Source: Trueperaceae bacterium | GTDB taxonomy: Bacteria; Deinococcota; Deinococci; Deinococcales; Trueperaceae | DNA length: 64,000 nt | Assembly: GCA_965213705.1 (NCBI GenBank) | Contig: OZ243913.1 | Location: 832,001-896,000 of the forward strand | Direction of reading: 5' to 3' | Part shown: piece by piece, positions 1 to 64,000 of the stretch | How positions within the stretch are numbered: position 1 is the first letter of the stretch | Layout: every line of letters starts with the position of its first letter | Program-made: the position numbers and the translations under genes | The notes under the pieces: model-generated | Seen by the model: the letters and a program-made list of their open reading frames with translations, nothing else | Told to the model about the DNA's origin: nothing | Database searches by the model: none

Positions 1-1188
1 CCCTTTCGTTCGCAAGTCTGTGAGTTCGCCGTCGGAAAGGCCGAGCAACGACCCCAACACTTCATCGGTGTGCTGTCCCAAAAGCGGCGGCGGCGCGTAA
101 CCGTCGTCGTTCGTGGCGGACAGCTTGATGGGGTTGCCGGGCATCTTGACGCTGCCCCCCTCGGGGTGTTCGACCTCGACGACCATGTTGCGCGCGACGA
201 CTTGCGGGTCGCTCAAGGCCTGCTCGAGGGTGTTCACGGGCGCGCAGGGAATCCGCGCCTTGCGCAGTTTGCTCAGCCAGTGAGCTTGTGTAAGAGTGCG
301 GAAAACCTCGCCCAACTTTTCGTTAATGAGGTCCTGGTTGTGCCAGCGTCCGGGCTGCTCCCGGTTTTCTTCGGTGTCTAAGTCGGGAAGCTCGAGCACG
401 TCCATCAGGTTCGCCCAAAAGTTGTCGGTGATGACCGCGACGATGATGTAGCCGTCGCTGCACGCGAACGTGTTGTAGGGCACGTGGACGAAGTGGGCGT
501 TGCCGAGCTTGTCGGGCACGTTGCCGGACAGGTGGTACATCGTCGCCATGTAGTTCAAGAGGCTGATTTGCGCGTCCAGCATAGAAATATCGACGTGTTG
601 CCCCTGCCCCGTCGTTTCCCTGGCTAAAAGCGCCGCGAGGACGCCGACGACCCCCATCAGTCCGCCGCCCAGGTCGCCTATCGGGATGCCCGAGCGGGTC
701 GGCGGGCCGCCCGGCTGCCCGGTGATGCTCATGCCGCCGCCCACCGCCTGCGTGACCATGTCGAAGGCGGGCTGACGCGTGTCGGGGCCGGTCTCGCCAA
801 AACCCGTAATCGTGTAGGTGACGATGCGCGGGTTGACCTCGGACAGGTGGGCGTGGTCGATGTTGAGGCGCTTCGTGACGCCCGCGCTGAAGTTGTCCAG
901 GACGACGTCCGCGTGTTTGACAAGGTCGTAAAACAGCGCCAGGCCGCGCTCGTCTTTGAGGTTGAGGGTCACGCTTTTTTTGTTGCGGTTCAGCGTCAAA
1001 AAGTACGCGCCCATGCCGTGCAGGCTGTTGTCGGGGTCGTCCGCTAACAGGCGGCGGGTGCCCTCGCCCGTGCCGGGCGGCTCAATCTTGAGGGTTTCCG
1101 TGCCTAAGTCGGCGAGCATCATCCCGGCGTAGGGGCCGGAGAGCATGTGGGTCAGGTCGAGCAGGACGGTCCCGGCGAGTGGTTTCAA
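1..1188 (-). CDS. Class III (CaiB/BaiF) CoA-transferase, 3' end runs off window
   Basis: Not in ORF track (no stop in window). Manual translation from TTG 1188: MKPLAGTVLLDLTHMLSGPYAGMMLADLG...NRNKKSVTLNLK...PPLLGQHTDEVL. Confidence 0.9.
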   Translation of the reverse strand, partial: MKPLAGTVLLDLTHMLSGPYAGMMLADLGTETLKIEPPGTGEGTRRLLADDPDNSLHGMGAYFLTLNRNKKSVTLNLKDERGLALFYDLVKHADVVLDNFSAGVTKRLNIDHAHLSEVNPRIVTYTITGFGETGPDTRQPAFDMVTQAVGGGMSITGQPGGPPTRSGIPIGDLGGGLMGVVGVLAALLARETTGQGQHVDISMLDAQISLLNYMATMYHLSGNVPDKLGNAHFVHVPYNTFACSDGYIIVAVITDNFWANLMDVLELPDLDTEENREQPGRWHNQDLINEKLGEVFRTLTQAHWLSKLRKARIPCAPVNTLEQALSDPQVVARNMVVEVEHPEGGSVKMPGNPIKLSATNDDGYAPPPLLGQHTDEVLGSLLGLSDGELTDLRTKG

Positions 1189-1225
1189 ACGGTGACTCCC
1201 TAGTGATGGCTCCTTGAATGATATA

Positions 1226-1237
1226 ATGTTATAACAT
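1226..1237. promoter_or_regulatory. Putative GntR/HutC operator, perfect palindrome ATGTTATAACAT
   Basis: In the divergent intergenic region between the CoA-transferase and gntR, overlapping TATAAT; fits the GT-N-TA-N-AC HutC-type core. Confidence 0.75.
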
Positions 1238-1275
1238 CTAGGCGGATAGTTATACGCGCTCAGCCAAAGGACGCC

Positions 1276-1998
1276 ATGACCCAGATTGACCGCAGTTCTC
1301 CGTTGCCCCTCTACTCGCAGCTCAAGGCAATTTTGCTCGAGCGGCTCAGGCAGGAGTGGCAGCCGGGGCAGCTGATACCGGGCGAGAGTGCGCTCGAGAG
1401 CGCCTACGGCCTCAGCCGGATTACCGTGCGGCAGGCGCTCGCCGAACTGGTCAACGACGGCTACTTGTACCGCCAGCGCGGCCGCGGTACCTTTGTCAGG
1501 CATCAAAAATTCACCCACGACCCGGCGCGGCGCTTGGCGCTGACCGACACTATGCGGCAACAGGGCGTCACGCCGGGCTGGCGCGTGCTGGGCAGCGGTC
1601 CCTGCGAGGCGACGGACGGGTTGGCGCACATGCTCGGCATAGGGACGGGCTCGAGCATCTTTATCCTGAAACGCTTGCGCCTGGTCAACGAGGAAGTTAT
1701 CGGCTACCACGTCGCTTATGTGCCGGGGGCGCAAGCCGAGCACATCGACCCGGAGGCGTTAGACCGGGAAGGGTCGCTGCACTACCTGCGCCACGTGCCC
1801 GGCATGGCGGGCAGTAGAGCGCACCGGACCCTGGAGGCGCAGGGCGCGAGCGAAGTTGTCGCCAGACACTTAGGTATTCAAGCAGACGACCCCGTGTTGC
1901 ACATCGAGCGCGTCACCGTAGCGGCGGACGGCAGCCCTATCGAACTTTTGAGCGCCGCTTACCGGGGTGACCGCTTCAGGTACACCCTCTCTATTTAG
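1276..1998 (+). CDS. GntR family (HutC/UTRA) transcriptional regulator
   Basis: PLYSQLK..IPGESAL..YGLSRITVRQAL..RGRGTFV wHTH; UTRA C-terminus (YRGDRFRY). Confidence 0.95.
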   Translation: MTQIDRSSPLPLYSQLKAILLERLRQEWQPGQLIPGESALESAYGLSRITVRQALAELVNDGYLYRQRGRGTFVRHQKFTHDPARRLALTDTMRQQGVTPGWRVLGSGPCEATDGLAHMLGIGTGSSIFILKRLRLVNEEVIGYHVAYVPGAQAEHIDPEALDREGSLHYLRHVPGMAGSRAHRTLEAQGASEVVARHLGIQADDPVLHIERVTVAADGSPIELLSAAYRGDRFRYTLSI

Positions 1999-2009
1999 TG
2001 AAAGGAGGT

Positions 2010-2095
2010 AGTACCGAGTACCGAGTAAAAAGTACCGCGAAAAGGCGCGAAAGTGCCGCCCTCGTTGTTTGTTACTCGAGCCTCGTTACTCACTC
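2010..2095. repeat. Heptamer (GTACCGA/TACTCGG) intergenic repeat patch
   Basis: agtaccgagtaccgagtaaaaagtaccg; same unit at 12510-12567, 32728-32877, 36918-37060, 49199-49234, 57751-57808. Confidence 0.7.
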
Positions 2096-2098
2096 TCA

Positions 2099-2587
2099 AT
2101 GGTAGATGAAAAAATGACGACGCCCTACGGCATGGACTTGAAAGTCGACTACGGCGAAGCGCGCCACCGCCCCTACCAGTGTTTTATGGGCCGCTGGGAA
2201 GGTTTGTGCAAAACGTTCACGGCGCGCGGCGAGTTTTTGGAGTCCACCGCCGTCCACATGAACGTGTTTTGGAAGGACGCAAATACCTGGCATTTACACG
2301 AACACTTCGAAAACCTGTTTGAAGTGGGCGAGACGGTGTTTCACAGCGACATCCACGTCGAGGGCAAATATTGCCACTCCAAAAACGACATGGTGACGAT
2401 TACCGGCAGCGAACTCACCCCCTACAACTACGTGTTCACCATCGACTCTCAAGTGACCAAAACCCTCGTCTACAACAACCACTACTTTTTAGACCCCGAC
2501 ACGCGGCGCATCATCACCCACAAAACGCGCGGCGGCGAGACGCATATTTACCAGATTCAGGACTTCGCCCGCGTGGTGCGGCCCTAA
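2099..2587 (+). CDS. Hypothetical protein, probable lipocalin/DUF3598-like beta-barrel
   Basis: FMGRWEG GxW motif followed by a beta-strand pattern; operon position; start uncertain (2099 or 2114). Confidence 0.7.
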   Translation: MVDEKMTTPYGMDLKVDYGEARHRPYQCFMGRWEGLCKTFTARGEFLESTAVHMNVFWKDANTWHLHEHFENLFEVGETVFHSDIHVEGKYCHSKNDMVTITGSELTPYNYVFTIDSQVTKTLVYNNHYFLDPDTRRIITHKTRGGETHIYQIQDFARVVRP

Positions 2588-2620
2588 CGGCCTTTTTCGG
2601 GAGACAAGTGTGAGAGACCC

Positions 2621-3439
2621 GTGATTGTTCAAACCGCGCCCGAGGGCGAAGCTCATTTTGTAGTTCTGCAAGCCGACCACGCTCGAGCTTCGGGGCAGTT
2701 GGCGCTGGCCTTCGGGAACGCGGATTTCGGCGAACTCTATCCGAAAGACCTCATGGAGTTCGTCGTCGCGCACCACGACGAGGGTTGGACGCCGGTTGAC
2801 GCGGAGGTCAACCGGGACGAACGTACCGGCCTGCCCTACCACCTGACGCAGACGCCGCTGCCGGACTTGGTCCGCACGGGCAACCTCACGCCCGACTTCA
2901 ACGAGGCGCGACATCCGTTTTGCGGCGTTATCTCGAGTATGCACTTTTACGGCCTTTACCACGGGCGCTACGGCTTGTCGGACAAACTCTTCATCGACAC
3001 CCTGACCGACGAGCACAAACCGCTGGTCGACGACCTGTTGAGCGGCGAACTGGCGCGGCAGCAACGCCTCAAAAAACAGCTTAGGGCCGACGGTCACGGG
3101 GACTGGGCGCAGGACGACTTTTTGTTTCACAATTACAAGTTGTTACAATTTTTCGACACGCTCTCGCTCTACTTTCACATGGTTCACGCAAAGGCTCGAG
3201 CCGAGGCGACGTTCCAAAACCTGCCGAGGGGTTTGGGCGACGACGTAACGGTGACGGTCAGGCCGGTGAGCAAAAACGCCTACGGGATAAGCCCCTGGCC
3301 GTTTGGGGAAGAGGCGCTCGAGTTCACCACCGCCGGCCGTTACCTCAAACCGCAACCCGCGTCGGTCGACCTCGCCGACGTGTTTCACGCAAAGCGGCTC
3401 GAGACCCAGACCGTCACGCTCCTACCGGGGCGCGGATGA
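2621..3439 (+). CDS. DUF3891 family protein
   Basis: QADHARASGQLALAFGN...HHDEGW...SMH...LLQFFDTLSL motifs. Confidence 0.85.
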   Translation: MIVQTAPEGEAHFVVLQADHARASGQLALAFGNADFGELYPKDLMEFVVAHHDEGWTPVDAEVNRDERTGLPYHLTQTPLPDLVRTGNLTPDFNEARHPFCGVISSMHFYGLYHGRYGLSDKLFIDTLTDEHKPLVDDLLSGELARQQRLKKQLRADGHGDWAQDDFLFHNYKLLQFFDTLSLYFHMVHAKARAEATFQNLPRGLGDDVTVTVRPVSKNAYGISPWPFGEEALEFTTAGRYLKPQPASVDLADVFHAKRLETQTVTLLPGRG

Positions 3440-3463
3440 CCGGCCCCCGATGACTGGACCCCG

Positions 3464-4387
3464 ATGAGCACCGACAAAAGCTTCAGCCAGGGTGTCGGGC
3501 AGTGGCTCGGCACCGCGGAGGTGTTTGACGGCGCGGGCGCTTTTTTAGGCAACGCGACGGACAAGCGGCACGTGCAGCGGCAAACGGACGAGCAGCGCGT
3601 CCGCATCGACCTCTCCTTTGTCGGCCCGTTCAAGTTCGCGGGGCACTATACAATAGCCGACCACGGGTCGCACCGGCTCTACGAAGGCCCCGCCAACGTC
3701 GGCTACGCCGAAACGCTGAGCGACGGGCTCATCGACGCGAACGCCTACTGGCCCGTCACGGGGCTGACGCAACGCTTTTTCCTGATGGTTCTACCCGGCG
3801 GCGACAAACAGGTGTCCCTGGCGCTGATGTCGCGCGGCGAGCAGCTTTTATATGTCGTGGTGGGCGAATACAACCGCGTGACCGAAGAAATCGGTCCGGT
3901 GCCGCCGGGCTTTGTCAACGGCACCTCGTTCGACCTTGCGGGCGACCCCACGGCGGGGCGGGGTACGGTGCTGCTGCACCGTCCGGGGACGTGGCGGGGA
4001 ACGCTGACGAGCCTGGACGAAAAGCTCGAGGCCGCCGGAGAGAGTTCTTACAGTGAGACCGTCAGCAGGAGAGAAGGAAAGCTGAGGGTTAGCGTCGAGG
4101 GCTCAACGCTCGACCCGGAACCCCGTGAGTTTGAGTTGAAGACCGAGGGCGCGCTCGCTTGGGTGCCTGCCAAAGACGAAGGCCTAGAGATTGCGGGTTC
4201 CTACAGCGTGAGCGGCGGGCGGGCGCTCTCAGGGCAGTTCCACCACCTGGCGAAAGCGCTGCGCGTGTGGCGGCGTGAAGTGGTGAGTCACGACGGGACG
4301 CTCAAGGCCGTGCTCCACACTTGGTACCGGGGCGGCGTGCGCGTGGGCGTGGGGTTCGGCGTGTTGGCGTTCGAGGCCGCCCCGTGA
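3464..4387 (+). CDS. Hypothetical two-domain beta-barrel-like protein
   Basis: Two GxW motifs (VGQWLG, PGTWRG); stop overlaps start of next gene. Confidence 0.7.
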   Translation: MSTDKSFSQGVGQWLGTAEVFDGAGAFLGNATDKRHVQRQTDEQRVRIDLSFVGPFKFAGHYTIADHGSHRLYEGPANVGYAETLSDGLIDANAYWPVTGLTQRFFLMVLPGGDKQVSLALMSRGEQLLYVVVGEYNRVTEEIGPVPPGFVNGTSFDLAGDPTAGRGTVLLHRPGTWRGTLTSLDEKLEAAGESSYSETVSRREGKLRVSVEGSTLDPEPREFELKTEGALAWVPAKDEGLEIAGSYSVSGGRALSGQFHHLAKALRVWRREVVSHDGTLKAVLHTWYRGGVRVGVGFGVLAFEAAP

Positions 4388-5229
4388 GCAAAGACGGCTT
4401 CATGGGCGCTTGGCGGGTGAGCGAGTACGTCCACGACCCGGACGGCTGTTTCGTCGGCGTGGTGCGGCAGCGGCGGGAGTTGGAGCGGCTCGAGAACGGC
4501 TACCTCCGCGTGACGCAGCGCTGCGCGCCGGACGCGGCGCTGGCCCGGCATCCTATGGGGCGCTTTGCCGGCACGTGGGTCTTCGACCTCAGCGTGGACG
4601 GACCCGCACGGCTCTACCACGGGCCGGACGTGGTGGGCTCGGGCTTCGCTTGGGGCGAAGGCGCGCTGACGGGGCGCGGGCTGTGGCCCCGTTTTGGACA
4701 CAACTTCACCTCTTTCGCCGTCCTCGTCACGCCCGAGCGGCAGCTCACGGGCGGGCAGTTCTTCGACGCCTCGCAGATGGTCGCCAACGTCGTCGGCGTC
4801 GCGGTGCCGGAGGTATGCGGGCAGTGGCCCGAACTGACCGGGGTAACTCGAGCCGGTGACGTCGCCGCTCGTTGGGTCGGCACCAAGCGCAGGGTCGACC
4901 CGGCGGGCACCGTTCTCTTTGAGGACAAAGTCGAGCGGCGCTATGACGGACAAACTTTTCAGGAAGGGGATTTTCGCCTCTATCTGACCCCCGCCCGAAC
5001 CAAGCTCGAGTGCCGGGGTACCCTGGCCGACGCGAACACACAAGGTCTCGCCAAGCAAACAGGGCCGCTGCTCGAGGGCGAACTCGTCCTGGACGCCCGC
5101 CGGCTGCTCACGTTCAAAGAAGTCCTCGACGCCGAAGCAGGCCACCTCGTCAGCCTGCGCCGCCTGTACAAAGACCAGCAACTCGACCATGTCGAAGTCT
5201 TCCGCCTGAGACCGAAGGGAAAAGCATGA
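4384..5229 (+). CDS. Hypothetical two-domain beta-barrel-like protein
   Basis: GTG 4384 overlaps upstream TGA; FMGAWRV and ARWVG motifs; shares RLYxGP..VG.G.A motif with upstream gene. Confidence 0.7.
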   Translation: MSKDGFMGAWRVSEYVHDPDGCFVGVVRQRRELERLENGYLRVTQRCAPDAALARHPMGRFAGTWVFDLSVDGPARLYHGPDVVGSGFAWGEGALTGRGLWPRFGHNFTSFAVLVTPERQLTGGQFFDASQMVANVVGVAVPEVCGQWPELTGVTRAGDVAARWVGTKRRVDPAGTVLFEDKVERRYDGQTFQEGDFRLYLTPARTKLECRGTLADANTQGLAKQTGPLLEGELVLDARRLLTFKEVLDAEAGHLVSLRRLYKDQQLDHVEVFRLRPKGKA

Positions 5230-6149
5230 TGACGTCGGAACCCGTCCCGAGCCTGCCCCAAACCGCCGAGATTGTCGAAGTGGGTTTGCGCGACGGGTTT
5301 CAGACGCTGCAGAAACCGGTCCCGCTCGAGTTGAAGCTCGAGCTTATCCATATCCTGATTGACGCGGGCGTGAAGCACATCCAAGTCACTTCCTTCGTTC
5401 ACCCCAAGCGCGTGCCGCAGATGGCGGACGCCGAAGAATTATGCGCGGCCTTACCCAACGCGCCGGGGGTCGAGTACAGCGGCTTGGTCTTGAACCTAAA
5501 AGGCGTCGAGCGGGCGCTCGCGGCGGGGCTCAAAGCCCTCGACATGGGCGTGGCGGCGACCGAGAGCTTAAGCCGGCGCAACGCCAACACCTCGGTCGCC
5601 GAGGGCATGGCGCAGATGGGCGACATGGCGCGGACGGCCAAAACCGCGGGCGTCCGGGTTCGCGCCGGGATTCAGACCGCCTTTGGCTGCGCCTACGAGG
5701 GCGAAGTGCCTCAGGAGAGAGTTGTGGACTTGGTGACGCAAACCTTGGACATGGACGTCGACGAACTCGCCCTGTCCGATTCGACCGGCATGGCGAACCC
5801 GTTGCAGGTTGAACGGATGCTCACCGCGCTGCGCCCCCTGGCGGGCGACGTCGAAATCGTCTTGCACCTTCACGACACGCGCGGCCTGGGGCTCGCCAAC
5901 GTTTACGCGGCGCTCCGCCACGGCGTGACCAAGTTCGACACGGCCTTCGGCGGTCTGGGCGGCTGTCCCTTCATCGTCGGGGCGAAAGGCAACATCGCCA
6001 CCGAAGACACGCTCAACCTGATGGCGGAGCTGGGGGTGGCGACGGGGGTGGACATCGGCAAAATCGCGGGACTGTCGAGGCGGCTCGAGGCCTTCCTCGA
6101 CACCCCGCTGCCCGCCAAGCTCCATCACCTTTTGAAAGGCAGCGCGTAA
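5226..6149 (+). CDS. HMG-CoA lyase family enzyme (DRE-TIM)
   Basis: IVEVGLRDGFQ, SFVHPKRVPQMAD, LHLHDTRG, GGLGGCPF..GAKGNIATED. Confidence 0.93.
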   Translation: MMTSEPVPSLPQTAEIVEVGLRDGFQTLQKPVPLELKLELIHILIDAGVKHIQVTSFVHPKRVPQMADAEELCAALPNAPGVEYSGLVLNLKGVERALAAGLKALDMGVAATESLSRRNANTSVAEGMAQMGDMARTAKTAGVRVRAGIQTAFGCAYEGEVPQERVVDLVTQTLDMDVDELALSDSTGMANPLQVERMLTALRPLAGDVEIVLHLHDTRGLGLANVYAALRHGVTKFDTAFGGLGGCPFIVGAKGNIATEDTLNLMAELGVATGVDIGKIAGLSRRLEAFLDTPLPAKLHHLLKGSA

Positions 6150-6152
6150 GCC

Positions 6153-7547
6153 GTGCCTGCTGAAGCTACCCTCGAGCCCACCGACGTCGCCACAGATATT
6201 GTCGTCGTCGGCGGTGGCGGTTGCGGTTTGACAGCGGCTTTGGCGGCGGCGCAACTCGGGGCGCGGGTGACGGTGTTGGAAAAGTTGGCCGAAACCCACG
6301 GCAACACCGGGCGCTCGGGCGGCATGGTTCCGGCGGCGGGCACGCGTTTTCAGCGGGCGGCGGGCGTCGAAGAGGACGCTGCGGCCTTTGCCGAAGACGT
6401 GTTGCGCAAAAACGGCCACACCTCCGACCTCGAGACCACCTTGCACCTGTGCCGGGTTTCGAAAGTCCTGGTCGAGTGGCTGGTGGACGAGGTCGGAATA
6501 GACCTCGTTTTTATCGACGACTTCAAGTATCCGGGGCACACCCAGTTTCGGATGCACGCACCGCCGAGCCGCACCGGGGCGGCGCTCGTCCAAGACTTGC
6601 GCCGCGCCGCCGACGCCGCGCCGAACGTCACCCTGTTGACCGGGTCGCCCGCGCTGGGACTCGTCGAAGACAAGTCGGGTGGGGTGCGCGGGGTTCGGCT
6701 TGCCCGGGGTACGCTCGCCGCGCAAAAAGTCATCTTGGCGAACAACGGCTTCGCAGGCAACCCGGAGATGGTGCGGCGTTACTGCCCCGACATAGAAAAC
6801 GCTCTTTACTTCGGCGGCGCGGGCAACACGGGCGAAGGCATCGCGTGGGGGCAGGCCCTGGGGGCGGAACTCGCCTTTATGGACGCTTACCAGGCGCACG
6901 CTTCGGTGGCGACGCCGGGCAACGTCCTCATCACTTACTCGCTCATTATGGAGGGTGGTGTCCAGGTCAACAGGGCGGGCGAGCGCTTCGGCAACGAGGC
7001 CGCGGGCTACTCCGAACACGCGCTGGCGGTGTTGGGACAAGAGGGCGGCGAGGTTTGGGACGTTTACGGCGAGACGCAGCACCGCTTGGGGCTGAAGTTC
7101 GCGGACTACCGGGCGGCGCTGGCGCTCGGCGTCGTCCTTCGGGCTGACACCCTGCGGGACTTGGCGGGGCAGATGGCGGTGAGTACGGAGGCGCTCGAGA
7201 CCACCCTCGCCGACTACCACGCCGCTGCCGACGGCGAGGTAGAAGACAAGTTCGGACGCCGGGAATGTCAGCGGCTCGCCGCACCCTTTTACGCCGTCAA
7301 GGTCACCGGGGCGCTCTTTCACACGCAGGGCGGTTTGAGGGTTGACAAAGTGGCGAGGGTTGTGCGCTTCGACGGCACGCCCATTCCCAACCTCTACGCC
7401 GGGGGCGGCGTTGCCGCCGGCATCAGCGGACACGGCCCCGGCGGGTACTTGTCGGGCAACGGCCTGCTCACCGCGCTCGGCTACGGGCTGCTCGCCGGGC
7501 GGCACGCGGCGAGCACGTTGGCCCCGGAAATGCGGGGGCCGGGATGA
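6153..7547 (+). CDS. FAD-dependent oxidoreductase (FAD_binding_2; TcuA/flavocytochrome fumarate reductase-like)
   Basis: VVVGGGGCG Rossmann motif, LFHTQGGLRVD, NLYAGG, YLSGNGL. Confidence 0.88.
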   Translation: MPAEATLEPTDVATDIVVVGGGGCGLTAALAAAQLGARVTVLEKLAETHGNTGRSGGMVPAAGTRFQRAAGVEEDAAAFAEDVLRKNGHTSDLETTLHLCRVSKVLVEWLVDEVGIDLVFIDDFKYPGHTQFRMHAPPSRTGAALVQDLRRAADAAPNVTLLTGSPALGLVEDKSGGVRGVRLARGTLAAQKVILANNGFAGNPEMVRRYCPDIENALYFGGAGNTGEGIAWGQALGAELAFMDAYQAHASVATPGNVLITYSLIMEGGVQVNRAGERFGNEAAGYSEHALAVLGQEGGEVWDVYGETQHRLGLKFADYRAALALGVVLRADTLRDLAGQMAVSTEALETTLADYHAAADGEVEDKFGRRECQRLAAPFYAVKVTGALFHTQGGLRVDKVARVVRFDGTPIPNLYAGGGVAAGISGHGPGGYLSGNGLLTALGYGLLAGRHAASTLAPEMRGPG

Positions 7548-7605
7548 CTAGCTTGTTTTGCGGAAGATCCGTGTCATAGTAAACAAAACCCACTAGGAGG
7601 ACGTG

Positions 7606-8781
7606 ATGAAAAAACTGGTTTTACTCGTTTTGCTGCTCACCCCCGCTTTCGCCCAGGTGCAAGTCGGCGGCATCCACCCGCTCACGGGCGGGCTCGCCGC
7701 CGACGGCGTGCAGATGGACAACGCTATTCGGATGGCGATTGAAGAGGTCAACGCCGCCGGGGGCGCAGGCGGGTTGACGTTCGAGTACCTCGCCGCCGAC
7801 TCGACCGGCTCACCCGAGGTCGGCCAGACCGAGGCCGAACGCCTCATCAACGAGGGCGCGGACGTGCTCATCGGTACGTTTCAGTCGTCGGTGACCGCCA
7901 ACGTCGCCGCCATCGCCGAGCGTTCAAAAGTTCCGTTGGTCGTCGACGTGGCCGTGGCCGACGCGATTCTCGACCAAGGGTACACCTACACCTTTCGCAT
8001 CCAGCCCAACGCCACCTCGATGGGGGTGAATGGTGCCCGCTTTTTGAAAGCCTTGGCCGAGGCGAGCGGCGAAGAGGTCGGCAGCGTCGTCTACTTGTTC
8101 GAAAGCGCCACGGGTTACGGGAGCAGCGTGAAAGACGCCTTCGTCGCCGAGGCGGCGAGTTTAGGCATCGAAGTCCTGGGCGAAGTCGGCTACGAACCTT
8201 TCAGCCTCACCGACCTCACCACCGAAATGACCCGCATCAACGCCCTGCAGCCCGACGTGCTGGCGGCGACGGGTTACTACAACGACGGTCTCATCGCCGC
8301 GCAAAACGCCGAAGACGTGCTCTTGAACGTCAAGGGTATTTACGGCGTGGCGCAGGGCACCTACGACGTGCCGCAGTTCGTCACCGACTTCGGCGACTCG
8401 GCGCAGTGTTTTATGGACAGCAACTACCACTGGGACGCTTCAAACCCCGAGGCGGTGGCGGTGCGCGAGAAGTTCGAAGCGACCTACGGCGAAGCCATGC
8501 GCACCTCGGCGATTATGGCTTACCAGGCCGTGTACGTCGTCGCCGACGCGGTCGAGCGCGCGGGCGAGGCCGACCCCGTCACGATTCGGGACGCGCTCGC
8601 GGCGACCGACTACGCCGGGCACATCCTGCCCTACGCCGGACCCATTCAGTTCGACGAAACGGGCGAAAACGTCAACGCGGTGCCCGTGGTGATGCAGGTG
8701 CAAGACGGCGCGATTTACCAGGTCTACCCGCCGGAGGTGGCGGAGCGGGAGCCGATTTTCCCCTGTGTGGCGTGGGAGTAG
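7606..8781 (+). CDS. Liv-type ABC transporter substrate-binding protein
   Basis: Signal peptide, HPLTGGLAADG, IEEVNAAGG, RBS GGAGG. Confidence 0.92.
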   Translation: MKKLVLLVLLLTPAFAQVQVGGIHPLTGGLAADGVQMDNAIRMAIEEVNAAGGAGGLTFEYLAADSTGSPEVGQTEAERLINEGADVLIGTFQSSVTANVAAIAERSKVPLVVDVAVADAILDQGYTYTFRIQPNATSMGVNGARFLKALAEASGEEVGSVVYLFESATGYGSSVKDAFVAEAASLGIEVLGEVGYEPFSLTDLTTEMTRINALQPDVLAATGYYNDGLIAAQNAEDVLLNVKGIYGVAQGTYDVPQFVTDFGDSAQCFMDSNYHWDASNPEAVAVREKFEATYGEAMRTSAIMAYQAVYVVADAVERAGEADPVTIRDALAATDYAGHILPYAGPIQFDETGENVNAVPVVMQVQDGAIYQVYPPEVAEREPIFPCVAWE

Positions 8782-8793
8782 TGGCGAGGCGGA

Positions 8794-8835
8794 CCCCTCC
8801 GGTCCGAAGGACCTACCTCCCCTGAAAAAGGGAGG
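8794..8835. repeat. REP-like hairpin element (CCCTCC...ACCTCCCC..GGGAGG)
   Basis: Imperfect palindromes just after the SBP gene; related copy in opposite orientation at 56931-56970. Confidence 0.5.
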
Positions 8836-8971
8836 TAAGGTCAAAAGCCCTTCCTGGTTGAGTTGTTCGGAAAAGCGTTTTGTAAGAGTTGAATTTCTAT
8901 AAGGCGCTTAAAGAAACCCTTACGGTCGAAGTTCAACCAGGCCCGAAATCAAGTAAAGCTCGAGAGGACCC

Positions 8972-9997
8972 ATGCAAACGCACGCCGCCCGCCCCAACCA
9001 AACGCGCCGCACCTGGCTCATCGCGGGCGGCCTCGTCGTCGTTGTCGCCGTCCTGCTCATCCTGGGTTGGGACGGTGTGCAGGGGTGGTTTGCGCGCAAC
9101 GGGGTGGTGTTGCGGCAGGCGGCGGTGACGGGCGTGCTCATCGGCGGGGTTTACGGCCTGGTGGCGCTCGGGCTCACGCTGATTTTCGGCGTGCTGAACA
9201 TTATCAACTTTGCCCACGGGGCACTCATGACGGTGGGAATGTACCTGACGTTTTTGCTGTTCAGCACTTACGGCGTGGACCCTTACGTGTCGATTCTGAT
9301 AACCGCGCCCGCGCTCTTTCTGGTTGGTTTGGTAGTCGAACGCTTTATCATCTTCCCGGCTCGAGACGCGCCCGAACACAACCAACTCTTGCTCACCTTA
9401 GGGTTGTCGCTCTTCATCCAAAACCTGCTGCTCCTCACTTTTACCGCCACCCCGCGCTCGATTCGTCTGGGCTACGCGCGGGGCGAGGTGGGTTTGGGTC
9501 CCGTGACGCTCGACTTCCCCCTACGGGTGTGGGGCACCACCGTGACGCTGCCGAAACTCGCCGCGTTCGTGTTCGCGGTGGCGCTGTCGCTGCTTCTGTA
9601 CTGGCTGCTGCAACGTTCCGACTTAGGCAAGGCGATTCGCGCGGTGGCGCAGGAGCGCGACGGCGCGGCGCTCGTGGGCGTCAACGTCGAGCGGGTCAAC
9701 CGGCTCACCTTTGGATTAGGCACGGCCTGCGTGGGCGCGGCCGCCGCGCTCGTGTTGCCGTTCTTTTTCGTCGACCCGGTGGCGGGCGAGAGTTTCAACA
9801 TCATCGCCTTCGTCACGGTCGTGTTGGGCGGCATGGGCAGCGTGCCGGGGGCGCTGCTGGGCGGCATTCTCATCGGGCTCACCCAGGAACTCGGCGTGGT
9901 GTTCTTGCCAGGCGCGGCGAAGATGTTGGGCGTGTTCGTCGTGTTCGTCCTGGTACTGCTGTTCCGGCCGCAGGGGCTGTTCGGGCGGCTCGAGTGA
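8972..9997 (+). CDS. Liv-type ABC permease (LivH-like)
   Basis: GLVALGLTLIFGVLNIINFAHG, GKAIRAVAQ, FRPQGLFG. Confidence 0.93.
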   Translation: MQTHAARPNQTRRTWLIAGGLVVVVAVLLILGWDGVQGWFARNGVVLRQAAVTGVLIGGVYGLVALGLTLIFGVLNIINFAHGALMTVGMYLTFLLFSTYGVDPYVSILITAPALFLVGLVVERFIIFPARDAPEHNQLLLTLGLSLFIQNLLLLTFTATPRSIRLGYARGEVGLGPVTLDFPLRVWGTTVTLPKLAAFVFAVALSLLLYWLLQRSDLGKAIRAVAQERDGAALVGVNVERVNRLTFGLGTACVGAAAALVLPFFFVDPVAGESFNIIAFVTVVLGGMGSVPGALLGGILIGLTQELGVVFLPGAAKMLGVFVVFVLVLLFRPQGLFGRLE

Positions 9998-11001
9998 GCG
10001 CGCGACTCACGACGAACCGCGACTACCTCATTCTGGGCGGGCTGACCCTGGGGCTGCTCGTGTTGCCTTTTTTTACAAACTCGTTTCAGCTCAGTCTCGC
10101 CGTCCTCGTGCTCCACTTCGCGCTGCTCGGGGCGGCCTGGAACGTCATGGGCGGCTACGCGGGGCAGTTCTCGTTCGGGCACGCGGCGTTTTACGGCATC
10201 GGCGCGTACACCTCGACCATCCTGTTGACCAAGCTCGGTGTCAGTCCTTGGCTGGGGATGCTGGCGGGGGCGGCCTTGGCGGCGCTCTTTGGCGCGGGGA
10301 TGGGCTACTTGACGTTTCGCTACGGCCTCAAAGGGCCTTATTTTGCGCTGGCGACGTTCGCGTTCGCCGAGATGCTGCGGCTCATCGCCAACGAGTGGGG
10401 CTTTATCGAGGGCTCGGTCGGCGTCCACCTGCCGCTCGTCGGCGGCGACTCGTGGGCGCGGCTCCAGTTCGAGGCGACGCCGCGCAACTACTACTTCGCG
10501 GTGCTCGTTTTATTTGTGTTCGTTTACCTCGTCCAGATTGCCGTGGTCCACAGCAAGTTCGGCTACTACCTGCAAGCCGTCCGCGAGGACGAGGTCGCCG
10601 CCGCCGCGCTGGGTGTCAACCTGATGCGTTACAAGGTCGGGGCGGTGGCGCTGAGCGGGGCGTTGACGGCGCTGGGCGGCTCGTTTTTCGCGCACTACTT
10701 TTTGTTCATCAGCCCAGAAATCGTCTTCGGCGCGGCCATTTCCATCGACATTTTGCTGGCCCCCATCGTCGGCGGGGCGGGGACGGTGTGGGGTCCCTTT
10801 ATCGGCGCGCTGTTCCTGACGCCGCTGGGCGAGGTCTCGAGACGCCTCATCCGCACGCCGCCGGAGTTTTTAAGCTTTATCCAGGGGCGCTCAGGCTTGG
10901 ACGTGATGCTCTTCGGGGCCATCCTTATCGTCGTCATCATCTACCTGCCGAACGGCGTCGCCGGGTTGGGACGGCGCTGGTGGCGCAGGCGGCGACCGTG
11001 A
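9994..11001 (+). CDS. Liv-type ABC permease (LivM-like)
   Basis: GTG 9994 overlap; WNVMGGYAGQFSFGHAAFYGIGAY, AVREDEVAA. Confidence 0.93.
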   Translation: MSARLTTNRDYLILGGLTLGLLVLPFFTNSFQLSLAVLVLHFALLGAAWNVMGGYAGQFSFGHAAFYGIGAYTSTILLTKLGVSPWLGMLAGAALAALFGAGMGYLTFRYGLKGPYFALATFAFAEMLRLIANEWGFIEGSVGVHLPLVGGDSWARLQFEATPRNYYFAVLVLFVFVYLVQIAVVHSKFGYYLQAVREDEVAAAALGVNLMRYKVGAVALSGALTALGGSFFAHYFLFISPEIVFGAAISIDILLAPIVGGAGTVWGPFIGALFLTPLGEVSRRLIRTPPEFLSFIQGRSGLDVMLFGAILIVVIIYLPNGVAGLGRRWWRRRRP

Positions 11002-11735
11002 CGGCGTTTTTGCAAGTGTCTAGCGTCAGCAAACGCTTCGGCGGCTTGACCGCGGTGAGGGACGTGAGTTTTGAACTGCGGCAGGGTGAAATCCTGGGGC
11101 TCATCGGGCCGAACGGGGCGGGCAAGTCGACCTTGTTCAGCATTGTCGGCGGAAGTTTGCAGCCGAGCGAGGGAACGGTCAGCTTCGAGGGCGCAACCCT
11201 CACGGGGCGGCCCCCCCACGACGTCTGTCGGCGGGGCGTGGCCCGCACCTTTCAAATCGTCAAGCCGTTCGCGGGGTTGCGGGTGGTGGACAACGTGATG
11301 GTGGGCGCGTTCAACCGGACGACGCGCGTCGCGGACAGCGAACGCAAAGCCCGCCGGATTTTAGAGTTCGTCGGGCTGGCCGACCGCGCCGAGCGGCCCG
11401 CTTTCTCGCTCACCACGGCGGGGCGCAAACGGCTCGAGCTGGCTCGCGCCCTCGCCACCGAGCCCAAACTGCTGCTGCTCGACGAGGTGATGGCGGGCCT
11501 CACCCCAACCGAGAGCCGCGGCATCGTCGAGTTGCTGCACCGGGTGCGCGACACGGGCGTGACGCTGCTGGTGACCGAACACGTCATGAAGGCCATCATG
11601 GCGCTGTCCGACCGGGTGGCGGTGTTGCATCACGGCGAACTCATCGCCCTGGGCACGCCCAAAGAGGTCACCGAAACCCCGGAAGTCGTCGAGGCTTATC
11701 TGGGCAAAAGGCGTGCGGACGGGGTGGGTGCGTAG
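10998..11735 (+). CDS. ABC ATPase (LivG-like)
   Basis: KRFGGLTAV, GPNGAGKST, LLLDEVMAGL. Confidence 0.93.
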   Translation: MTAFLQVSSVSKRFGGLTAVRDVSFELRQGEILGLIGPNGAGKSTLFSIVGGSLQPSEGTVSFEGATLTGRPPHDVCRRGVARTFQIVKPFAGLRVVDNVMVGAFNRTTRVADSERKARRILEFVGLADRAERPAFSLTTAGRKRLELARALATEPKLLLLDEVMAGLTPTESRGIVELLHRVRDTGVTLLVTEHVMKAIMALSDRVAVLHHGELIALGTPKEVTETPEVVEAYLGKRRADGVGA

Positions 11736-12440
11736 GTGTTGCGGCTCGAGGGACTTTATGGCGGCTACGCCGACGTGAACGTGTTGGAAGACGTGTCGCT
11801 CACGGTCGAAAGGGGTGAAATCGTGGCGCTGCTGGGCGCGAACGGCGCGGGCAAGACGACCACGCTGCGCACCGTTTCGGGGCTGCACCGGGCGCGACGG
11901 GGCACGGTGGTGTTCGAGGAAGAGGCCGTCCAGCACTGGCCCTCGCACCGCATCGTCGCCGCAGGTTTGGTCCAAGTCGCCGAGGGACGCAAGCTGTTCG
12001 CGCACATGACGGTAACCGAAAACCTGGAAATGGGCGCGTTCGGACGCCGCGTCAGGGTGGGTCGCAAGGAGACCATGGCGGAGGTGTTCGACCTGTTCCC
12101 GCGTTTAAGAGAGCGCCGCAAACAGTTCGCCGGGACGCTCTCGGGGGGCGAGCAGCAGATGTTGGCCGTGGGCCGCGCCCTCATGACGCGGCCCAAACTG
12201 CTCATGCTGGACGAGCCCTCGCTGGGCCTCGCGCCGAAAATCGTCGAGGACATTTTCGAGGTCGTGCGGCGCGTCAACGGCGCGGGCGTCAGCGTGTTAA
12301 TCGTCGAGCAGAACGCAGTGCAAACCCTGGAATTGGCCCACCGGGCTTACGTGCTCGAGAACGGCCACATCACCCTGAGCGGGTCCGGCGACGCCCTGCT
12401 GCAAGACCCGCGCATCCGCACGGCGTACTTGGGACTTTGA
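11736..12440 (+). CDS. ABC ATPase (LivF-like)
   Basis: GANGAGKTT, LSGGEQQM, LDEPSLGLAP. Confidence 0.94.
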   Translation: MLRLEGLYGGYADVNVLEDVSLTVERGEIVALLGANGAGKTTTLRTVSGLHRARRGTVVFEEEAVQHWPSHRIVAAGLVQVAEGRKLFAHMTVTENLEMGAFGRRVRVGRKETMAEVFDLFPRLRERRKQFAGTLSGGEQQMLAVGRALMTRPKLLMLDEPSLGLAPKIVEDIFEVVRRVNGAGVSVLIVEQNAVQTLELAHRAYVLENGHITLSGSGDALLQDPRIRTAYLGL

Positions 12441-12572
12441 TTCGGGACCGTGAGAGAGGTTGGAGACCAACTTGTATCTTGAAAGGAGAAAAGTAACGAG
12501 GAACGAATTCCGAGTAGCAGGGCGCTTCGTGCCCCACTCGGTACTCGGTACTCAGCACTCGGTACTGCCCTT

Positions 12573-13823
12573 ATGACCCTAGCCGAAAAAATCATCTCGA
12601 CACACGCGGGCCGCGAGCTTTACGCGGGCGACATCGCCGTGGTGGCTGTAGACGGCGCGATGGCGACCGACACGACCGCGCCCTTAGCCATCCAAGCTTT
12701 TCGGGAGATGGGCGGAACAAAACTCTTCGACCCAGAAAAGTTCTTTTTGGTTCTCGACCACGCCGTCCCCGCCCCCAACGAGCGCATCGCCAACCTGCAC
12801 ACCATGATGCGGGCGTTCGCCCGCGACACGGGCTGCAAACTCTACGACGTGGGCGAGGGCATTTGCCACCAACTGATGGTGGACCATGACCACGTGCGGC
12901 CCGGCGACGTTTTCGTGGGCGCGGACTCGCATACGCCGACCTACGGGGCTTTGGGCGCGTTCGCCGTGGGCATGGGCTCGACCGACACGGCGGGCGTGAT
13001 GCTGACCGGGAAAACCTGGCTTAAAGTCCCGCAGACGATTCGCCTGGAACTCAACGGCACCGTCAAACCGGGCGTCAGCGCCAAGGACGTCATTCTGTAC
13101 CTCGTCGGGCGCTTGGGTATTGCAGGCGCGACCTACGACGCGGTCGAGTTTACGGGCGAGGTCGTCCACCCTATGACCTTAGCGAGCCGCATGACCCTTG
13201 CCAACATGGTCGCCGAAATGGGCGCGAAGGCGGGGTTGGTGGACACGTCCGAGTTGGAGACGCCCTACGACTTCGAACGCCTCGCCCCCGACGCCGACGC
13301 GACTTACAAAGCGCGTCACGTTCTGGACTTGAGCGACCTGCGCCCCCAAGTGGCGCTGCCCCACTCGCCCGAAAACGTGCGCGACATCGACGAGGTTATA
13401 GGCCGCAAAATCGACGCCGCCTTTATCGGCTCGTGTACCAACGCGCGGCTCGAGGACTTTCACGCCGCCGCGCAGGTGCTCAAAGGCCGCAAGCTCGCCC
13501 CCGGCGTGCGCCTCATCATCGCCCCGGCCTCGCGCAACGTGTTCGACGCGGCGCTGCGAGACGGCACGGTCGAGACCCTGTCCGCGGCGGGGGCGACCTT
13601 TATCACCTCGGGCTGCGGGCCGTGCGTGGGCACGCACCAGGGCGTGCCGGGCGACGGGGAGGCGGTCATCTCGAGCACCAACCGCAACTTCCGCGGGCGG
13701 CAGGGCAACCCGAACGCCGACGTTTACTTAGCCTCGCCCGCCGTGGTCGCGGCGGCGGCGGTGGCGGGCGAGATTGTCGACCCCGCCGACCTCTTGGCCC
13801 GTGACAGCGGGGTGCTGGCGTGA
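12573..13823 (+). CDS. LeuC/HacA/DmdA-type aconitase-family hydratase, large subunit
   Basis: MTLAEKI, EGICHQ, GADSHT, FIGSCTNAR, GCGPCVG (three Fe-S Cys), STNRNFRGR. Confidence 0.93.
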   Translation: MTLAEKIISTHAGRELYAGDIAVVAVDGAMATDTTAPLAIQAFREMGGTKLFDPEKFFLVLDHAVPAPNERIANLHTMMRAFARDTGCKLYDVGEGICHQLMVDHDHVRPGDVFVGADSHTPTYGALGAFAVGMGSTDTAGVMLTGKTWLKVPQTIRLELNGTVKPGVSAKDVILYLVGRLGIAGATYDAVEFTGEVVHPMTLASRMTLANMVAEMGAKAGLVDTSELETPYDFERLAPDADATYKARHVLDLSDLRPQVALPHSPENVRDIDEVIGRKIDAAFIGSCTNARLEDFHAAAQVLKGRKLAPGVRLIIAPASRNVFDAALRDGTVETLSAAGATFITSGCGPCVGTHQGVPGDGEAVISSTNRNFRGRQGNPNADVYLASPAVVAAAAVAGEIVDPADLLARDSGVLA

Positions 13824-14326
13824 AGCACCTGTTCGAGGGTACCGCGCACGTCTACGGCGACAACATAGACACCGACCGCATCATCCCCGGCAAGTACACC
13901 AAAACCCTCGACATGAGCCAGCTCGCCGCACACGTGTTGGAAGACCTGGACCCCCATTTTAGAACCAAGGTGAAAGCTGGCGACATGCTGGTCGCGGGCG
14001 ACAACTTCGGCTGCGGCTCGAGCCGCGAACAAGCGCCTATCGCCCTGCAGGCGGCGGGCGTGAGCGTCGTCGTCGCGCGCACTTTTGCGCGCATCTTTTA
14101 CCGGAACGCCATCAACATCGGGCTGCCGCTGGTCGAGGTGCCCGAGCACGACATAGAGGACGGCTCCGAGGTGCGGGTGGATTTGCTGGCGGGCGAGGTG
14201 CGCGACCTGGCGACCGGCCGCACCTACCGCGCGACCAGGATGCCCGAAGGAATGCTCGAGATTCTGAGCGCGGGCGGGCTCGTCTCGTATCTCAAAGAAC
14301 ACGGCGACTACGGAGGTGTCGCGTGA
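13820..14326 (+). CDS. LeuD/HacB-type hydratase small subunit
   Basis: GDNIDTDRIIPG, NFGCGSSREQA, FARIFYRNAINIGL. Confidence 0.93.
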   Translation: MKHLFEGTAHVYGDNIDTDRIIPGKYTKTLDMSQLAAHVLEDLDPHFRTKVKAGDMLVAGDNFGCGSSREQAPIALQAAGVSVVVARTFARIFYRNAINIGLPLVEVPEHDIEDGSEVRVDLLAGEVRDLATGRTYRATRMPEGMLEILSAGGLVSYLKEHGDYGGVA

Positions 14327-15516
14327 GCTTGCCCCTGGACGGCGTGCGGGTGCTCGAATTCTCCCACGCCGTGCTCGGCCCCGCCGCGGGCATGATTTTG
14401 GCCGACCTGGGCGCGGACGTTGTCAAAATTGAGCCCACCCCCGACGGCGACCCGACGCGCAGGCTCAAGGGGTTCGGCCAAGGGTATTTCCCGTACTTTA
14501 ACCGCAACAAAAAAAGCATCGTCGTGAACCTCAAAACCGACGAGGGTCGTGAGGTTGTTCGTAAACTGCTCGAGGACAGTGACGTTTTGCTCGAGAACTA
14601 CGGCCCCGGCACGATTGAGCGCCTCGGTCTCGGTTACGAAGCGCTCAAGGACGAATTTCCCAGGCTTGTCTTCTGTTCGCTCAAAGGGTTTTTACCCGGC
14701 CCCTACGAAAACCGCACCGCGCTCGACGAGGTGGTGCAGATGATGTCGGGATTGGCCTACATGACCGGCCCGCCGGGACAGCCCATGCGCGCGGGCGCCT
14801 CGGTCATCGACGTGATGACCGGGATGTACGGCGCGATGGCGGTGATTTTGGCGCTCAAAGAGCGCGACGCCTCGGGCGCGGGGCAGCTCGTCAAGACGGC
14901 GCTTTTTGAAACCGCCGCCTTTTTGATGGGCCACCACATGTCCACGTTTGTCATGTCCGGCGAGCCGCTGCCGCCCATGTCGGCGCGGGTGAGCGCCTGG
15001 GCTATCTATCACCAGTTTGAAACGCAGGACGACCAACTCATCTTTATCGGCGTGACCAGCGACAAGCAGTGGCCGCGCTTTTGCGAGGCGTTCGGGCGTG
15101 AGGACCTGCTGGCGGACGACCGCCTGACGACCAACAACGACCGCGTGGCGGCGCAGGACTGGTTGCTGCCCGAGTTGCGCGCGATGGTTTCAGGCTTGAC
15201 GCTTGCCGAGGCGGTGGCGCGTTGCGAGGCGGCGCAACTTCCCTTTTCGCCCGTCGCCCGCCCGGAAGACCTGTTCGACGACCCTCAACTCAACGAGGGG
15301 GGAAGTTTGTTGGCGACCACGTTTCCCAACGGCTTCAAAACCAAGATGCCTAAACTGCCCCTCGCGCTGGGTGGGCGCGACTTGGGTCTGAGGCTCGAGC
15401 CGCCGCAGGTGGGCGAGCACACCACAGCCGTTTTGCGCTCCATCGGCTATTCGGCGGAAGACATCGACAGGCTTGGGGCTCGAGGGGTTGTCACGACAGG
15501 AGGTAAGGATGGCTGA
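14323..15516 (+). CDS. Class III (CaiB/BaiF) CoA-transferase
   Basis: LDGVRVLEF..GPAAGMILADLGADVVKIE, NRNKKS, ASVID catalytic Asp region. Confidence 0.93.
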   Translation: MSLPLDGVRVLEFSHAVLGPAAGMILADLGADVVKIEPTPDGDPTRRLKGFGQGYFPYFNRNKKSIVVNLKTDEGREVVRKLLEDSDVLLENYGPGTIERLGLGYEALKDEFPRLVFCSLKGFLPGPYENRTALDEVVQMMSGLAYMTGPPGQPMRAGASVIDVMTGMYGAMAVILALKERDASGAGQLVKTALFETAAFLMGHHMSTFVMSGEPLPPMSARVSAWAIYHQFETQDDQLIFIGVTSDKQWPRFCEAFGREDLLADDRLTTNNDRVAAQDWLLPELRAMVSGLTLAEAVARCEAAQLPFSPVARPEDLFDDPQLNEGGSLLATTFPNGFKTKMPKLPLALGGRDLGLRLEPPQVGEHTTAVLRSIGYSAEDIDRLGARGVVTTGGKDG

Positions 15517-16975
15517 CTTGGACTTGCTCGTCAAAAACGTCCGCGTGGTGCGCCCGCACGGCAAGGGCGCGCAGAAGCTGGACCTGGGCGTCAAAGACGG
15601 CCGTTTCGTGCAGATAGGCGAAACGCTCACTGCGGGTGCAGCGGAGACCGTCGACGCGAACGGCTTGCTCGGTTTTCCCGGTGTGACCGACGCGCACACG
15701 CACATCGGTATTTACCAAGACGTCGGCAAAGACGCCGCCACCGAGTCGGCGGCGGCGGTCTCGGGCGGCGTGACGACGCTGCTGACCTACGTCCGCACCG
15801 GCAGTTTGTACCTAAACCGCCCCGGCCCCGTGCGCGAGTTTTTCCCCGAACTGCTCGCGGCCTCCGAAGGCAACTACCACTGCGACTACGGCTACCACAT
15901 TTCGCCTATCCAGGGCTCCCAAGTTGCCGAGATGGCTTACATGGCGACCGAGGCGGGCGCGCCCAACTTCGGCGAGATTTTCATGTTTTACGGCTCGCAC
16001 GGCCTTCACGGCGGCAGCGACGTGCAGCGGCAATGGCTGATGTTGGACGAGGGCGAGAGTTACGACCTGGCACACTTCGACCAGGTTTGCCGAGAAGCGG
16101 CGCGCTTGCAACGGGCGCACCCCGAACTCGAGCCCTACATCGCCGTAAGTTGGCACTGCGAACTGCCCGACCTGCTGCGCGAGTACGAAAAACGCGTTCA
16201 GGCAAGGGACGACCTCACCGGCCTCGCCGCCTACAGCGCCGCGCGCCCGCCCCACTGCGAAGCCCTGGGCGTCGCCACCGCCGGAGCGCTCGCGCATGAG
16301 GCCGGTTTGACGCGCATCAACATCCTCCACATCACCTCACGCGAGGCGATGGACGCGGCCCTGCGGCTGCGCGAAACGTATCCCGAGCTGGACGTGGGCT
16401 TGGAAGTCACCGCCGGGCACCTCTTGCTGGACACGACCTGCCACATGGGCGTGTTCGCCAAGGTCAACCCGCCCCTGCGCCCGCCCGAGCACCGCGAGTA
16501 CCTGTGGGAGCGCGTCAAGGACGGCACCTTGCAGTGGGCCATGACCGACCACGCCAACTGTCCCGAAAACCTGAAAGTCGCCGCCGACGACCCCGACAAC
16601 ATCTGGAAGGCCAAGGCGGGTTTCGGCGGCACCGACTACTTGTTGCCGGGGCTCTACAGCGAGGGGGCGAAGCGCGGCGTGAGTCCCAACCGCGTCGCCG
16701 AACTGGTCTGCTACAACCCCGCGCGGCGCTTCGGGCTGAACAACAAGGGCGACATCGACGTCGGGCTGGACGCCGACCTCGTGCTTTTAGACCCGGACGA
16801 GACCTGGACGATTCGCGGGGCGGACTCGCTCTCGGCGCAGGGTTACACGCCGTTCGAGGGGTTGGAGGTGACGGGCAGGGTCAAGAAAACGTTTTTGCGC
16901 GGTCAGCTTGTGTTTGACAACGGCAAGGTGCAAGGGACACCGAGCGGGCGGTATCAGAAGCGCCCGACGGGTTGA
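15509..16975 (+). CDS. Cyclic amidohydrolase (allantoinase/dihydropyrimidinase/dihydroorotase family)
   Basis: PGVTDAHTH, AAVSGGVTT, KVNPPLR, TDHA, NPARRFGL..KGDI..G.DADLV. Confidence 0.9.
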   Translation: MADLDLLVKNVRVVRPHGKGAQKLDLGVKDGRFVQIGETLTAGAAETVDANGLLGFPGVTDAHTHIGIYQDVGKDAATESAAAVSGGVTTLLTYVRTGSLYLNRPGPVREFFPELLAASEGNYHCDYGYHISPIQGSQVAEMAYMATEAGAPNFGEIFMFYGSHGLHGGSDVQRQWLMLDEGESYDLAHFDQVCREAARLQRAHPELEPYIAVSWHCELPDLLREYEKRVQARDDLTGLAAYSAARPPHCEALGVATAGALAHEAGLTRINILHITSREAMDAALRLRETYPELDVGLEVTAGHLLLDTTCHMGVFAKVNPPLRPPEHREYLWERVKDGTLQWAMTDHANCPENLKVAADDPDNIWKAKAGFGGTDYLLPGLYSEGAKRGVSPNRVAELVCYNPARRFGLNNKGDIDVGLDADLVLLDPDETWTIRGADSLSAQGYTPFEGLEVTGRVKKTFLRGQLVFDNGKVQGTPSGRYQKRPTG

Positions 16976-17034
16976 TTTTGCCTCGAGCAGCTTGGTGATT
17001 TCGCTTATCGTCTACGAAACGTATACTGTAAGCA

Positions 17035-17508
17035 GTGAATCAAGATTTGAGGATCTTTTACGACCTTACCAAGCGCACAAGAGCCAAAGTGTTGGACTGG
17101 CTCGAGGCTTTGCCACCGGGCGTTTTTACCCAGCACAACGACGCGTTTGCTTACGGTAGCTTGAGCGCTATCCAAGCTCACGTAGCAGAAACCTATTTGT
17201 GGTGGGTTGGGACGGTTGGACTTGGCGCTAAAGAGGCCGAGGTTGGAGCGAGCGATGTACAAACTTTGCGTAGGGCATTTGACGATGTAGACACGGTTGT
17301 CTTAGAAGCGCTAGACACCTTTGATGATGTAGATGCCCCCTTCGTCTGGACGTCTCCTTCGGGTCAAAAGATTACGCTGTCTAAGCGCTGGTTGATCCTG
17401 CATCCTGTAACACATGAGTTTCATCACAAAGGTCAGGCTTTGGCATTGGCCCGCGCGTTGGGGCATCCTCATCCTGGGAATCCTGATACGGATTTGGCAG
17501 ACCCGTGA
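17035..17508 (+). CDS. DinB/YfiT family protein
   Basis: AHVAETYLWW and HPVTHEFHHKGQ His motifs; TATACT 7 nt before GTG; lower GC than flanks. Confidence 0.85.
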   Translation: MNQDLRIFYDLTKRTRAKVLDWLEALPPGVFTQHNDAFAYGSLSAIQAHVAETYLWWVGTVGLGAKEAEVGASDVQTLRRAFDDVDTVVLEALDTFDDVDAPFVWTSPSGQKITLSKRWLILHPVTHEFHHKGQALALARALGHPHPGNPDTDLADP

Positions 17509-17535
17509 GGTGTAAAGGGCTGAAAGAGCGCTGAT

Positions 17536-18543
17536 GTGTTTGCCACTCTGAGCTACAACGAGCAGGTGAAGCGGCTCACCCGACTGGCTCGAGCCGCACT
17601 CGCTCACTACGCCCTAAAAAACGCCAGCCTAAAAGACGCCGAACTCTCCCTCATCGCCCACTGGCAAAACACGACCTTTTGGGTGGACACGCCGGACAAG
17701 CGCTACGCCCTGCGCGTCAACCGGCCCGCGTCGCAAAGCCTCGCCTCCATCCGCTCGGAGCTGCTGTGGCTCGAGGCCCTGACCCGAGACACCGACCTCT
17801 GCGTCCCGACGCCCTACCGAAACGACGTAGGTGAACTGTTGACGATTGTCGCAGGTGAAACAGGCACGCGGCACTGCGTTTTGTTCAGTTGGCTGGATGG
17901 CGACTTTTTGGACGAAAAACTGACGCCCGCCCACCTCGAAACCGTGGGCGCGTTCACCGCCAAGCTGCACCGGCATTCCGAAACCTTTGTGCCGCCCCCC
18001 GGCTTCGAACGGCGGCGGCTCGAGTGGGACGGGCAGATGAGCAACTTTTTCACGCAGCCGAACACGCGGGCGAACCCCGTCGTCACGCCCGACCTGTGGA
18101 CACTGTTCGACGAGGTGCGCAGCCGAACCGAACCCGTCATGACCGCTCTAGGACGCAGCCCAGACGTTTACGGCCTCGTCCACAACGACGTCTACCAAGA
18201 AAACATGTTGTTTGCGGAGGGTGCGGTGCAAGTCTTCGACTTCGACAACTGCGGTTACGCACATTACCTGCTCGACGCGGCCGTGACCCTGGCGCAGGTG
18301 CGGAAACACGCGGACTATGCACAAAAGCGAGCGGCTTATTTGAAGGGCTACGCGCGGCACCGGGCGTTGTCGCAGGGAGAGTTGGACGGGCTCGAGGCCT
18401 TCCTCGCTGCCAGGGTGTTACTGCTCGCCCTCTACTACGCCAGCCAGACGGACAACCCGAAGATGAAGGCGGCGGCTCCGGCATACATCACGGGAGCGGC
18501 GGCGGACTTGCGGGGGTGGTTGGCAACGGGGCGCGTTCTTTAA
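17536..18543 (+). CDS. APH / type II homoserine kinase-like phosphotransferase
   Basis: YALRV, SELLWL, GLVHNDVYQEN, VFDFDNCG. Confidence 0.85.
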   Translation: MFATLSYNEQVKRLTRLARAALAHYALKNASLKDAELSLIAHWQNTTFWVDTPDKRYALRVNRPASQSLASIRSELLWLEALTRDTDLCVPTPYRNDVGELLTIVAGETGTRHCVLFSWLDGDFLDEKLTPAHLETVGAFTAKLHRHSETFVPPPGFERRRLEWDGQMSNFFTQPNTRANPVVTPDLWTLFDEVRSRTEPVMTALGRSPDVYGLVHNDVYQENMLFAEGAVQVFDFDNCGYAHYLLDAAVTLAQVRKHADYAQKRAAYLKGYARHRALSQGELDGLEAFLAARVLLLALYYASQTDNPKMKAAAPAYITGAAADLRGWLATGRVL

Positions 18544-18895
18544 GTCAAACCCATCAAACACGCCGCCACCACCTCCGGCTGCGTCATCATGCCGTTGCGG
18601 TGGACGGGCAGGTCCAGCCAGTCCCAGTCGGGGTTGTTCAGTGCGGGTCCGGGCATTTCGTCGGACGAGGGGTGGTAGGCTTGGCCCGTGCAGCGGATGT
18701 AGGTTTTGGACAGCCCGTCGTAGCCGCCGCTTCTCAGCACGAGTTCGTCGGTCCACTGCTTTGCCGGGTGCGGGGTCAGGCGGCGCTTCAGCCACGCTTT
18801 ATTTTCTTCGTCGGCGGCAGGTACGAGCAGCTCGAGCGCGTACTCTTCAAAAAAGTCCATCTTGTAGCCGTTCACAAACTTTTTTGTCGCTCTTT
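18540..18895 (-). pseudogene. 3' fragment of an alpha/beta-hydrolase (esterase-like)
   Basis: WLKRRLTPHP...KTYIRCT...MMTQPEVVAACL resembles an AB-hydrolase C-terminus; no N-terminal half present. Confidence 0.55.
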
Positions 18896-18919
18896 GAACC
18901 ACTTGGGCAGCTCGCCCGT

Positions 18920-19130
18920 GTCGGGCTAAGCAGCGCGAAGCGAGCCTGCAACCTGCCAAAGCCAACGACCTCGCCCTACTCATGAACGTGTACCATCGCG
19001 GCTTGGTCCGCAAAGCGCAGGCGCTCAACGTCGCCGCCGAACGCGGGCTTGTCTCCCTTTGAATGCGTGGTTATATCTCCGCAGCGCTCAAGGAGCGCGT
19101 CCGCAACACCGCCAAGGGTCGCTGCGGCTA
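18920..19130 (+). pseudogene. Fragments of a small helical protein followed by the start of an HNH endonuclease
   Basis: KQREASLQPAKANDLALLMNVYHRGLVRKAQALNVAAERGL then MRGYISAALKERVRNTAKGRCGY, broken at the CxxC. Confidence 0.55.
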
Positions 19131-19285
19131 CTGGATGCTGTTGCCGAACCACTCCCCCAAAAAGCCGACCGGCCCGCTGAAAGGGGAGACGAAACCGATT
19201 TTGACCGGCTTTTGCGCCGAGCCGACGCTCAGCAAAAGCGTTCCAACAAAGTAAGACCAACGCGGTGAACAAATCGTACTTGCAT
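19128..19285 (-). pseudogene. 5' fragment of a Liv-type substrate-binding protein, frameshifted
   Basis: RBS AAAGGAGG, ATG 19285 MQVRFVHRVGLTL, then in another frame VGTLLLSVGSAQKPVKIGFVSPFSGPVGFLGEWFGNSIQ*. Confidence 0.65.
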
Positions 19286-19329
19286 AGTGCCCCTCCTTTG
19301 GAGAACGCCGGGTCGGAGCCTCGGATTGA

Positions 19330-19343
19330 AATGTTATAACATT
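19330..19343. promoter_or_regulatory. Second copy of the GntR-type palindrome, AATGTTATAACATT
   Basis: Perfect 14-bp palindrome containing the 12-mer at 1226-1237. Confidence 0.7.
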
Positions 19344-19381
19344 GTACTAAATTTAATGCGAACAAAGGCGATGCGGTAGAC

Positions 19382-19556
19382 TCAAAGAGACAGTAACTGT
19401 TCGTAACGGTGGATAAAAGTCCAGACAGCCCCGACGTGGTTGTCGAGCTGTTTAGACAAATAGGGTTTTCTGCACCAGCTGAGAGCGACGTTGTCTTGGA
19501 CAAAGGGGCACCTTCCGGGCCTGTCCGCTGCCGCAGGGTGTTGAAGCTCTCAATCT
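19382..19556 (-). mobile_element. IS1-family transposase (InsB) 3' remnant
   Basis: Across frameshifts: IESFNTLRQR...RQRRSQLVQKTL..SKQLDNHVGAVWTFIHRY, the IS1 InsB C-terminal pattern. Confidence 0.65.
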
Positions 19557-20384
19557 TTAACTCAGCTCGGCGAAGCGCGCTTCCCAAACGCGCAGCGCCC
19601 CAGGGTCGAGCGTGAAGATTCCGTCCCGCCACGACCCCACCTTTGTAAGAATGCGCCTCAGGTTGTCGGGCTCGAGCAGCGCCGGGCCGCTCAGGACGCG
19701 CAGACCACGCAACACCTTCCGCGCCGCCTCGGGCGAGTAGCTGGGCTCGGAGTAAGCGGCGAGGAAGCTCAAGAACATCGGGCTGCGCGTCCTGTCCCTG
19801 TCTTGCAACGCCCCGTAGACTTGCAGCAGGTCGTCACGGGTGGGCGTAGGTGGTGTGGGTGCAACTTGCGTGGGTGCAACTTGCGTGGGTGCAACTTGCG
19901 TGGGCGCGGCCCGGTCGGGTAGAGGTCCCGCCTCGGGCCGGTCGGTGTTGTCGGGAGGGTCGGCGTCGTAGGCCTGGTCGGGCGGATAAGTCCGGTCTCG
20001 GACATCGACCCGTTTGAGTTTGCCTTCGCTGGCGTGGTCTATCTTGCGACTTTCTTTGGTCTTAAAGTCGTACTCGTCCCAGGGAAACTTGTCCAGGTTT
20101 TCGCGGTAGTAAAAACCCCCGCCGTTGCTGGCCTTGTACTGTCCCAGCGTGGAGCTGTGCCGTTTGGGGTAACCCGTACACTGCACGTCGACGTACTCGA
20201 AGTCTTCGCCTTCGCGCTCGCCTTTCTTGGTGGTGACCGAGCGGTAGCGAATCTCGGTGGGCAGCCCGCAGACCAAGCAGCGCTTGGGCACGTCGAGCCA
20301 GCGCTGCGCGTCTCGCAGGGTCTCGAGCTCGCCCCCGGCCTCGACGAGGAGGGTCAGGTTGTGAAAAGAAATTTCGACTCTCAC
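19557..20384 (-). CDS. Hypothetical protein with Zn-ribbon-like N-terminus and Pro-rich linker
   Basis: Clean 275-aa ORF; CLVC...QC...H; APTQV x3. Confidence 0.7.
   Translation of the reverse strand: MRVEISFHNLTLLVEAGGELETLRDAQRWLDVPKRCLVCGLPTEIRYRSVTTKKGEREGEDFEYVDVQCTGYPKRHSSTLGQYKASNGGGFYYRENLDKFPWDEYDFKTKESRKIDHASEGKLKRVDVRDRTYPPDQAYDADPPDNTDRPEAGPLPDRAAPTQVAPTQVAPTQVAPTPPTPTRDDLLQVYGALQDRDRTRSPMFLSFLAAYSEPSYSPEAARKVLRGLRVLSGPALLEPDNLRRILTKVGSWRDGIFTLDPGALRVWEARFAELS
19855..19904. repeat. 15-bp tandem repeat GTGGGTGCAACTTGC x3 plus partial
   Basis: Perfect copies at 19855, 19870, 19885; encodes APTQV on the minus strand. Confidence 0.95.
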
Positions 20385-20569
20385 AGTAACACCAGTTTAC
20401 ACCCGAACCCGGGAGAGGAGCGGAACGGGCCGCAACAACCGTGTGCGCGTCGTCAGGGCTTGTGAAGCGTCAAACAACGGTTCCAAGAAGGGTTGACGTT
20501 TTCGACAAGACGTAAAGCTTGAAAACGCCCTACCGTCGGCGAACGTACCGCGAATTTTGGTCTTGTTTG

Positions 20570-20860
20570 GAGACGCTGACGGTAGAAGTTGGACAATTAC
20601 GAAGTCACCTCCGGCAAATCCGACGACGGTGCTCAGCCCCGTTTTGGCGGCCAGAGACAGTTCCCCACCGGCTCGGACGCCAGACGCTGCCTTACGCCGT
20701 CCGCCGGGCCGAAGCGCTGGGCCGAGAAGCGGAACAGCTGTTGCGCACCGTGACCCTTGAGCGCGGCGTGCGCTTGTTGGGCGTCGGCGCCACCGGGCTT
20801 ACGAGGGCGGCGGGGGGTCCGGCACAACCTTTTTTGTTTCCAGCCCACAAAATGCGCTAG
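20570..20860 (+). pseudogene. 3' fragment of a Y-family DNA polymerase IV (little-finger domain)
   Basis: TLTVEV...QTLPYAV...AEQLL..RGVRLLGVGATGL...QPFLF (clamp-binding-like tail); no catalytic domain. Confidence 0.65.
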
Positions 20861-21264
20861 TTTCTTCTTGCTCTGCTCGCATTTGAGTCCGAGAGAATTA
20901 AACGGAAGGGGTATCAGGTGCTTGCACTCGTTGCGGATTTCGATAAGAAAGCGAACAACTCTTCCAAGGGGAGCTGTAGTACCGAAATCCGTATGAGCAA
21001 GGGTCGGACTAGGAGGTCCGGCGGGATGAGGAGGCGAACCGCTCAAAAGGTGAGTTTGGCAAGCGACCCCGCTCACACGCCAACCGTCTTTTGTGACTGG
21101 GATTGTCACGAAGTCCGCTGGCCTGTTCGCACGTGTGACGTCACCGTCGGCAGCCGGTCATAGCTGAGCGGGACACCGCCACCTGCGACGAGGGCGAAGT
21201 GGGGTTTTGCGATGAGCTATACGGCACAGTTGACCGGCCTGGATACGGCTTTGTGAAGCGGGGG

Positions 21265-22956
21265 TTACGCGCCGTCTCCACCGTGTTTCGTGTCCTCGCC
21301 CCCCTGTTGTAAACGCACAAAAAGCGCCCCCAGCGCGGCGGCGGCACCCGCGCCGACCGCCCCGCCCACAAGCCACTTGCGCACGCTCCCTTTCAGCAAG
21401 TTTTGCGCCGCCAAGTACCCCGACCCGGCGTTCGTGCCGCCGCCGGGCCAGGTCGCCGCGCCGACCATAAACAGGTTTTCCACGGGCATCCGGTAGGTCG
21501 ACCAGCCGGGAAAGGGACGGAACAAAAAGTTTTGCTTGAGGTGGTGGCTGCCCCCCACGCTGTCCCCACCGCGCAGGTTTGGGTTGTGCCTTTCTAAGTC
21601 GGCGGGCGAGAAAACCGTGCGCGCCAGAACTAAATCCTTGACGCCGGGGGCGTAGGGCTCGAGCTTGTCCATGACCCGGTTGGCGTAGGGCTCTTTGAGG
21701 TCGTCCCAGGTGCCGGGGGCGAGCGTGCCCGCCGCGTCCCCCTTGACGTCGTAAGGCAGGGTGCGCACCTGTATCCAGAGGATGTGCTCGTCGCCCGGCG
21801 TGCGCGACGGGTCGAAGGTGGTCGGCTGCCCGACGATGAGCAGCGGGCTCGCGGGCAGATAACCATTGAGCGAGTCCGTGTAGGTGCGGGCTAGGTCGTC
21901 GACGTAGGGCGGGATGTGAACGTAGGCGAAGTCGCCGATTTCCTCGCCCGCCGCCCAGCGCGGTTTGCCCTTGAGGGCCAGGTGGACCATCATGGTGCCG
22001 GGGCCGTAGGCGTAGCGCGCAACTTTGCGGCGGAACGCGTCCGGCAGCGGTTCGGGCAACAAGCGCTCGAACAGCACCGTCGGGGTGAGGTTGGCGATGA
22101 CGGCGCGGCTCGCGAACACCTGTTCGCCGTTCGCCAGCTCCACGCCGACGGCTTTGCCCTCGTCGGTGAGGACGCGCGTCACCTCGGTTCCCGTCGCCAC
22201 CTCGCCGCCGTGCTCGCGGATAATGCCCACCAGGGCGTCGGGTAGCGCCGACGCGCCGCCCTTGGCTATCGCCATGCCCTCTTCCATGTCGCTGAACACC
22301 TCGAGCAGCGGAAACTGCGCCCCACCCGACACGTCCGGGCCGAAGTCCAGGTGCATCCCCCAGGTGGCGACGAGCGCGCGCATCTCTTCGGTCTCAAAGT
22401 AAGCTTCGCCCAGTTCGCGCGTCGAACTCAGGACCAGGTGGCCGAGTTCGAGTATCTCCTCCACCCCCACCTTGCGCACCGCGTCGGTGAGCGCGCCGCC
22501 CGCCGCGAGCGAGGGCAGTTCGGTGTAGTAGAGCGGCAGCAGGGCCTTTTGAAACGCCTTGAAGTGCGCGTACAACCGCTCGAAGCCCTCGGCGTCCCCG
22601 GCGCTGTGTTCACGCAGGTGCGCGAGCGTCTTGTCGTAGTTCCTGTAAACACGCAGGCTCGAGCCGTCCGGGAAGACGTTGCAGTAAGGCTTGTCCGACA
22701 CGCAGTAGCTCAGGCCGTGCCGCTCCAGGTCCTCTTTCAATTCCTTGTAGACGGGTGAGCCGCGGAACAGGTTCTGGTTCATCGAGTACAGGTCGTGAAC
22801 AAAGCCGGGCAGCGTGATTTCGCCGCTCTGCACCGCGCCGCCCACGCGCGCGTTGCGCTCTAAAACGAGCACGCGCCACTTGGCTCGGGCGAGGTACGCG
22901 GCGGCCGTGAGACCGTTGTGGCCCGCGCCGACAACGATGGCGTCGTAAGGTGTCAT
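21265..22956 (-). CDS. Phytoene desaturase/PYROXD2-like FAD oxidoreductase
   Basis: YDAIVVGAGHNGLTAAAYLA, NPNLRGGD, GAATWPGGG; RBS GGAGGT. Confidence 0.9.
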   Translation of the reverse strand: MTPYDAIVVGAGHNGLTAAAYLARAKWRVLVLERNARVGGAVQSGEITLPGFVHDLYSMNQNLFRGSPVYKELKEDLERHGLSYCVSDKPYCNVFPDGSSLRVYRNYDKTLAHLREHSAGDAEGFERLYAHFKAFQKALLPLYYTELPSLAAGGALTDAVRKVGVEEILELGHLVLSSTRELGEAYFETEEMRALVATWGMHLDFGPDVSGGAQFPLLEVFSDMEEGMAIAKGGASALPDALVGIIREHGGEVATGTEVTRVLTDEGKAVGVELANGEQVFASRAVIANLTPTVLFERLLPEPLPDAFRRKVARYAYGPGTMMVHLALKGKPRWAAGEEIGDFAYVHIPPYVDDLARTYTDSLNGYLPASPLLIVGQPTTFDPSRTPGDEHILWIQVRTLPYDVKGDAAGTLAPGTWDDLKEPYANRVMDKLEPYAPGVKDLVLARTVFSPADLERHNPNLRGGDSVGGSHHLKQNFLFRPFPGWSTYRMPVENLFMVGAATWPGGGTNAGSGYLAAQNLLKGSVRKWLVGGAVGAGAAAALGALFVRLQQGGEDTKHGGDGA

Positions 22957-23720
22957 AGTTACCTCCACTTGAGGAAATTTGCGCCTGACGGGGCTTAAGT
23001 GGGCAAGGATGTAGATTGGAAACTAAAACTTGCGCCGGCGCAACGCTCAAGAAGCATTCATGGTACAAAGCCTGCGGTCGTCTCACCCCCCCGAGGTTCT
23101 CGAGAGCCGGCGGTTGCTGGTTCTTACAAGCATAGCCCCACCTGAACGTGTTGATTAGGATTCAAACCAACATCCTGGGGCTTACGCGAGAGTTGGGCCG
23201 TCAATATACAAGTCGATACGCAAAAGGCCAAAGAAGTGTCTGGGCGTCATCCAAAGAACACCTCACCCCCCGGACCTCCTCGACGACTGCGCCCAGCGGT
23301 CAACCGGTATCGACCATCGCAGCGTGAGCCCGCGCACGTCACCGTGGTCGATAGTCGATATGCCAGGTTTGTCGCCTTTCGCGCCGAACACGGGTTGACC
23401 TGCAACCAGCTCGCTTCTACTCTCTGTATAAGCGGGCCATAGAAGGTCGGGAGGCGCGCCGGCGCTAACCCTCTGGGTTTGGCTGTTGCTGCACGTCGTT
23501 ATGCGCCATCCTGAAATCGGGCCTGTCCTGGTGCCGGAGGGTCTGTGCGGCCTCTGCGATGAAGCGCGGGGCGGGGTTGGAACTACGCGTGGTTCCAGGT
23601 TCAAACTGGAGCAAGTCGGGAGCCTGCTCGAGAGCCTGGGGGTATCGCTTGACAAAGGGCACACGGCACAAACGACCACTCCCCTGAATTAGTTGGCACA
23701 CAAGCGGCACACAGAGACGT

Positions 23721-23754
23721 AAAAAGTGCGATAGGTTTTTGGTCTATCGCACTT
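23721..23754 (-). terminator. Intrinsic terminator after tRNA-Asn
   Basis: AAGTGCGATAG/CTATCGCACTT 11-bp stem running into a U tract on the minus strand. Confidence 0.8.
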
Positions 23755-23783
23755 AGTTTTGCTGTCCCTGACAGCCTTTCTTT

Positions 23784-23858
23784 TGGCTCCGCGGGTAGGA
23801 TTCGAACCTACGACCAATCGATTAACAGTCGATCGCTCTGCCACTGAGCTACCGCGGA
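23784..23858 (-). tRNA. tRNA-Asn(GTT)
   Basis: TCCGCGGTAGCTCAGTGGCAGAGCGATCGACTGTTAATCGATTGGTCGTAGGTTCGAATCCTACCCGCGGAGCCA; cloverleaf, encoded CCA. Confidence 0.97.
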
Positions 23859-23945
23859 TTACAGTCTCGAGCGAGCTGCCTCGGCGCCGGGCAAAAGGCA
23901 GTCTAGCAAAGCCGACAAGGCTTTGGCAAGCCTTGTCGAACGCTG

Positions 23946-25856
<1,911 letters not shown>

Positions 25857-26331
25857 CGGGGTCGCTCCTTAAAACCTGGTCTGAACGGGTAAAACACCCG
25901 TTAAAGCGGTTTAAGATAGCACGTCGCGTCTTGCAGAACTGTTAACTAAAAGAAAAATCGGCTTACGCCGCCGCGCGTGCAAGACCGGCGAAGTTGGGCA
26001 GGATTTCGTCCCGTTCACACCGTTTTTGACTGCGAGTTTTCGCCAGGCGTTTACCCAGCGAGAACCGTGCGTCACACCGTTTTACACCGCCTCGAGACGC
26101 GAATACGCGCCCTGAAAGTTTCGGCAACAGCCTATGTCCCCGACGACCTTTTTACTGGGCCTGTGCTCTTGTAAACGGCGTTGCCGACACCGCCCGCCCT
26201 GACTGACGCCCACCGCCCCACTAGGTCAGCCGACTGGGTCAGCCGAGGACATTTTTATTGGGTGAACGAACGGCGTCGTGAAACCCTCTCGTTTTACGCC
26301 CTTTCTCATGCGCGGGTGTCACACTGTAAAG

Positions 26332-26904
26332 ATGAAACAGCTTCTTTTGAGCGGACTTTTGTTGCTGGGGGCGTTCGGTTTGGCAGGCGAACTTCAAGAG
26401 CTTCACCAACAGCAACCGCAGGTTCAAACCGCGCCGCCGCTCGGTACGTCCGAGCAAGTCACGACGCCCGGCGTGAAACCTTTTCCGCCGACCGCGAACC
26501 TTCGACCCGACGCCACTCACGACATCACCGCCGTCGGCCTCGAGCGCCTCCGCTGCTACGCGCAGTGTCCGGCTTACACCGTCATCATTCAAGCCGACGG
26601 GTCGTTTCGGTACGTGGGCGAGTACGGCGTGGAACGTTTGGGCGAGTACACGGGCCAGGTGAGCCAGGGTCGCCTGAACCAGGTGCTGGCTTTCGTCGCC
26701 GAGACCGACTTTGCGGAGATGGACACGAGCTACACTTCCCCTTTTCTGGACGGGCCGACCGTCTACACGATGGTTGCAGAAAACGGCGACCCCAAAGTCA
26801 TAGAGAACTACGCCAACAGCGGCCCGGCGACGCTGTGGGCCATCGAGCAACTTATAGACGACCTGCTCGAGACCGCCGAGTGGGAAGCGGCCGACACGCG
26901 CTGA
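26332..26904 (+). CDS. Secreted DUF6438-like protein
   Basis: Signal peptide; LERLRCYAQCPAYTVIIQADGSFRYVG. Confidence 0.75.
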   Translation: MKQLLLSGLLLLGAFGLAGELQELHQQQPQVQTAPPLGTSEQVTTPGVKPFPPTANLRPDATHDITAVGLERLRCYAQCPAYTVIIQADGSFRYVGEYGVERLGEYTGQVSQGRLNQVLAFVAETDFAEMDTSYTSPFLDGPTVYTMVAENGDPKVIENYANSGPATLWAIEQLIDDLLETAEWEAADTR

Positions 26905-27037
26905 CCCGACCCCGGAAGTCCGAGGTTGTCCTGTTTGCCTCAGCCTGTTGGTCCCAGCCTGTTTCAGCTCTTTAGTCTCGGCCGCAGGCGTGTTCGAGAG
27001 CGACCCTTTCACAGTCCCTGTGCTAACGTAACCAGCT

Positions 27038-28888
27038 ATGCAAAACCTCAAAACGAGCCTCCAACACGCCCTGAACACCGCGCTGAGCAAGCTGGGGGTC
27101 GAAAACGTCGACGCGCCCATCCAAGAAGTGCCCGCCGACAAACCCGGCGACTACGGCAGCCCGGTCGCGTTCGCGCTCGCTAAAAGCTTGCGCAAAAACC
27201 CGGCGCTCATCGCGGCCGAACTGGTCGAAAATTTGGACCTGCCAATGGGCATCGCCAGGGCCGAAGCGGTCGGACCGTACCTCAACTTTTTTGTGGATGC
27301 GGGAAGCTTTGTTCGAGGCGTGGTCGGGGACGCGCTCGTTTTACCCAAGCAGGACAAAAAGATGATCGTCGAACACACCTCGGTCAACCCTAACAAAGAG
27401 GCGCACGTCGGACACCTACGCAACATCGTTTTGGGCGACGCCTGCGCGCGCATTTTAAGGGCGGCGGGTTACGAGGTCGAGGTGCAAAACTACATCGACG
27501 ACACCGGGCGGCAGGCGGCCGAGTCGATCTTCGCGGCGCGCTATTTTAAGGCCGAGTACGACCCGAAGAGTGCCGAAGGCCACGGCTCCAAAAAGTACGA
27601 CCACTGGCTCGGCGAGCTGTACGTGCGGCTTACCCAGGCCAAAGAGAGCGACGGCGAAGCGATTGAACAAGGCGTCTCGGACGTGATGCACCGGCTCGAG
27701 CGCGGCGAACTGCGCACCAACATTGAAGACATCCTGCGCGCGCAACTCCAGACTTACTACCGCCTGGGGGCCGAGTACGACGTGTTCGTGTGGGAGTCCG
27801 ACATCGTCCGGAGCGGGTTGCTGGAGCAAGCCCTGGCCGTCCTGAACAACAGCGACCACGTTTTTCAAGCCACCGAAGGCAAGTACGCGGGCGCGCTCGT
27901 CATGGACGTGTCCGAGTTTTTGCCCGGTTTAGAGGAACCGCTCGTGGTGCTCGTGAGAAGCGACGGCAACGCGATGTACGTGATGAAGGACATCCCCTAC
28001 CAATATTGGAAAGTCGGGCTGTTCGAGGGCCTGGTGTTCGAAGCGTTCGACACCCAACCCTCGGGCAAAACGCTCTACACCAGCGCCCCGCAGGGCGAGG
28101 CGCACCCCGACGGGCGAGTGTTCGCCCACGCGGACGAAATCGTCAACGTCATCGACGCGCGGCAGTCACATCCGCAAACCATCGTCAAGACGGCGCTGAA
28201 ACTCTCCGGCACCGCCAAGGGTTACGACCAGTCGCACCACCTGGCTTACGAAGTGGTGACGCTCGAGGGTGCGGCGATGAGCGGGCGTAAAGGGATTACC
28301 CTGTCCATCGACGCGGTGATGGAGGAGGCTGTCAAACGTGCCCGGAGCGTCGTCGAGGAGAAAAACGCCGGTTTGACGACCATCGACGAGGTCGCCGAAC
28401 AGGTCGGCATCGGCGCGCTGCGTTTCGGGATGCTGAAAAGTGAGGCGAAACGAATAATCGACTTCCGCTGGGAACAGGCGCTGTCGTTGCAGGGCGACTC
28501 GGCCCCGTACGTGCAGTACGCACACGCGCGGGCCTGCAGCATCTTACGCGCAGCGAAGGCGGAGGGTTTGAGTCCTAAGGGTGCGGATTTTTCGAAGTTG
28601 GGCGACTTAGAGGTCAAACTCGCCCAGACGCTTGCCAGACTGCCCGAAACGGTGAGCCAAGCCGCTCGAGACTTCGCGCCGCACGTCGTCGCGCAGTACT
28701 GCCTCGACTTAGCGACCGCCTGGAACGGTTACTACAACCACAAAGACGCGTCCGGCAAACCCGACACGCGCGTGCTCCAGTCGGAGCCAGGTTTGCGCGA
28801 GGCGCGGTTAGCCTTGGTTGAAAAAGTCAGGGAGACGCTTTTTAAGGGGCTCGAGCTGCTGGGCATCGGCGCGCCGGAAGAGATGTGA
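27038..28888 (+). CDS. argS: Arginyl-tRNA synthetase
   Basis: VEHTSVNPNKEAHVGHLRN, MSGRKG, PYVQYAHARACSIL, APEEM end. Confidence 0.97.
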   Translation: MQNLKTSLQHALNTALSKLGVENVDAPIQEVPADKPGDYGSPVAFALAKSLRKNPALIAAELVENLDLPMGIARAEAVGPYLNFFVDAGSFVRGVVGDALVLPKQDKKMIVEHTSVNPNKEAHVGHLRNIVLGDACARILRAAGYEVEVQNYIDDTGRQAAESIFAARYFKAEYDPKSAEGHGSKKYDHWLGELYVRLTQAKESDGEAIEQGVSDVMHRLERGELRTNIEDILRAQLQTYYRLGAEYDVFVWESDIVRSGLLEQALAVLNNSDHVFQATEGKYAGALVMDVSEFLPGLEEPLVVLVRSDGNAMYVMKDIPYQYWKVGLFEGLVFEAFDTQPSGKTLYTSAPQGEAHPDGRVFAHADEIVNVIDARQSHPQTIVKTALKLSGTAKGYDQSHHLAYEVVTLEGAAMSGRKGITLSIDAVMEEAVKRARSVVEEKNAGLTTIDEVAEQVGIGALRFGMLKSEAKRIIDFRWEQALSLQGDSAPYVQYAHARACSILRAAKAEGLSPKGADFSKLGDLEVKLAQTLARLPETVSQAARDFAPHVVAQYCLDLATAWNGYYNHKDASGKPDTRVLQSEPGLREARLALVEKVRETLFKGLELLGIGAPEEM

Positions 28889-29322
28889 TGACAGCCTGCG
28901 TGTTCTGCGACATCGTTCAAGGTAAAGCGCCCGCAAGCAAAGTGCTCGAGGACGAGCACACCGTGGCGTTTATGGATTTGCGGCAATTTCACCCCGGTCA
29001 CGTCCTGGTGATTCCAAAGCCTCACCTGCCGGACGTTCGCTATCTGGACGAAACCCTGGGTGCGGCGCTGATGAGCACGGTCGTCAAGGTGACCAGGGCG
29101 GTCAGCGCGGCTTTTCCGAGTGACGGGATGAACCTGTGGCACTCGGTCGGTGCAGCGGGTGGGCAAGAGGTTTTTCACCTGCACATTCACGTGCTGCCGC
29201 GTTTTGAGGGTGACGGTCTGTTACAGGTTTACCCTGAAACGCCCGGTTATCCCGAGCGGGCTACCCTGGACGAGTGGGCTAAGCGAATCAATTATCAGCT
29301 TCAACCTGAAAAACTACTTTGA
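28888..29322 (+). CDS. HIT family hydrolase
   Basis: CVFC, GHVLVIPK, GQEVFHLHIHVLPR. Confidence 0.93.
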   Translation: MTACVFCDIVQGKAPASKVLEDEHTVAFMDLRQFHPGHVLVIPKPHLPDVRYLDETLGAALMSTVVKVTRAVSAAFPSDGMNLWHSVGAAGGQEVFHLHIHVLPRFEGDGLLQVYPETPGYPERATLDEWAKRINYQLQPEKLL

Positions 29323-29501
29323 TATAGGTGCCGGAGGCTACTCGTACTCTTGCCCGTCACGGTCGGCTACCACGGCCTCTCCAGCACCTCCACTGGCGAC
29401 GACCTTGCTGCCCAGCGGTTTGCCTTGGCCTTCAGCGCTGTGAAGAGCGGCAGCTTCTAAAAGCGTGAAAAGTTCAACATCGAGACCCAGATGAATTTCG
29501 C

Positions 29502-30140
29502 TCACAACCCCGGTATCAAGGCGATAAGCCTGAACAAAAGAGTCCGAAAGAAACTCGTAATACCACCGATAATCCCGGTGTAGCTGAGGAGCAGAAAAAC
29601 GACGATGAAGCCGATAAACCCGTACGACGCGATTTGCTGAACGACGCGGCGCACGTCCGCGTTGCCCCAGGCGAGGGCGGCTTTGGCACCGTCCAAGGGG
29701 TAGACCGGAAACAGGTTGATGACGGCGTGTAAAAGGGCTATATCGCCGGTGATGCGAAAAGCAACGGCCAAGTCCTGGCGTTGGACCTGAAAAAACACCG
29801 CCGCGACCAAGTAACCGACAAAGCCGACGATGAGGTAAGCCAACGGGCCGCTGTACCAGACGAACGCCTCTTGCCGGCCCCGCCCGCGGTAGTTGCGTGA
29901 ACTCACCGGAATCGCCTTGGGCCAGCCGAAGCCGAGCAGAAACAAAAAAAGTACGCCCGTCGGCTCGAGCTGCTGTTGCGGGTCGAAGCTCATGTAGCCC
30001 GAAAAGCGCGGGCCGTTGTCGCCGTAGCGCGAGGCGACCCAGCTCTGAAAAACGTTGTGGAAAATAAGCGCAATGACCATCACGACGGCGCTGATGACAA
30101 GCGTGTTGAGGTCTTGAGTTTGGAGGAAAGTCAATAACAT
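29502..30140 (-). CDS. Site-2 protease (M50) family membrane protein with degenerate HExxH
   Basis: FHNVFQSW in place of HExxH; GFGWPKAIPV, GPLAYL, NLFPVYPLDG. Confidence 0.85.
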   Translation of the reverse strand: MLLTFLQTQDLNTLVISAVVMVIALIFHNVFQSWVASRYGDNGPRFSGYMSFDPQQQLEPTGVLFLFLLGFGWPKAIPVSSRNYRGRGRQEAFVWYSGPLAYLIVGFVGYLVAAVFFQVQRQDLAVAFRITGDIALLHAVINLFPVYPLDGAKAALAWGNADVRRVVQQIASYGFIGFIVVFLLLSYTGIIGGITSFFRTLLFRLIALIPGL

Positions 30141-30145
30141 GAAGG

Positions 30146-32707
30146 TTACTCCTGGGTTTCGAGGTGGGCCCCGACGAGGCGGCGGGCGAGCGCCAGTTCT
30201 TCGTCAAAGGTGCCGACCTCGCGGCGGTGCCGCGCTTGCGCGACTTGTTTTAGGATTGCTCCCACCTCGGGGCCGGGCGGCAGCCCCAAGTCTAACACGT
30301 CTTGTCCGCGTAACTTTCGTTCGCCGGCGGTCGCTTCATGCTCGAGCACACGAGCTTCCAAACTTTGACTGAACACCTTTATCAGCACTTTTTCGGCCGT
30401 GCCGGACGCCTCCAACTGTTCGCGGGTCACGTCGTCACGCAGCTTGACGGCCCGCAACCGCTCGATGACGCCGAGGTAGCGCCGCGGCCAGTGAAAGCGC
30501 TCGAGCTGCGCAGCCACAGCCTCTTCCGGAACCCCGAGGAGGAGCGCGAATAGGTAACTCTCGTCAGGTACGTCCTCGGTTCGGCGCAAGGTGTCGAGGC
30601 GTTCGGTCGTGCTCGTGTCGAGGTTGAGGCCGAACATCGCCGACAGCGCGCCGACCGTGTCGAGGACTGCAAGTGCGGGCGTCACGGCGTTTTCGTTCAA
30701 GGTCAGCTCGAGTTCGGCGCGCAGCCTGTCGGCGCTGACCCGGCCGAGCACGGCGGGAGCCAGGGCGGCGGGAACCTGGGCGCGGGTGTCGTCTTCGAAG
30801 CGCAAACCCAGCCGCCCCGCGAGCCGCGCCCCGCGCAAGATGCGCGTCGGGTCTTCGACGAACGACAGCGGGTGCAGCGTGCGAAGTTCTTTTTGCTCGA
30901 GGTCCCTCAAACCGCCGTAAGGGTCGATGAGCCGGGGCGGCGGGCCGAGGCGGACGGCGAGCGCGTTCAGCGTATAGTCGCGCCGCGCCAAGTCGTGCGC
31001 GACGCCGCCGGGCGTGACGGTGGGCAGCGCGCCGGGGTGCGCGTAGGTTTCCCGGCGCGCCCCCGCGAGGTCCAAAACGAGGCCGCTCGGCAACTTCAGG
31101 GTGCAGGTGCCGAAGTCGAAGTGGCAGCTCAGCTCGCCGCCCAAGCGCCGCTGCAAACCAGCGCCCAGGGTTTCGGCGCTGCCCCCTTCGACGCTCAAGT
31201 CGAGGTCTTGCATCGCCACGCCCAGCACCGCGTCGCGCACCGTGCCGCCGACGAGGTAGAGCGCGGCGCCGGGCGCGAGCGCGTCTTGCGCCGCTTGAAG
31301 CGCGTCGCGCGCGGCGTGGGGCAGGCGTTCCAGCAGGGCCGCCGCGTCGTCCGGCGCGGCGTCGGTGTCGCGGTGCCGGGCGCTGAGCAGGTCGCTGCGG
31401 CTGACGATGCCGACTAAGTTGGTGAGGTTGGCTTCGCCGGCTTCTAAAACCAAAATCCGCCCGACGTTGCTTTTTTGGACCAACGCCTCTAACTCACTCA
31501 AGCTTGCCGTCGGCGCGGCCGTGACGAGCTTGCGGCGCATCAACCCCTTGACCTGCACGTCGCTCAACTCGTGCTGCGCGGCCTTGTCCAGGGTGCGGCG
31601 GTCGACGAGGCCGACGACGTCGCCCGCCGCCGTCACGACCGGCGCGCCGTGGTAACCGCGGCGCTCGAGCACACCCCGCGCCTCGCGAAGCGTCGCCGTC
31701 TCAGCTACCGTCGTGACCGGCCGACTCATGATGTCTCGCGCGGTGACGGGCGCGCGGCCGTGCCGGGCGAGGGCGGCCAGCAGTTTTTCTTCGGCCCCCT
31801 CCAACGACACTTCGGTCTTTGCAGAAGCCGCCCCCCGGTGTCCGCCACCGCCGAAGGCCTCTTTCAGGGCTGCGCCCACGTCGAAGCCGTCCGAGGCTCG
31901 AGCGATAACGTGCGTGGTGCCGCCCAGCCTCGCCAGGACGAAAGCGGCGTCGGCACTGTGACCCACGCTGTGATTCTCGCCGTGACCCTCGCTGTGACCC
32001 ACGCTGTGCGTCTCTAAGAGTTCGCTGCAAAGAGGCGCCAGGTCGGCGACGTAGTCGTCCCGCCGCAACCGTGCCAGCACGACCCTTCGGCCCATCACAG
32101 TGACTTTCTCGGCGTTCTGCGAAAGCTCTTCGAAGATTTCCCTTTGTCCGTCACCGTGAGCGCCGCGCAAGTAGCGCCGGACAAACGCCAAACTCGCGCC
32201 GGAGCGCAGCAGGTGGGCCGCGGCGTCGTAATCTTCGGCGCGGGTGAGGTCGTAGCTGAGACCGCCGGTGTCGTCGTGGATGCCGAGCAGCGCCAGACTC
32301 GCCAGCTCGGGGGGGATGACGGTGTTTTGCGACTCGAGCAGCAGCGTCAGCAAACTTGCCGTCGCCCCGACCTCGCGCTGGACGCCGTGCGCGGCTTGAA
32401 TGGCGTTTTCGGGGCGCGGGTGGTGGTCGTAAAGGGTGACCGGCACCTGCCCCAGCAGCGCGTCGAAGGGCGCGACGCGCGCCGGGGCCGAAGTGTCGAC
32501 GATGACGAGTTCTTCGACCGCCGCCAAGTCGATGTCCGCAGCCCGGCGCAGGCCCAGGCGGTCTTCATAAAGCCGCGCGACCGCCTCGACCTCGTCGCCC
32601 AAACCGCCCGCCACTACCGCTACCGCGCCCGGATGCGCCAAGCGCGCCAGCGCTACACTCGCCAGCGCGTCGAAGTCCGGGCTGAGGTGGCCGACGATGA
32701 TTTTCAC
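30146..32707 (-). CDS. DHH-CBS tRNA nucleotidyltransferase (CCA/A-adding type)
   Basis: HLSPDFDALAS, YDHH, GGGGH, CBS pair, YLVGGTVRD..DLD, DLARRDYTLNA, EDPTRILR. Confidence 0.92.
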   Translation of the reverse strand: MKIIVGHLSPDFDALASVALARLAHPGAVAVVAGGLGDEVEAVARLYEDRLGLRRAADIDLAAVEELVIVDTSAPARVAPFDALLGQVPVTLYDHHPRPENAIQAAHGVQREVGATASLLTLLLESQNTVIPPELASLALLGIHDDTGGLSYDLTRAEDYDAAAHLLRSGASLAFVRRYLRGAHGDGQREIFEELSQNAEKVTVMGRRVVLARLRRDDYVADLAPLCSELLETHSVGHSEGHGENHSVGHSADAAFVLARLGGTTHVIARASDGFDVGAALKEAFGGGGHRGAASAKTEVSLEGAEEKLLAALARHGRAPVTARDIMSRPVTTVAETATLREARGVLERRGYHGAPVVTAAGDVVGLVDRRTLDKAAQHELSDVQVKGLMRRKLVTAAPTASLSELEALVQKSNVGRILVLEAGEANLTNLVGIVSRSDLLSARHRDTDAAPDDAAALLERLPHAARDALQAAQDALAPGAALYLVGGTVRDAVLGVAMQDLDLSVEGGSAETLGAGLQRRLGGELSCHFDFGTCTLKLPSGLVLDLAGARRETYAHPGALPTVTPGGVAHDLARRDYTLNALAVRLGPPPRLIDPYGGLRDLEQKELRTLHPLSFVEDPTRILRGARLAGRLGLRFEDDTRAQVPAALAPAVLGRVSADRLRAELELTLNENAVTPALAVLDTVGALSAMFGLNLDTSTTERLDTLRRTEDVPDESYLFALLLGVPEEAVAAQLERFHWPRRYLGVIERLRAVKLRDDVTREQLEASGTAEKVLIKVFSQSLEARVLEHEATAGERKLRGQDVLDLGLPPGPEVGAILKQVAQARHRREVGTFDEELALARRLVGAHLETQE

Positions 32708-32882
32708 GCGTCCCAGTGTAGCGCGGGAAAGTACCGAGGACCGAGTGGAAAGTGCCGAGTTCGGTACCGAGTCGGCCTCTTGCCTTGATTTTTGCCTTTC
32801 CTACAACCTACATGCCACATGCTCAGGCCCCTTTGTAACCCCCACTTTTTACTCGACACTCAGTCCTCGGTACTCTCTGCTG

Positions 32883-33359
32883 GTGCTCCACCTCGCCCTG
32901 CTCGAGCCCGAAATCGCCCTCAACGTCGGCAGCGTCGCGCGGACGGCGCTCGCCACCGGGGCGCGGTTGCACCTGGTACGGCCGCTGGGCTTCCGGCTCA
33001 CCGACGCGAGTTTGCGCCGCTCGGGGCTGGACTATTGGGACGAGGTCGACGTGACGGTTCACCCCGGGTTTGGGGCGTTTGCAGAGGTTTTCGCCGACCG
33101 GCTCGCCGAACGCCGCGTTTTTTCGCTCACTACCAAGAGCCAGCGGTCCTACAGCGAGGTCTCGTACCGCAACGAAGACGTGCTCCTCTTCGGCCCGGAG
33201 TCGCGGGGTTTGCCGGAAGCGGTGCGCGCACAGACCGAACAGCTCCGCATTCCCATGACGCCCAACACGCGTTCGCTCAACTTGGCCGTCAGCGTGGGGG
33301 TAGTGGTTTATGAGGCGTGGCGGCAGTTGGGGTTTGGCAAAGAGGCCTGTAGCCAGTAG
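32883..33359 (+). CDS. trmL: tRNA (cytidine/uridine-34 2'-O)-methyltransferase
   Basis: PEIALNVG, PLGF, RRSGLDYW, FGPESRGL, RSLNLAVSV. Confidence 0.93.
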   Translation: MLHLALLEPEIALNVGSVARTALATGARLHLVRPLGFRLTDASLRRSGLDYWDEVDVTVHPGFGAFAEVFADRLAERRVFSLTTKSQRSYSEVSYRNEDVLLFGPESRGLPEAVRAQTEQLRIPMTPNTRSLNLAVSVGVVVYEAWRQLGFGKEACSQ

Positions 33360-33386
33360 CTTGTAGTTTTTTCTACAGGCTACAGG

Positions 33387-33914
33387 CTAAGGCGCCGGGG
33401 TAACGGTGACAGGGGCTATAACCTCGAAGTCCCGGTACGGCTTCGACGGGTCGCTGCTGACAACGGTGAGCAGACCGACCGCCTCATAGGTGCCGACGGG
33501 AAGGGGGTCACCGTTTGCATTCTCACCTGTCCAAACCAGCGTGAACTCGGCGGCTTCCTCCGGTTTCAACGTTTTGGGAATTGGCGGAAGCGAGGGCCGG
33601 GGTCCGCCGCGCTCGTGCAACGACCACATCACCGTTCCGTTTTGCCCAATCAACAAGTTTGCCGGAACGGGGTCGACGAGGTACGCGGTTTGGGAGGCGT
33701 TGCACGTGTTGGTGAGCTTGAGGAGGGCTTCCAACCCCGCCCCTACCGAAACCTGTGTGGGGGCCTCGAGGGTTGGTTTTAGGCACGGGTCGATGTAGGG
33801 TGCGTTTGTGTACCGGGGTCCGCTCCCCGCAACGTCCGCACGGCCACACGACACAAGGGCACACGACACGAGGGCGACGATGCTGAGAAAGCCGAGCAAG
33901 GTTCTTGGTATCAT
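33387..33914 (-). CDS. Lipoprotein with BsuPI-like Ig-fold domain
   Basis: Lipobox LVSC (duplicated); TLKPEE..FTLVW...GDPLPVGTYEA. Confidence 0.7.
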   Translation of the reverse strand: MIPRTLLGFLSIVALVSCALVSCGRADVAGSGPRYTNAPYIDPCLKPTLEAPTQVSVGAGLEALLKLTNTCNASQTAYLVDPVPANLLIGQNGTVMWSLHERGGPRPSLPPIPKTLKPEEAAEFTLVWTGENANGDPLPVGTYEAVGLLTVVSSDPSKPYRDFEVIAPVTVTPAP

Positions 33915-33969
33915 CTCTTCTCCTTGGGAACTACCGCGTCCGGGTTGGGCGAGGTCGAGTGGCGCTTTT

Positions 33970-34569
33970 CTAGTCGCTCTGTTCAGCTGAACGCAAGTAA
34001 GCCAGCACGTCGGCGGCGTTTTGGTCAGGTGGAAAGACGGGATAAAAGACGTGCTCTATTCTCCCCGCCGACAATATCAAGGTCACTCTTTTCAAAAGGC
34101 GCTGGGGAATGTCGGGGCTGAGCGCGGCAAGCTCCTCGACCTCGAGCGTCGGAAGTCCCAACGCCTCGCCGAACTCAAGCTCGGCGTCGCTCAACAGCTC
34201 GAAGGGCAAGTGCAACCGTTCTTTTGCCTCACGCTGATAGGGGCTCGGCTGCGTGCTGAGGCCGTACACGGACGCGCCCAACCCGCTCAACTCGGCGTGG
34301 TGGTCGCGAAAAGAGCAAGACTGCGGGGTACAGCCCCGTGCGCCGGGAATCGTCTCCCAGTCTTCCGGCAGGGTTCGGTCCGGTCGGCCCGTCATCGGGT
34401 AGACGTAGAGCACCGTGCGCTTTGCGGCGAGGTCTCGCAAGGACACCCTTTCGCCCGAGGTTTCAAGCAGCGCCACGTCGGGGACGCGCGTTCCGACGAG
34501 ACGCGCGCAGGCACCGTCGTCTTGCGGAACGGGCAAGTTTTCGGGTAGGTTCTCGAGGGCCACGAACAC
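33970..34569 (-). CDS. Peroxiredoxin (BCP/PrxQ-like)
   Basis: YPMTGRPD...IPGARGCTPQSCSFRD, YPVFPPD. Confidence 0.9.
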   Translation of the reverse strand: MFVALENLPENLPVPQDDGACARLVGTRVPDVALLETSGERVSLRDLAAKRTVLYVYPMTGRPDRTLPEDWETIPGARGCTPQSCSFRDHHAELSGLGASVYGLSTQPSPYQREAKERLHLPFELLSDAELEFGEALGLPTLEVEELAALSPDIPQRLLKRVTLILSAGRIEHVFYPVFPPDQNAADVLAYLRSAEQSD

Positions 34570-34620
34570 CTCCTTTTATGCGCCGAGTCTATCACCCAAA
34601 GCAGACGCTACCGTCTCCGG

Positions 34621-35679
34621 CTAAGGCTGCTCGAGCCCCATCCCCTCTTCAACACCGGCCACAAAGGTAGCGATGAGGTTGATGACCTGCTCTAAGTCGG
34701 CCAAGTCAATCATCTCGTTGGGCGAGTGCATGTAGCGGTTGGGAATCGACACGACCGCCGTAGGCACGCTGCCGCGGGCGGCGGCAATCTGGTCGCCGTC
34801 GGTGAAGGTTCGGCGCGGCGCGGCTTCTATGGCGTAGGGGATGTTGTTCGCTTCGGCCGTTTCGACGAGCCGGTTGAACAGGCCGCGGTGTACCGTCGAG
34901 CCGACCGTGAGGGTCGCGCCCGAGCCGAAAGGCACGTCGCCGTTTTCTTGCTTGCTCACGCCCGGCACGTCGGTCGCGTGGGTCACGTCGACGGCGACGG
35001 CCAGGGCGGGCTGCAGCGCGTACGCCGCCACGCCCGCGCCGACGTGGCCGATTTCTTCTTGCACGGTCGCCACCGCGACAACTTCGGCGCTCAGGCCCTG
35101 CTCGTCGGCACGCCGCGCGGCCTCCAGGACGATGTACGCCCCGATGCGGTTGTCGATGGCCTTGCTCACCACGCGCTCGTTCAGGAGTTCTAAGTACGGC
35201 TGCTCGACGACCGCCACGTCGCCGACGCGCACGTGCTCGCGCGCCTCGTCCGCACTTTTCGCGCCGATGTCTATCCACATGTCCTCGATTTTCGAGGCCT
35301 TGCTGCGGTCGTCGGGTTTGAGGAGGTGGACGGGTTTTTTGCCGACGACGCCCAGCAGCTCGGTTTTGTAACCCAAGATGCGCACCCGCTGGCCGACGAG
35401 TTGCTGCGCGTCCCAACCGCCGATGCCGCTGAAGTACAGCAAACCCTTGTCGTCGATGTGGGTAATCATCAGGCCGATTTCGTCGATGTGGCCCGCCAAC
35501 ATCACCCGCGGGCCTGACGCGCCGAAAGTGGCGAACGAGTTGCCGTAGGCGTCGGTGCGGAGCGCCGCGCCGTACGCTTGCGCCTGGTCGCGCCACACGC
35601 GCGCGGGTTTGGACTCGAACGAGCTGGGGCCGGGGGCGGAAAGAAGGTTTTTTAGAAAAGTCTTGTCGGCGTCGGTCAT
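34621..35679 (-). CDS. M42 family aminopeptidase
   Basis: AGHIDEIG, KAIDNR, VQEEIG, AVDVTH, RYMHSP; TATTCT 6 nt before ATG 35679. Confidence 0.93.
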   Translation of the reverse strand: MTDADKTFLKNLLSAPGPSSFESKPARVWRDQAQAYGAALRTDAYGNSFATFGASGPRVMLAGHIDEIGLMITHIDDKGLLYFSGIGGWDAQQLVGQRVRILGYKTELLGVVGKKPVHLLKPDDRSKASKIEDMWIDIGAKSADEAREHVRVGDVAVVEQPYLELLNERVVSKAIDNRIGAYIVLEAARRADEQGLSAEVVAVATVQEEIGHVGAGVAAYALQPALAVAVDVTHATDVPGVSKQENGDVPFGSGATLTVGSTVHRGLFNRLVETAEANNIPYAIEAAPRRTFTDGDQIAAARGSVPTAVVSIPNRYMHSPNEMIDLADLEQVINLIATFVAGVEEGMGLEQP

Positions 35680-35748
35680 GAGGGGAGAATACCTCACGCC
35701 GGGCTCGAGCCTCTAAAAAAGTTCACAGTTTGCTCAAAAGCGCTGGTA

Positions 35749-35806
35749 GCCTGTAGCCAGTGGTTTGTAGGTTGTAGAAAAAACCTACAAACCACTGGCT
35801 ACAGGC
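35749..35806. repeat. 25-bp perfect inverted repeat built from TGTAGCC/TGTAGGT-type heptamers (terminator-like)
   Basis: GCCTGTAGCCAGTGGTTTGTAGGTT..AACCTACAAACCACTGGCTACAGGC; related patches at 33348-33389, 38124-38146, 32800-32820. Confidence 0.8.
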
Positions 35807-35811
35807 CTTTT

Positions 35812-36831
35812 TTACCGAATCGTCAACGCCCCCGAGCCCGCGTCCTCGACCTTCAGGATAATCTGCGCGCCGCCGGGGTCGAAGCCTCCGGTTTGCCAGG
35901 TGCCCTCCTTGCCCCGGCCCGCGCCGACTCGCACCAGCCGCTCGCTCAGGTCGAAACGGCCCGAACCACCGTCCTCGACCTCCAACTTGATGTTCGCGCC
36001 CGCTGGGGTTTCTACCGTGACCGGGCCGCTGCCGTAGTCGAGGTTCAAGGTGACGTAGCTGTCCTCGCCGATGACGAAGCGGGTCGCGCCCGAACCCAAG
36101 TCCGCTGTGAGCGCGACTTGCGCGCCCGCGGCTATCCTCACTTCGCCGCCGCCCGAGCCGCCCTCCAACTCGACCTCGTAACTGCCGGGCGTTGCGGGCA
36201 GCGCCAGCTCGAGCGGACCCGAGCCCAAGTCGAGCGACGCTGCCCGCAGGTTCAAGCCGCTCAGGTCAAGCTCTAGCGGACCCGAGCCGCCGTCGACCTC
36301 CAGTTCCAAGGGGATGCGCCTGGTCAAACCGACGTCCCAACGCTTGCCGGCCCCGCTCGAGCGCGGCCTGTTAGAACGCTTTGCCAGCTCGAGCGTTTTC
36401 GAGGTGTCGCCCCGGACTTGCAGCCGCACCTCGCCGGAGTCGCGAATATCCGCCCGCAGCAGGTCGTCGCGCGTCTCCGAAGCGGTGACGCGCACGGGTG
36501 CGCTGCCCAAGTCGAGGCGGACGTCGGCTTCTGTCGCCGCACCCACGGGTTCGCTGAAAACGCGCTCGAGCCGGTCCCCCCGAGTTGCACCGGTTGGGCT
36601 GAAAAGCGAAAAAACGAGCAAGGCTGCCAAAACGATTCCCGTGTAGGGCAACCCGAACGGCCGCCGCCGTACTAGAATATCCACCCCGACGCCGATGAGC
36701 AGCACCGGCCAGTAACGCGCGAGCACCCCGACGAACGCGCCCGCCACGGCCCCCAACGACACGAGCAGCCACAAAACCCCGATGCCGACCAAAATAAGAG
36801 CGATGATTTGACGCTGGTCTTTCAAGTTCAT
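35812..36831 (-). CDS. DUF5668/LiaF-like membrane protein with toast-rack beta-solenoid
   Basis: LILVGIGVLWLL...YWPVLLIGVG; repeated GSG beta units. Confidence 0.8.
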   Translation of the reverse strand: MNLKDQRQIIALILVGIGVLWLLVSLGAVAGAFVGVLARYWPVLLIGVGVDILVRRRPFGLPYTGIVLAALLVFSLFSPTGATRGDRLERVFSEPVGAATEADVRLDLGSAPVRVTASETRDDLLRADIRDSGEVRLQVRGDTSKTLELAKRSNRPRSSGAGKRWDVGLTRRIPLELEVDGGSGPLELDLSGLNLRAASLDLGSGPLELALPATPGSYEVELEGGSGGGEVRIAAGAQVALTADLGSGATRFVIGEDSYVTLNLDYGSGPVTVETPAGANIKLEVEDGGSGRFDLSERLVRVGAGRGKEGTWQTGGFDPGGAQIILKVEDAGSGALTIR

Positions 36832-37060
36832 ACCGTCCTCCCCTAAAAACGCCTGAGCCCGTCGAGCATAGAGCGCGGCGGGCTCAGAAGCAACTTACTT
36901 TTGGAGGAGGTAGAGGGGAGTACCGAGGACCGAGTCGAAAGTACCGAGTTGCATTCGCACTTGGATGTTTGTTGATTTTACCGATCCATCGTTACGTGCT
37001 CGAGCCCCACAAGTCTCTTCTTTTTTACTCGGTACTCGTCACTAGGTACTCGGTACTCCT

Positions 37061-38053
37061 CTACACCGCAACAGGCTCCCGCGCCAGCTTGGCGACGATG
37101 TCGTCCAGCGCCTTATTCGCGTGGACGATGCCGTTTTCGATAAACACGTCGCTCGTGCGCGTGCCGTACCCGGCCGAGCCGATGACGTACAGTCCCGGAA
37201 CATTCGTTTCAAACGTCTCTTCGCTGTGCCGCGCCGAGCCGTCCGCGGGGTCGACCGCGACACCTACCTGCTGCAACAACTTGGCCGAGGCGTAGTAGCC
37301 GGTCAGCAAAAAGGTCTGGTCGGTCGGGATGACGAGGCGTTCGCCTTTTTTGTCGGCAATGACCGCGTCGGGCGTGATTTCGGTAATGACCGTGTCGAAG
37401 TGCGCGACGATAGAACCTTCTTTGACACGGTTTTCCAGGTTGGGCCGAATCCAGTATTTGAGGCTGTGGCGAAACCCTTCGCCACGGTGAATCATGGTGA
37501 CCTTCGCGCCGCCCTTGAACAGGTCCAGGGCCGCGTCCGCCGCCGAAGAGCCCGCCCCGACGATAGTGACGTTGCGGTTGTAGAACGGGTGCGCCTCGGT
37601 GTAGTAGTGGCTCACGTTGTCCCGGTCTTCGCCGGGAACGCCTAAAAACTTCGGGTTGTCGAAGTACCCCGTCGCGACAGCGACTTTTCGCGCGCGGAAG
37701 GTTTGGGTTTCGCCCTTGTCGGTCCGCGCGACCAGTTCGAAGCCGTCGGGCGTTTGCGCCAACCCCGTCACCGTGGTGTACTGCCGCACGTCCAAGCGTT
37801 CGTTGTGGACGACCTTGCGGTAGTAGTCGAGGGCTTCTTTGCGGGTCGGTTTGTCGGTCGCGGTGACGAGCGGGTGCGAGCCGATTTCCAGACGTTCCGA
37901 GGTCGTAAAAAAGGTCATATAGGTCGGATAAGCGGCGATAGCGTTGACGATGCAACCCTGCTCCAGAACAACGTAGCGGAGCCCCGCCCGCTTGGCGCGG
38001 ATAGCGGCCTCGAGCCCGATGGGTCCAGCACCGATGATGGCTAAGTCAAACAT
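37061..38053 (-). CDS. ypdA: YpdA family bacillithiol disulfide reductase
   Basis: IGAGPIG, YPTYMTFFTTSERLEI, KPTRKEALDYY, ATGYFD, VSHYYTEAHP, VFIENG. Confidence 0.9.
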   Translation of the reverse strand: MFDLAIIGAGPIGLEAAIRAKRAGLRYVVLEQGCIVNAIAAYPTYMTFFTTSERLEIGSHPLVTATDKPTRKEALDYYRKVVHNERLDVRQYTTVTGLAQTPDGFELVARTDKGETQTFRARKVAVATGYFDNPKFLGVPGEDRDNVSHYYTEAHPFYNRNVTIVGAGSSAADAALDLFKGGAKVTMIHRGEGFRHSLKYWIRPNLENRVKEGSIVAHFDTVITEITPDAVIADKKGERLVIPTDQTFLLTGYYASAKLLQQVGVAVDPADGSARHSEETFETNVPGLYVIGSAGYGTRTSDVFIENGIVHANKALDDIVAKLAREPVAV

Positions 38054-38195
38054 AAAAAGTACCTTAGCAAAGGGGGCTTGAGCGGCGCTGCTAGACCGCT
38101 TACAAATGAGTTTGTGGCACGGGGCTTGTGGCTTGTAGCTTGTAGGAAAAGGAGATCTACGAGAATAAGGTGAACACTGTCGGCAATTCGCTTTT

Positions 38196-38280
38196 TGTCA
38201 TTCTGAGCGAACGCGAAGAATCCCTCGAGGGTGAGCTGTGAAGAAATTCTTCACTTCGCTGCGCTTCGTTCAGAATGACA
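38196..38280. repeat. REP/MITE-like palindromic element (TGTCATTCTGA...TCAGAATGACA)
   Basis: 11-bp terminal IR with further internal pairing (CGAAGAAT/ATTCTTC); intergenic. Confidence 0.75.
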
Positions 38281-38311
38281 GGAGGGCAATCGGCTCGCGC
38301 TTGCCGAACCC

Positions 38312-38959
38312 CTAAACCAAACTGCTCGGGCAGTAAGGGCTGAGCGCGCAAACGTCGCAGTGTGGCTTCCGCGCGGTGCAGACGCGGCGACCGTGCAAGA
38401 TGAGCGCGTGGTGGACGAAAATCCACTGGTCTTGCGGGAACAAGGTTTCCAAGTCCTGCTCGACCTTGTCGGGGTTTTCGTGCTTGCTGAAGCCTAAGCG
38501 CCGCGCCAGCCGCCCGACGTGCGTGTCGACGGCGATGGCGGGGCGGCCGAAGGCGTTCGACAACACCACGTTCGCCGTCTTGCGCCCCACGCCGGGAAAG
38601 GTTACAAGGGTTTCGAAATCGTCCGGCACTTCGCCCGCAAACTCAGCGGCGAGCTTTTGCGCCGTAGCGACGATGTTCTTGGCCTTGTTTTTGTACAAGC
38701 CGATGGTGCGGATGTACGGTGTGACCTCGTCCGGCGTTGCTTGCGCCAGGGTATACGCGTCCGGATAACGCGCGAACAGCGCGGGTGAGGCTTCGTTGAC
38801 GCTTTTGTCGGTCGCCTGGGCCGAAAGAATGGTGCAAACCAACAGTTCAAACGGGTTGCGGTGCATCAACTCGGTCGTCGCGCCGGGGTAGAGGGTTTGC
38901 AACTCGGTCAGGACCGTGTGGGCGCGCTCGAGCTTGGTTTTTTTGCTTTCGCGGGGCAT
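38312..38959 (-). CDS. nth: Endonuclease III
   Basis: ILSAQATD, GVGRKTANVV, AVDTHV, C-X6-C-X2-C-X5-C; TATACT 6 nt upstream. Confidence 0.97.
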   Translation of the reverse strand: MPRESKKTKLERAHTVLTELQTLYPGATTELMHRNPFELLVCTILSAQATDKSVNEASPALFARYPDAYTLAQATPDEVTPYIRTIGLYKNKAKNIVATAQKLAAEFAGEVPDDFETLVTFPGVGRKTANVVLSNAFGRPAIAVDTHVGRLARRLGFSKHENPDKVEQDLETLFPQDQWIFVHHALILHGRRVCTARKPHCDVCALSPYCPSSLV

Positions 38960-38974
38960 GAGGTCAGTATAAAG

Positions 38975-39715
38975 TCAGTGGGGGTTCGCAGAAGCGGGAC
39001 CGATTTTCGTGCCGACCGACTTGCCCTGACAAATGGCGACCAGCGCCCCCTTTTCGGTGATGTCGAAAACGTGGAGGGGCAGCGCGTGGTCTCGAGCCAG
39101 GATGAAAGCCGACTGGTCCATCACTTTCAGGTCTTTGCCAATAACCTCGTCGTAAGAGAGGTGGTCGTACTTCAGCGCGCCTGCGTAACGGTTGGGGTCT
39201 TTGTCATAAACGCCGTCGGTGCCGTTCTTGGCGACCAAAAGGGCTTCACAACCCGTCTCTAAAGCACGCTGCACCGAAGGATAATCCGTGGTGACGAACG
39301 GTTGGCCGTTGCCCCCGGCGAAGATGACGATGTGGCCTTTGTTTAGATGTTCGAGGGCTTTTAGACGGATAAACGGCTCGGCCACGGCGGGAATCGGCAC
39401 CGAGGTCATGACGCGCACCTGCCTCGCACCGGTCACGCGGCTCTTGAGCGCCCCGCGCAACATGAGGCTGTTGATGACCGTGCCGAGCATCCCTATGTTG
39501 TCGGCCTCGACCCGGTCGATGCCCCAGTAGGTCGCGGCGCTGCCCCGCATGATGTTGCCGCCGCCGATGACGACGCCGGTTTGCACGCCGCGCTCGACTA
39601 GCGCGAGCAGTTCGTCTACAATCCCGCTCAAGCTGTCGTTGTCGAACCCGAAGCCGCTGCCGCCCGCCACGGCCGCCCCACTGAGTTTCACCAAAACCCG
39701 CTCGTAAGTTTTCAC
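38975..39715 (-). CDS. pyrH: UMP kinase (possibly a second, acquired paralogue)
   Basis: RVLVKLSG, GGGNIMRG, ADNIGMLGTVIN, FVTTD, DGVYDKDP, LKVMD. Confidence 0.88.
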   Translation of the reverse strand: MKTYERVLVKLSGAAVAGGSGFGFDNDSLSGIVDELLALVERGVQTGVVIGGGNIMRGSAATYWGIDRVEADNIGMLGTVINSLMLRGALKSRVTGARQVRVMTSVPIPAVAEPFIRLKALEHLNKGHIVIFAGGNGQPFVTTDYPSVQRALETGCEALLVAKNGTDGVYDKDPNRYAGALKYDHLSYDEVIGKDLKVMDQSAFILARDHALPLHVFDITEKGALVAICQGKSVGTKIGPASANPH

Positions 39716-39767
39716 GAGCCCCCATTATACCTGTTAGGCTTGCAGGGTGGTCCCTTTAACACCCGGT

Positions 39768-39808
39768 TGGGCGCGCTCGAGCTTAGCTTTTTTGCTTTCG
39801 CGGGCCAT
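39768..39808 (-). pseudogene. Orphan duplicate of the nth 5' end
   Basis: 38/41 nt identical to 38919-38959; encodes MARESKKAKLERA vs nth MPRESKKTKLERA. Confidence 0.85.
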
Positions 39809-39975
39809 AAAGTTTAGCTCTTGGCTCGCAGTAGGATTAACTCGAGCTAAAATTAGCTTCTGCCCAACGAATGCGACCTTGAGTTATAAGTCCTATGCCG
39901 AAAGCGGTACCTGCTTTTCTGAACTGTTGTACCTCCAAACTACCGTTGTTTGAGCATTTGACATGAAGGTGAATC

Positions 39976-40278
39976 ATGTACGTGTTTATAGCAAATAAGA
40001 AAGAAGCTAGGGTTCTAAGCAAGGAGCTAAACCAGACGGGGATTTTACATTTTTCAACGCGTGTAGAAATTCGTGGGAATCATCTAAAAGGCAACGTTCC
40101 GGTCAAGGTTCGCTACGAAGCACGTTTTATTCCCGATGAGGAGTTCTGGGGGAAGGATGACAGGTATCCCGATGAAGAACCGTACCCTGTAAGTTACACG
40201 AGAGCGTTTTTGACGGAGAATGAGCGTAGGGAGCACTGCGCGACCTGGTACAGGGCTATCGCGGAAGGAGCCGCCTAG
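39976..40278 (+). CDS. Hypothetical protein, low GC
   Basis: RBS GAAGGTGA; 100-aa ORF in an AT-richer patch. Confidence 0.55.
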   Translation: MYVFIANKKEARVLSKELNQTGILHFSTRVEIRGNHLKGNVPVKVRYEARFIPDEEFWGKDDRYPDEEPYPVSYTRAFLTENERREHCATWYRAIAEGAA

Positions 40279-40328
40279 CAGAGAACGGCGCTTCCAGCTC
40301 CTCGAGCCGTTTTTGTTAGGCTTAACGT

Positions 40329-40913
40329 GTGACCCAACCAACCCCCGGCGAGGTGCGCGAGCGCGTGTGGGTGGCGCTGCAACGGGCGGGCGCGGTGGCT
40401 TATCCTGCGCCGGCGTTCGGCCATCATCCAAACTTTGTGGGCGCGGGGCAAGCCGCGAAGCTGCTCCTCCCCGAGTTGTTTGCCCGTGGGTACGTCAAAC
40501 CGGGCGACACCGTGCTGAGCTATCCCGACTACGTTTTGAAACCCTTGCGTAAGGGCTTGTTGGAGGGCGGCGTCAGCGTGGTCGTGCCCGCCAAACACGG
40601 CGACGACTACCGGCTGCTGACTGTCGGCAAGGTTGCGCCCGCCAAGGCCTCGAGCATCGCCGGGGCCGAACAAGTGGGCGAGCGCGTTACCGAACTGCCG
40701 AGTTGCCGGGTGGCGCTGGTCGCTTGCGTGGCGGTCTCGGCGCTGGGCGAAGGACTCGGGAAGGGTTACGGGTTCAGCCTGCCCGAACGAGCGCGCGGGC
40801 TGCCCCTGTTCACGCTCGCCCACCCGTTGCAAGTTTCAACCGAAATGCCCACTTCCGACCACGCCCTCACGGCTTTTGCAACCCCCAAAGAGGTCGTGTG
40901 GCGTCCGAAGTAA
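40329..40913 (+). CDS. 5-formyltetrahydrofolate cyclo-ligase-like protein
   Basis: VRERVW, HHPNFVGA, ACVAVS..G..LGKGYG, HPLQV, ATP. Confidence 0.78.
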   Translation: MTQPTPGEVRERVWVALQRAGAVAYPAPAFGHHPNFVGAGQAAKLLLPELFARGYVKPGDTVLSYPDYVLKPLRKGLLEGGVSVVVPAKHGDDYRLLTVGKVAPAKASSIAGAEQVGERVTELPSCRVALVACVAVSALGEGLGKGYGFSLPERARGLPLFTLAHPLQVSTEMPTSDHALTAFATPKEVVWRPK

Positions 40914-40978
40914 AGGATTCATCAGCGAGCCGAAAAAGGGTGGCGTAAACTGGTCGGCGACGATGAAAGGGACCGTTC

Positions 40979-42211
40979 ATGCCTACTTATGAGTACGTTG
41001 CCAAAGACCGCGTCGGGAAGGCATTGACCGGCACGATAGAGGCGACGTCGCAACGAGACGTCGCCGTCATGCTCCGCGAAAAAGGCGCCGTCGCCATCAC
41101 CAAAATCGCCGAGCCCAAAACGGGCATCAACGCCGACCTCAAACTGCCGGCGTGGTTGGACTTTGGCAGCAAACCCAACGTTCGCGACATCGCTATTTTC
41201 AGCCGTCAGTTCGCCACCGTCATCAACGCCGGTCTGCCGGTGGTGCAGTCGCTCGCCATTTTGCAGCGGCAGGCCGACAAAGAAGGGTTGAAAAACGCGC
41301 TCAAAGACGTGCGCGGCGACGTCGAGACGGGTTTGCAGCTCTCGGACGCCCTCGCCAAGTTTCCTAAAATTTTCAACAAGCTCTACATTTACCTGGTCAA
41401 AGCGGGCGAGGTGTCGGGTAACTTGGACGGCATTTTAGAGCGCATCGCCGCTTACCAGGAAAAAGAACAGGCGCTGCGCGGCAAAATTCGCTCGGCCCTG
41501 ACGTACCCGGTGGTCGTTTTGACCATCGCCTTGGCCGTGACCTGGTTTTTGCTGACCGGCATCGTGCCGCAGTTCGCGGGTATCTTGACGCAGCTGGGTG
41601 GCGAGTTGCCCCTTATCACCCGCATCCTCATCGGCATCAGCGACTTTTTGAGGTACCAGTGGTACTTGCTTTTCGGAATTATCGGCGGGGCGGTCGGGGG
41701 CATCATTTTTTACTACCGCACCCCGAACGGTCAGCACGTCATCGACCGCTTTTTGCTCAAGGTGCCCATCTTCGGCACGCTGATTCAAAAAACCTCGATT
41801 GCGAGTTTCTCGAGCACCTTTGGCCTGCTCCTGAAAAGCGGCGTGAACATCATCGAGTCGTTGGAAATCACCAAGGGCACGGCCGGCAACGTCATCGTTC
41901 AGAACGTGCTGAGCGAGGCCAAAGAAGCGGTGCAGCGCGGCGAGCAAATCAGCGAAACGCTTGTCAAACACCCGGTCGTTTTTCCGCCGCTCGTCACCTC
42001 GATGATTGCCATCGGTGAAGAGACCGGCGCGATTGACAACATGCTGGAAAAAATAGCCTCGTTTTACGAGCGCGAAGTCGACGAGGCCGTCGACGCCCTC
42101 ACCGCCGCGCTCGAGCCCGCCTTGATAGTTTTTCTGGGTGTCGTGGTCGGCTTTATCGTCGCGGGTATGTTTCTGCCGATGTTCGCCATCATCGGCAGCT
42201 TGAGCGGGTAA
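40979..42211 (+). CDS. pilC: Type IV pilus platform protein (T2SS F family)
   Basis: FSRQFATVINAGLP, AGEVSGNLD, KIRSALTYP, GEETGAID, MFLPMF. Confidence 0.93.
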   Translation: MPTYEYVAKDRVGKALTGTIEATSQRDVAVMLREKGAVAITKIAEPKTGINADLKLPAWLDFGSKPNVRDIAIFSRQFATVINAGLPVVQSLAILQRQADKEGLKNALKDVRGDVETGLQLSDALAKFPKIFNKLYIYLVKAGEVSGNLDGILERIAAYQEKEQALRGKIRSALTYPVVVLTIALAVTWFLLTGIVPQFAGILTQLGGELPLITRILIGISDFLRYQWYLLFGIIGGAVGGIIFYYRTPNGQHVIDRFLLKVPIFGTLIQKTSIASFSSTFGLLLKSGVNIIESLEITKGTAGNVIVQNVLSEAKEAVQRGEQISETLVKHPVVFPPLVTSMIAIGEETGAIDNMLEKIASFYEREVDEAVDALTAALEPALIVFLGVVVGFIVAGMFLPMFAIIGSLSG

Positions 42212-42269
42212 GCAGGGGCAAACGGCGCCGGCGCGCCCGAAAGGGGGCGCCGGGTGATAGGGTTTTGGG

Positions 42270-43226
42270 ATGAGCGACCTTTTGCTGGCCCTGGACTTCG
42301 GCGGCACCAAACTCAGTGCGGGCGTCGCCGCGCGGGGCGAAACTGTATGGCGCGGGTTGAAACGTGCGCCGTCGAAACACGGCGCGACCGCCGCAGACGA
42401 CCTTGCGCTGATGTTCACACTCGTGGACGGTCTGTTAAAGGGTGACCGACCCGCCGCCGTCGGTGTGAGCTTCGGTGGGCCGGTGGACGCTTCTCGGGGC
42501 GTCGTGCGGCTCAGCGACCACGTGCCGGGCTGGGAGAACTACGGGTTGAAGGAACGGCTCGAGCAACGTTTTTCAGTCCCGGCAAGCGTCGACAACGACG
42601 CCAACGTGGCGGCTTTAGGCGAATACGTTTACGGGGCCGGGCGCGGCTGCCACAGTCTGCTCTACGTCACGGTCAGCACCGGCGTCGGCGGCGGTTGGAT
42701 TTTAGACGGCAAAGTCTGGCACGGTTTTGACGGTATGGCCGGGGAAATCGGCCACACAACGGCCGACCCGAACGGCCCCGAGTGCTTTTGCGGCAAGCGC
42801 GGCTGTGTCGAACGGCTGGCCTCGGGACCGTACCTGGCCGAGTACGCACGCGAGCTTCTCGCCGCCGCGCCGGAACGGGGTAAAGCGTTGAGAGACCAAG
42901 TTGAGGACGAACGCCAACTTACCGCCCAGCACGTCAGCGCCGCCGCGGCGGTGGGGGACAGTCTCGCCTGGCAAGCCCTGGCGCGCTCGGCTTGGGCGCT
43001 CGGCTTGGGTCTGGGCAACGCGGTGAACTTTATGAACCCGCAACGTATAGCGCTGGGCGGCGGCGTGACGAAGTCGGGTGAGCGCTACTGGGCGGCGGTG
43101 CGCGAGGTTGCACGCGCCACCGCCCGCCCGCAAGCCATCCTCGACCTGGTGCCCGCCGCGCTCGGTGACGACGCGCCACTGTGGGGCGCAGTGGCGCTGG
43201 CCGAAGAGGCGCTCAGGCCTGCGTGA
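42270..43226 (+). CDS. ROK family sugar kinase
   Basis: LDFGGTK, DNDANVAALGE, TGVGGG, GEIGH, CFCGKRGCVE. Confidence 0.93.
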   Translation: MSDLLLALDFGGTKLSAGVAARGETVWRGLKRAPSKHGATAADDLALMFTLVDGLLKGDRPAAVGVSFGGPVDASRGVVRLSDHVPGWENYGLKERLEQRFSVPASVDNDANVAALGEYVYGAGRGCHSLLYVTVSTGVGGGWILDGKVWHGFDGMAGEIGHTTADPNGPECFCGKRGCVERLASGPYLAEYARELLAAAPERGKALRDQVEDERQLTAQHVSAAAAVGDSLAWQALARSAWALGLGLGNAVNFMNPQRIALGGGVTKSGERYWAAVREVARATARPQAILDLVPAALGDDAPLWGAVALAEEALRPA

Positions 43227-43428
43227 CCTCTGCCGACGTAAGCGTCGGCACGGCTCGAGGCTGGCCGGATTCCGGTGCTACACCTGTCAAACTTGAAGGG
43301 GTTTTTCGGTGCCTTGTCAGAATCCGCAACAGTTTCTTCTCGTTCCGCTCGGGTTAACTGAGGTCATGAACCACAAAGGGTATGAGAACGTCCTGACAAA
43401 TCCGCCGGGGGTTAGACCGGTGTGGCGG

Positions 43429-45363
43429 TCAAAAAACGCGCGCCTCCCGCAGCCGGGCTATTTTCTCCAGGTCGCGCAGCAGGTCGCCGCTGTTCTCCGA
43501 GGTGTCGAGCGGGGACAGGCCGGGCGACCTGAAAATTGCTAAGCAGACCCCGACGATTTCGGGGTCGAAGTGGCTGCCGCCGCACCGCTCGACTTCGGCC
43601 AAAGCTTCCTCGGCGGACCAGGCCCGCTTGTAGGGCCGTTCGTGGGTGAGCGCGTCCAGCACGTCGGCTACGGCGACGATGCGGGCGGCCAGCGGGATGT
43701 CGGTGCCGGCCAGGCGGTGGGGGTAGCCTTGACCGTCCCAGCGCTCGTGGTGGGCTATCGCTACGCTCTCCGCCAACTGCAACAAAGCCGAATGGCCGTT
43801 CGCCAGGATGCTCGCGCCTATGGCCGCGTGCGTCCGCATAACGCTGAACTCCTCGTCGGTAAGCTTGCCGGGCTTGAGCAGGGTCGCGTCCGGGATGCCT
43901 ATTTTGCCCACGTCGTGCAGCCGCGCGGCCGTGTAGAGCAGCTGCGTTTCCTCCAAAGACCAGCCCAGGGCGTAGGCCAGCAGGGCGGCGGTCCGGCCGA
44001 CCCGGCGCGTGTGCTCGGCCGTGTCGTCGTCGCGGTACTCGGCGGCGACCGCGAGCCGCGTCACGACTTCTAGGTGAGCCTCTTCAAGCTCGCGGGTACG
44101 CTCGCGCACCAGGCGTTCGGCCTCTTCGTGGGCTTGGCGGCTCAGTTCGGACTTGAGCCGGTACACCTCGGCTTCGCGGTGCGCCTTTTCGAGGTCGATT
44201 TTGAGCGTCAGGCGGCGCGTTTTCTCGGCGTTTTCGTCGTTGAAGATGCGTTCTTTCAAGCTGTGAAACGCTTCTAGGTGGTAGACCGCCTTCTCGAAGC
44301 CGCCTTGCAGCTTGTAGGCCTGCGCCAAGAGTTCGTGAGCCTCGTACAAGGCTTTGGGCTGCTCGGTCTGCTCGGCCAGCAACAGCGCGGCCTGGGCGTG
44401 CGCGACGGCGTCGGAGAACGAGCGCGTCGCCAGTTCGTCTTTCGCCAGGTTGAGGGCGCTGCTCAGTTTTTTGGGCACGTCGTTGATAGAAGCGGCCAGT
44501 TCGGCGGCCAGCCGGTGGGCCTCGCGCGCCCTCGAGAACAGGCCCTTTTTACGAAAAACGTTGCCCAGACCCTCGGTCGCAGCTATCTGGTAGACGACGA
44601 GACCGTGGTGCTCGCTCAGGTCTTCCGCCGCCACAAAAGCGGTTTCCGCGTCCGCGAAGCGCGCCAGTTCCAGGTAAACCTCGCCTAAGTTGATGAGCGA
44701 CACGACCTCTAAGATGTCGTCGCCGAGGTGGGCGGCTATGCCCAGGGCGTCGTTGTAAAAGGAGGCTGCCCGTTCGAACTTGCCGAGCGCGGCGTAGGTC
44801 AACCCGAGGTTTTGCAAGTTGATGGCGGCGCTGCGCGACTCGGGGTCGTGGTCTTTGAGAATTTCGTAAGCCTCTTGCAAGGACACGAGGGCGGTTTGGT
44901 ACTCGGAGAGTTCGCGGTAGATGTCGCCGGCGTTCGTGAGCACGTCGGCGAGCAGCCTGGTCTGCCCGAGCACCTTGAGGAGGGTTGCGGCCCGTTCCAG
45001 GTGGGTGAGCGCGGCGGAGAGGTCGCCCAACAGGGCGAAGACGCTGGCAAGCTGGTTGAGGGCGTTGGCCTCCAAGTCCTTCAAAGCCTCGTCCTGGGCG
45101 AGCTTCAGGGCTGTTTCGAAGTGCGTTTTCGCCGCTGCAAAGTCGCCGTGCTCGCGCGCGATTTTACCGAGCAGCAACTCGGCCTCGCCGCGGTGTTGCG
45201 GCGCGAAATCGTCAGCGGCGAGGCCTTCCAACAGACTCGTCTGGGCGGCGCTCAGCTGGCCCAGCTCGAAGGCTTTTTGGGCTTGCTCGAGGCGTTCTAG
45301 CGCGGCGGGAAAGTCGGCTTCTTCGCCGTCCCGCGCCCTGAGCTGTAGGGTGACTTCAGCCAT
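43429..45363 (-). CDS. TPR-repeat / HD-GYP cyclic di-GMP phosphodiesterase
   Basis: About 390 aa of TPR helices, a coiled coil, then HTRRV, LHDVGKIG, HHERWDGQGYP, ARIVAVADVLDAL, RPYK. Confidence 0.92.
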   Translation of the reverse strand: MAEVTLQLRARDGEEADFPAALERLEQAQKAFELGQLSAAQTSLLEGLAADDFAPQHRGEAELLLGKIAREHGDFAAAKTHFETALKLAQDEALKDLEANALNQLASVFALLGDLSAALTHLERAATLLKVLGQTRLLADVLTNAGDIYRELSEYQTALVSLQEAYEILKDHDPESRSAAINLQNLGLTYAALGKFERAASFYNDALGIAAHLGDDILEVVSLINLGEVYLELARFADAETAFVAAEDLSEHHGLVVYQIAATEGLGNVFRKKGLFSRAREAHRLAAELAASINDVPKKLSSALNLAKDELATRSFSDAVAHAQAALLLAEQTEQPKALYEAHELLAQAYKLQGGFEKAVYHLEAFHSLKERIFNDENAEKTRRLTLKIDLEKAHREAEVYRLKSELSRQAHEEAERLVRERTRELEEAHLEVVTRLAVAAEYRDDDTAEHTRRVGRTAALLAYALGWSLEETQLLYTAARLHDVGKIGIPDATLLKPGKLTDEEFSVMRTHAAIGASILANGHSALLQLAESVAIAHHERWDGQGYPHRLAGTDIPLAARIVAVADVLDALTHERPYKRAWSAEEALAEVERCGGSHFDPEIVGVCLAIFRSPGLSPLDTSENSGDLLRDLEKIARLREARVF

Positions 45364-45430
45364 TCGAAACACTCCGTCCCAGGGGTCCGGTCTACCGCCG
45401 CCCCGCTTGACTGGAGTTTAAAACGGCGAC

Positions 45431-45456
45431 TGTCACGGGGTTCTTACAACGTGACA
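45431..45456. promoter_or_regulatory. Candidate regulator box TGTCAC-N5-TCTTACAA
   Basis: Near-identical box TCTCAC-N5-TCTTACAA at 47041-47059 upstream of the subtilase. Confidence 0.5.
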
Positions 45457-45517
45457 AAGTGGGCGCGTCAAACACGCGCCCACCGGATTTTGCCGTTTCA
45501 AAGCGTTTCGGTTTTGC

Positions 45518-46873
45518 TCAGAATTTCAGGACGTCGCCCAGGAACTGTCTCAGGTCGAGCCGGCCCTTACCCATGCCGTCTTTGTAAAGTGCTTCGTTCA
45601 TGCCGACGTCGTAGAGTTTGTCCATAACTTTTTCGCCGACGAGTTTGGGCAGGTCTTTAGGAGCTTTGTCCAGGTTCGGCTGGCCCAGGGCCAGCGCCAG
45701 CGCGCCCGAGACCATCGGCGCGGCGAACGAGGTGCCGCTCACGTAAGCAACTTGGCCGTTAGGGTAAGCGGTGAAGACGATTTCACCTGGAGCGACCGTT
45801 TCAACCATGTCTTTTTGATAGGTCGAAAAGGCGGACTTTTCGTCGACGGCGTTGACACTGCCGACGCTCACGAGTGCGTCTTTGTAAGGCGTGTCCTTGA
45901 GCGCCCCTCGAGCCGGAAAGGTGACGCTCCGGTCGCCCGAGTTGCCCGACGAGGCGACGACCGCGACGCCCTTGTTTTTCGCCTTCTCCAAGACCTTTTC
46001 CACCGCGGCAGAGGTTTCCGCTGCGCCGAGCGATACGTTGACAACCTTCGCGCCGCGATCAACGGCCCAGTTGATGGCGAGGGCTAAGTTGTCGGTGTCG
46101 CCCTGACCGTCGGCGCCCAGCACCCGCAAGGGCATGATTTTCGCCAGCGGCGCGACCTGCAGAATGATGCCCGCCACCGCGGTGCCGTGGCCGTAGCCGT
46201 CTCCGAAACCCTCGTCCTGGGGCCGCGCGTCGCCGTCTACAAAGTCCCAACCCGGCACGAGCCGGTCGGTAAACACGGGGTGAGCGAGGTCGAGGCCGGT
46301 GTCGATGACGGCGACGACGACGCCGTTGCCCAAGTGAGGGGCCAGCTTGGTGTGCGCTTCGAGAAGACCTATTTGCTGCCAAGCGCGCGCGTTGTCGAGT
46401 GGGGTAAAGGTTAGTTGGGTGGGCACAGAGCCGTCCCAAGCTGTTGCGCCGCCAGCCCAAGCCCGGACACCGCCGGCCCAGGCGCGCACGCCGCCGGCCC
46501 AAGCGCGCACGCCGCCGGCCCAAGCGCGCACGCCGGCCGCGCTGAGTTCGGGCAGTGCGAACGCGTTTTGGTTTTGCTCCAAGGAAAGCGTGGTGAGCCC
46601 GGCCATCCCGTCGGCAAAGCCCAGTACGGCGAAACCCGCTTCGGCGTCGAAAAGAACGACGCTGCCGCCGTAAAGCGCCTCGAGTTCGGCCGGGGTGGTG
46701 TCGGAACCGACAGTGACCGTGGTGAGCGAAGCGAAGTCCTGATTCGTGTTCAGCTCAGGCGCGCTGCTGAGGCTGCACGACGACAGCGCCCCCACCAAAA
46801 GGGTGAGCAGCCAGAACAGGAGCCAGCGATGTTTGGTTTGATGCCCGGTGTGATTCAAATCGGTGTAAGACAA
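45518..46873 (-). CDS. Lipoprotein S8 subtilase with tandem peptide repeat
   Basis: Lipobox LSSC; triad VIDTG / GHGTAVAG / GTSFAAP; oxyanion SSGN. Confidence 0.93.
   Translation of the reverse strand: MSYTDLNHTGHQTKHRWLLFWLLTLLVGALSSCSLSSAPELNTNQDFASLTTVTVGSDTTPAELEALYGGSVVLFDAEAGFAVLGFADGMAGLTTLSLEQNQNAFALPELSAAGVRAWAGGVRAWAGGVRAWAGGVRAWAGGATAWDGSVPTQLTFTPLDNARAWQQIGLLEAHTKLAPHLGNGVVVAVIDTGLDLAHPVFTDRLVPGWDFVDGDARPQDEGFGDGYGHGTAVAGIILQVAPLAKIMPLRVLGADGQGDTDNLALAINWAVDRGAKVVNVSLGAAETSAAVEKVLEKAKNKGVAVVASSGNSGDRSVTFPARGALKDTPYKDALVSVGSVNAVDEKSAFSTYQKDMVETVAPGEIVFTAYPNGQVAYVSGTSFAAPMVSGALALALGQPNLDKAPKDLPKLVGEKVMDKLYDVGMNEALYKDGMGKGRLDLRQFLGDVLKF
46430..46537 (-). repeat. 21-bp coding tandem repeat, (VRAWAGG)x4 plus ATAWDGS
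   Basis: Read directly; the four copies differ only at synonymous positions. Confidence 0.95.
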
Positions 46874-47319
46874 GATGGTTCTCCAAAACGAAACGTAAGT
46901 CGGTCGCGCTACTGGCTCGCCGCCGTTCTAGCGCCCGGTTAAGAGCGGCGGGTCTGCACCTCTTACTTGCTCCTTTCGGAATAAACTTGGGTAAACTCAG
47001 TCTTCTACCCGTGTTTCGTTTACCAATGTACGAGGTTGGGTCTCACGAAACTCTTACAAAACTTTTCGGCAGCGGTTTCGTGAGAGGTTGAGCCAGCCCC
47101 GTTGTGACCTCGTCGCAAATCTCTTGGACTCCACGTTGGCGAGGTGTAAGCCTTTTCGTTTCGACGCGCTAAGGAAAGGCTGTAAGTTCTGGGACACAGG
47201 GCACGCACTCTCAACTACCTGAGTTGCCTCGAGCCACCAAGACTCCCGTCTGCAAGGCGTGCGTTTTTGGGCGGCCGCTGGTGTAAAGTTCTCTACGAAG
47301 ACTTTTTCAGGAGGCTCTT

Positions 47320-49116
47320 TTGGCGCTCACCACAGCCCGCCCGCATAAAAACAGCGAGTTCAGCGTCGCGAACGAGTACGTTTACGACCGCAGCGGCGGG
47401 CCGGTGCGCTGGCTTGTGTCGCACCTGCTGCGCTACAAGCTGTTGTTGGGCCTGTTTTTACTTGCGGTGACCCTGACTAACATCCTCTTTTCGGCGGTGC
47501 CGCGCCTGACGGGTGTGGCCTTCGACGTGGTGCTCCAGCCCGACCCGAGCGCGCGGCGGCTATTGACCCTCGCCGCGCTTATTTTGGGTGCCGTGCTGGT
47601 GCGCGGCGTTATCGACCTCGGCAACAGTTTTTCGATAGAGACCCTGGGGCAGCGGCTCGAGCGCGACGCGCGCGAAGAGCTGTACCTGAGTTTGCTGGGC
47701 AAAAGCCAGACCTTTCACAACCGCCAGCGCGTCGGCGACATCATGGCGCGCGCGACCGGCGACGTGCGCCAGCTCAACCCGATGATGAACCCCGGCGTGG
47801 CGCTCATCTCCGAGTCGGTCGTCGCGACGGTCGTGCCGCTCGTTTTCATCGCCTTTATCGACCTGCGGCTGTTGCTTTCGCCCGCACTGTTCGTCGTGGT
47901 GTTTGTGCTCGCGCTACGCGACTACATGCGGCGGCTCAACCCCGTGTCCGGCGCGATGCGCCGCCGGTTCGGGACGATGAACGCCGGGCTGAACGAGGCC
48001 ATCACCGGCATCGAGGTAGTTAAGTCGACGGTGCAAGAAACGCAGGAACAGCGCAAGTTTGTCGGCGACGCGACGAACTACCGGGACGCCTTTGTCGCGC
48101 AGGGCCGGGTGCAGGCGCGCTACCTGCCGATTTTGCTGTTCGGCTTCGCGCTGACGGGGGCGTTCGCGCACGGCTTGTGGCTGTTGTCAAAGGGCCAGCT
48201 CACGGTCGGAGACCTGGTGGCTTACCTGGGACTGGTCGGCGCGATGCGTTTTACCGCGTCCATTTCGGTGTTCACTTTTTCGCTCGTGCAGTTGGGTTTG
48301 GCCGGGGCCGAGCGGATTCTCGAGCTGATGAGCGAAGAAACCGAACTCGACGAAAACGTGGGCGGCCACGCCTCACCGATTCGTGGGCGCATCGTGTTCG
48401 AGAACGTGAGTTTCGGCTATGTGGGCGCGGACGGCAAACAAAGCTTGCACAACGTCTCGTTCGAGGCCGCGCCGGGCGAGACCGTCGCCATCGTCGGGCA
48501 GACGGGCTCGGGCAAGAGCACGCTGACCAAGCTCGTCAACCGCGCCTACGACGTGAGCGCGGGCCGTATCCTCATCGACGGGGTGGACGTGCGGGACTGG
48601 AACTTAGAGTCCTTGCGCCAGCAGGTTTCGGTCATCGAGCAAGACGTGTTTTTGTTCTCCCGCTCCGTCGCCGACAACATCGCCTTCGGGCTGGGTGAAA
48701 AAGCGACGCGGGCGGCCGTTCTGGAGGCCGCCAAGGCCGCGCAAGCGCACAGTTTCATCACGAACTTTGCCGACGGCTACGGGACGGTTATCGGCGAGCG
48801 CGGCGTGACGCTCTCGGGAGGGCAGCGGCAGCGTTTGGCGATTGCTCGAGCCCTCCTCACCGACCCGCGCATTCTCATCTTGGACGACTCGACGAGCGCG
48901 GTCGACAGCGCCACCGAGGACGCGATTCAGCGCGCCATCGACAAGGTGCTAGAGGGCCGCACCACGCTCATGATTACGCACCGGCTGTCGCAGATTCGCC
49001 GCGCCGACAAAATCTTGGTCTTGGAGCGCGGCGAAATCGTCGCCCAAGGCACACACGACGAACTGCTGATGCGCTCAAAACTCTACCGCCGAATCTTCGC
49101 GAGGCAAGACGCATGA
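47320..49116 (+). CDS. ABC exporter half-transporter, degenerate NBD
   Basis: TM domain, GQTGSGKS, LSGGQ, ILDDSTS (Asp in place of the catalytic Glu). Confidence 0.93.
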   Translation: MALTTARPHKNSEFSVANEYVYDRSGGPVRWLVSHLLRYKLLLGLFLLAVTLTNILFSAVPRLTGVAFDVVLQPDPSARRLLTLAALILGAVLVRGVIDLGNSFSIETLGQRLERDAREELYLSLLGKSQTFHNRQRVGDIMARATGDVRQLNPMMNPGVALISESVVATVVPLVFIAFIDLRLLLSPALFVVVFVLALRDYMRRLNPVSGAMRRRFGTMNAGLNEAITGIEVVKSTVQETQEQRKFVGDATNYRDAFVAQGRVQARYLPILLFGFALTGAFAHGLWLLSKGQLTVGDLVAYLGLVGAMRFTASISVFTFSLVQLGLAGAERILELMSEETELDENVGGHASPIRGRIVFENVSFGYVGADGKQSLHNVSFEAAPGETVAIVGQTGSGKSTLTKLVNRAYDVSAGRILIDGVDVRDWNLESLRQQVSVIEQDVFLFSRSVADNIAFGLGEKATRAAVLEAAKAAQAHSFITNFADGYGTVIGERGVTLSGGQRQRLAIARALLTDPRILILDDSTSAVDSATEDAIQRAIDKVLEGRTTLMITHRLSQIRRADKILVLERGEIVAQGTHDELLMRSKLYRRIFARQDA

Positions 49117-49252
49117 AAATTTATGCAGCTGCGAGCAGGGGAGCAAACGTTGTTCGTCCTCCGCTCAGCGCGACGAACCCCCAATTGACGGCTTTCTTCT
49201 ACTCGGTCCTTTCCACTCGGTCCTCGGTACTTTCTGCTCGAGCGAGCAGCTG

Positions 49253-51076
49253 ATGGGCTTCATCATGGACGGCGTCGCCACCGAGGCGTACGACCGCAGC
49301 TACAGCGACCGCCAACTCTTGCGCCGCATCTTCGCCTATTTCCGGCCGCACCTAAAAACGATGGTGTTCGTCGCCCTCATGACCTTTTTGGACGCGCTGA
49401 TGGGCGCGGCGCTGCCGGTCTTAATCTCGCGCGGCATCGACGTGTTGGACGGCTCGAGCGACTTGCAAGCCGGGCTGTGGCAACAAGCGGGCGGTCTGCT
49501 CGTCGCCGTGTTGCTGGCCGGGGCGCTCGCCTGGACGTTCAACTTTTTTCGCCAGACCTATACCGCTCGCGCAGTGGGCGACGTGGTGCTCGAGCTGCGC
49601 AAGGACGCCTTCGACGCGGTGCTGGCGCGCGACATGTCGTTTTACGACGAGTTCTCGACCGGCAAAATCGTCAGCCGCGTCACCTCGGACACGCAAGACT
49701 TCGCGACCGTCGTCACCCTGACGCTCAACCTCATGAGCCAGGTGTTGCAAATCCTCATCATCGTCGGCGTGCTGTTTTACCTGAACGTGCGCCTCACGCT
49801 CATCGCGCTTGTTATCGCGCCCTTTATCGTCGCGGCGGCCCTGGCATTTCGCTACGTCGCGCGCTTTACCGCGCAGCAGGCGCGGCGCGTCCTCGCCGAG
49901 GTAAACGCGAACGTGCAGGAGTCTGTCACGGGCATCTCGGTGGCGAAGGCGTTTCGGCAGGAGCGGACCGTGTTCGACACCTTCAGCCGGGTCAACGAGC
50001 AGTCCTACGACCTGAACTTGCGGCAGGGCCTCGTCTTCAGCTCGATTTTCCCCATCCTCGGCACCATTGCGGGAGTCGGCACGGCGCTGGTCGTGTACTT
50101 CGGCGGGCGCAGCGTTTTGGCGGGTACGGTCACGGCGGGCGAGTGGTACTTGTTCGTCCAGAGCGTCGCGCTGTTCTGGTTTCCGCTGACGAGCATCGCC
50201 TCGTTTTGGAGCCAGTTTCAGCAAGGACTGGCGGCGAGCGAGCGCGTTTTCGCCCTCGTCGACGCCGAGCCTCGAGTGGTGCAGATCGGCGCTGAACAGG
50301 TTGGGGATTTGCGGGGGCGGCTCGAGTTCGTGAGGATGGACTTTCGATACACCGAACAGGAGCAGGTGCTCCGCAGTTTCGACCTGACGATTCCGGCCGG
50401 GGAGACCGTCGCCTTTGTCGGCCACACCGGGGCGGGCAAGTCGAGCCTTGGCAAGCTCGTCGCGCGTTTTTACGAGTTTCAGGGCGGTCAGTTGCTCGTC
50501 GACGGGCGCGACATCCGCACGCTCGACTTGCAAAGTTACCGCCGTCACCTAGGCATCGTCCAGCAGACGCCCTTTTTGTTCCGCGGCACGGTGCGCGAAA
50601 ACATCCGCTACGGGGCTCCAAACGCCTCGGACGAAGAGGTGGTTGCGGTGGCGCGGCGGGTCGGCGGCGGCGACTGGCTGGACGTGTTGCCGCAGGGTTT
50701 GGACACCGACGTGGGCGAGTCCGGCAAGGGCATTTCGGGCGGGCAGCGGCAGCTCGTGGCCTTGGCTCGAGTGCTGCTGCAAAACCCGCGTATTTTAATC
50801 CTGGACGAGGCGACGGCGAGCGTCGACCCATTGACCGAGGCGCAGATTCAAGAGGGGCTCGAGCTTGTCCTGCGTGACCGCACCGCCATCGTCATCGCCC
50901 ACCGGCTCTCGACCATTCGCAGCGCCGACCGAATTATCGTGTTGAGCAAGGGCGAAATTGTCGAGGAGGGTACGCACGAGGGCTTGCTCGAGCAAGGTGG
51001 TCACTACGCCGAACTCTACAACACCTACTTCCGGCACCAGTCGCCGGACTACGACCCGGTAGGGGCGGGGTCTTAG
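49253..51076 (+). CDS. ABC exporter half-transporter, consensus Walker B
   Basis: GHTGAGKS, ISGGQ, ILDEATAS, AHRLST. Confidence 0.93.
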   Translation: MGFIMDGVATEAYDRSYSDRQLLRRIFAYFRPHLKTMVFVALMTFLDALMGAALPVLISRGIDVLDGSSDLQAGLWQQAGGLLVAVLLAGALAWTFNFFRQTYTARAVGDVVLELRKDAFDAVLARDMSFYDEFSTGKIVSRVTSDTQDFATVVTLTLNLMSQVLQILIIVGVLFYLNVRLTLIALVIAPFIVAAALAFRYVARFTAQQARRVLAEVNANVQESVTGISVAKAFRQERTVFDTFSRVNEQSYDLNLRQGLVFSSIFPILGTIAGVGTALVVYFGGRSVLAGTVTAGEWYLFVQSVALFWFPLTSIASFWSQFQQGLAASERVFALVDAEPRVVQIGAEQVGDLRGRLEFVRMDFRYTEQEQVLRSFDLTIPAGETVAFVGHTGAGKSSLGKLVARFYEFQGGQLLVDGRDIRTLDLQSYRRHLGIVQQTPFLFRGTVRENIRYGAPNASDEEVVAVARRVGGGDWLDVLPQGLDTDVGESGKGISGGQRQLVALARVLLQNPRILILDEATASVDPLTEAQIQEGLELVLRDRTAIVIAHRLSTIRSADRIIVLSKGEIVEEGTHEGLLEQGGHYAELYNTYFRHQSPDYDPVGAGS

Positions 51077-51114
51077 AAAACTCGAGAAACCTCAGCCACG
51101 TGCTCGAGCAAAAA

Positions 51115-51141
51115 CGAGGTGTGGGAAAATCCCACACCTCG
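51115..51141. terminator. Bidirectional terminator-like hairpin
   Basis: CGAGGTGTGGGA-AAA-TCCCACACCTCG between convergent genes. Confidence 0.75.
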
Positions 51142-51170
51142 ACTTTCGTCAAGCTGTTTTTACCGGAACC

Positions 51171-52013
51171 TCACGCCATCTGCCGCTGCGACACCACGCT
51201 TTCTTCCGGCACCATGCGCTCGCCGATTTTGGCGGCGGCGATGTAGAGCACGACCGCTGCGCCGATTTTGTTGACCATGTCGGCCACCGTAAAGGCGATG
51301 TGTACCCAGTTGAGCGACAAACCCGGCGCGAGCGCGGGCAGCATGTAGCCGATGGGGTAAACGCCCCACGTGGTCACGGTCGCAAAGGCCAACCACTTGT
51401 AGGCGGTGCGTTCCTCGGGTTTGGCGTCCGCGCCGTGGCGGCGGTAAAGGCTGAACAGGATGATGGGGATGAAGACGTAACCTATCGTCGAGACAAAGCC
51501 CCAAAAGTAAAGCCTGCCGTTTAAGTAGTTGCCCGTCGCGGTGAACTGCTGCTCGCCGATGTACCCCGTGACAATCATAAACAGGTCGGCCAACAAGAGC
51601 AGCGCGAGCGCGCCCTTGATGTTTTTGGGTTTGATGCGCAGGGTCATGACGGTTTTTAAGAGCAGTAGCGGCGTCGTGATAAACCAGTCGATGTAGCGGT
51701 ACTGGCCGATTGCCAAAAATGAGTCGCGCACGAGCGTTTGCCGCGCGGCCGCGTCGGGGGTGTTGGCGAGTTCCACCAACATCGAGTGGTAATACTGGTG
51801 AATGAAAAAGTAAGACACCCCGGCCACGCCCACGATGACCGCCGAGAGCACAATCGAGTCGCGGTGCTCGGGCGCAATTCGGTCACGGTTCGAAAGTGCC
51901 CACACGAATGTACCTGCAAAACCGAATACGGAGACGAAAAGAGCGTAGTTGGTGATGGCGGCGAGTAGCCCCACCGACGCCGCCGTCGGAATAAACTGGT
52001 CTGCAAAACGCAT
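51171..52013 (-). CDS. Microbial (type 1) rhodopsin, DTK motif
   Basis: Seven TM segments; RYIDWFITTPLLLLK, WGVYPIGY, ADMVNKIG retinal Lys. Confidence 0.92.
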   Translation of the reverse strand: MRFADQFIPTAASVGLLAAITNYALFVSVFGFAGTFVWALSNRDRIAPEHRDSIVLSAVIVGVAGVSYFFIHQYYHSMLVELANTPDAAARQTLVRDSFLAIGQYRYIDWFITTPLLLLKTVMTLRIKPKNIKGALALLLLADLFMIVTGYIGEQQFTATGNYLNGRLYFWGFVSTIGYVFIPIILFSLYRRHGADAKPEERTAYKWLAFATVTTWGVYPIGYMLPALAPGLSLNWVHIAFTVADMVNKIGAAVVLYIAAAKIGERMVPEESVVSQRQMA

Positions 52014-52390
52014 GTTTCCCCCCGGCCGTTTAACGGTCTGAACTAAAACGTTTAACCTTTTAGAGTCGTTTGTCGTCTCACCCCCACGCGACCCTTGCGC
52101 CGCTTCTGATGGCTGAGATAGTAGCGCCGCGTGAGAACGCCGACTATTCCTGGAATTACTATTTTCGGGCGGGCTCGAGCTTACAAAAACTTCGTATTCT
52201 TAAACCTCTATTTTGTGGTGACCTCGAACCCTAGCCGGCGTCTGTTGGGTGACCGGACAACCCTTACGGCGGCAGGGTTCAGTTCGAAAACAAAGCTTGG
52301 CTCGAGCGTGTTGAAAGATTCGCTTTTCTCAAAGTCAAGTGTCGAAGCAATCCGCCTTTTGCTACAATCAACTCACCCACGGAGGCGCAC

Positions 52391-52936
52391 ATGAGCCTGA
52401 CCATCAAAAAAGAACCCTTCACCTACCACGACCTGGACAACTTCCCCGACGACGGTAAGCGCCGCGAAATCATTGGAGGCGACCTTTACGTGAGCGCAGC
52501 ACCTAACACACGCCACCAGCGGCTTATCGTCGAATTAGTCTTTCTGATTCGTAGCTTTTTACAAGACAATCCAGTGGGCACTGTGTTTGCAGCACCTACC
52601 CAAGTCGTCTTCGACGAAATGGAGAGCGTCGAGCCGGATATTTTTGTGGTCCTCAAAGAAGGACGTGCCGAAATTACCGAACGAAGAATCTTGGGCGCAC
52701 CCGCCTGGGTCGTCGAGGTGTTGTCGCCCTCGAACCGAGACTACGACCTGGAAACGAAGCGCAAACTTTACGCTCGCTACGGCGTGGTCTACTGGGTCGT
52801 CGACCCTGAAGCTGAGGAGATTTTGAGCTGGGATACAGAGGGAAAAGTAGTCTACCAGAGAGGTGACGAGGCGAAAGTTTCTGTGTTGCCGGGGTTTGGG
52901 CTCGAGCCCACCCTGCTGTTCGACGCTGTTAGTTAA
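52391..52936 (+). CDS. Uma2 family endonuclease
   Basis: PDDGKRREIIGG, APNTRHQ, VEPD, VVEVLSPS, YWVVDP. Confidence 0.92.
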   Translation: MSLTIKKEPFTYHDLDNFPDDGKRREIIGGDLYVSAAPNTRHQRLIVELVFLIRSFLQDNPVGTVFAAPTQVVFDEMESVEPDIFVVLKEGRAEITERRILGAPAWVVEVLSPSNRDYDLETKRKLYARYGVVYWVVDPEAEEILSWDTEGKVVYQRGDEAKVSVLPGFGLEPTLLFDAVS

Positions 52937-52949
52937 GCTGGCGTTTTCT

Positions 52950-53294
52950 ATGAAGCAGGTTGCACTCCTCCTGTTTATAACTTTCACGATAGGTTTTCTC
53001 ACCAGTTGTGGTGGCGTCAAAGTTACCGTCCAAAACGTGAGTGATAAACTGTTGCAGGATGTTGAATTACGTACAACGTCGGACGTGTACGAACTCGGTA
53101 GTATCCCGCCCGGAAGCAGCGTCAGCGAGCGGATTAGGCCTACAGAGGATACAGATTTAGCCTTGTCTCACCGGGACCATCCCGAACGGCTGATGGTAGG
53201 CACTTACCTGACGGGTGGGCTCACCGGACAAATCACGATAGACCTTAACGACGACGCTATTACGAAAGTTTCCGACGACATAAAAGTCCGGTAA
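52950..53294 (+). CDS. Hypothetical lipoprotein
   Basis: MKQVALLLFITFTIGFLTSC lipobox; lower GC. Confidence 0.7.
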   Translation: MKQVALLLFITFTIGFLTSCGGVKVTVQNVSDKLLQDVELRTTSDVYELGSIPPGSSVSERIRPTEDTDLALSHRDHPERLMVGTYLTGGLTGQITIDLNDDAITKVSDDIKVR

Positions 53295-53422
53295 GAGGCG
53301 GTGGACGATGCGGGTTTCAAAAGCTTTATGCTCAACTCGTCGTCAGCTCTACGCCTAGCTTCGTGAGTTACGTCAGCAGTTCAAATGTTTTTCCCCCTTC
53401 TCTTTAATTTTCGTTCTTCGCA

Positions 53423-55372
53423 CTACCGAACTTCACTCCCACTCGCAATATCTCTGTCTAGCGCAGACACGCTCAGGTTTCCTTCATCGTCCTCGGCGGC
53501 CAGAATCATCCCCTGCGACTCGACGCCGCGCAGTTTCACGGGTTTGAGGTTGGCGACGATGATGACTTTTTTGCCGGTCAACTCTTCGGGCTTGTACCAC
53601 TGCCGGATGCCCGAAACAATCGTGCGCTCTTCCGAACCGAGCTTCACGCTCAAAACGAGGAGTTTGTCGGCCTTCGGGTGCGGCTCGCACTTGACGACCT
53701 CGGCGACGCGGAACTCGAGCCTCGCAAAGTCCTCAATCGTCACCTCGTCCTTGTGCTCGAGGGGCGTTTCCTCGCGCAACACGTCTTTCATAAGCGCCTC
53801 CAAGTCGATGCGCGGGAAAAGCGGGTCGCCGGGTTGGGTCTTCGTGTCGGCGGGCGTGTCGCCCCACACGGCGGCTTTGTTCAGGTCGTAGTAGAGGGTC
53901 TCGAGCCCGAGCTGCTTACGCAACTCCTGCGCCTTGGTCGGAATCACCGGGTCGAGGAGGATGGACGCGACGCGCAAGCCCTCGACGCAGTTGTACAGCA
54001 CCGTGTTCAAGCGCTCGGCGTCGGCCTCGTCTCGAGCCAGCACCCAGGGCTGCGTCTCGGCGATGTACTTGTTCGCCTTGCGCACAGCTTCCAACACGCT
54101 CTCGATGGCGCGGTCGAACTGGAGGTCGTCGAACTGCTGCGTGACGGTTGCGGGGAGGGCAACAAAGGCGTCGCGTAGCGCCTCGTCGGTGGGCTCGAGC
54201 GCGCCCGGCCCCTTCACCACGCCGCCCCGGTACTTGCCGAGCATCCCGAGCGTGCGGTTGAGCAAGTTGCCTAAGTCGTTCGCCAGGTCCGAGTTGATGC
54301 GCTCGGCCAGCCCCACCTCGCTGAACGAAGCGTCCAGCCCGAAGGTCATGTCGCGCAACAGGTAGTAGCGAAAGGCGTCGTTGCCGTACTTGTCTTTCAA
54401 GTCCAGGGGCCGCACCACGTTCCCTTTAGACTTGCTCATCTTGCCGCCGTCCACCAACCAGTAACCGTGGACGTTGAGGTGCTGGTAAATCGGCAAGCCC
54501 GCCGCTTTCAGCATCGTCGGCCAAAAGACGCCGTGGGGTTTCAAGATGTCCTTGGCGATAAAGTGCTCGACGTGGGGCCAGTAGCGCTCGGTCAAACTTT
54601 GGCTCTCGAGGGCCGAGAAATAGTTGATGAGCGCGTCGAACCACACGTAAGTCACGTGGTTTTCGTCCCACGGGAGCGGGATGCCCCAGGGCACGCGGCT
54701 TCGGGGGCGGCTTATCGAGAGGTCGCCGATGGGCTCGCGCAGGATGCCTAAAACCTCGTTTTTGTAGCGCTCGGGCCGGATGAAGTCCGGGTTTTGCTCG
54801 ATGTAGTCTTTCAGCCAGGGGCGGTACTTTTCCATGCGGAAAAAGTAGTTTTCTTCCGACCGGTACTCGAGCCTTATGTCGTGCTGCGGACACTTGCCGT
54901 CGACGAGTTCTTTCTCGGTGTAGTAGCGCTCGCAGCCGACGCAGTACAAGCCGCCGTACTCGCCGAAGATGATGTCGCCGGAGTCGTAAACGCGCTGGAG
55001 GATTTCACTGACGACTTTTTTGTGCCGCGCCTCGGTCGTGCGGATGAACTCGTCGTAGTGGATGCCCAGGTCGTCCCAAACCGCGCGGAACTGCCCTGAA
55101 ATCCGGTCGGTGTAGGCCTGCGGACTCAAGCCGGCGGCCTCGGCGGCTTTTTGTACCTTTTCGCCGTGCTCGTCGGTGCCGGTCAGGAAATAGGTGTCGT
55201 CGCCCTTGAGCCGGTGAAGCCTCGTCACCACGTCAACGAGCGTCGTCGTGTAGGCGTGGCCGATGTGCGGCTCGGCGTTGACGTAAAAGATGGGCGTGGT
55301 GGCGTAGTAGATGGTTTGGTTTGGGTCGGCGGGACTCGCGTCTTCCGGTTTGGGCTGTGTCTCCGTGGTCAT
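53423..55372 (-). CDS. metG: Methionyl-tRNA synthetase with C-terminal tRNA-binding domain
   Basis: PHIGHAY, TGTDEHG, CVGC, KMSKS, SQGMILAA; RBS AGGAG. Confidence 0.97.
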   Translation of the reverse strand: MTTETQPKPEDASPADPNQTIYYATTPIFYVNAEPHIGHAYTTTLVDVVTRLHRLKGDDTYFLTGTDEHGEKVQKAAEAAGLSPQAYTDRISGQFRAVWDDLGIHYDEFIRTTEARHKKVVSEILQRVYDSGDIIFGEYGGLYCVGCERYYTEKELVDGKCPQHDIRLEYRSEENYFFRMEKYRPWLKDYIEQNPDFIRPERYKNEVLGILREPIGDLSISRPRSRVPWGIPLPWDENHVTYVWFDALINYFSALESQSLTERYWPHVEHFIAKDILKPHGVFWPTMLKAAGLPIYQHLNVHGYWLVDGGKMSKSKGNVVRPLDLKDKYGNDAFRYYLLRDMTFGLDASFSEVGLAERINSDLANDLGNLLNRTLGMLGKYRGGVVKGPGALEPTDEALRDAFVALPATVTQQFDDLQFDRAIESVLEAVRKANKYIAETQPWVLARDEADAERLNTVLYNCVEGLRVASILLDPVIPTKAQELRKQLGLETLYYDLNKAAVWGDTPADTKTQPGDPLFPRIDLEALMKDVLREETPLEHKDEVTIEDFARLEFRVAEVVKCEPHPKADKLLVLSVKLGSEERTIVSGIRQWYKPEELTGKKVIIVANLKPVKLRGVESQGMILAAEDDEGNLSVSALDRDIASGSEVR

Positions 55373-55390
55373 CTTCGTTCTCCTAACGGC

Positions 55391-55423
55391 AAAAAAAGAA
55401 GGGCGCTTTCGCAAAAGCGCCCC
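55391..55423 (-). terminator. Intrinsic terminator in the metG leader (attenuator)
   Basis: GGGCGCTTT-TGCG-AAAGCGCCC-TTCTTTTTTT, ending about 18 nt before the metG ATG. Confidence 0.85.
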
Positions 55424-55443
55424 GTAACGACTAGGTTGAAAAC

Positions 55444-55482
55444 CTATCCGACTCCAGGGCAAAGTTGCATCAGTCGCTTCAT
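55444..55482 (-). CDS. Putative metG leader peptide MKRLMQLCPGVG
   Basis: TATACT 6 nt before ATG (leaderless), internal Met codon, followed by a hairpin and the terminator. Confidence 0.6.
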   Translation of the reverse strand: MKRLMQLCPGVG

Positions 55483-55634
55483 AGGGCAAGTATAGCAGAC
55501 CTTTGGAACGCGCGTGCTGTAGGCGTTTGCCGACTCGAGATACTGGGTGGCGGCGTAGCAAGCGGTGGCGGTTACTCCGGCTCGTCCCTTACAAAGCTAC
55601 AATCGGACTATGTTTTTCAGAAGAGGTGACCCCC

Positions 55635-56240
55635 ATGACAAACGTTGAAATTCCCGATATTTCCCGAACCGAACGCCTCGAGCTGCCCGCCCCCCGCACC
55701 GCCTTAATCGTCGTGGACATGCAAAACGACTTCGCCCACCCCGACGGAACGCTTTACGGCGAGGACGCGACGCGCGTCATCCCAACCATTCAAGGACTGC
55801 TCGAAAAGGCTCGAGCCGCGGGCATGCGCGTCATCTTTACCCAGGACTGGCACGGTGACGCCGACCCCGAGTTCGAGATTTGGGGCGAGCACGCTCTAGC
55901 CGATACCTGGGGCGCGGAGATTGTGGAGGGCTTGGAGCCGCGCGACGATGAAACCCGCATCCGTAAACTTCGCTACGACGCGTTTTACGGCACGTCTTTG
56001 GAGCACCTGCTAAACCTCTGGGGCATCACCCACACCGTCATCGTCGGCACCGTCGCCAACATCTGCGTGCTCCACACGGCGGGCTCGGCGGCGCTGCGCT
56101 ATCTGGACGTGGTCGTCCCCGAAGACGCGGTCGCCGCACTCACAGATTTCGACAAGGAAAGCGCGCTGCGGCAGGTGACTTTCCTCTACCGCGGTGAGGT
56201 CACGAAAGCCGACGGCATCACTTTCGTCCAATCAGCGTGA
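55635..56240 (+). CDS. Cysteine hydrolase, nicotinamidase (PncA)-like
   Basis: VVDMQNDF, QDWH, WGEH, K.RYDAF, VANICV. Confidence 0.85.
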   Translation: MTNVEIPDISRTERLELPAPRTALIVVDMQNDFAHPDGTLYGEDATRVIPTIQGLLEKARAAGMRVIFTQDWHGDADPEFEIWGEHALADTWGAEIVEGLEPRDDETRIRKLRYDAFYGTSLEHLLNLWGITHTVIVGTVANICVLHTAGSAALRYLDVVVPEDAVAALTDFDKESALRQVTFLYRGEVTKADGITFVQSA

Positions 56241-56923
56241 GGGAGGTTCAAGGCGTCCTGTTCGATATGGACGGCCTGCTCCTCGATAGCGAGCGATTGT
56301 ATTTAGAGGCGACTCGGCAGGCATTCGAGGAGCACTCGTTCGATTTTCAAACAGATGCGTACTTAGAGTGCATCTGTACACCTGACGTGGAAGCGGTGAA
56401 GATTATGCGCACGGCTTACGATGACACTTTGCCCGTTGAGAAAGTGATGGCTCGAGCTGCGGAACTCTACAGGAAGCGCGTACATTCGGAACCCGTGCCG
56501 CTCAAAGAAGGTTGTTTGGAGTTGTTGGGCTTTTTGGAAGAGAACGACATCAAGTGCGCGGTCGTCACTTCGACGCGCACCGAACTGGCTGAGCACAAGC
56601 TGCGGCTTGCCGGAATTCACGACGCGTTTTCTTTTGTTATAGGTGGCGACCAGGTGACGCGCAGCAAACCCGCGCCGGACATCTACCTCCGCGGCGTCGA
56701 AAAAATGGGTGTTCCGGTTGAAGCCTGCCTCGCTCTGGAAGATTCGGAAAACGGCGTGCGGGCGGCGGTGGTGGCGGGTCTGCAGGTCGTTCAGGTGCCG
56801 GATTTGAAAGCGCCGTCGGACGAATTCTTGACGTTGGGCCATGAGGTTCTACCTTCGCTCAGGGCAGTTAAGGATTATTTGGCGGGGTTGGGAAGCGTTT
56901 CGGTTGATACATACAGCGTTTGA
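56237..56923 (+). CDS. HAD family phosphatase
   Basis: FDMDGLLLDSE, VTS, KPAPD, LEDSENG. Confidence 0.92.
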   Translation: MREVQGVLFDMDGLLLDSERLYLEATRQAFEEHSFDFQTDAYLECICTPDVEAVKIMRTAYDDTLPVEKVMARAAELYRKRVHSEPVPLKEGCLELLGFLEENDIKCAVVTSTRTELAEHKLRLAGIHDAFSFVIGGDQVTRSKPAPDIYLRGVEKMGVPVEACLALEDSENGVRAAVVAGLQVVQVPDLKAPSDEFLTLGHEVLPSLRAVKDYLAGLGSVSVDTYSV

Positions 56924-56991
56924 CTCACCCCTGCCTCCCCTTTGAGGGTAGGTGCCGAAGGGTGGAGGGCTCGAGGGTCGGATTGAAACCT

Positions 56992-57591
56992 TCAAGCCTC
57001 CACCAACGCCCCGAAGTCGATTTCAGCCGCGGGCCGCACGTCGGCCTTCAGCACGCGCTCCATAATCCGCAGCGCCTCGTCGCCATAGTCGTCACGCTCC
57101 GCCGCCACGCAGTCGGGCGGGACGACGAGCTTGAAGTCCTGCATGTAGGCGTCGTTGGCGGTGAACAGCACGCAGATGTCGGTGGCGACGCCGCAGAGGA
57201 TAAGCGTTTCGACGCCCAAGTCGCGCAGCAGCGTGTAGAGCGAGGTGAGAAAGAAGCCCGAGTGTTTCGGTTTGAGGACGAAGTAGTCGTCCTCTTCGGG
57301 CCGCAAAAGCTCGACCATTCGTTTGCCGGGCGTGTCGCCCAAGCAGTACTCGACGACGCGGGTAAAGTCGCTCTGCCAGCGCCCGAAGTTGTCGTTGACG
57401 TAGACCACCGGTACCCCGGCGATTTTGGCGCGGCATTTCAGGTCGGCAATCGTCTCAGCTACCGGCAGGGCGCGTTCCAGCAAGTTTTCAGCGCCTTCAA
57501 ACTCGAGCGGGTTGATAACGTCGATAAGCAAAAGTGCGACGACGGACTCGTCGGCTTTGTCGTGGTGCAAGGCTTTCGGGTCTCTCGGCAT
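56992..57591 (-). CDS. Isochorismatase family cysteine hydrolase
   Basis: LIDVIN, YVNDNFG, KPKHSGF, ATDICV. Confidence 0.88.
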   Translation of the reverse strand: MPRDPKALHHDKADESVVALLLIDVINPLEFEGAENLLERALPVAETIADLKCRAKIAGVPVVYVNDNFGRWQSDFTRVVEYCLGDTPGKRMVELLRPEEDDYFVLKPKHSGFFLTSLYTLLRDLGVETLILCGVATDICVLFTANDAYMQDFKLVVPPDCVAAERDDYGDEALRIMERVLKADVRPAAEIDFGALVEA

Positions 57592-57751
57592 GGTTGCCCC
57601 CTGGGCTTTATCAAAAAACCGCCCGGCGAAAAGAACCGTATCCCGACGCACCTTCTACCGTAGGACGACGCTGGAAACGCGTGCGGACAAGCTGATATTC
57701 TCGGCTTATGCACCTTCCCTGAGCAGGGGAGCGGAGGAGAACAGGCTTTTG

Positions 57752-57792
<41 letters not shown>

Positions 57793-57810
57793 GGTACTCG
57801 GTACTTTCCC

Positions 57811-59946
57811 ATGAACCTCGTCACCCTCGCCACCTGCAACTTAAACCAGTGGGCGCTCGACTTCGGCGGCAACTTGGAGCGCATCGCCGCGTCCATCCGC
57901 GTCGCTAAAGAGCGCGGCGCGCGCTACCGGCTCGGGCCGGAGTTGGAGATTCCGGGTTACGGCTGCCAGGACGCTTTTTTAGAGGGCGACACGATTCGCC
58001 ACTCGTGGGAGTGCTTGGCGGAAATCTTGGACAGCGACCTCACCGACGACCTCCTCTGCGATGTCGGGATGCCCGTGCTGCACCGCGACGTGCGCTACAA
58101 CTGCCGGGTGTTTTTGCTGAACCGGAAAATCCTCCTCATCCGTCCGAAGATGGCGCTGGCCCAGGACGGCAACTACCGCGAGGCGCGCTACTTCGCCGCC
58201 TGGGCACATACACGCCACACCGAGGAGCACGTGCTGCCGCGCATGATTCGTGAGATTACGGGACAGGCTACTGTGCCGCTAGGCGACGCGGCCGTCGCCA
58301 CGCTCGACACGGTCGTCGCTGCCGAGACCTGTGAAGAACTGTTCACGCCGGACAGTCCGCACATCCATCTCGGACTCGACGGGGTCGAGATTATCAGCAA
58401 CGGCTCGGGCTCGCACCACGAACTGCGCAAGCTGCAAAAACGGGTCGACCTCATCCTGAGTGCGTCGGCGAAGGGGGGCGGCGTGTACCTTTACGCCAAC
58501 CAGCAAGGCTGCGACGGCGGGCGGCTGTACTTCGACGGCTGCGCCCTCATCGCGGTGAACGGGCGGGTGGTGGCACAGGGCTCACAGTTCTCGCCTCGAG
58601 ACGTCGAGGTCGTCACCGCGACCGTCGATTTGGAAGAGGTGCGTTCGTTCCGCGCGGGCTTTATCAGCCGCATGGTGCAGGGCAGCGAAGCGCCGCCGGT
58701 GCCGCGGGTCTACACGGACTTCGAACTGACCGAACGGGGTTTCTCGCGCGGCCCGAGCCCGGTAGTCGCGCTGAAGTTCCACACGCCGGAAGAAGAAATC
58801 GCCCTCGGCCCGGCCTGCTGGCTGTGGGACTACCTGCGGCGTTCTAGCCTGGGCGGTTTTTTCCTACCGCTTTCGGGCGGCTCGGACTCGGCGGCGGTGG
58901 CGGCGCTGGTGGGTTCGATGTGCCAGCTCGTGGTGCGTGAGGCGCGGGCGGGCAACGAAACCGTCAGCGCGGACGCGCGCCGCATTACCGGGCAGGGCGA
59001 CGACTGGACGCCGGACGACCCCCAGGCCCTCGCTCACGCCCTGCTCCACACCTGTTACATGGGGACGGAAAACTCGTCTAAAGCTACGCGCGCTCGAGCC
59101 AAGCGCCTCGCCGCAGAAATAGGTGCTTACCACCTCGATGTGGACATCGACCAGATTATCTCAGCCTGGCGCACTACCTTCGAAACTCTAACCGATAAGC
59201 GCCCGCGCTTCAAAACGGCGGGCGGCACGAACGCCGAAAACCTCGCACTGCAAAACATTCAGGCGCGCAGCCGCATGGTGCTGGCCTATTTTCTGGCGCA
59301 ACTGTTGCCCTGGGTGCGCGGCCGAGAGGGTGGCCTGCTCGTCCTCGGCACCTCGAACGTGGACGAGGCGTTGCGCGGCTACATGACGAAGTACGACGCG
59401 AGTTCGGCCGACATCAACCCCATCGGCTCGGTGTCAAAAACGGACTTGCGGAGGTTTTTGCGCTGGGGCGTTGAAAACCTCGGCTATGAAAGTTTGTTGG
59501 AAATCGTTGAAGCCGTCCCGACCGCGGAACTCGAGCCCACCACCGAAACCTATACTCAGTCCGACGAGGCCGATATGGGCATGACTTATGAAGAGTTGTC
59601 CGTCTTCGGGCGGTTGCGCAAAGTGGACAAGTGCGGCCCGGTGGCGATGTTCGAACACCTGGTGTTCGCCTGGGACTACTTGAGCCCGGCGGAGGTGGCC
59701 GAAAAGGTGAAGCGGTTTTTCTTCTACTACGCCATCAACCGCCACAAGGCGACCGTCTTGACGCCCGCCTACCACGCCGAAAGCTACTCGCCCGACGACC
59801 ACCGTTACGACCTCCGGCAGTTTCTCTACAACGCCCGCTGGACCTGGCAGTTTCGGAAAATCGACCGATTGGTGGAGGAGATTGAAGGCTCGAGGCCGAA
59901 CGACAAAGCGTCCTCGGCTCCGGGTTTGCAAAGGGAAGACGAGTGA
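57811..59946 (+). CDS. nadE: Glutamine-dependent NAD+ synthetase, eukaryote-like type
   Basis: Nitrilase domain (GPELE, RPK, ETCEE) plus synthetase domain ([33 protein letters not shown]). Confidence 0.95.
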
Positions 59947-60046
59947 GTCCAGCTCTTTTTTACCAAGCCCTCGAGCACGACCTTTTTCTCTTCTTTTCCC
60001 CTTCCCAAAGGAGTGCGCTCGAGCGCAGCGCCGAGCGAGGGGTTTC

Positions 60047-60619
60047 ATGAGGCTCGGCCTTTACGGCGGCCGCTTCGACCCGCCGCACTTAGGTCACCTC
60101 CTCGTCGCGGAAGGGGCGCGGGCGACCCTCGAGTTAGACCGCGTCTTCTTCATCCCCAGCAAAACCCCGCCGCACAAAGGAACCGAGGCGAGTGCGCAAG
60201 CGCGTTATGAGATGACCCTGCTCGCCACCGCCGAGAACCCCCACTTTTTTGTACTGGACTTGGAACTGAAACGCGAAGGCACCTCTTACAGCGTCGACAC
60301 CGTCGAAACGCTGCTCGAAGCGTACCCGGACGCCGAAATTTTCTACCTGACCGGCGTCGACGCTTACCAGGACATCGCTACCTGGCAGCGCGCTCGAGAC
60401 CTCGTTACAAAAGTGCAGATGGTCGCCTACCCGCGGCCCGGTTACAGCCTGGACGGGCTCGAGCCCCACTTTTCAGACCGCGTTAAGCTTTTGGAGTTGC
60501 CGCTGTTCGAGGTCTCGAGCACAGCCATAAGACAGCGTTTGCGAACGGGGGAGAGCGTGCGCTACTTGCTGCCGGACGCCGTCATGGCTTATGTTGAAAA
60601 ACATACCCTTTACCGCTGA
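60047..60619 (+). CDS. nadD: Nicotinate-nucleotide adenylyltransferase
   Basis: YGGRFDPPHLGH, PPHK, SYSVDT, VSSTAIR, YVEKHTLY. Confidence 0.95.
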   Translation: MRLGLYGGRFDPPHLGHLLVAEGARATLELDRVFFIPSKTPPHKGTEASAQARYEMTLLATAENPHFFVLDLELKREGTSYSVDTVETLLEAYPDAEIFYLTGVDAYQDIATWQRARDLVTKVQMVAYPRPGYSLDGLEPHFSDRVKLLELPLFEVSSTAIRQRLRTGESVRYLLPDAVMAYVEKHTLYR

Positions 60620-60730
60620 TGTCGCAAGGTCAGCGGTCGCACAGTAGGCAGCCTCACAGTTGGCGGTTTTACAGCCGGTACCCTTTCCGGACAGCCGACA
60701 AGGTCGGGGGACCGAGTTCAACCTGCCCGT

Positions 60731-61969
60731 TCACCGTACCCCCGCGGTCGTACAAACTTGTCGAGTCTCAGACAGCGCGGTGAGTGGTAACCGCATAGAC
60801 ATCCGCTGCCCACCGCGCAGCACGACCACGTCGCACAGGCGACCGGCGGCACCGACCACGGCGTCGGTCTTTTTCGCTTGGTCGACACCTGTCGGCGTGT
60901 CCACGGCCGCGTCTCGGACCGCCACGATAACGTCGCCTCCCAACAGCCAGCGCGCGCCGCCGTAGTCCACGGGGCGCGACCCCCCCAAAAGGCCGGCCTG
61001 AGCGGCCGCACCGCCCGGCACGACGTTGAGCACCAGCCAGCCCTCGTCGGGCATACCGTACAGAACCTGCACACTTCTGGGTAAGTCGCGCACGTCGACC
61101 CCCGTCATGGCGGTGCTCATGGTGGCGCTCGGACGCTGCAGGGGCTCGGGCGACGACCCGGGTACCGGAGTTGGTACCAGGGCCAACCCCGCCAAACGCT
61201 CGAGCAGCGGCTGAATCGGCACAGCCAAGCTGACCCCGGCAAAGCTGTCGCCGCTGGGATTGTAAATCGCTGTGGCGACGCCCACAACCTCCCCCTGAGC
61301 CGTGAGCAGCGGCCCGCCCGAGCTGCCCTGGTTGAGGGCGGCGTCGGTCTGAATCATGGGCGGAAACTCACCCGGGAACTGTCGGTTCAACGCCGAAACG
61401 GTCCCGGTGGTTACCGAACCGCTCAGGCCGAAAGGGTGGCCGATAAGGATGACCTTCTGGCCGAGTTGCAAACCGTCTGTTTTGGTCAAGGGGATAGGCG
61501 GAACGTCGGGTACCGCGTCGGGCTCTACGGGTTCCAACAGCGCCATGTCCCACTCGGGCAGCGCGTACCTTTCCCGCACGCTCAAGGTGGTGCGGGGCTG
61601 CGACCCTGCAAAAGTGACCTTGAGTTCGACAGCCTCCTCCAAACCGGGTTGGGCCGCGTTTTTGGAATGCACGACGTGGTAGCTCGTCACGATGTAAGGC
61701 CGACCGGACAGGTGCACCAGAAAGCCGCTTCCGCCGCGCACGGCGGCAGGTCCGGGTGTGTTTGCGAGCGACACGTTCGCTGTCACGCGCGCGGCCGGAA
61801 AAACGCTGACGCCGACGACGCTCGCCTGGTAGCGCCCCGCCACCTCGACCGTGTTGGCTTCGTACTCGAGCAGCGCCCGCGTCTCGTCGTAGGGAGCAGA
61901 CGGTTGAGCCGCAGCCCAGCCCAAAAGGCTGAATAGGGTGAGGTTAAGAAAAAGTAGGTGACGTCGCAT
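60731..61969 (-). CDS. HtrA/DegP-like S1C serine protease with PDZ domain
   Basis: Signal peptide; GSGF, SYHVV, DMALL, QTDAALNQGSSGGPL, GGAAAQAGL..GGDVI. Confidence 0.88.
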   Translation of the reverse strand: MRRHLLFLNLTLFSLLGWAAAQPSAPYDETRALLEYEANTVEVAGRYQASVVGVSVFPAARVTANVSLANTPGPAAVRGGSGFLVHLSGRPYIVTSYHVVHSKNAAQPGLEEAVELKVTFAGSQPRTTLSVRERYALPEWDMALLEPVEPDAVPDVPPIPLTKTDGLQLGQKVILIGHPFGLSGSVTTGTVSALNRQFPGEFPPMIQTDAALNQGSSGGPLLTAQGEVVGVATAIYNPSGDSFAGVSLAVPIQPLLERLAGLALVPTPVPGSSPEPLQRPSATMSTAMTGVDVRDLPRSVQVLYGMPDEGWLVLNVVPGGAAAQAGLLGGSRPVDYGGARWLLGGDVIVAVRDAAVDTPTGVDQAKKTDAVVGAAGRLCDVVVLRGGQRMSMRLPLTALSETRQVCTTAGVR

Positions 61970-62173
61970 AAGAGGCAAGTGTGAAGAACTTAACACCCGC
62001 AGTTTAACGCTTCAAGTGGACGAGGTCGGTGACCGTTGCAAGCTGTGTACTACAACCTTGCAGGAAACGAGTACGAACCCCCTTGCCTTGGGAGCGCGCG
62101 GGCAAGAGGTTCGCCTCGACAGACCTCAGGGTTTAATACCCTTTCCGGTTCATGACCTCGGTTAACCCGAGCC

Positions 62174-62253
62174 GACAGTCCTGAACCAGCGGAACTATCG
62201 GTGACGGTTTAACGCTCAGCCGTTAAAATCACAACCTATGGTTCAGGACTGTC
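62174..62253. repeat. 80-bp element with 15-bp perfect terminal inverted repeats
   Basis: GACAGTCCTGAACCA...TGGTTCAGGACTGTC with inner TTTAACG/CGTTAAA stem. Confidence 0.75.
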
Positions 62254-62415
62254 CAGCGAGAAGAAACTGTCGCGGATTCCGGTGAGCCGAAAAACCTCTT
62301 TACGTCTAACAGGTGTACTACCGGAATCCGTATAAACTGCGCACTTCAGGCGCGAGGCGGGGTCTTGGTCTGCGCGAGGTTTTGTGGCTGGGAAGTGCTC
62401 GAAGGCGTTTGCGTT

Positions 62416-62673
62416 TCAGCTGCGAGCGCGGCGCAAGGGCCGGCTTTTTTTCGGCGGTGCCACCGCGATACGCTGCCGCAGTTGGGGTTTGTCGAGGATG
62501 GCCTTGGCTAGCTTTTCGTTACCTTGAGCTTTGGCCTCGGCAATTTGAGACTCGAGCGCGAACAGCTCATAGGCTAACGCCGTTTCCAACCCTTTGCGAC
62601 GGGCACCCGCAGAGACGTCCTCGAGAAATTGGTCCAGTTTCACGCACAGGTAAAAGGGCAACTCGGATGACAT
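62416..62673 (-). CDS. Small hypothetical protein
   Basis: 85-aa helical-looking ORF; no family recognised. Confidence 0.35.
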   Translation of the reverse strand: MSSELPFYLCVKLDQFLEDVSAGARRKGLETALAYELFALESQIAEAKAQGNEKLAKAILDKPQLRQRIAVAPPKKSRPLRRARS

Positions 62674-63194
62674 GCCCCAATGTAGCCCCAGTCCGCTGCC
62701 CGGTTGTCGGCAGTCGTCACAGGCCGGGCAAGCGGTAGGGGCGGCCGGACCACCCTGGCACAGCCGTCATGCACGCCGTCGGAGCGTGTCGCCTTTTTGC
62801 TGGGCAGAGGTACACCCGCCACCGGTTTGGCAGCGCGAGGCCGGAACACGCACACCGTCGAGGTGAAGGTTATGTAGGCACGTGTGGAACGGCTCGCGCT
62901 GGTGGAGACGTGTGACGCTCAGAAAGGTCCTTCGGAGGTAGAACGCTCGGCTCTCAGCTCGAACGGCCGCAGGCTCGAGCCCTGCCTCCAAAGATTTTTG
63001 CCACCTTTTTAGCGCCGCCGTCACCGACTTGCGCTAGTATGCGTTAGGGAGGACCCAGTGCAACAACCGTGTTTTCTCAGTTCTCGCAATCCGACTCTCC
63101 CCGTCGTTTCCTGCGCTTGTATGATGGCGCGCGGTCACGTCAGCCTCCGTTGCGCCGTAGAAGAGGGTGGGTTCGGCCGCGGTCTCGAGCCGGC

Positions 63195-64000
63195 ATGACG
63201 ACAGTCCGCAAAGACACCAAATACGCAACGCGCAAGGACAACCTGGCGCTGTGGGGCGGCGTCCTCTTCAGCTTGCTGTTCACCCTGCTCGTTTGGGGCC
63301 TGGGCGGACGCTTGGAAAGCGTGCGTCTTTTGCCCGACCAGGGGGCGGCTTGGTACTACTGGAAGCTCCCCAACCCCACCTTCTGGAGCCGCGCGAGCGC
63401 CTGGGGCTTGTATCTCGCCCATCAGCTCGCCATTTGGGGCACTATCTTTTACGCGCAGACGCGGGTGCGGCGCTACGCTAAAGGGCTTCACCGCGTCAAC
63501 TTCGTCGCGCTCTCACTCAACGCGCTTTTCGTCGCGTTGCACCTCGTACAGACGCACCTGTGGTACGACGGGCTGGCCCAGGACACCAGCGTTTTTTCGT
63601 CCCAGGGCTCGGTCATCGTGCTCTTGGTCTGGGTCTTGCTGATGGAAAACCGGCGGCGCGGCCTGCTGTTCGGCTGGAAGGCCCCCTTGGGTGCGCAGAT
63701 CATGGACTTCGCGCGGCGGTATCACGGTTACTTTTTCGCCTGGGCAATCATCTACACGTTCTGGTTTCACCCGATGGTGGCGACGAGCGGCCACCTCGTC
63801 GGCTTGTTCTACACGCTGCTGCTCATGCTTCAGGGCAGCCTGATGTTTACGCCCGCGCACACCAACCGCTACTGGACGTTCTTTTTGGAGGTCATCGTCT
63901 TGGTTCACGGCACCCTGGTCGCCGTGATGCAGGCTAACGGCCTCTGGCCGATGTTCTTTTTCGGCTTCGCGGGCATTTTCGTCATCACGCAGATGCACGG
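63195..64000 (+). CDS. Multi-TM membrane protein of unknown function, partial
   Basis: Not in ORF track (runs off window): MTTVRKD...LPDQGAAWYYWKL...HLVQTHLWYDGLAQD...ENRRRGL...YHGY. Confidence 0.8.
   Translation, partial: MTTVRKDTKYATRKDNLALWGGVLFSLLFTLLVWGLGGRLESVRLLPDQGAAWYYWKLPNPTFWSRASAWGLYLAHQLAIWGTIFYAQTRVRRYAKGLHRVNFVALSLNALFVALHLVQTHLWYDGLAQDTSVFSSQGSVIVLLVWVLLMENRRRGLLFGWKAPLGAQIMDFARRYHGYFFAWAIIYTFWFHPMVATSGHLVGLFYTLLLMLQGSLMFTPAHTNRYWTFFLEVIVLVHGTLVAVMQANGLWPMFFFGFAGIFVITQMH

Follow-up and report, generated by a model that had tools for sequence, protein, structure and literature searches.

The first 16,975 nucleotides of the stretch of Trueperaceae DNA that we analyzed (64,000 nucleotides, hereafter the window) hold a locus that we interpret, with a probability of roughly 0.55, as an intact, reduced, mosaic copy of a conserved cluster that catabolizes tetrapyrrole-derived imides to propionyl-CoA and 2-oxo acids, which would enter central metabolism. 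Likely candidate substrates are haematinic acid, methylethylmaleimide, and reduced succinimide forms, derived from chlorophyll, haem, or bilins. The first two are given as known chlorophyll breakdown products in one paper (PMC12860425). Because the same genes adjoin homologues of RCCR, a chlorophyll-breakdown enzyme of plants, in most relatives, we consider the locus likely to be the lower part of a so far undescribed route for consuming chlorophyll, haem, or bilin fragments. The original prediction, a cyclic-imide or alkyl-dicarboxylate route, agrees with the recurrence of the same lower gene set as a unit, but it missed the tetrapyrrole context.

Gene content of the locus

The plus strand carries 16 co-oriented ORFs, from gntR (1276) to the amidohydrolase (end 16975), and a divergent class III CoA-transferase starts at 1188 and stops 8 bases left of the window. 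All 17 are real, stop-free frames, in the arrangement predicted. The predicted overlaps of stop and start codons were found at 7 of the 15 junctions between plus-strand genes (six of them of 4 nt and one of 8 nt); at two others, the genes abut or lie 3 nt apart. Contigs of two runs, which come from the same sample and so are not independent, span all 30 bins of window positions 1-20000, with zero indels listed. The cluster reaches approximately 8.6 kb beyond the left edge of the window, with genes for a nitrilase-like protein, an aldehyde dehydrogenase, two DUF3598 proteins, and a maleamate-amidase-like protein of the isochorismatase family. The half-amide hydrolase that the predicted pathway needs thus sits outside the window, to the left. 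The family assignments in the original prediction were matched by Pfam and NCBIfam models. The features are as follows:

1..1188, minus strand: class III CoA-transferase A (PF02515, E 3.5e-124), with a DUF296/PPC gene next to it, left of the window
1217..1238, no strand: predicted GntR operator, a tandem TGTTATAACA-type palindrome between the divergent genes
1276..1998, plus strand: GntR/HutC-type repressor with UTRA ligand domain (PF00392, PF07702)
2099..2587, plus strand: u1, single calycin-type barrel, DUF3598_N/CpeS-like (no Pfam match; ESM Atlas features)
2621..3439, plus strand: DUF3891 (PF13030), predicted HD-domain-like metalloenzyme
3464..4387, plus strand: u2, double calycin barrel, DUF3598/BFA1 fold (model pLDDT 91.4)
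4384..5229, plus strand: u3, barrel protein, paralogue of u2 (hhalign to the u2 profile, probability 88.7, E 2.6e-6)
5226..6149, plus strand: HMG-CoA-lyase-family retro-Claisen lyase (NF004283 above cut-off)
6153..7547, plus strand: flavocytochrome-c/KstD-family FAD oxidoreductase (PF00890), accessory, probably a desaturase
7603..8781, plus strand: Liv-type substrate-binding protein (PF13458)
8972..9997 and 9994..11001, plus strand: Liv-type permeases (PF02653 in both)
10998..11735 and 11736..12440, plus strand: Liv-type ATPases (PF00005 in both)
12573..13823 (large) and 13820..14326 (small), plus strand: HacAB/DmdAB-type [4Fe-4S] hydratase (TIGR01343, TIGR02087)
14323..15516, plus strand: class III CoA-transferase B (PF02515, E 1.6e-111)
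15509..16975, plus strand: cyclic amidohydrolase (allantoinase/hydantoinase-like; best PDB match allantoinase), probably an imidase
18540..19285, minus strand: decayed second-operon remnant (Liv binding protein N-terminus, small mobile-type piece, esterase C-terminal piece)
19330..19351, no strand: second predicted GntR operator, preceding the remnant

Catalytic residues were found in every enzyme checked at the locus, the FAD enzyme being considered separately. The catalytic Asp of CoA-transferase A is present in 34 of 35 homologues, and the lyase keeps Arg-Asp, His-x-His, and Cys. The flavin reductase (PF01613) fused to many lyase homologues, including a 470-aa fusion in a Chloroflexus cluster, is absent from the locus lyase. 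The lyase and the transferases match (R)-citramalyl-CoA lyase and D-citramalate CoA-transferase at family level only.

The hydratase is of the short two-subunit type, retains three Fe-S cysteines (Cys288/348/351), and falls in the HacA/DmdA-type aconitase subfamily (TIGR01343, 527.9 against a cut-off of 385.7; TIGR02087, 206.3 against 108.95) while scoring below cut-off in LEU2 and LysU models. Its small-subunit loop Y-T-K-T aligns with homoaconitase Y-L-R-T, is closer to homoaconitase than to archaeal isopropylmalate isomerase, and reads GKYTKTL in all 30 loops found in related loci; because a bacterial isopropylmalate isomerase (2hcu) also has a basic residue there, the loop is not diagnostic. 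We rejected a leucine-biosynthetic LeuCD (LEU2 model 449.8, cut-off 610.65). The locus has no leuA or leuB, as predicted, and the pair is not the genome's sole leucine isomerase: a leuC-leuD-leuB group lies at C1:2405629-2410813, and leuA (C1:2652794-2654341) belongs to an ilvB-ilvC-leuA group.

The amidohydrolase keeps four His and an Asp and has Glu156 at the bridging Lys position, which is Lys in 16/19 and Glu in 3/19 sequences. Identification as an allantoinase, dihydropyrimidinase, or dihydroorotase was rejected, with all named-family models below cut-off and Glu156 replacing the carbamylated Lys bridge; the enzyme can still work like an imidase. The isochorismatase-family enzyme left of the window has the Asp-Lys-Cys triad, and its best PDB matches include 4l07 and 3ot4, which we take to be maleamate amidases of nicotine and nicotinate pathways.

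When aligned to 1qo8 and 1d4c, the FAD enzyme keeps both His positions and has Tyr at both catalytic Arg positions, on our assumption of His/Arg/His/Arg catalytic roles at these fumarate reductase sites. The TcuA-type flavoprotein of the original prediction did not hold up (NF006130, 133 against 369; TIGR02485, 85 against 373; no tcuB-like ORF among the 17 locus genes), nor did a soluble fumarate reductase of the flavocytochrome c3 type (TIGR01813, 237.9 against 285.45). The enzyme may well supply the predicted desaturation, but this step is optional because the FAD gene occurs in 1 of 80 related loci (the best 80 of 131 relatives) and is missing from the same-genus copy of the cluster. The Liv binding protein is 71% identical to a G185 binding protein adjoining fad-leuCD-ctB-amh. 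The FAD enzyme and the Liv importer are accessory parts of the cluster.

Barrel proteins and gene neighborhood in relatives

Four proteins had been left as unknowns and are now partly assignable, three as calycin barrels and DUF3891, tentatively, as HD-like. The ESM Atlas features of u1 reach 0.94 to DUF3598_N clusters and 0.90 to a CpeS cluster, with a recognition value under threshold. The u2 model is a double beta-barrel sharing the fold of DUF3598/BFA1 proteins, with Z 20.4 (rmsd 3.8 over 248) to 2o62 and Z 20.1 to 5yvf, followed by matches from 13.5 downward. These single-barrel matches (Z 9-13.5) are nitrobindin, CpeS, CpeT, and UnaG; each u2 barrel resembles such binders, including the CpcS/CpeS and CpcT/CpeT bilin lyases, at 6-15% identity. 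No bilin lyase family model matched u2, and fold alone shows no function. Calycin barrels as a class bind many ligands, which counts against a tetrapyrrole reading. Judging from its model (pLDDT 95.5), DUF3891 looks like an HD-type metalloenzyme: most top fold matches are HD domains, at Z 6.5 at most, which is within the noise range for helical models, and six candidate metal ligands (H20, H52-D53, H98, H108, and D179) are invariant in 39/39 sequences. HD-domain metalloenzymes with the PhnZ/MIOX-type diiron motif have H, HD, H, H, D ligands.

The neighborhood comparison that had been proposed revealed a near-invariant core, and the conserved context suggests that the substrate class is tetrapyrrole fragments. 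In the best 80 of 131 relatives, whose loci share ancestry so that counts are not independent, u1, DUF3891, u2, and u3 occur in 74, 74, 80, and 72 loci, gntR in 59, CoA-transferase A in 33, and CoA-transferase B in 35. Among 52 related loci of at least 15 kb, one or two RCCR/bilin-reductase-family genes are present in 47, a Rieske oxygenase in 47, and an esterase in 42, mostly placed as a module between u3 and the lyase, where our locus has a 4-nt overlap of these two genes. The first reductase matches PF06405 (6e-20) and plant RCCR 3agb (3e-18), and the second is its paralogue (hhalign 99.2%). The RCCR/bilin-reductase fold is known from tetrapyrrole enzymes, according to PMC10151467. One representative of the relatives' Rieske protein matched Rieske and VanA_C only (E up to 0.1), with no PaO domain match; its closest solved relatives are SxtDIOX, SxtT, and NdmA. 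The esterase matches PETases and cutinases, with no chlorophyllase among the matches listed (60 of 76).

Of 301 evenly drawn Chloroflexota genomes (seed G254 included), 4 have u2, and exactly these 4 have amidohydrolase homologues of at least 51% identity; the second reductase is confined to 3 of them. A nitrilase module in other bacteria came to light independently via the nitrilase-like gene; of its 80 metagenome loci, 7 contain CpeT/CpcT-family genes and none contains RCCR. The same lower enzymes appear in these loci: CoA-transferase (21), lyase (17), LeuD (15), LeuC (14), and isochorismatase (10). The lower set, consisting of a ring-opening hydrolase, isochorismatase, LeuCD, CoA-transferase, HMG-CoA-lyase-like enzyme, and sometimes the FAD enzyme, is found as one unit in Haloferax volcanii pHV4 (HVO_RS04380-04460), Natrinema, Acidiphilium, and other Trueperaceae. 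Unrelated families fill its ring-opening slot: dihydroorotase-like, paired polysaccharide-deacetylase-like, and hydantoinase A/B proteins. No tetrapyrrole-type gene lies near the stand-alone modules of haloarchaea, Acidiphilium, and Trueperaceae, and four other Trueperaceae with lower genes have no RCCR. In a tree of u1, DUF3891, and u2 (70 rows, midpoint-rooted, several weak nodes), RCCR-less loci are scattered among RCCR-bearing ones, which fits repeated loss.

This genome (98% complete) gave no matches for PF06405 or either cluster RCCR profile, with positive profile controls, and none for the second reductase, matching esterase, CpeT, or DUF1838 genes, where positive controls also worked. 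Its single Rieske match (34%) adjoins a nucleoside-type transporter. Given the absence of RCCR, matching Rieske, and CpcT genes together with the deletions described below, we regard the locus as a reduced, mosaic copy.

The operator motif lies upstream of 48 of 53 gntR homologues. The predicted operator at 1217-1238 is intact and is the top-scoring site of the 4.25-Mb genome (30.7 bits); the second predicted operator is the second best (24.4 bits), the following site scores 17.3, and the exact 10-bp palindrome occurs only at 19330..19351 and inside the 1217-1238 site. The motif in front of gntR also stands in front of the DUF1838/nitrilase genes of G184 and Roseiflexus, so that the conserved predicted operator ties both modules together. 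By tblastx, the remnant at 18540..19285, which one contig bridges with no differences, matches a G184 binding protein at 77% and, in nitrilase-module loci, an alpha/beta hydrolase at 58%.

Proposed route and alternative explanations

In the route we propose, GntR would keep the genes silent until it binds an intermediate of the pathway. The Liv transporter would import an imide or half-amide, the FAD enzyme would optionally desaturate reduced rings, the amidohydrolase would open the imide ring, and the isochorismatase just left of the window would remove ammonia to give a cis-dicarboxylate, which for haematinic acid would be 2-methyl-cis-homoaconitate. The HacAB-type enzyme would hydrate this acid, a CoA-transferase would activate it, and the HMG-CoA-lyase-like enzyme would cleave it, for example to propionyl-CoA and 2-oxoglutarate or to glutaryl-CoA and pyruvate; the ethyl-methyl compound would yield propionyl-CoA and 2-oxobutyrate. 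The original prediction named acetyl-CoA as the product, and we revise this because, on chemical grounds, disubstituted maleates would give propionyl- or butyryl-CoA. In the weakest part of the scheme, u1-u3, DUF3891, the nitrilase-like enzyme, and the aldehyde dehydrogenase might bind and cut di- to tetrapyrrolic intermediates. Several observations weigh against the pigment reading: upper genes are missing from this genome and RCCR from four other Trueperaceae, lower modules stand alone elsewhere, nitrilase-module loci have no RCCR, the relatives' Rieske and esterase do not match the plant enzymes, and the loci compared share ancestry.

The same lower chemistry could serve another N-heterocycle or imide that is also the target of the RCCR-like and barrel proteins, such as alkylpyridine or pyrrole-carboxylate ring-fission products, substituted succinimides, or hydantoins. 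The many genomes that carry the lower module without tetrapyrrole-type genes favor this explanation, as do the Amdase-like maleate isomerase and FAD-monooxygenase genes in relatives, the presumed nicotine and nicotinate identity of 4l07 and 3ot4, and the resemblance of the relatives' Rieske to SxtT/NdmA. We consider it unlikely, however, since the RCCR/bilin-reductase fold and the CpeT/CpcT families, known to us only with tetrapyrroles, reach the lower module independently.

We judge it improbable that an ancestral pigment cluster is eroding here and now scavenges citraconate- or methylsuccinate-type acids or amides, with the barrel genes as leftovers. Decay is visible in a 5'-truncated dppA joined to a VOC remnant, in the loss, compared to G184, of DUF1838 and DUF1330 and of the larger part of two VOC genes, in the second-operon remnant, and in a same-genus copy with a broken-looking u2 and no adjoining nitrilase or aldehyde dehydrogenase; yet all 17 genes, the catalytic residues checked, and the predicted operator are intact, and u1, DUF3891, and u2 are 80-87% identical to those of G184. 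A LeuCD pair kept mainly as the homoaconitase of lysine biosynthesis, with the rest incidental, is very improbable, even though the genome has lysW-lysX, lacks dapB and any other homoaconitase-type small subunit, and has its only NF010629 match in the locus LeuD. That match, at 133.7 bits, falls short of the cut-off of 229, a LysU-type match over cut-off is present in 21 of 41 family genomes, no homocitrate synthase exceeds its cut-off (TIGR02146, best 275.5 against 413.55, in matches of LeuA/CimA length), and in many taxa the pair is coupled to a CoA-transferase and amidohydrolase. The small-subunit and homocitrate synthase scores led us to reject Deinococcota LysTU as its identity; the pair may moonlight in lysine biosynthesis.

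Known systems and implications

Among the known systems closest to the proposed catabolism of tetrapyrrole-derived imides is the plant PAO/phyllobilin pathway (RCCR/ACD2, PF06405, PDB 3agb/2zxk; pheophorbide a oxygenase; chlorophyllase), in which chlorophyll breakdown ends at stored linear tetrapyrroles. The relatives' core is likewise flanked by one or two RCCR-family reductases, a Rieske protein, an esterase, and an SDR, whereas this genome lacks the upper genes, the relatives' Rieske has no PaO domain match, and the cluster adds imide, hydratase, CoA, and lyase steps. In nicotinate fermentation by Eubacterium barkeri, dimethylmaleate hydratase DmdAB acts with dimethylmalate lyase, and maleate and citraconate hydratases are of the LeuCD type. 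The HacAB/DmdB-family hydratase here would similarly act on a disubstituted maleate, but the product would be cleaved as a CoA ester, by an enzyme of the HMG-CoA-lyase family and not of the isocitrate-lyase family, and the locus has no nicotinate genes. The pairing of a class III CoA-transferase with an HMGL-family lyase on a 2-hydroxy-dicarboxylate is, compared at family level, common to the locus and a known system. An imidase/half-amidase route for cyclic imides occurs in Blastobacter, and NicF and Ami are maleamate amidohydrolases; both systems resemble the cyclic amidohydrolase followed by an isochorismatase-family amidase with an Asp-Lys-Cys triad, but they convert unsubstituted imides or maleamate to succinate or fumarate, whereas the branched products here need hydratase, CoA, and lyase steps. 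In the literature searched, we found neither a description of this locus as a known pathway nor any catabolic pathway for maleimides. A 2026 paper (PMC12860425) describes how maleimides form in sediments as still incompletely understood.

Tentatively, and with some doubt, the cluster family could be the missing bacterial route that mineralizes chlorophyll, haem, and bilins. Interchangeable upper modules (two RCCR proteins, Rieske, and esterase, or a nitrilase-like Glu-Arg-Ser enzyme, DUF1838, VOC, and CpcT-like proteins) would feed the calycin barrels and the DUF3891 dimetal enzyme, which would cut bridges to release maleimides. Haematinic acid would then pass through methylhomoaconitate and methylhomocitryl-CoA to propionyl-CoA and 2-oxoglutarate, and lower-module-only genomes, such as Haloferax volcanii, would cross-feed on monopyrroles.

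Microbial completion of chlorophyll, haem, and bilin breakdown is largely open, and the locus names candidate enzymes, substrates, products, and a predicted operator; Haloferax volcanii, with the lower module on pHV4, is a genetically tractable host. The proposed route would give first functions to DUF3598-like barrels, DUF3891, DUF1838, and a nitrilase subfamily with Ser replacing Cys, and it would be relevant to geochemistry, where maleimides serve as biomarkers, and to the removal of bile pigments from wastewater.

Operon in the window and its lower enzymes

Sixteen genes on the plus strand, spanning 1276 to 16975, and a divergent CoA-transferase gene are genuine, stop-free frames, and 7 of the 15 junctions between the plus-strand genes overlap. 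Family-model matches bore out the gene families listed in the original prediction. Compared with homologues, the hydratase, the lyase, both CoA-transferases and the amidohydrolase keep their catalytic residues; the amidohydrolase has Glu in place of the bridging Lys. The host genome, G000, in which the window occupies C1:832001-896000, is 98% complete. The prediction depended on the LeuCD pair not being the only leucine isomerase; leucine genes are located elsewhere in the genome, outside the locus, which rules out a leucine-biosynthesis reading. Moonlighting of LeuCD in lysine synthesis is possible, because G000 carries lysW-lysX (G000:C1:2971633-2972748) and no other homoaconitase was found there, but a homocitrate synthase above the cut-off, which such a role calls for, was not found in G000 either. 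In this genome lysW-lysX occur without dapB and without homocitrate synthase or LysU above the cut-offs.

The lower enzymes recur as a unit in other taxa, which backs the predicted chemistry from ring opening to the lyase. On Haloferax volcanii pHV4 and in Natrinema and Acidiphilium, the unit comprises the FAD enzyme, isochorismatase, ring-opening hydrolase, CoA-transferase, lyase and LeuCD. The pHV4 copy (L167:5896-23956; HVO_RS04380-04460) is a complete lower module in a model archaeon and adds an LLM flavin oxidoreductase, an NTF2 protein and two MmgE/PrpD genes; under guessed old locus tags, we found no paper on HVO_RS04380-04460. Three other Trueperaceae genomes carry gntR-lyase-leuCD-transferase-amidohydrolase without the FAD gene, and one other carries fad-Liv-leuCD-transferase-amidohydrolase. 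The differing gene sets of these genomes show the locus to be a mosaic. The predicted desaturation step stands in part: an FAD enzyme is present, but it is optional, since other Trueperaceae copies do without it. Scores and residues rule out this gene as a TcuA tricarballylate dehydrogenase or a fumarate reductase.

Downstream of the operon (window 17035-18543) lie DinB-family and APH-family genes, probably unrelated; an APH gene occupies the same place in G184, a relative's genome with a fuller copy of the locus, and in genome G561, and was not found among 80 u2 loci (10-kb flanks). By sequence look only, 21265-22968 encodes a phytoene-dehydrogenase-like FAD protein and 23946-25856 is an arginine-decarboxylase-like ORF. 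Short repeated GTACCGAG/CTCGGTAC-type elements occupy intergenic gaps at window 2005-2040 and 12537-12570 and occur also at L001:11155-11235, in the left flank; loose contig ends at such elements suggest a genome-wide repeat.

Barrel proteins and the first upper module

The first module includes three barrel or barrel-like genes:

2099-2587, plus strand: u1
3464-4387, plus strand: u2
4384-5229, plus strand: u3

The u2 model (pLDDT 91.4) is a DUF3598/BFA1 double barrel (Z 20.4 and 20.1), with nitrobindin, CpeS, CpeT and UnaG as single-barrel matches, and profile-profile comparison makes u3 its paralogue. Language-model features liken u1 to DUF3598_N and CpeS, a weaker result than for u2 and u3, and profile comparison of u1 with u2 gave no significant match (probability 8.5). 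The DUF3891 protein has six invariant His/Asp residues; its model matched HD-domain-like folds at low Z, and an ESM Atlas query returned its own family alone.

From 131 u2 relatives we kept the best 80 loci, many of which end early; most are from Anaerolineae, with Acidimicrobiales, Chloroflexus, Roseiflexus and others. These 80 hold u1 (74), DUF3891 (74), u3 (72), gntR (59), lyase (45), leuC (38), leuD (35), transferase B (35), transferase A (33), isochorismatase (24) and amidohydrolase (21), with the FAD gene and a binding protein of the G000 type in one. Most loci also encode an RCCR homologue (PF06405, 6e-20; PDB 3agb, 3e-18) and a second paralogue of the RCCR family (hhalign 99.2%), together with an oxygenase of the Rieske/VanA_C type, a PETase-like esterase, a further barrel-like protein and an SDR; the usual place of these genes is between u3 and the lyase. 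Among the 52 loci of at least 15 kb, BLAST clusters of raw ORFs placed an RCCR-family gene in 47, the second paralogue in 47, RCCR proper in 30, the Rieske gene in 47 and the esterase in 42; related loci are kin, hence these counts are not independent. One of the five long loci without an RCCR-family gene belongs to a genome that carries one elsewhere; for three more, none was found in the genome (completeness is known for one). Against the PDB alone, the second reductase matched only HY2 (E 0.05), and the relatives' esterase matched PETases/cutinases, with no chlorophyllase among the matches listed. Their Rieske protein is not PaO-like by Pfam.

Of 301 Chloroflexota genomes drawn evenly and counting the seed, 4 have u2. 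The second reductase was seen only in 3 of those 4, and close homologues of the amidohydrolase are confined to the 4 u2-bearing genomes, 3 more distant homologues being found in others. Within the host phylum, u2 is found in 2 of 251 genomes plus a separate same-genus copy, which suggests transfer. At L030:7872-9323 and in many related loci, a flavin reductase is fused to the HMG-CoA-lyase-like enzyme and may serve the Rieske or RCCR-like proteins. The G000 copy has neither this fusion nor the Rieske and RCCR-like proteins of the cluster, and genome searches of G000 found no RCCR, CpeT or DUF1838 genes. Its sole Rieske match is ruled out as a displaced upper-pathway gene by 34% identity and unrelated context. 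That oxygenase (L082:10634-11620; G000:C1:3055634-3056620) adjoins a BMP-type nucleoside ABC transporter and is possibly a methylxanthine demethylase.

Left flank, second module and regulation

The locus exceeds the window, reaching further left:

L001:12662-13690 (G000:C1:826662-827690), left of the window: nitrilase-superfamily protein
Left flank as a whole: DUF296; isochorismatase; DsbA-like; two DUF3598_N; aldehyde dehydrogenase; the nitrilase-like gene; Dpp-type transporter with truncated binding protein

The isochorismatase, at C1:830822-831436, has an Asp-Lys-Cys triad. The usual nitrilase triad is Glu-Lys-Cys; the nitrilase-like protein has Glu-Arg-Ser at these positions in 83 of 83 homologues and represents a distinct subfamily that apparently has no name yet. 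It is widespread in metagenomes. At least 498 metagenome loci matched, and its neighbours in the best 80 are aldehyde dehydrogenase (43), CoA-transferase (21), lyase (17), LeuD (15) and LeuC (14), the last two as two LeuCD types, and DUF1838 (12), isochorismatase (10), TonB receptor (10), DUF3598-like (9) and CpeT/CpcT-family proteins (7; representative E 7.8e-7); RCCR was found in none of these 80.

In G184 the same stretch is whole: it contains DUF1838, DUF1330 and a pair of VOC genes. A second operon, of the Liv/VOC/FAD type, comes next. At the G000 deletion junction (L001:11234-12660), dppA has lost its first ~200 codons and runs up against a VOC remnant and a small antitoxin-like ORF; neither DUF1838 nor DUF1330 is left, and the operator of G184 is missing too. 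Nothing is left of the second operon in G000 but a remnant (18540-19285), which holds an esterase piece resembling those of nitrilase-module loci L121, L107 and L141; it may resemble the methylesterase/pheophorbidase family.

A tandem palindrome precedes gntR in 48 of 53 homologues. With an operator matrix built on relatives, G184 left out, the two top-scoring predicted sites genome-wide are window 1217-1238 and 19330-19351, the second fronting the decayed Liv operon (remnant region, 18540-19351). The same matrix predicts sites upstream of DUF1838/nitrilase genes in G184 and Roseiflexus; the predicted operator of the nitrilase operon was lost from G000 by its deletion.

Proposed route and substrate

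Haematinic acid, once ring opened and deamidated, gives 2-methyl-cis-homoaconitate. We infer every step of a route in which imide ring opening and deamidation would yield this intermediate, a fitting substrate for a hydratase of the homoaconitase family; it would then be hydrated, activated by CoA transfer and split by retro-Claisen cleavage, giving propionyl-CoA and 2-oxoglutarate or glutaryl-CoA and pyruvate. Having two CoA-transferases may allow both neutral and acidic side chains to be handled. Known systems for comparison with the cluster are DmdAB/Dml, Sct/Ccl, imidase and NicF. Imide-to-CoA-lyase chemistry has, in our estimate, a probability of roughly three in four.

The substrate-loop region of the hydratase small subunit is described in PMC7308503. 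In alignments with PDB entries, read together with PMC7308503 and PMC8184944, the loop is Y-T-K-T; homoaconitase 2pkp has Y-L-R-T there, and 3vba has Y-L-V-Y. All 30 loops found among related loci conserve it. Because a bacterial isopropylmalate isomerase has Lys at the same position, the likeness to homoaconitase is no more than suggestive.

The same lower chemistry could instead serve another N-heterocycle or imide, and the chief argument for such a substrate is the stand-alone lower units without tetrapyrrole-type neighbours. By the neighbour counts around u2 and around the nitrilase-like gene, two unlike upper modules join one set of lower enzymes, and each of the two brings a different bilin-related family. 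Haematinic acid and methylethylmaleimide are known monopyrroles from chlorophyll breakdown, according to passages of PMC12860425. We lean, if slightly, toward a substrate derived from tetrapyrrole.

In the open-access literature searched, we found no description of the cluster, though RCCR-like sequences of this kind may appear in the supplements of PMC10151467. We conclude that this catabolic cluster is real, conserved and so far undescribed.

Follow-up and report, generated by a model that had tools for sequence, protein, structure and literature searches.

Subtilisins are known to be activated when their propeptide, once severed by autoprocessing, is degraded, and yeast alpha-factor and fungal Kex2-processed repeat peptides are released by S8 proteases from precursors carrying identical cassettes in one chain. 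Among TPR proteins, the ligands of LGN and Pins are extended peptides lying in the inner groove, and those of kinesin light chain are Trp-centred motifs. In the RRNPP(A) systems of Bacillota (Rap-Phr, NprR-NprX, PlcR-PapR and AimR-AimP), a cytoplasmic TPR receptor gene stands beside the source of a short peptide; Phr propeptides are described as carrying tandemly duplicated pheromones that are matured by extracellular (subtilisin-type) proteases (PMC11343458; PMC5199041).

In the window, that is, the whole stretch of 64,000 nucleotides analysed here, a subtilase bearing a tandem array of Trp-containing units is followed by the gene of a TPR sensor (Table 1). The subtilase-sensor pair is confirmed as a real, conserved module of Deinococcota. 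Its best explanation, to which we assign a probability of about 0.5, is that the protease carries the signal: the units would likely be freed as hepta- or octapeptides at zymogen maturation, imported and bound by the TPR domain, setting the level of c-di-GMP. In the published literature that we searched, we found neither a description of a riboswitch/array-subtilase/TPR-sensor module nor an association of riboswitches with W-array subtilases.

Table 1. Features of the subtilase-sensor locus (positions in the window)
Feature	Position	Strand	Basis
Soluble sensor with a TPR superhelix joined by a long signalling helix to an HD-GYP phosphodiesterase domain	43429..45372	-	Pfam, no TM, AF2
HD-GYP domain, aa 445-606	43555..44040	-	Pfam HD_5 3.6e-34, HD 1.3e-19; HD and HHExxDGxGYP motifs
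Long helix, aa 359-414, TPR-to-output connector	44131..44298	-	AF2
LGN/Pins-like TPR input domain of about nine helical hairpins, aa 23-355	44308..45306	-	AF2 pLDDT 94.1
Intergenic spacer	45373..45517	-	11-bp G+C-rich hairpin directly after subtilase stop codon
Lipoprotein pro-subtilase (S8), 451 aa	45518..46873	-	Pfam Peptidase_S8 2.2e-38; AF2 pLDDT 85.4
Catalytic domain, aa ~157-451 (D191, H229, N311, S382)	45521..46405	-	Pfam, conservation, AF2
Tandem array VRAWAGG x4 + ATAWDGS, aa 115-149; candidate signal cassettes	46427..46531	-	Predicted disordered linker
Propeptide (I9-like fold), aa ~45-111	46541..46741	-	AF2, pro-subtilisin alignment
Lipoprotein signal peptide, aa 1-33, lipobox L-S-S-C at end	46775..46873	-	Sequence and Cys33 conservation
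c-di-GMP-II-class riboswitch aptamer, subtilase 5' leader	46889..46972	-	Best Rfam model RF03169 (c-di-GMP-II-GAG)

Architecture of the locus

The subtilase gene starts with TTG, 7 nt downstream of a GGAG, and the sensor gene is the next one downstream. Counted from GTG the sensor has 647 aa, and a start at ATG 45363 (644 aa, GGAG 8 nt upstream) appears likelier because M4 is nearly invariant in alignment A4. The gap is 154 bp from the ATG and 145 bp from the GTG; the preliminary description gave a same-strand spacing of about 155 bp. The spacer hairpin (MFE -61 kcal/mol, z -3.37, with none of 200 shuffles equally low) is possibly a terminator or attenuator; a consensus scan of the spacer did not flag it. 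No plausible small propeptide ORF was found in the spacer, the minus strand holding only ORFs of 22-27 aa.

All 20 homologues of alignment A1 share the lipobox Cys33, which is also conserved to at least 90% among the 68 of A2, in all of which the triad D191, H229 and S382 and the oxyanion residue N311 are invariant, bearing out the lipoprotein subtilase with an intact triad that had been described. In the AF2 model, aa 45-110 are folded in a beta-alpha-beta-beta pattern (pLDDT 94-97) and the catalytic part, aa 157-451, scores above 90; between these two confident domains lie a linker (aa 112-154) below 50 and, within it, the array at 27-41. The model aligns across both the pro and the catalytic parts with unprocessed pro-subtilisins, including pro-subtilisin E and pro-Tk-subtilisin (3whi_B, 422 columns; 2e1p, 461 columns), and Pfam Inhibitor_I9 gave no match in the propeptide. 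In a thermitase alignment the array ends ~5 residues ahead of the canonical mature N-terminus. The four VRAWAGG copies and the ATAWDGS variant are thus placed at the prodomain/catalytic junction, as had been proposed.

This is exactly where the propeptide tail of pro-subtilisins enters the active site, a position that would also suit an array serving the protease itself, either as a disordered pseudo-substrate or spacer, setting the timing of zymogen activation or inhibiting it, or by letting the lipid-anchored prodomain keep the enzyme attached to the envelope. Some other, intracellular cue would then be read by the TPR domain, and the genes would adjoin solely because the protease is part of the c-di-GMP regulon. 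We consider this alternative unlikely, though it deserves serious attention, and return to it below.

In the sensor, the motifs LHDVGK (HD) and HHERWDGQGYP are both present and no TM segment was found in the sensors, in line with the earlier assignment of a cytoplasmic TPR protein fused to an intact HD-GYP domain. Foldseek places the TPR domain nearest to LGN/Pins TPR-peptide complexes (TM 0.82-0.83), structures in which extended peptides occupy the groove; in sequence it comes closest to Pins/LGN and kinesin light chain (E 2e-16 to 4e-9). Likeness to the RRNPP-type Rap, NprR or PlcR was not detectable by sequence or fold comparison. The label RRNPP-like used in the preliminary description therefore fits the logic of the system, but neither the type of TPR domain nor the lack of a separate propeptide gene; an enzymatic output is in itself not new for a TPR receptor, because Rap proteins are phosphatases.

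The cytoplasmic location of the sensors, the 13 family-5 peptide-binding proteins encoded in this genome, the extended peptides bound by LGN-type TPRs and the co-inheritance of protease and sensor would also agree with a TPR domain that reads generic oligopeptides cut from external proteins, in nutrient or matrix sensing, rather than the protease's own array. This seems improbable to us, since it leaves unexplained the array, with its lineage-specific identical copies and 61 unit types, and a hypervariable stretch of the TPR domain found together with a unit change (see below), and since several distinct pairs in one genome, such as the four in G258, suggest specific ligands.

Two observations absent from the preliminary description are a riboswitch in the subtilase leader and a second pair in the same genome, comprising a riboswitch, an (RSAWSGG)x3 subtilase and a TPR-GGDEF protein. 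The aptamer ends 15 nt ahead of the TTG start and scores 57.2 bits against RF03169 (gathering score 40; E 8.5e-11, full model 1-86) and 84.5 bits against a covariance model built in this analysis. For this 'GAG' variant, c-di-GMP is the presumed ligand. Six such aptamers occur in the genome. Both array subtilases have one in front, and the other four precede or lie near unrelated genes; three of these precede secreted lipoproteins, indicating a c-di-GMP-controlled secretome, which favours an array that serves the protease.

Linkage of array subtilases and TPR sensors in Deinococcota

To the suggestion that repeat-bearing Deinococcota S8 proteases be examined for linkage to TPR-HD-GYP or TPR-GGDEF genes, the answer was clear. 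The sample comprised the best-scoring 90 rows, 7 of which were dropped as having no downstream DNA, with 280 further matches lying outside it; it yielded 82 stretches, which represent 59 species of four families and contain 87 subtilases. A TPR sensor lay directly downstream (same strand, within 600 bp) of 51 of the 87, often 1-13 bp away, compared with no array or TPR sensor at 75 S8 loci of other phyla. Sensors were present within the fetched stretch for 66/87 subtilases (62 of the 82 stretches), and other neighbours from the window each recurred in only 1-4 of the 82. In this genome a TPR match adjoins both array-bearing S8 genes and none of six array-less paralogues. The riboswitch precedes 16/87 subtilases, and all 16 matches in 820 kb sit at subtilase 5' ends, 14 of them reaching the Rfam gathering score.

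The remaining 21/87 subtilases had no sensor in the fetched stretch (8 with the riboswitch only, 13 with neither), and most of them are the longer proteins whose C-terminus carries a lectin or CBM domain. The array therefore occurs without an adjacent sensor, a further point for a role within the protease.

Among the 52 immediate neighbours, the output was HD-GYP in 20, HD-GYP plus GGDEF in 15, GGDEF in 12 and neither in 5, and HATPase_c was found in all three scanned sensors of the last class. The output domain is thus swapped (HD-GYP, GGDEF, both, or histidine kinase) on a constant TPR input, which a role of the array within the protease leaves unexplained. Output type follows the subtilase clades: the tree requires 11 changes, and shuffling gives 26.4.

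In many pairs the genes overlap or are separated by 1-13 bp, so translational coupling is possible, and both partners are cytoplasmic at synthesis; the array, being predicted to be disordered, would be accessible. The TPR domain might therefore bind the array of the unexported pre-pro-subtilase, as a chaperone or monitor of secretion load. We know of no precedent for such a monitor, in which multiple identical copies and pherotype-like diversification would be unexpected, and the strong hairpin between the two genes in the window also speaks against this arrangement, which we regard as very improbable.

Selection on the array and co-variation with the sensor

Tandem Repeats Finder (TRF) reported a period of 21, 4.2 copies and a score of 143 at 46447..46535. 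The first two copies have the same DNA sequence; two codons are changed in copy 3 (gcc, ggt) and three in copy 4 (gtc, cgg, gct), all synonymously. Over the whole array 16 of 70 codon pairs differ synonymously and 16 non-synonymously, the latter all involving the fifth unit; the statement that copies differ only synonymously accordingly holds for the four VRAWAGG copies. Throughout the 4.25-Mb genome, W.GG arrays in long ORFs were confined to this subtilase and one paralogue; two loose matches fell in ORFs of 40-52 aa, and the reversed-translation control gave none.

At least three xxxWxGG units lie ahead of the catalytic Asp in 112 of the 120 best homologues, and two units in 3 more. By regex, 78 of the 87 best-scoring subtilases have at least three units; the negatives mostly have arrays that the regex missed, only L157/L186 being degenerate. 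The W, G and G of the unit are invariant (the W being fixed by the regex), as might be expected of a cleavage or recognition motif of the enzyme itself. Within arrays, pS is 0.555, near saturation, and pN 0.118 (pN/pS 0.21), which substantiates the earlier view that the peptide sequence is under selection. In ten arrays all copies are identical, with 2-22 synonymously differing codon pairs and none non-synonymous. Variable unit positions differ in 22.8% of within-array and 73.6% of between-array comparisons, and the 78 arrays have 61 distinct modal units. Codon comparisons thus show selection holding copies alike inside one protein while units diverge between lineages.

Slippage makes tandem repeats easily, and genes for TPR and HD-GYP proteins are frequent (HD-GYP gives about 11 matches in this genome), so the repeat could be neutral low-complexity sequence with a coincidental TPR neighbour. 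This is contradicted by conservation in 59 species of four families, by the pN/pS ratio with pS near saturation, by linkage in 51/87 versus 0/75 and by the placement of 16/16 riboswitch matches, and is hardly credible. A spacer that served the protease would likewise need no identical copies under saturated synonymous divergence, nor would it explain why all cores are identical in 32/55 arrays with a sensor nearby but in 3/23 without one. Decayed arrays are found in some sensor-linked subtilases (L157/L186, L180b/L187b).

Repeat and receptor were also compared for co-variation, as had been proposed. Repeat divergence followed the TPR domain (partial Mantel r = 0.27 given the catalytic domain, relatedness ignored; none of 2,000 permutations as high) and not the catalytic domain (r = -0.01 given the TPR domain, relatedness likewise ignored), a pattern that an array serving the protease leaves unexplained. 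Relatedness is ignored in the Mann-Whitney figures as well as in the Mantel ones. Loci L166 and L175 share 90-95% DNA identity except in a 750-nt block of TPR repeats 1-6 (61-68%), and their units change from RSIWMGG to RSFWMGG. In close pairs, the ratio of N- to C-block TPR divergence was at least 1.9 only where units differ, and TPR domains diverge faster than output domains, same-unit pairs included. The hypervariable block, clearest in one species pair, could be a recombination import.

A proposed protease-borne signal and its relation to known systems

The linkage and co-variation tests strengthen the earlier interpretation, at whose core lie peptide release, re-import, TPR binding and an effect on phosphodiesterase activity, steps that we infer. 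After export and lipidation, the prodomain would fold the enzyme and autoprocessing would occur near aa 152-157, which would make the array the C-terminal tail of a membrane-anchored propeptide. The active enzyme would degrade this propeptide as subtilisins do and cut the array into equal peptides, with Trp as candidate P1 and small residues after it, a register compatible with subtilisin preference. Imported by an oligopeptide permease, the peptides may lodge in the inner groove of the LGN-like superhelix formed by the TPRs, the long helix relaying the change to HD-GYP, and the riboswitch would let the resulting c-di-GMP level influence subtilase synthesis in turn. The second pair would form an orthogonal channel acting on c-di-GMP synthesis.

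The order of prodomain, cleavage site and catalytic domain, together with the fold, matches the subtilisin propeptide (I9 intramolecular chaperone), but here a 35-aa disordered W-unit array is inserted at the propeptide end and the lipid anchor of the zymogen is on its propeptide side. LGN/Pins and kinesin light chain are eukaryotic scaffolds without an enzymatic output domain; the likeness to them is one of fold and, by analogy, binding mode, and says nothing on pathway. As with other c-di-GMP-II riboswitches (RF01786, variant RF03169), an above-threshold aptamer lies in the leader of a secreted-protein gene, but here the partner of the controlled gene encodes an enzyme for breaking down or producing the presumed ligand. 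GmSubPep, reportedly a single cryptic 12-mer embedded in a soybean subtilase, is likewise a signalling peptide hidden within a subtilase, but without a tandem array in a pro-linker or an adjacent receptor gene. In Kex2 cassette systems the precursor and protease are separate and the receptor is a membrane GPCR, whereas here precursor and protease would be one polypeptide and the receptor cytoplasmic. With RRNPP(A) systems the locus shares the neighbouring receptor gene, the tandem copies of the candidate peptide, the proposed maturation by a subtilisin-type protease and the capacity for many diverging paralogous pairs per genome. It differs in that the candidate peptides lie inside a protease zymogen rather than in a propeptide gene, that the TPR domain resembles LGN/Pins and shows no detectable likeness to Rap/NprR, that HD-GYP, GGDEF or histidine kinase takes the place of HTH or Rap phosphatase as the output, and that the module belongs to the phylum Deinococcota, where a riboswitch would close the loop.

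The subtilase and its repeat array

The subtilase and the TPR–HD-GYP protein, hereafter the sensor, are encoded head to tail with 145 bp between them (Table). The N-terminus of the subtilase is a lipoprotein signal whose lipobox residue Cys33 is invariant or nearly so among homologues, and across 68 sequences the catalytic triad (Asp191, His229 and Ser382) and the oxyanion residue Asn311 are invariant. Residues 115–149 consist of four copies of VRAWAGG followed by ATAWDGS; Tandem Repeats Finder reported this array with a period of 21, 4.2 copies and a score of 143, and the four full copies differ from one another by synonymous changes only. The preliminary description had noted the array, its synonymous differences, the intact triad and the lipoprotein, and it was correct here, as in every other point that could be checked.

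Table. Features of the gene pair, of the second module and of related loci. Plain coordinates refer to the window; L-numbers denote DNA stretches fetched around homologues, and G000 is this genome.
Feature	Location	Strand	Details
S8 subtilase, 451 aa	45518..46873	-	Pfam Peptidase_S8 2.2e-38
Sensor, 647 aa, TPR + HD-GYP	43429..45372	-	Pfam TPR_12 2.2e-34, HD_5 3.6e-34
Spacer with 11-bp G+C-rich hairpin directly 3' of subtilase stop	45373..45517	-	MFE -61 kcal/mol, z -3.37
c-di-GMP-II-class aptamer	46889..46972	-	Rfam RF03169, 57.2 bits (threshold 40), full model 1-86
Second module: c-di-GMP-II-GAG aptamer, then 437-aa subtilase with RSAWSGG x3, then TPR-GGDEF gene	G000:C1:3132824-3135234 (= L001:5825..9235)		aptamer 50.6 bits
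Other c-di-GMP-II-GAG aptamers of this genome	L192:318-401, L193:277-361, L194:262-346, L195:4319-4404
ABC exporter pair, 598 + 607 aa	47320..51076	+	divergent from the subtilase
Block of TPR divergence between L166 and L175	L166:4497-5246		750 nt
Gene after subtilase, 1091 aa	L136:4315-7590		eCIS core domain (PF13699, 3.3e-23); no TPR sensor
Genes after 1007-aa array-bearing subtilases, 867-877 aa	L158:6165-8798, L174:985-3588		no Pfam match at 1e-7
Short tandem repeat	19840..19907		15-nt unit x3.3, perfect
Short tandem repeat	31956..32008		12-nt unit x4.4
Short tandem repeat	57754..57791		7/14-nt unit
tRNA gene	23787..23858	-	Rfam 74.5 bits; ordinary
T-box leader in a relative's stretch	L128:8007-8288		102.7 bits; ordinary

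In an AlphaFold2 model of the subtilase built with 68 homologues, residues 45–110 (pLDDT 94–97) and 157–451 (above 90) form two confident domains, and the array region between them (residues 112–154) falls below 50. Both domains of the model could be aligned (422–461 columns) with the unprocessed forms of pro-subtilisin E and pro-Tk-subtilisin, indicating, at the level of fold only, an I9-type propeptide that packs against the catalytic domain; Pfam Inhibitor_I9 gave no match at E 0.01, and NCBIfam assigned no family at its cut-off to either the subtilase or the sensor. Sequence alignment with thermitase placed the canonical mature N-terminus at about residues 154–157. Together, the gap between the modelled domains, the pro-subtilisin match and the thermitase alignment indicate that the array forms the C-terminal tail of the propeptide, predicted to be disordered, and lies immediately ahead of the site where autoprocessing is expected, at the prodomain/catalytic junction named in the preliminary description. 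With the lipid anchor attached on the propeptide side, the first cut would leave the array at the membrane. In pro-subtilisin, the C-terminal tail of the propeptide sits in the cleft of the active site until activation, when it is degraded.

Subtilase homologues at E ≤ 1e-40 were present in 165 of 364 Deinococcota genomes and 33 of 60 genera. N-terminal to the catalytic Asp, 112 of the 120 best database homologues carried three or more W-x-[GSA]-[GSAN] units with a spacing of 7 or 8 residues; another 3 carried two. The loci were compared in a sample taken from the best 90 rows of the Deinococcota homologue list, which leans towards relatives of the query and leaves 280 further matches outside; seven rows with less than 1 kb of downstream contig were excluded (G135:C121, G321:C473, G320:C330, G321:C197, G323:C8, G122:C104 and G138:C729) and one further row fell within an already sampled stretch, giving 82 stretches from 59 species with 87 subtilase ORFs. 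A regular expression recognized at least three units in 78 of these 87 subtilases (period 7 in 40 arrays and period 8 in 38); by inspection most of the others also have arrays, and only those of L157 and L186 are degenerate. This genome has such arrays in two subtilases only. In a homology search that was dominated by generic S8 motifs and served as a negative control (80 loci from all phyla, 5 of them from Deinococcota and 75 from other phyla), arrays occurred in three loci only, all of them from Deinococcota.

Some loci carry more elaborate arrangements. A-B-A arrays such as RSIWMGG/WQAWAGG/RSIWMGG were seen in L141, L166, L175, L177, L167 and L188, with units 1 and 3 identical within an array yet different between species, which suggests two peptide types from one precursor. 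Array-bearing subtilase genes form tandem pairs in L123, L169, L180, L184 and L187; each gene of the L184 pair has its own TPR sensor, and one sensor follows the pair in L169, L180 and L187.

Pairwise divergence within arrays was 0.555 at synonymous and 0.118 at non-synonymous sites. In ten arrays the peptide copies were all identical despite 2–22 synonymously differing codon pairs (20 of 42 in L117, 21 of 42 in L154 and 10 of 21 in the paralogue, L001). About 55% of the synonymous sites within arrays differ, and recent duplication or gene conversion was therefore rejected as the cause of the identical copies; instead, purifying selection on every copy is indicated. Across the 78 arrays there were 61 different modal units, and the four variable unit positions differed in 73.6% of between-array comparisons, as against 22.8% of within-array comparisons. 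Judged from the sequences, such sameness within a protein combined with difference between lineages would be expected for a multi-copy product that fits a co-evolving partner.

Linkage and co-variation with TPR sensors

The sensor contains an HD_5 domain with the motifs LHDVGK and HHERWDGQGYP (HHExxDGxGYP), intact as previously read, and is a predicted phosphodiesterase. Its AlphaFold2 model (pLDDT 94.1) shows about nine helical hairpins (residues 23–355) arranged in a superhelix, from which a long helix (residues 359–414) leads into the output domain. The nearest solved folds to the TPR domain in a Foldseek search were those of LGN/Pins (TM 0.82–0.83), crystallized with extended peptides in the inner groove, and the nearest sequences were LGN/Pins and kinesin light chains. 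On the basis of this modelled fold, the TPR domain is a plausible peptide binder. No membrane or signal segment was detected in the 52 sensors scanned. A cytoplasmic sensor could in principle bind the precursor before its export, an alternative that we regard as very unlikely.

The next gene downstream of 51 of the 87 subtilases, in the same orientation and no more than 600 bp away, encodes a TPR sensor (in Deinococcus often after a gap of only 1–13 bp), as against none of the 75 S8 loci from other phyla, and the linkage to TPR–HD-GYP/GGDEF genes that the preliminary description had proposed to look for was therefore found. A sensor was present in 62 of the 82 stretches; at some other subtilases its gene is convergent or divergent, or follows a second subtilase in tandem. 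The other genes that neighbour the pair in the window were found again in only 1–4 of the 82 stretches, and of the six S8 paralogues in this genome that lack an array, none adjoins a TPR match. Set against these controls, coincidence is hardly credible.

The 52 sensors that are immediate neighbours comprise 20 with TPR and HD-GYP, 15 with TPR, HD-GYP and GGDEF, 12 with TPR and GGDEF and 5 with neither output; a histidine-kinase ATPase domain (HATPase_c) was found in all three of these last five that were scanned. A constant TPR input with swapped outputs is, at the level of predicted domains, the signature of a sensory module. On a quick subtilase tree with SH-aLRT support, the output types clustered (11 changes compared with 26.4 for shuffled labels, with 0 of 200 shuffles as low), indicating that the pair was inherited together and that the output was switched several times. 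We consider the conserved module itself to be established.

Several further observations concern the neighbourhood of the pair. The hairpin in the spacer might terminate or attenuate transcription between the two genes, and a consensus scan returned no promoter-like sites and 8 terminator-like sites (7.1 expected). The ABC exporter pair, considered as a peptide exporter, is probably not part of the module, as it recurs in only 3–4 of the 82 stretches, and an anti-phage reading was rejected, since PADLOC matched only generic subtilase and TPR models. Genes of other kinds follow the subtilase in L136, L158 and L174 (Table); upstream of the subtilases in L158 and L174 lies a divergent TPR–GGDEF gene.

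We also assessed whether the repeat unit varies together with the receptor, as the preliminary description had suggested. In statistics that ignore relatedness, the divergence of repeat units across 45 pairs correlated with TPR divergence when catalytic divergence was controlled (partial Mantel r = 0.27, 0 of 2,000 permutations as high), whereas the converse correlation with catalytic-domain divergence, with TPR divergence controlled, was absent (r = -0.01). All cores were identical in 32 of 55 arrays with a sensor nearby but in only 3 of 23 without one (Mann-Whitney p = 0.005). The loci of two Deinococcus species, L166 and L175, share 90–95% DNA identity except for one block with 61–68% identity that covers TPR repeats 1–6, and the unit changes from RSIWMGG to RSFWMGG; the block resembles a polymorphism between pherotypes or an import through recombination. 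Among close pairs, the ratio of N-terminal to C-terminal TPR divergence was at least 1.9 only where the units differ, and it was 0.8–1.5 in six close pairs that share one unit. As none of these figures is corrected for relatedness and the striking cases come from one clade, we take the co-variation as suggestive.

These data bear on two further alternatives. The array might serve the maturation or tethering of the protease itself while the sensor reads another cue, which would suit its place next to the autoprocessing site on the anchored side; the repeat units appear to follow the TPR domain and not the catalytic domain, and we consider this unlikely, although worth keeping in view. Alternatively, the sensor might read generic proteolysis products, for which a peptide-binding groove would also be apt; it would not account for a TPR block that varies along with the unit, and this alternative appears improbable.

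A c-di-GMP-II-class riboswitch and a second module

The 5' leader of the subtilase contains a c-di-GMP-II-class aptamer, absent from the preliminary description, which ends 15 nt before the start codon. Its score places it in the c-di-GMP-II riboswitch clan (CL00127), and it is predicted to bind c-di-GMP and to switch expression; the aptamer of a same-genus orthologue reached 62.8 bits with RF01786 (threshold 53.5). Six such aptamers were found in this genome. The second lies 9 nt before the paralogous subtilase, the only close paralogue in the genome, and 166 bp downstream of that gene is a TPR–GGDEF gene with a GGEEF site and an RxxD motif five residues upstream of it. Three of the other four aptamers precede large secreted lipoproteins (a Big_7 Ig-domain protein, an apiosidase-like hydrolase with a collagen-binding domain and a G8/CEMIP beta-helix/PA14 protein); the remaining one, in L193, has no clear downstream gene and lies just after an HD-GYP match (C1:127054-127578).

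A covariance model of our own, built from ten aptamers and run on the 820 kb of sampled stretches, gave 16 matches, every one at the 5' end of an array-bearing subtilase. Rfam's own thresholds were reached by 14 of them, some as canonical RF01786, and 8 of the 16 riboswitch-led subtilases are long forms without a nearby sensor. A sensor, a riboswitch or both accompany 74 of the 87 subtilases, and 13 have neither. With a riboswitch on the subtilase and an adjacent enzyme predicted to degrade c-di-GMP (or, in the second pair, to make it), the circuit reads as a feedback loop.

Proposed peptide signalling and its relation to known systems

The reading that we favour, with a probability of about one half, is that maturation of the zymogen would free the array units as signal cassettes, that the freed peptides would be taken up by the cell and read by the TPR domain, and that the sensor output would then act on c-di-GMP. 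In RRNPP(A) quorum-sensing systems the mature peptide re-enters the cell through an oligopeptide permease and is then bound by the receptor; the 13 genes for family-5 peptide-binding proteins (SBP_bac_5) in this genome are permissive only for such uptake. Against this reading stand the arrays that exist without nearby sensors, two sensor-linked lineages with decayed arrays and the limits noted above for the co-variation statistics.

More tentatively, the loci may represent a hitherto unknown family of Deinococcota peptide-signalling systems, in which the pheromone would have no gene of its own and would instead be encoded as several cassette copies within the linker of a lipid-anchored zymogen. 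Once activated, the protease would set free 3–7 identical Trp peptides, and each peptide type would be read by its own co-evolving cytoplasmic TPR sensor. Pairs within one cell might then lower c-di-GMP (HD-GYP), raise it (GGDEF) or signal through a kinase, and a c-di-GMP riboswitch in the mRNA of the protease would, in some lineages, close the loop. Each of the 61 unit types seen in 78 arrays would then represent a pherotype.

If this is true, many orphan TPR–GGDEF and TPR–HD-GYP proteins would gain a first input signal, and hundreds of proteins annotated as 'S8 family peptidases' a function for their puzzling repeat; for engineering, the system would supply a peptide-to-second-messenger switch that is compact and orthogonal. 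Two comparative findings are new and solid whether or not the peptide reading holds: the three-way association of W-array subtilases with TPR sensors and c-di-GMP-II riboswitches, and an unusual selection that keeps the copies of one array identical. In the literature covered, mostly journals available without subscription, neither the repeat, the gene pair nor the riboswitch–subtilase link was found to be described.

The preliminary description had called the module RRNPP-like. The resemblance holds in logic: the sensor is a cytoplasmic receptor with a TPR-type peptide-binding domain, and the tandem candidate peptides beside an exported protease recall the tandemly duplicated RRNPP pheromones, which are cut by extracellular proteases (PMC11343458, PMC5199041). 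However, three of the five RRNPP(A) features listed, namely receptor homology, a separate propeptide gene and the type of output, were looked for and not found. Membership of the RRNPP receptor family could not be demonstrated for the sensor TPR domain, because no RRNPP chain was among the Foldseek matches listed, which were headed by LGN/Pins, and the only such PDB sequence match was 5dbk_A (E 2.6e-4 over about 70 residues). No small secreted propeptide gene lies beside the sensor, the minus strand of the 145-bp spacer containing only ORFs of 22–27 residues that lack a hydrophobic signal; it is the subtilase itself that harbours the candidate peptides. Whereas RRNPP(A) outputs are HTH DNA-binding or Rap-type phosphatase/anti-activator functions, those here are HD-GYP, GGDEF, both or HATPase_c.

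The module also resembles yeast alpha-factor with Kex2, and soybean GmSubPep, a peptide embedded in a subtilase. Signalling by peptides and TPR receptors is seen as particular to Bacillota and their phages, and a conserved, diversifying analogue in Deinococcota would widen this Bacillota-centred picture. As a putative case of peptide–TPR signalling, the module has a new architecture, with three departures from the known systems: a signal that would be built into a maturing protease, outputs that would act directly on c-di-GMP, and a predicted riboswitch feedback on the protease.

Follow-up and report, generated by a model that had tools for sequence, protein, structure and literature searches.

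A eukaryote-type glutamine-dependent NAD synthetase in Trueperaceae, very probably acquired from another bacterium

Introduction

How did a bacterium of the family Trueperaceae come to carry a NAD synthetase that resembles the enzyme of animals, fungi and plants? The question is raised by a nadE gene on contig OZ243913.1 of GenBank assembly GCA_965213705.1, within a stretch of 64,000 nucleotides (positions 832,001 to 896,000) that we analysed as a whole and call the window. An initial annotation of this sequence proposed either an old eukaryote-to-bacterium transfer or a bacterial sister clade of the eukaryotic enzyme.

As far as the accessible text of De Ingeniis et al. 2012 (PMC3376133) goes, the eukaryotic branch II of NAD synthetases derives from the bacterial branch I; branch II is called eukaryotic there without bacteria being named as members, and only one-domain enzymes are reported for Deinococcus-Thermus. 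Eukaryotic NAD synthases are described as monophyletic except for Aureococcus in the consulted part of PMC4217691. According to the portion of a 2026 preprint available to us (10.64898/2026.05.08.723234), Chloroflexota are a frequent sister of clades of the eukaryotes' last common ancestor (LECA) in cofactor metabolism, nicotinamide included; NAD synthetase is not named in its main text as seen, and its supplements may already hold a tree of the enzyme. K01950 stands in two module rows of PMC13468126, without a per-gene donor in the section consulted. A search of titles and abstract openings, with most subscription journals outside its reach, found no paper describing a bacterial clade of eukaryote-type NAD synthetases.

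Results

An intact two-domain enzyme of the eukaryotic branch

The nadE reading frame (Table 1) runs from ATG to TGA with no internal stop, the gene is intronless, as the initial annotation had it, and all five groups of motifs quoted there are present in the translation. The fusion of glutaminase and synthetase is intact, with an SGGxDS loop at residues 355-360 which we take to bind ATP and pyrophosphate. Compared with solved structures, the protein reaches 929.5 bits (E 1e-278) on human NADSYN1 (PDB 6ofb), aligned over residues 4-697, against 216 bits for the Cytophaga enzyme (3ilv) and 76-80 bits for that of M. tuberculosis. Identity reaches 64% to Mucoromycota fungi, 60-61% to vertebrates, 56% to Chondrus and 53% to Lupinus, as opposed to 29-32% to the copies of Spirosoma, Hymenobacter and Vibrio. 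The proposed likeness to eukaryotic rather than typical bacterial enzymes thus holds for the human and plant proteins; the close resemblance to yeast Qns1 is one that we assume.

Table 1. Features of the window around nadE (positions are those of the window)
Feature	Position	Strand	Basis and remarks
nadE, glutamine-dependent NAD+ synthetase, eukaryotic branch, 711 aa	57811..59946	+	Domains, structure alignment, trees
Nitrilase-type glutaminase domain	57826..58653	+	Residues 6-281, CN_hydrolase PF00795
Synthetase domain	58819..59598	+	Residues 337-596, NAD_synthase PF02540; TIGR00552 over cut-off
nadD, nicotinate-nucleotide adenylyltransferase	60047..60619	+	Over TIGR00482 and NF000840 cut-offs; 100 bp after nadE
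Isochorismatase-family hydrolase, likely nicotinamidase (pncA)	55638..56240	+	PF00857; under NF008623 cut-off; function from context
HAD-family phosphatase	56237..56923	+	Overlaps pncA-like stop; same place in same-genus genome G001
Second isochorismatase-family hydrolase	56992..57591	-	PF00857; divergent from nadE
Pyrimidine-rich 7-base tandem repeat	57755-57810		Directly upstream of nadE start
Microbial rhodopsin	51171-52013	-	PF01036

The protein shares its domain fusion with the M. tuberculosis-type (PRK02628) and short fused (PRK13981) bacterial enzymes, yet scores far below their equivalog cut-offs (132.8 against 473 and 115.8 against 479 bits, respectively). It is also below the cut-off of single-domain NadE (PRK13980; 83.4 against 255 bits, at 711 aa). 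No second strong NAD synthetase was detected in the genome by tblastn and Pfam, the other Pfam match being weak and partial (E 4e-6); the window gene is the sole NAD synthetase of its genome.

Residues were mapped from an alignment of the window protein with human NADSYN1 to the numbering of PMC6946656. The human enzyme (Chuenchor et al. 2020, consulted in part) is matched over its full length with gaps of one residue only. The catalytic triad E44 (57940), K113 (58147) and C174 (58330), together with the second glutamate E124, aligns with human E45, K114, C175 and E125; the human coupling residues Y595 and K609 correspond to Y593 and K607, whereas human E120 is D119 here and W179 is F178. According to the accessible part of the same paper, eukaryotes conserve Y123 and H203 in the tunnel, where prokaryotes have F and P instead. 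The window protein retains this pair as Y122 and H202, unlike the M. tuberculosis-type enzyme with its F130 and P204. Since histidine also occurs in Cytophaga-type sequences, Y122 is the sharper eukaryote marker. The Cytophaga-type fused enzyme, taken here as branch I, has the same domain order and triad and is the nearest other bacterial group found, although it lies about 7 changes per site away. What sets the window gene apart from human NADSYN1 is its place on a bacterial chromosome, without introns and upstream of nadD; its activity, octameric state and channelling are predictions from sequence.

We are all but certain that the gene encodes a functional glutamine-dependent enzyme, predicted to catalyse the final step of NAD salvage. 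By homology to human NADSYN1, the triad would free ammonia from glutamine, the ammonia would pass by a tunnel to the synthetase site, and nicotinate adenine dinucleotide (NaAD) would there be adenylated with ATP and then amidated to NAD+. Salvage of nicotinamide or nicotinate is the likely route because searches of the host genome (98% complete) detected neither nadA nor nadC, pncB is encoded elsewhere in it, and 1.6 kb upstream of nadE stands a pncA-like gene. Nicotinamide would thus be converted to nicotinate by the pncA-like product, to nicotinate mononucleotide (NaMN) by PncB, to NaAD by NadD and finally to NAD+. Orthologues of the pncA-like gene (53-61% identical) start a pncA-nadE-nadD-pncB run in a second Trueperaceae genus (g10) and adjoin nadE and pncB in genome G020. 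The second isochorismatase-family hydrolase is 33% identical to the pncA-like protein and 95% to its own orthologue in G001.

The rhodopsin in the window has an intact retinal lysine region, and its three motif positions read D-T-K, which we take to be the pattern of the Exiguobacterium proton pump.

A rare and shallow bacterial clade

A pattern scan of 185,579 GTDB species genomes gave at least 216 confirmed relatives, a lower bound because divergent copies lack the scan patterns. The best 80 of the 216 comprise 47 Poribacteria, 30 Chloroflexota, one Trueperaceae, one unlabelled and one doubtfully labelled genome, and E44, Y50, K113, Y122, E124, C174 and H202 are kept in all 80 of these loci. 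Whole-genome searches found the eukaryote-type gene in 113 of 121 Poribacteria and in 7 of 128 Trueperaceae, the latter in 2 of 36 genera. Carriers also make up 27 of 131 genomes in the order to which an Ardenticatenaceae-labelled genome belongs and 2 of 135 in that of a Caldilineaceae genome. No copy was seen in 350 evenly drawn Chloroflexota besides the centre of the draw, nor in four other families of the host's order, sampled with 16 genomes. Two genomes in these tallies, G054 and G167, are unpublished, and no conclusion depends on these two by themselves. Across Poribacteria and Chloroflexota, identity is 63-75%. Among ten carriers checked from the Poribacteria and Chloroflexota group, the eukaryote-type copy is the sole strong or clearly the main NAD synthetase match in eight and stands alone in seven; a second match occurs in G802, G803 and G045.

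Plasmids and phages yielded no eukaryote-type copy (best 31%), and no named bacterium of intermediate likeness appeared among the 50%-cluster matches that could be named. One carrier labelled as Pseudomonadota (L078; Cellvibrionaceae) was set aside: it lies on a 4 kb contig, its genome has another NadE, and its phylum label is doubtful, the genomes drawn for its phylum being identical to those drawn for Chloroflexota. Intronless NAD synthetases of the eukaryotic branch are also present on giant-virus contigs from metagenome-assembled genomes (L214:6001-8046; L016/L213, L017 and L215-L218), at several separate tree positions. Contig L214 is gene-dense and carries sugar-metabolism genes. A literature search on giant-virus NAD synthetases found nothing.

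Phylogeny and the deep origin of the clade

The main tree (LG+C20) had 48 rows, including a four-sequence outgroup, after 13 long or redundant rows had been dropped; its bootstrap was not fully settled, and the set held no named sponge, amoebozoan, discoban or metamonad. In this tree the bacterial clade is united with eukaryotes at 100/100, and a FastTree run with M. tuberculosis-type rows gave the same grouping at 100. A grouping of the window protein with ordinary bacterial NadE, the outcome that would have spoken against the initial annotation, was therefore not what the trees returned. Support for the 17 bacterial rows as a group is 97/91; their stem measures 0.055, they lie about 7.3 from the Spirosoma/Vibrio group, and the base of the joint branch is a polytomy. 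With all four long rows of the g10 group added, support for bacterial monophyly falls to 45/15 and the Chloroflexota-rich subclade dissolves. Widening the outgroup brought only Cytophagales among named rows.

An outgroup-free tree was built from 36 rows, with 13 further rows removed (the outgroup, G139, Durotheca and others) and one Pyropia swapped in. Here the split of bacteria from eukaryotes has support of 98/96, and the point of attachment lies between opisthokonts (100/99) and the remaining eukaryotes (83/89). The root of eukaryotes is often placed between these same two groups. Constraining eukaryotes to monophyly (27 rows treated as eukaryotic or viral, 9 of them without a named source) improved on the free tree by 2.8 log units, with p-AU 0.57; in the constrained tree eukaryotes emerge from inside the bacterial clade and divide into opisthokonts, with one unnamed row, and the rest. 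It should be pointed out that long non-opisthokont branches attracting each other may leave bacteria beside opisthokonts by default.

The split between the bacterial clade and the eukaryotic enzyme is old, and two explanations of it survive these tests. We give a slight preference to the clade being the eukaryotic gene's sister lineage or its source; the lean comes from parsimony, one inter-domain transfer being required, and from the outgroup-free tree. The other, which we put somewhat short of even odds, is that an early eukaryote (a stem lineage, the red-algal side, or by way of a giant virus) gave the gene to bacteria, probably to Poribacteria, from which Anaerolineae and Trueperaceae received it; the enzyme and its recent history would be the same. 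Free trees with an outgroup do nest the bacteria among eukaryotes, red algae are their sister in 489 of 1000 bootstrap trees, eukaryotes are monophyletic in only 4 of 1000, and the AU test does not reject a red-algal sister (p-AU 0.41). The rarity and shallowness of the clade, the lack of nameable intermediates and the intronless giant-virus copies point the same way. However, this course needs two inter-domain transfers, the eukaryote-monophyly tree is slightly better, and none of the giant-virus copies groups with the bacterial clade. In addition, the outgroup of the free trees joins beside long eukaryote branches, a pattern open to long-branch attraction; given the length of the stem, outgroup rooting is uninformative. 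Both alternatives offered by the initial annotation thus remain live, except that direct entry from a eukaryote into Trueperaceae is not supported, since the window copy sits within a bacterial clade at 63-75% identity.

Recent source of the window gene

Whatever its deep origin, the window gene very probably arrived from another bacterium. The nearest named proteins are from Anaerolineae (73% identical), and the window protein with three close rows, unnamed or from Trueperaceae, falls inside a Chloroflexota-rich subclade, which includes one Poribacteria row, at 97/92 in the 48-row and 96/90 in the 36-row tree. Within Trueperaceae, genome G004, whose MetG is 87% identical to that of the host, was checked and has a single-domain NadE (258.7 bits on PRK13980). 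These observations, together with the small number of carriers in the family, argue for a recent bacterial source, and the donor was probably a member of Anaerolineae. A recent capture directly from an animal or fungal neighbour, to which the 60-64% identity to animals and fungi might point, is very improbable: bacterial relatives are nearer (63-83%), codon use is fully host-like, opisthokonts hold together, and an animal sister of the bacterial clade is rejected (p-AU 0.0006, no sponge being in the set).

Local history in Trueperaceae

As the initial annotation stated, nadE precedes nadD, and the same order is found in G001. As to the type of NadE beside nadD in relatives, a check proposed by that annotation, the pair is local to two Trueperaceae genera, and other Trueperaceae mostly have ordinary single-domain NadE. 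Where a Trueperaceae genome has a strong Pfam match, the open frames are in most cases short and fit the single-domain enzyme. This PRK13980-type protein (about 290 aa) catalyses the same final NAD step and is often encoded beside pncB, but has no fused glutaminase and is 26% identical to the synthetase domain of the window protein. A strong NAD synthetase match is missing in 52 of 121 Trueperaceae genomes.

The window NadD is 57% identical to that of G004 and 48-50% to those of other families of the order. In G004 and G018 nadD lies directly before yqeK, whereas in the host yqeK comes next after obgE, nadD being absent between them; the gap is short (G000:C1:512440-512630, L228), and no remnant of nadD was detected in it. 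Because relatives keep nadD before yqeK and the host has it behind the new nadE, the pair is best seen as a local rearrangement. By sequence, nadD is thus native, of a Deinococcota-like type in a tree without Chloroflexota nadD, and appears to have been relocated from the obgE-yqeK site. The incoming nadE would have displaced the single-domain NadE of relatives, and the native nadD would then have moved behind it. Transfer of nadE and nadD as a donor unit was rejected, as nadD is nearby in 0 of 79 non-Trueperaceae loci (fetched flanks of up to 4 kb); pncB is near nadE in 2 of the 79. Among 19 Trueperaceae genomes searched, the host included, nadD was over the cut-off in 5.

In genus g10 the complete pncA-nadE-nadD-pncB run occurs in G095, G134 and G139, while G118 and G129 show nadE-nadD-pncB at the ends of contigs. 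The nadE genes of G095 (L156:2241-4382) and G134 (L155:664-2832) have lost the catalytic lysine and cysteine of the glutaminase but retain the synthetase half, and are therefore predicted to encode ammonia-only enzymes. Both sit in the complete run, and a 13-member metagenome cluster (P0154) shares the decay. In the assembly of G139 the operon appears twice, about 20 kb apart (L203 and L204; G139:C1:276000-310000), 99.4% identical over 13.7 kb, and both nadE copies show a frame change near residue 460. G139 joins the g1 group at 94/91 in the 48-row tree but not when more g10 rows are included; the pncB and nadD trees do not resolve one entry into g1 and g10 from two.

The gene belongs to its host genome

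The host genome is a single contig of 4.25 Mb. The nadE gene matches it in GC content (63% against 61%) and in CTCGAG sites (four, or 1.9 per kb, against 2.1 per kb), as the initial annotation had claimed, and ranks at the 66th percentile for codon score and the 70th for GC3 among 1903 long ORFs. In G001, from the same genus, nadE is 93% identical and the gene order is the same. The dN/dS between the two is 0.10, as for metG, and the gene is under purifying selection. Contigs of run X1, possibly the source sample, cover 55716-59813 and 59784-60237 with no differences and at even depth. The earlier judgement that contamination is unlikely is borne out, and eukaryotic DNA joined into a bacterial contig by assembly or binning, for which nothing speaks beyond the likeness itself, is hardly conceivable given the single contig, the bridged flanks, the second species with the same order, the near-universal presence in Poribacteria and the lack of another NAD synthetase in the genome.

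A 9-base core of the repeat upstream of nadE occurs 34 times in the genome; read depth over the repeat is about fourfold higher, so related repeats exist elsewhere. A promoter scan gave no sites, terminators were at chance level, and Rfam had no matches over 50000-64000 of the window.

Discussion

Taken together, our best reading, with a probability of about 0.5 as a whole, is that the window encodes an intact enzyme of the eukaryotic branch, obtained from a bacterial donor and belonging to a clade that separated from the eukaryotic enzyme around the time of LECA. The chemistry of the enzyme is ordinary; its evolutionary placement is unusual. More tentatively, one may speculate that Poribacteria, Anaerolineae and Trueperaceae preserve the bacterial source of eukaryotic NAD synthetase, acquired shortly before LECA. 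The gene would then still be crossing phyla and displacing the resident NadE; it would be drawing nadD into an operon for salvage and, within a single genus of Trueperaceae, decaying to an ammonia-only enzyme with a fused shell.

The published bacterial source branch is only about 30% identical, whereas the clade described here is at 60-64%. If the bacterial source is true, a much closer origin would be named for a core eukaryotic metabolic gene. If instead a eukaryote was the donor, an essential eukaryotic enzyme would have become fixed in almost all of one bacterial phylum and been handed on to two more, a rare occurrence. For Trueperaceae themselves, the intact and decayed copies form a natural pair for studying the loss of glutamine use.
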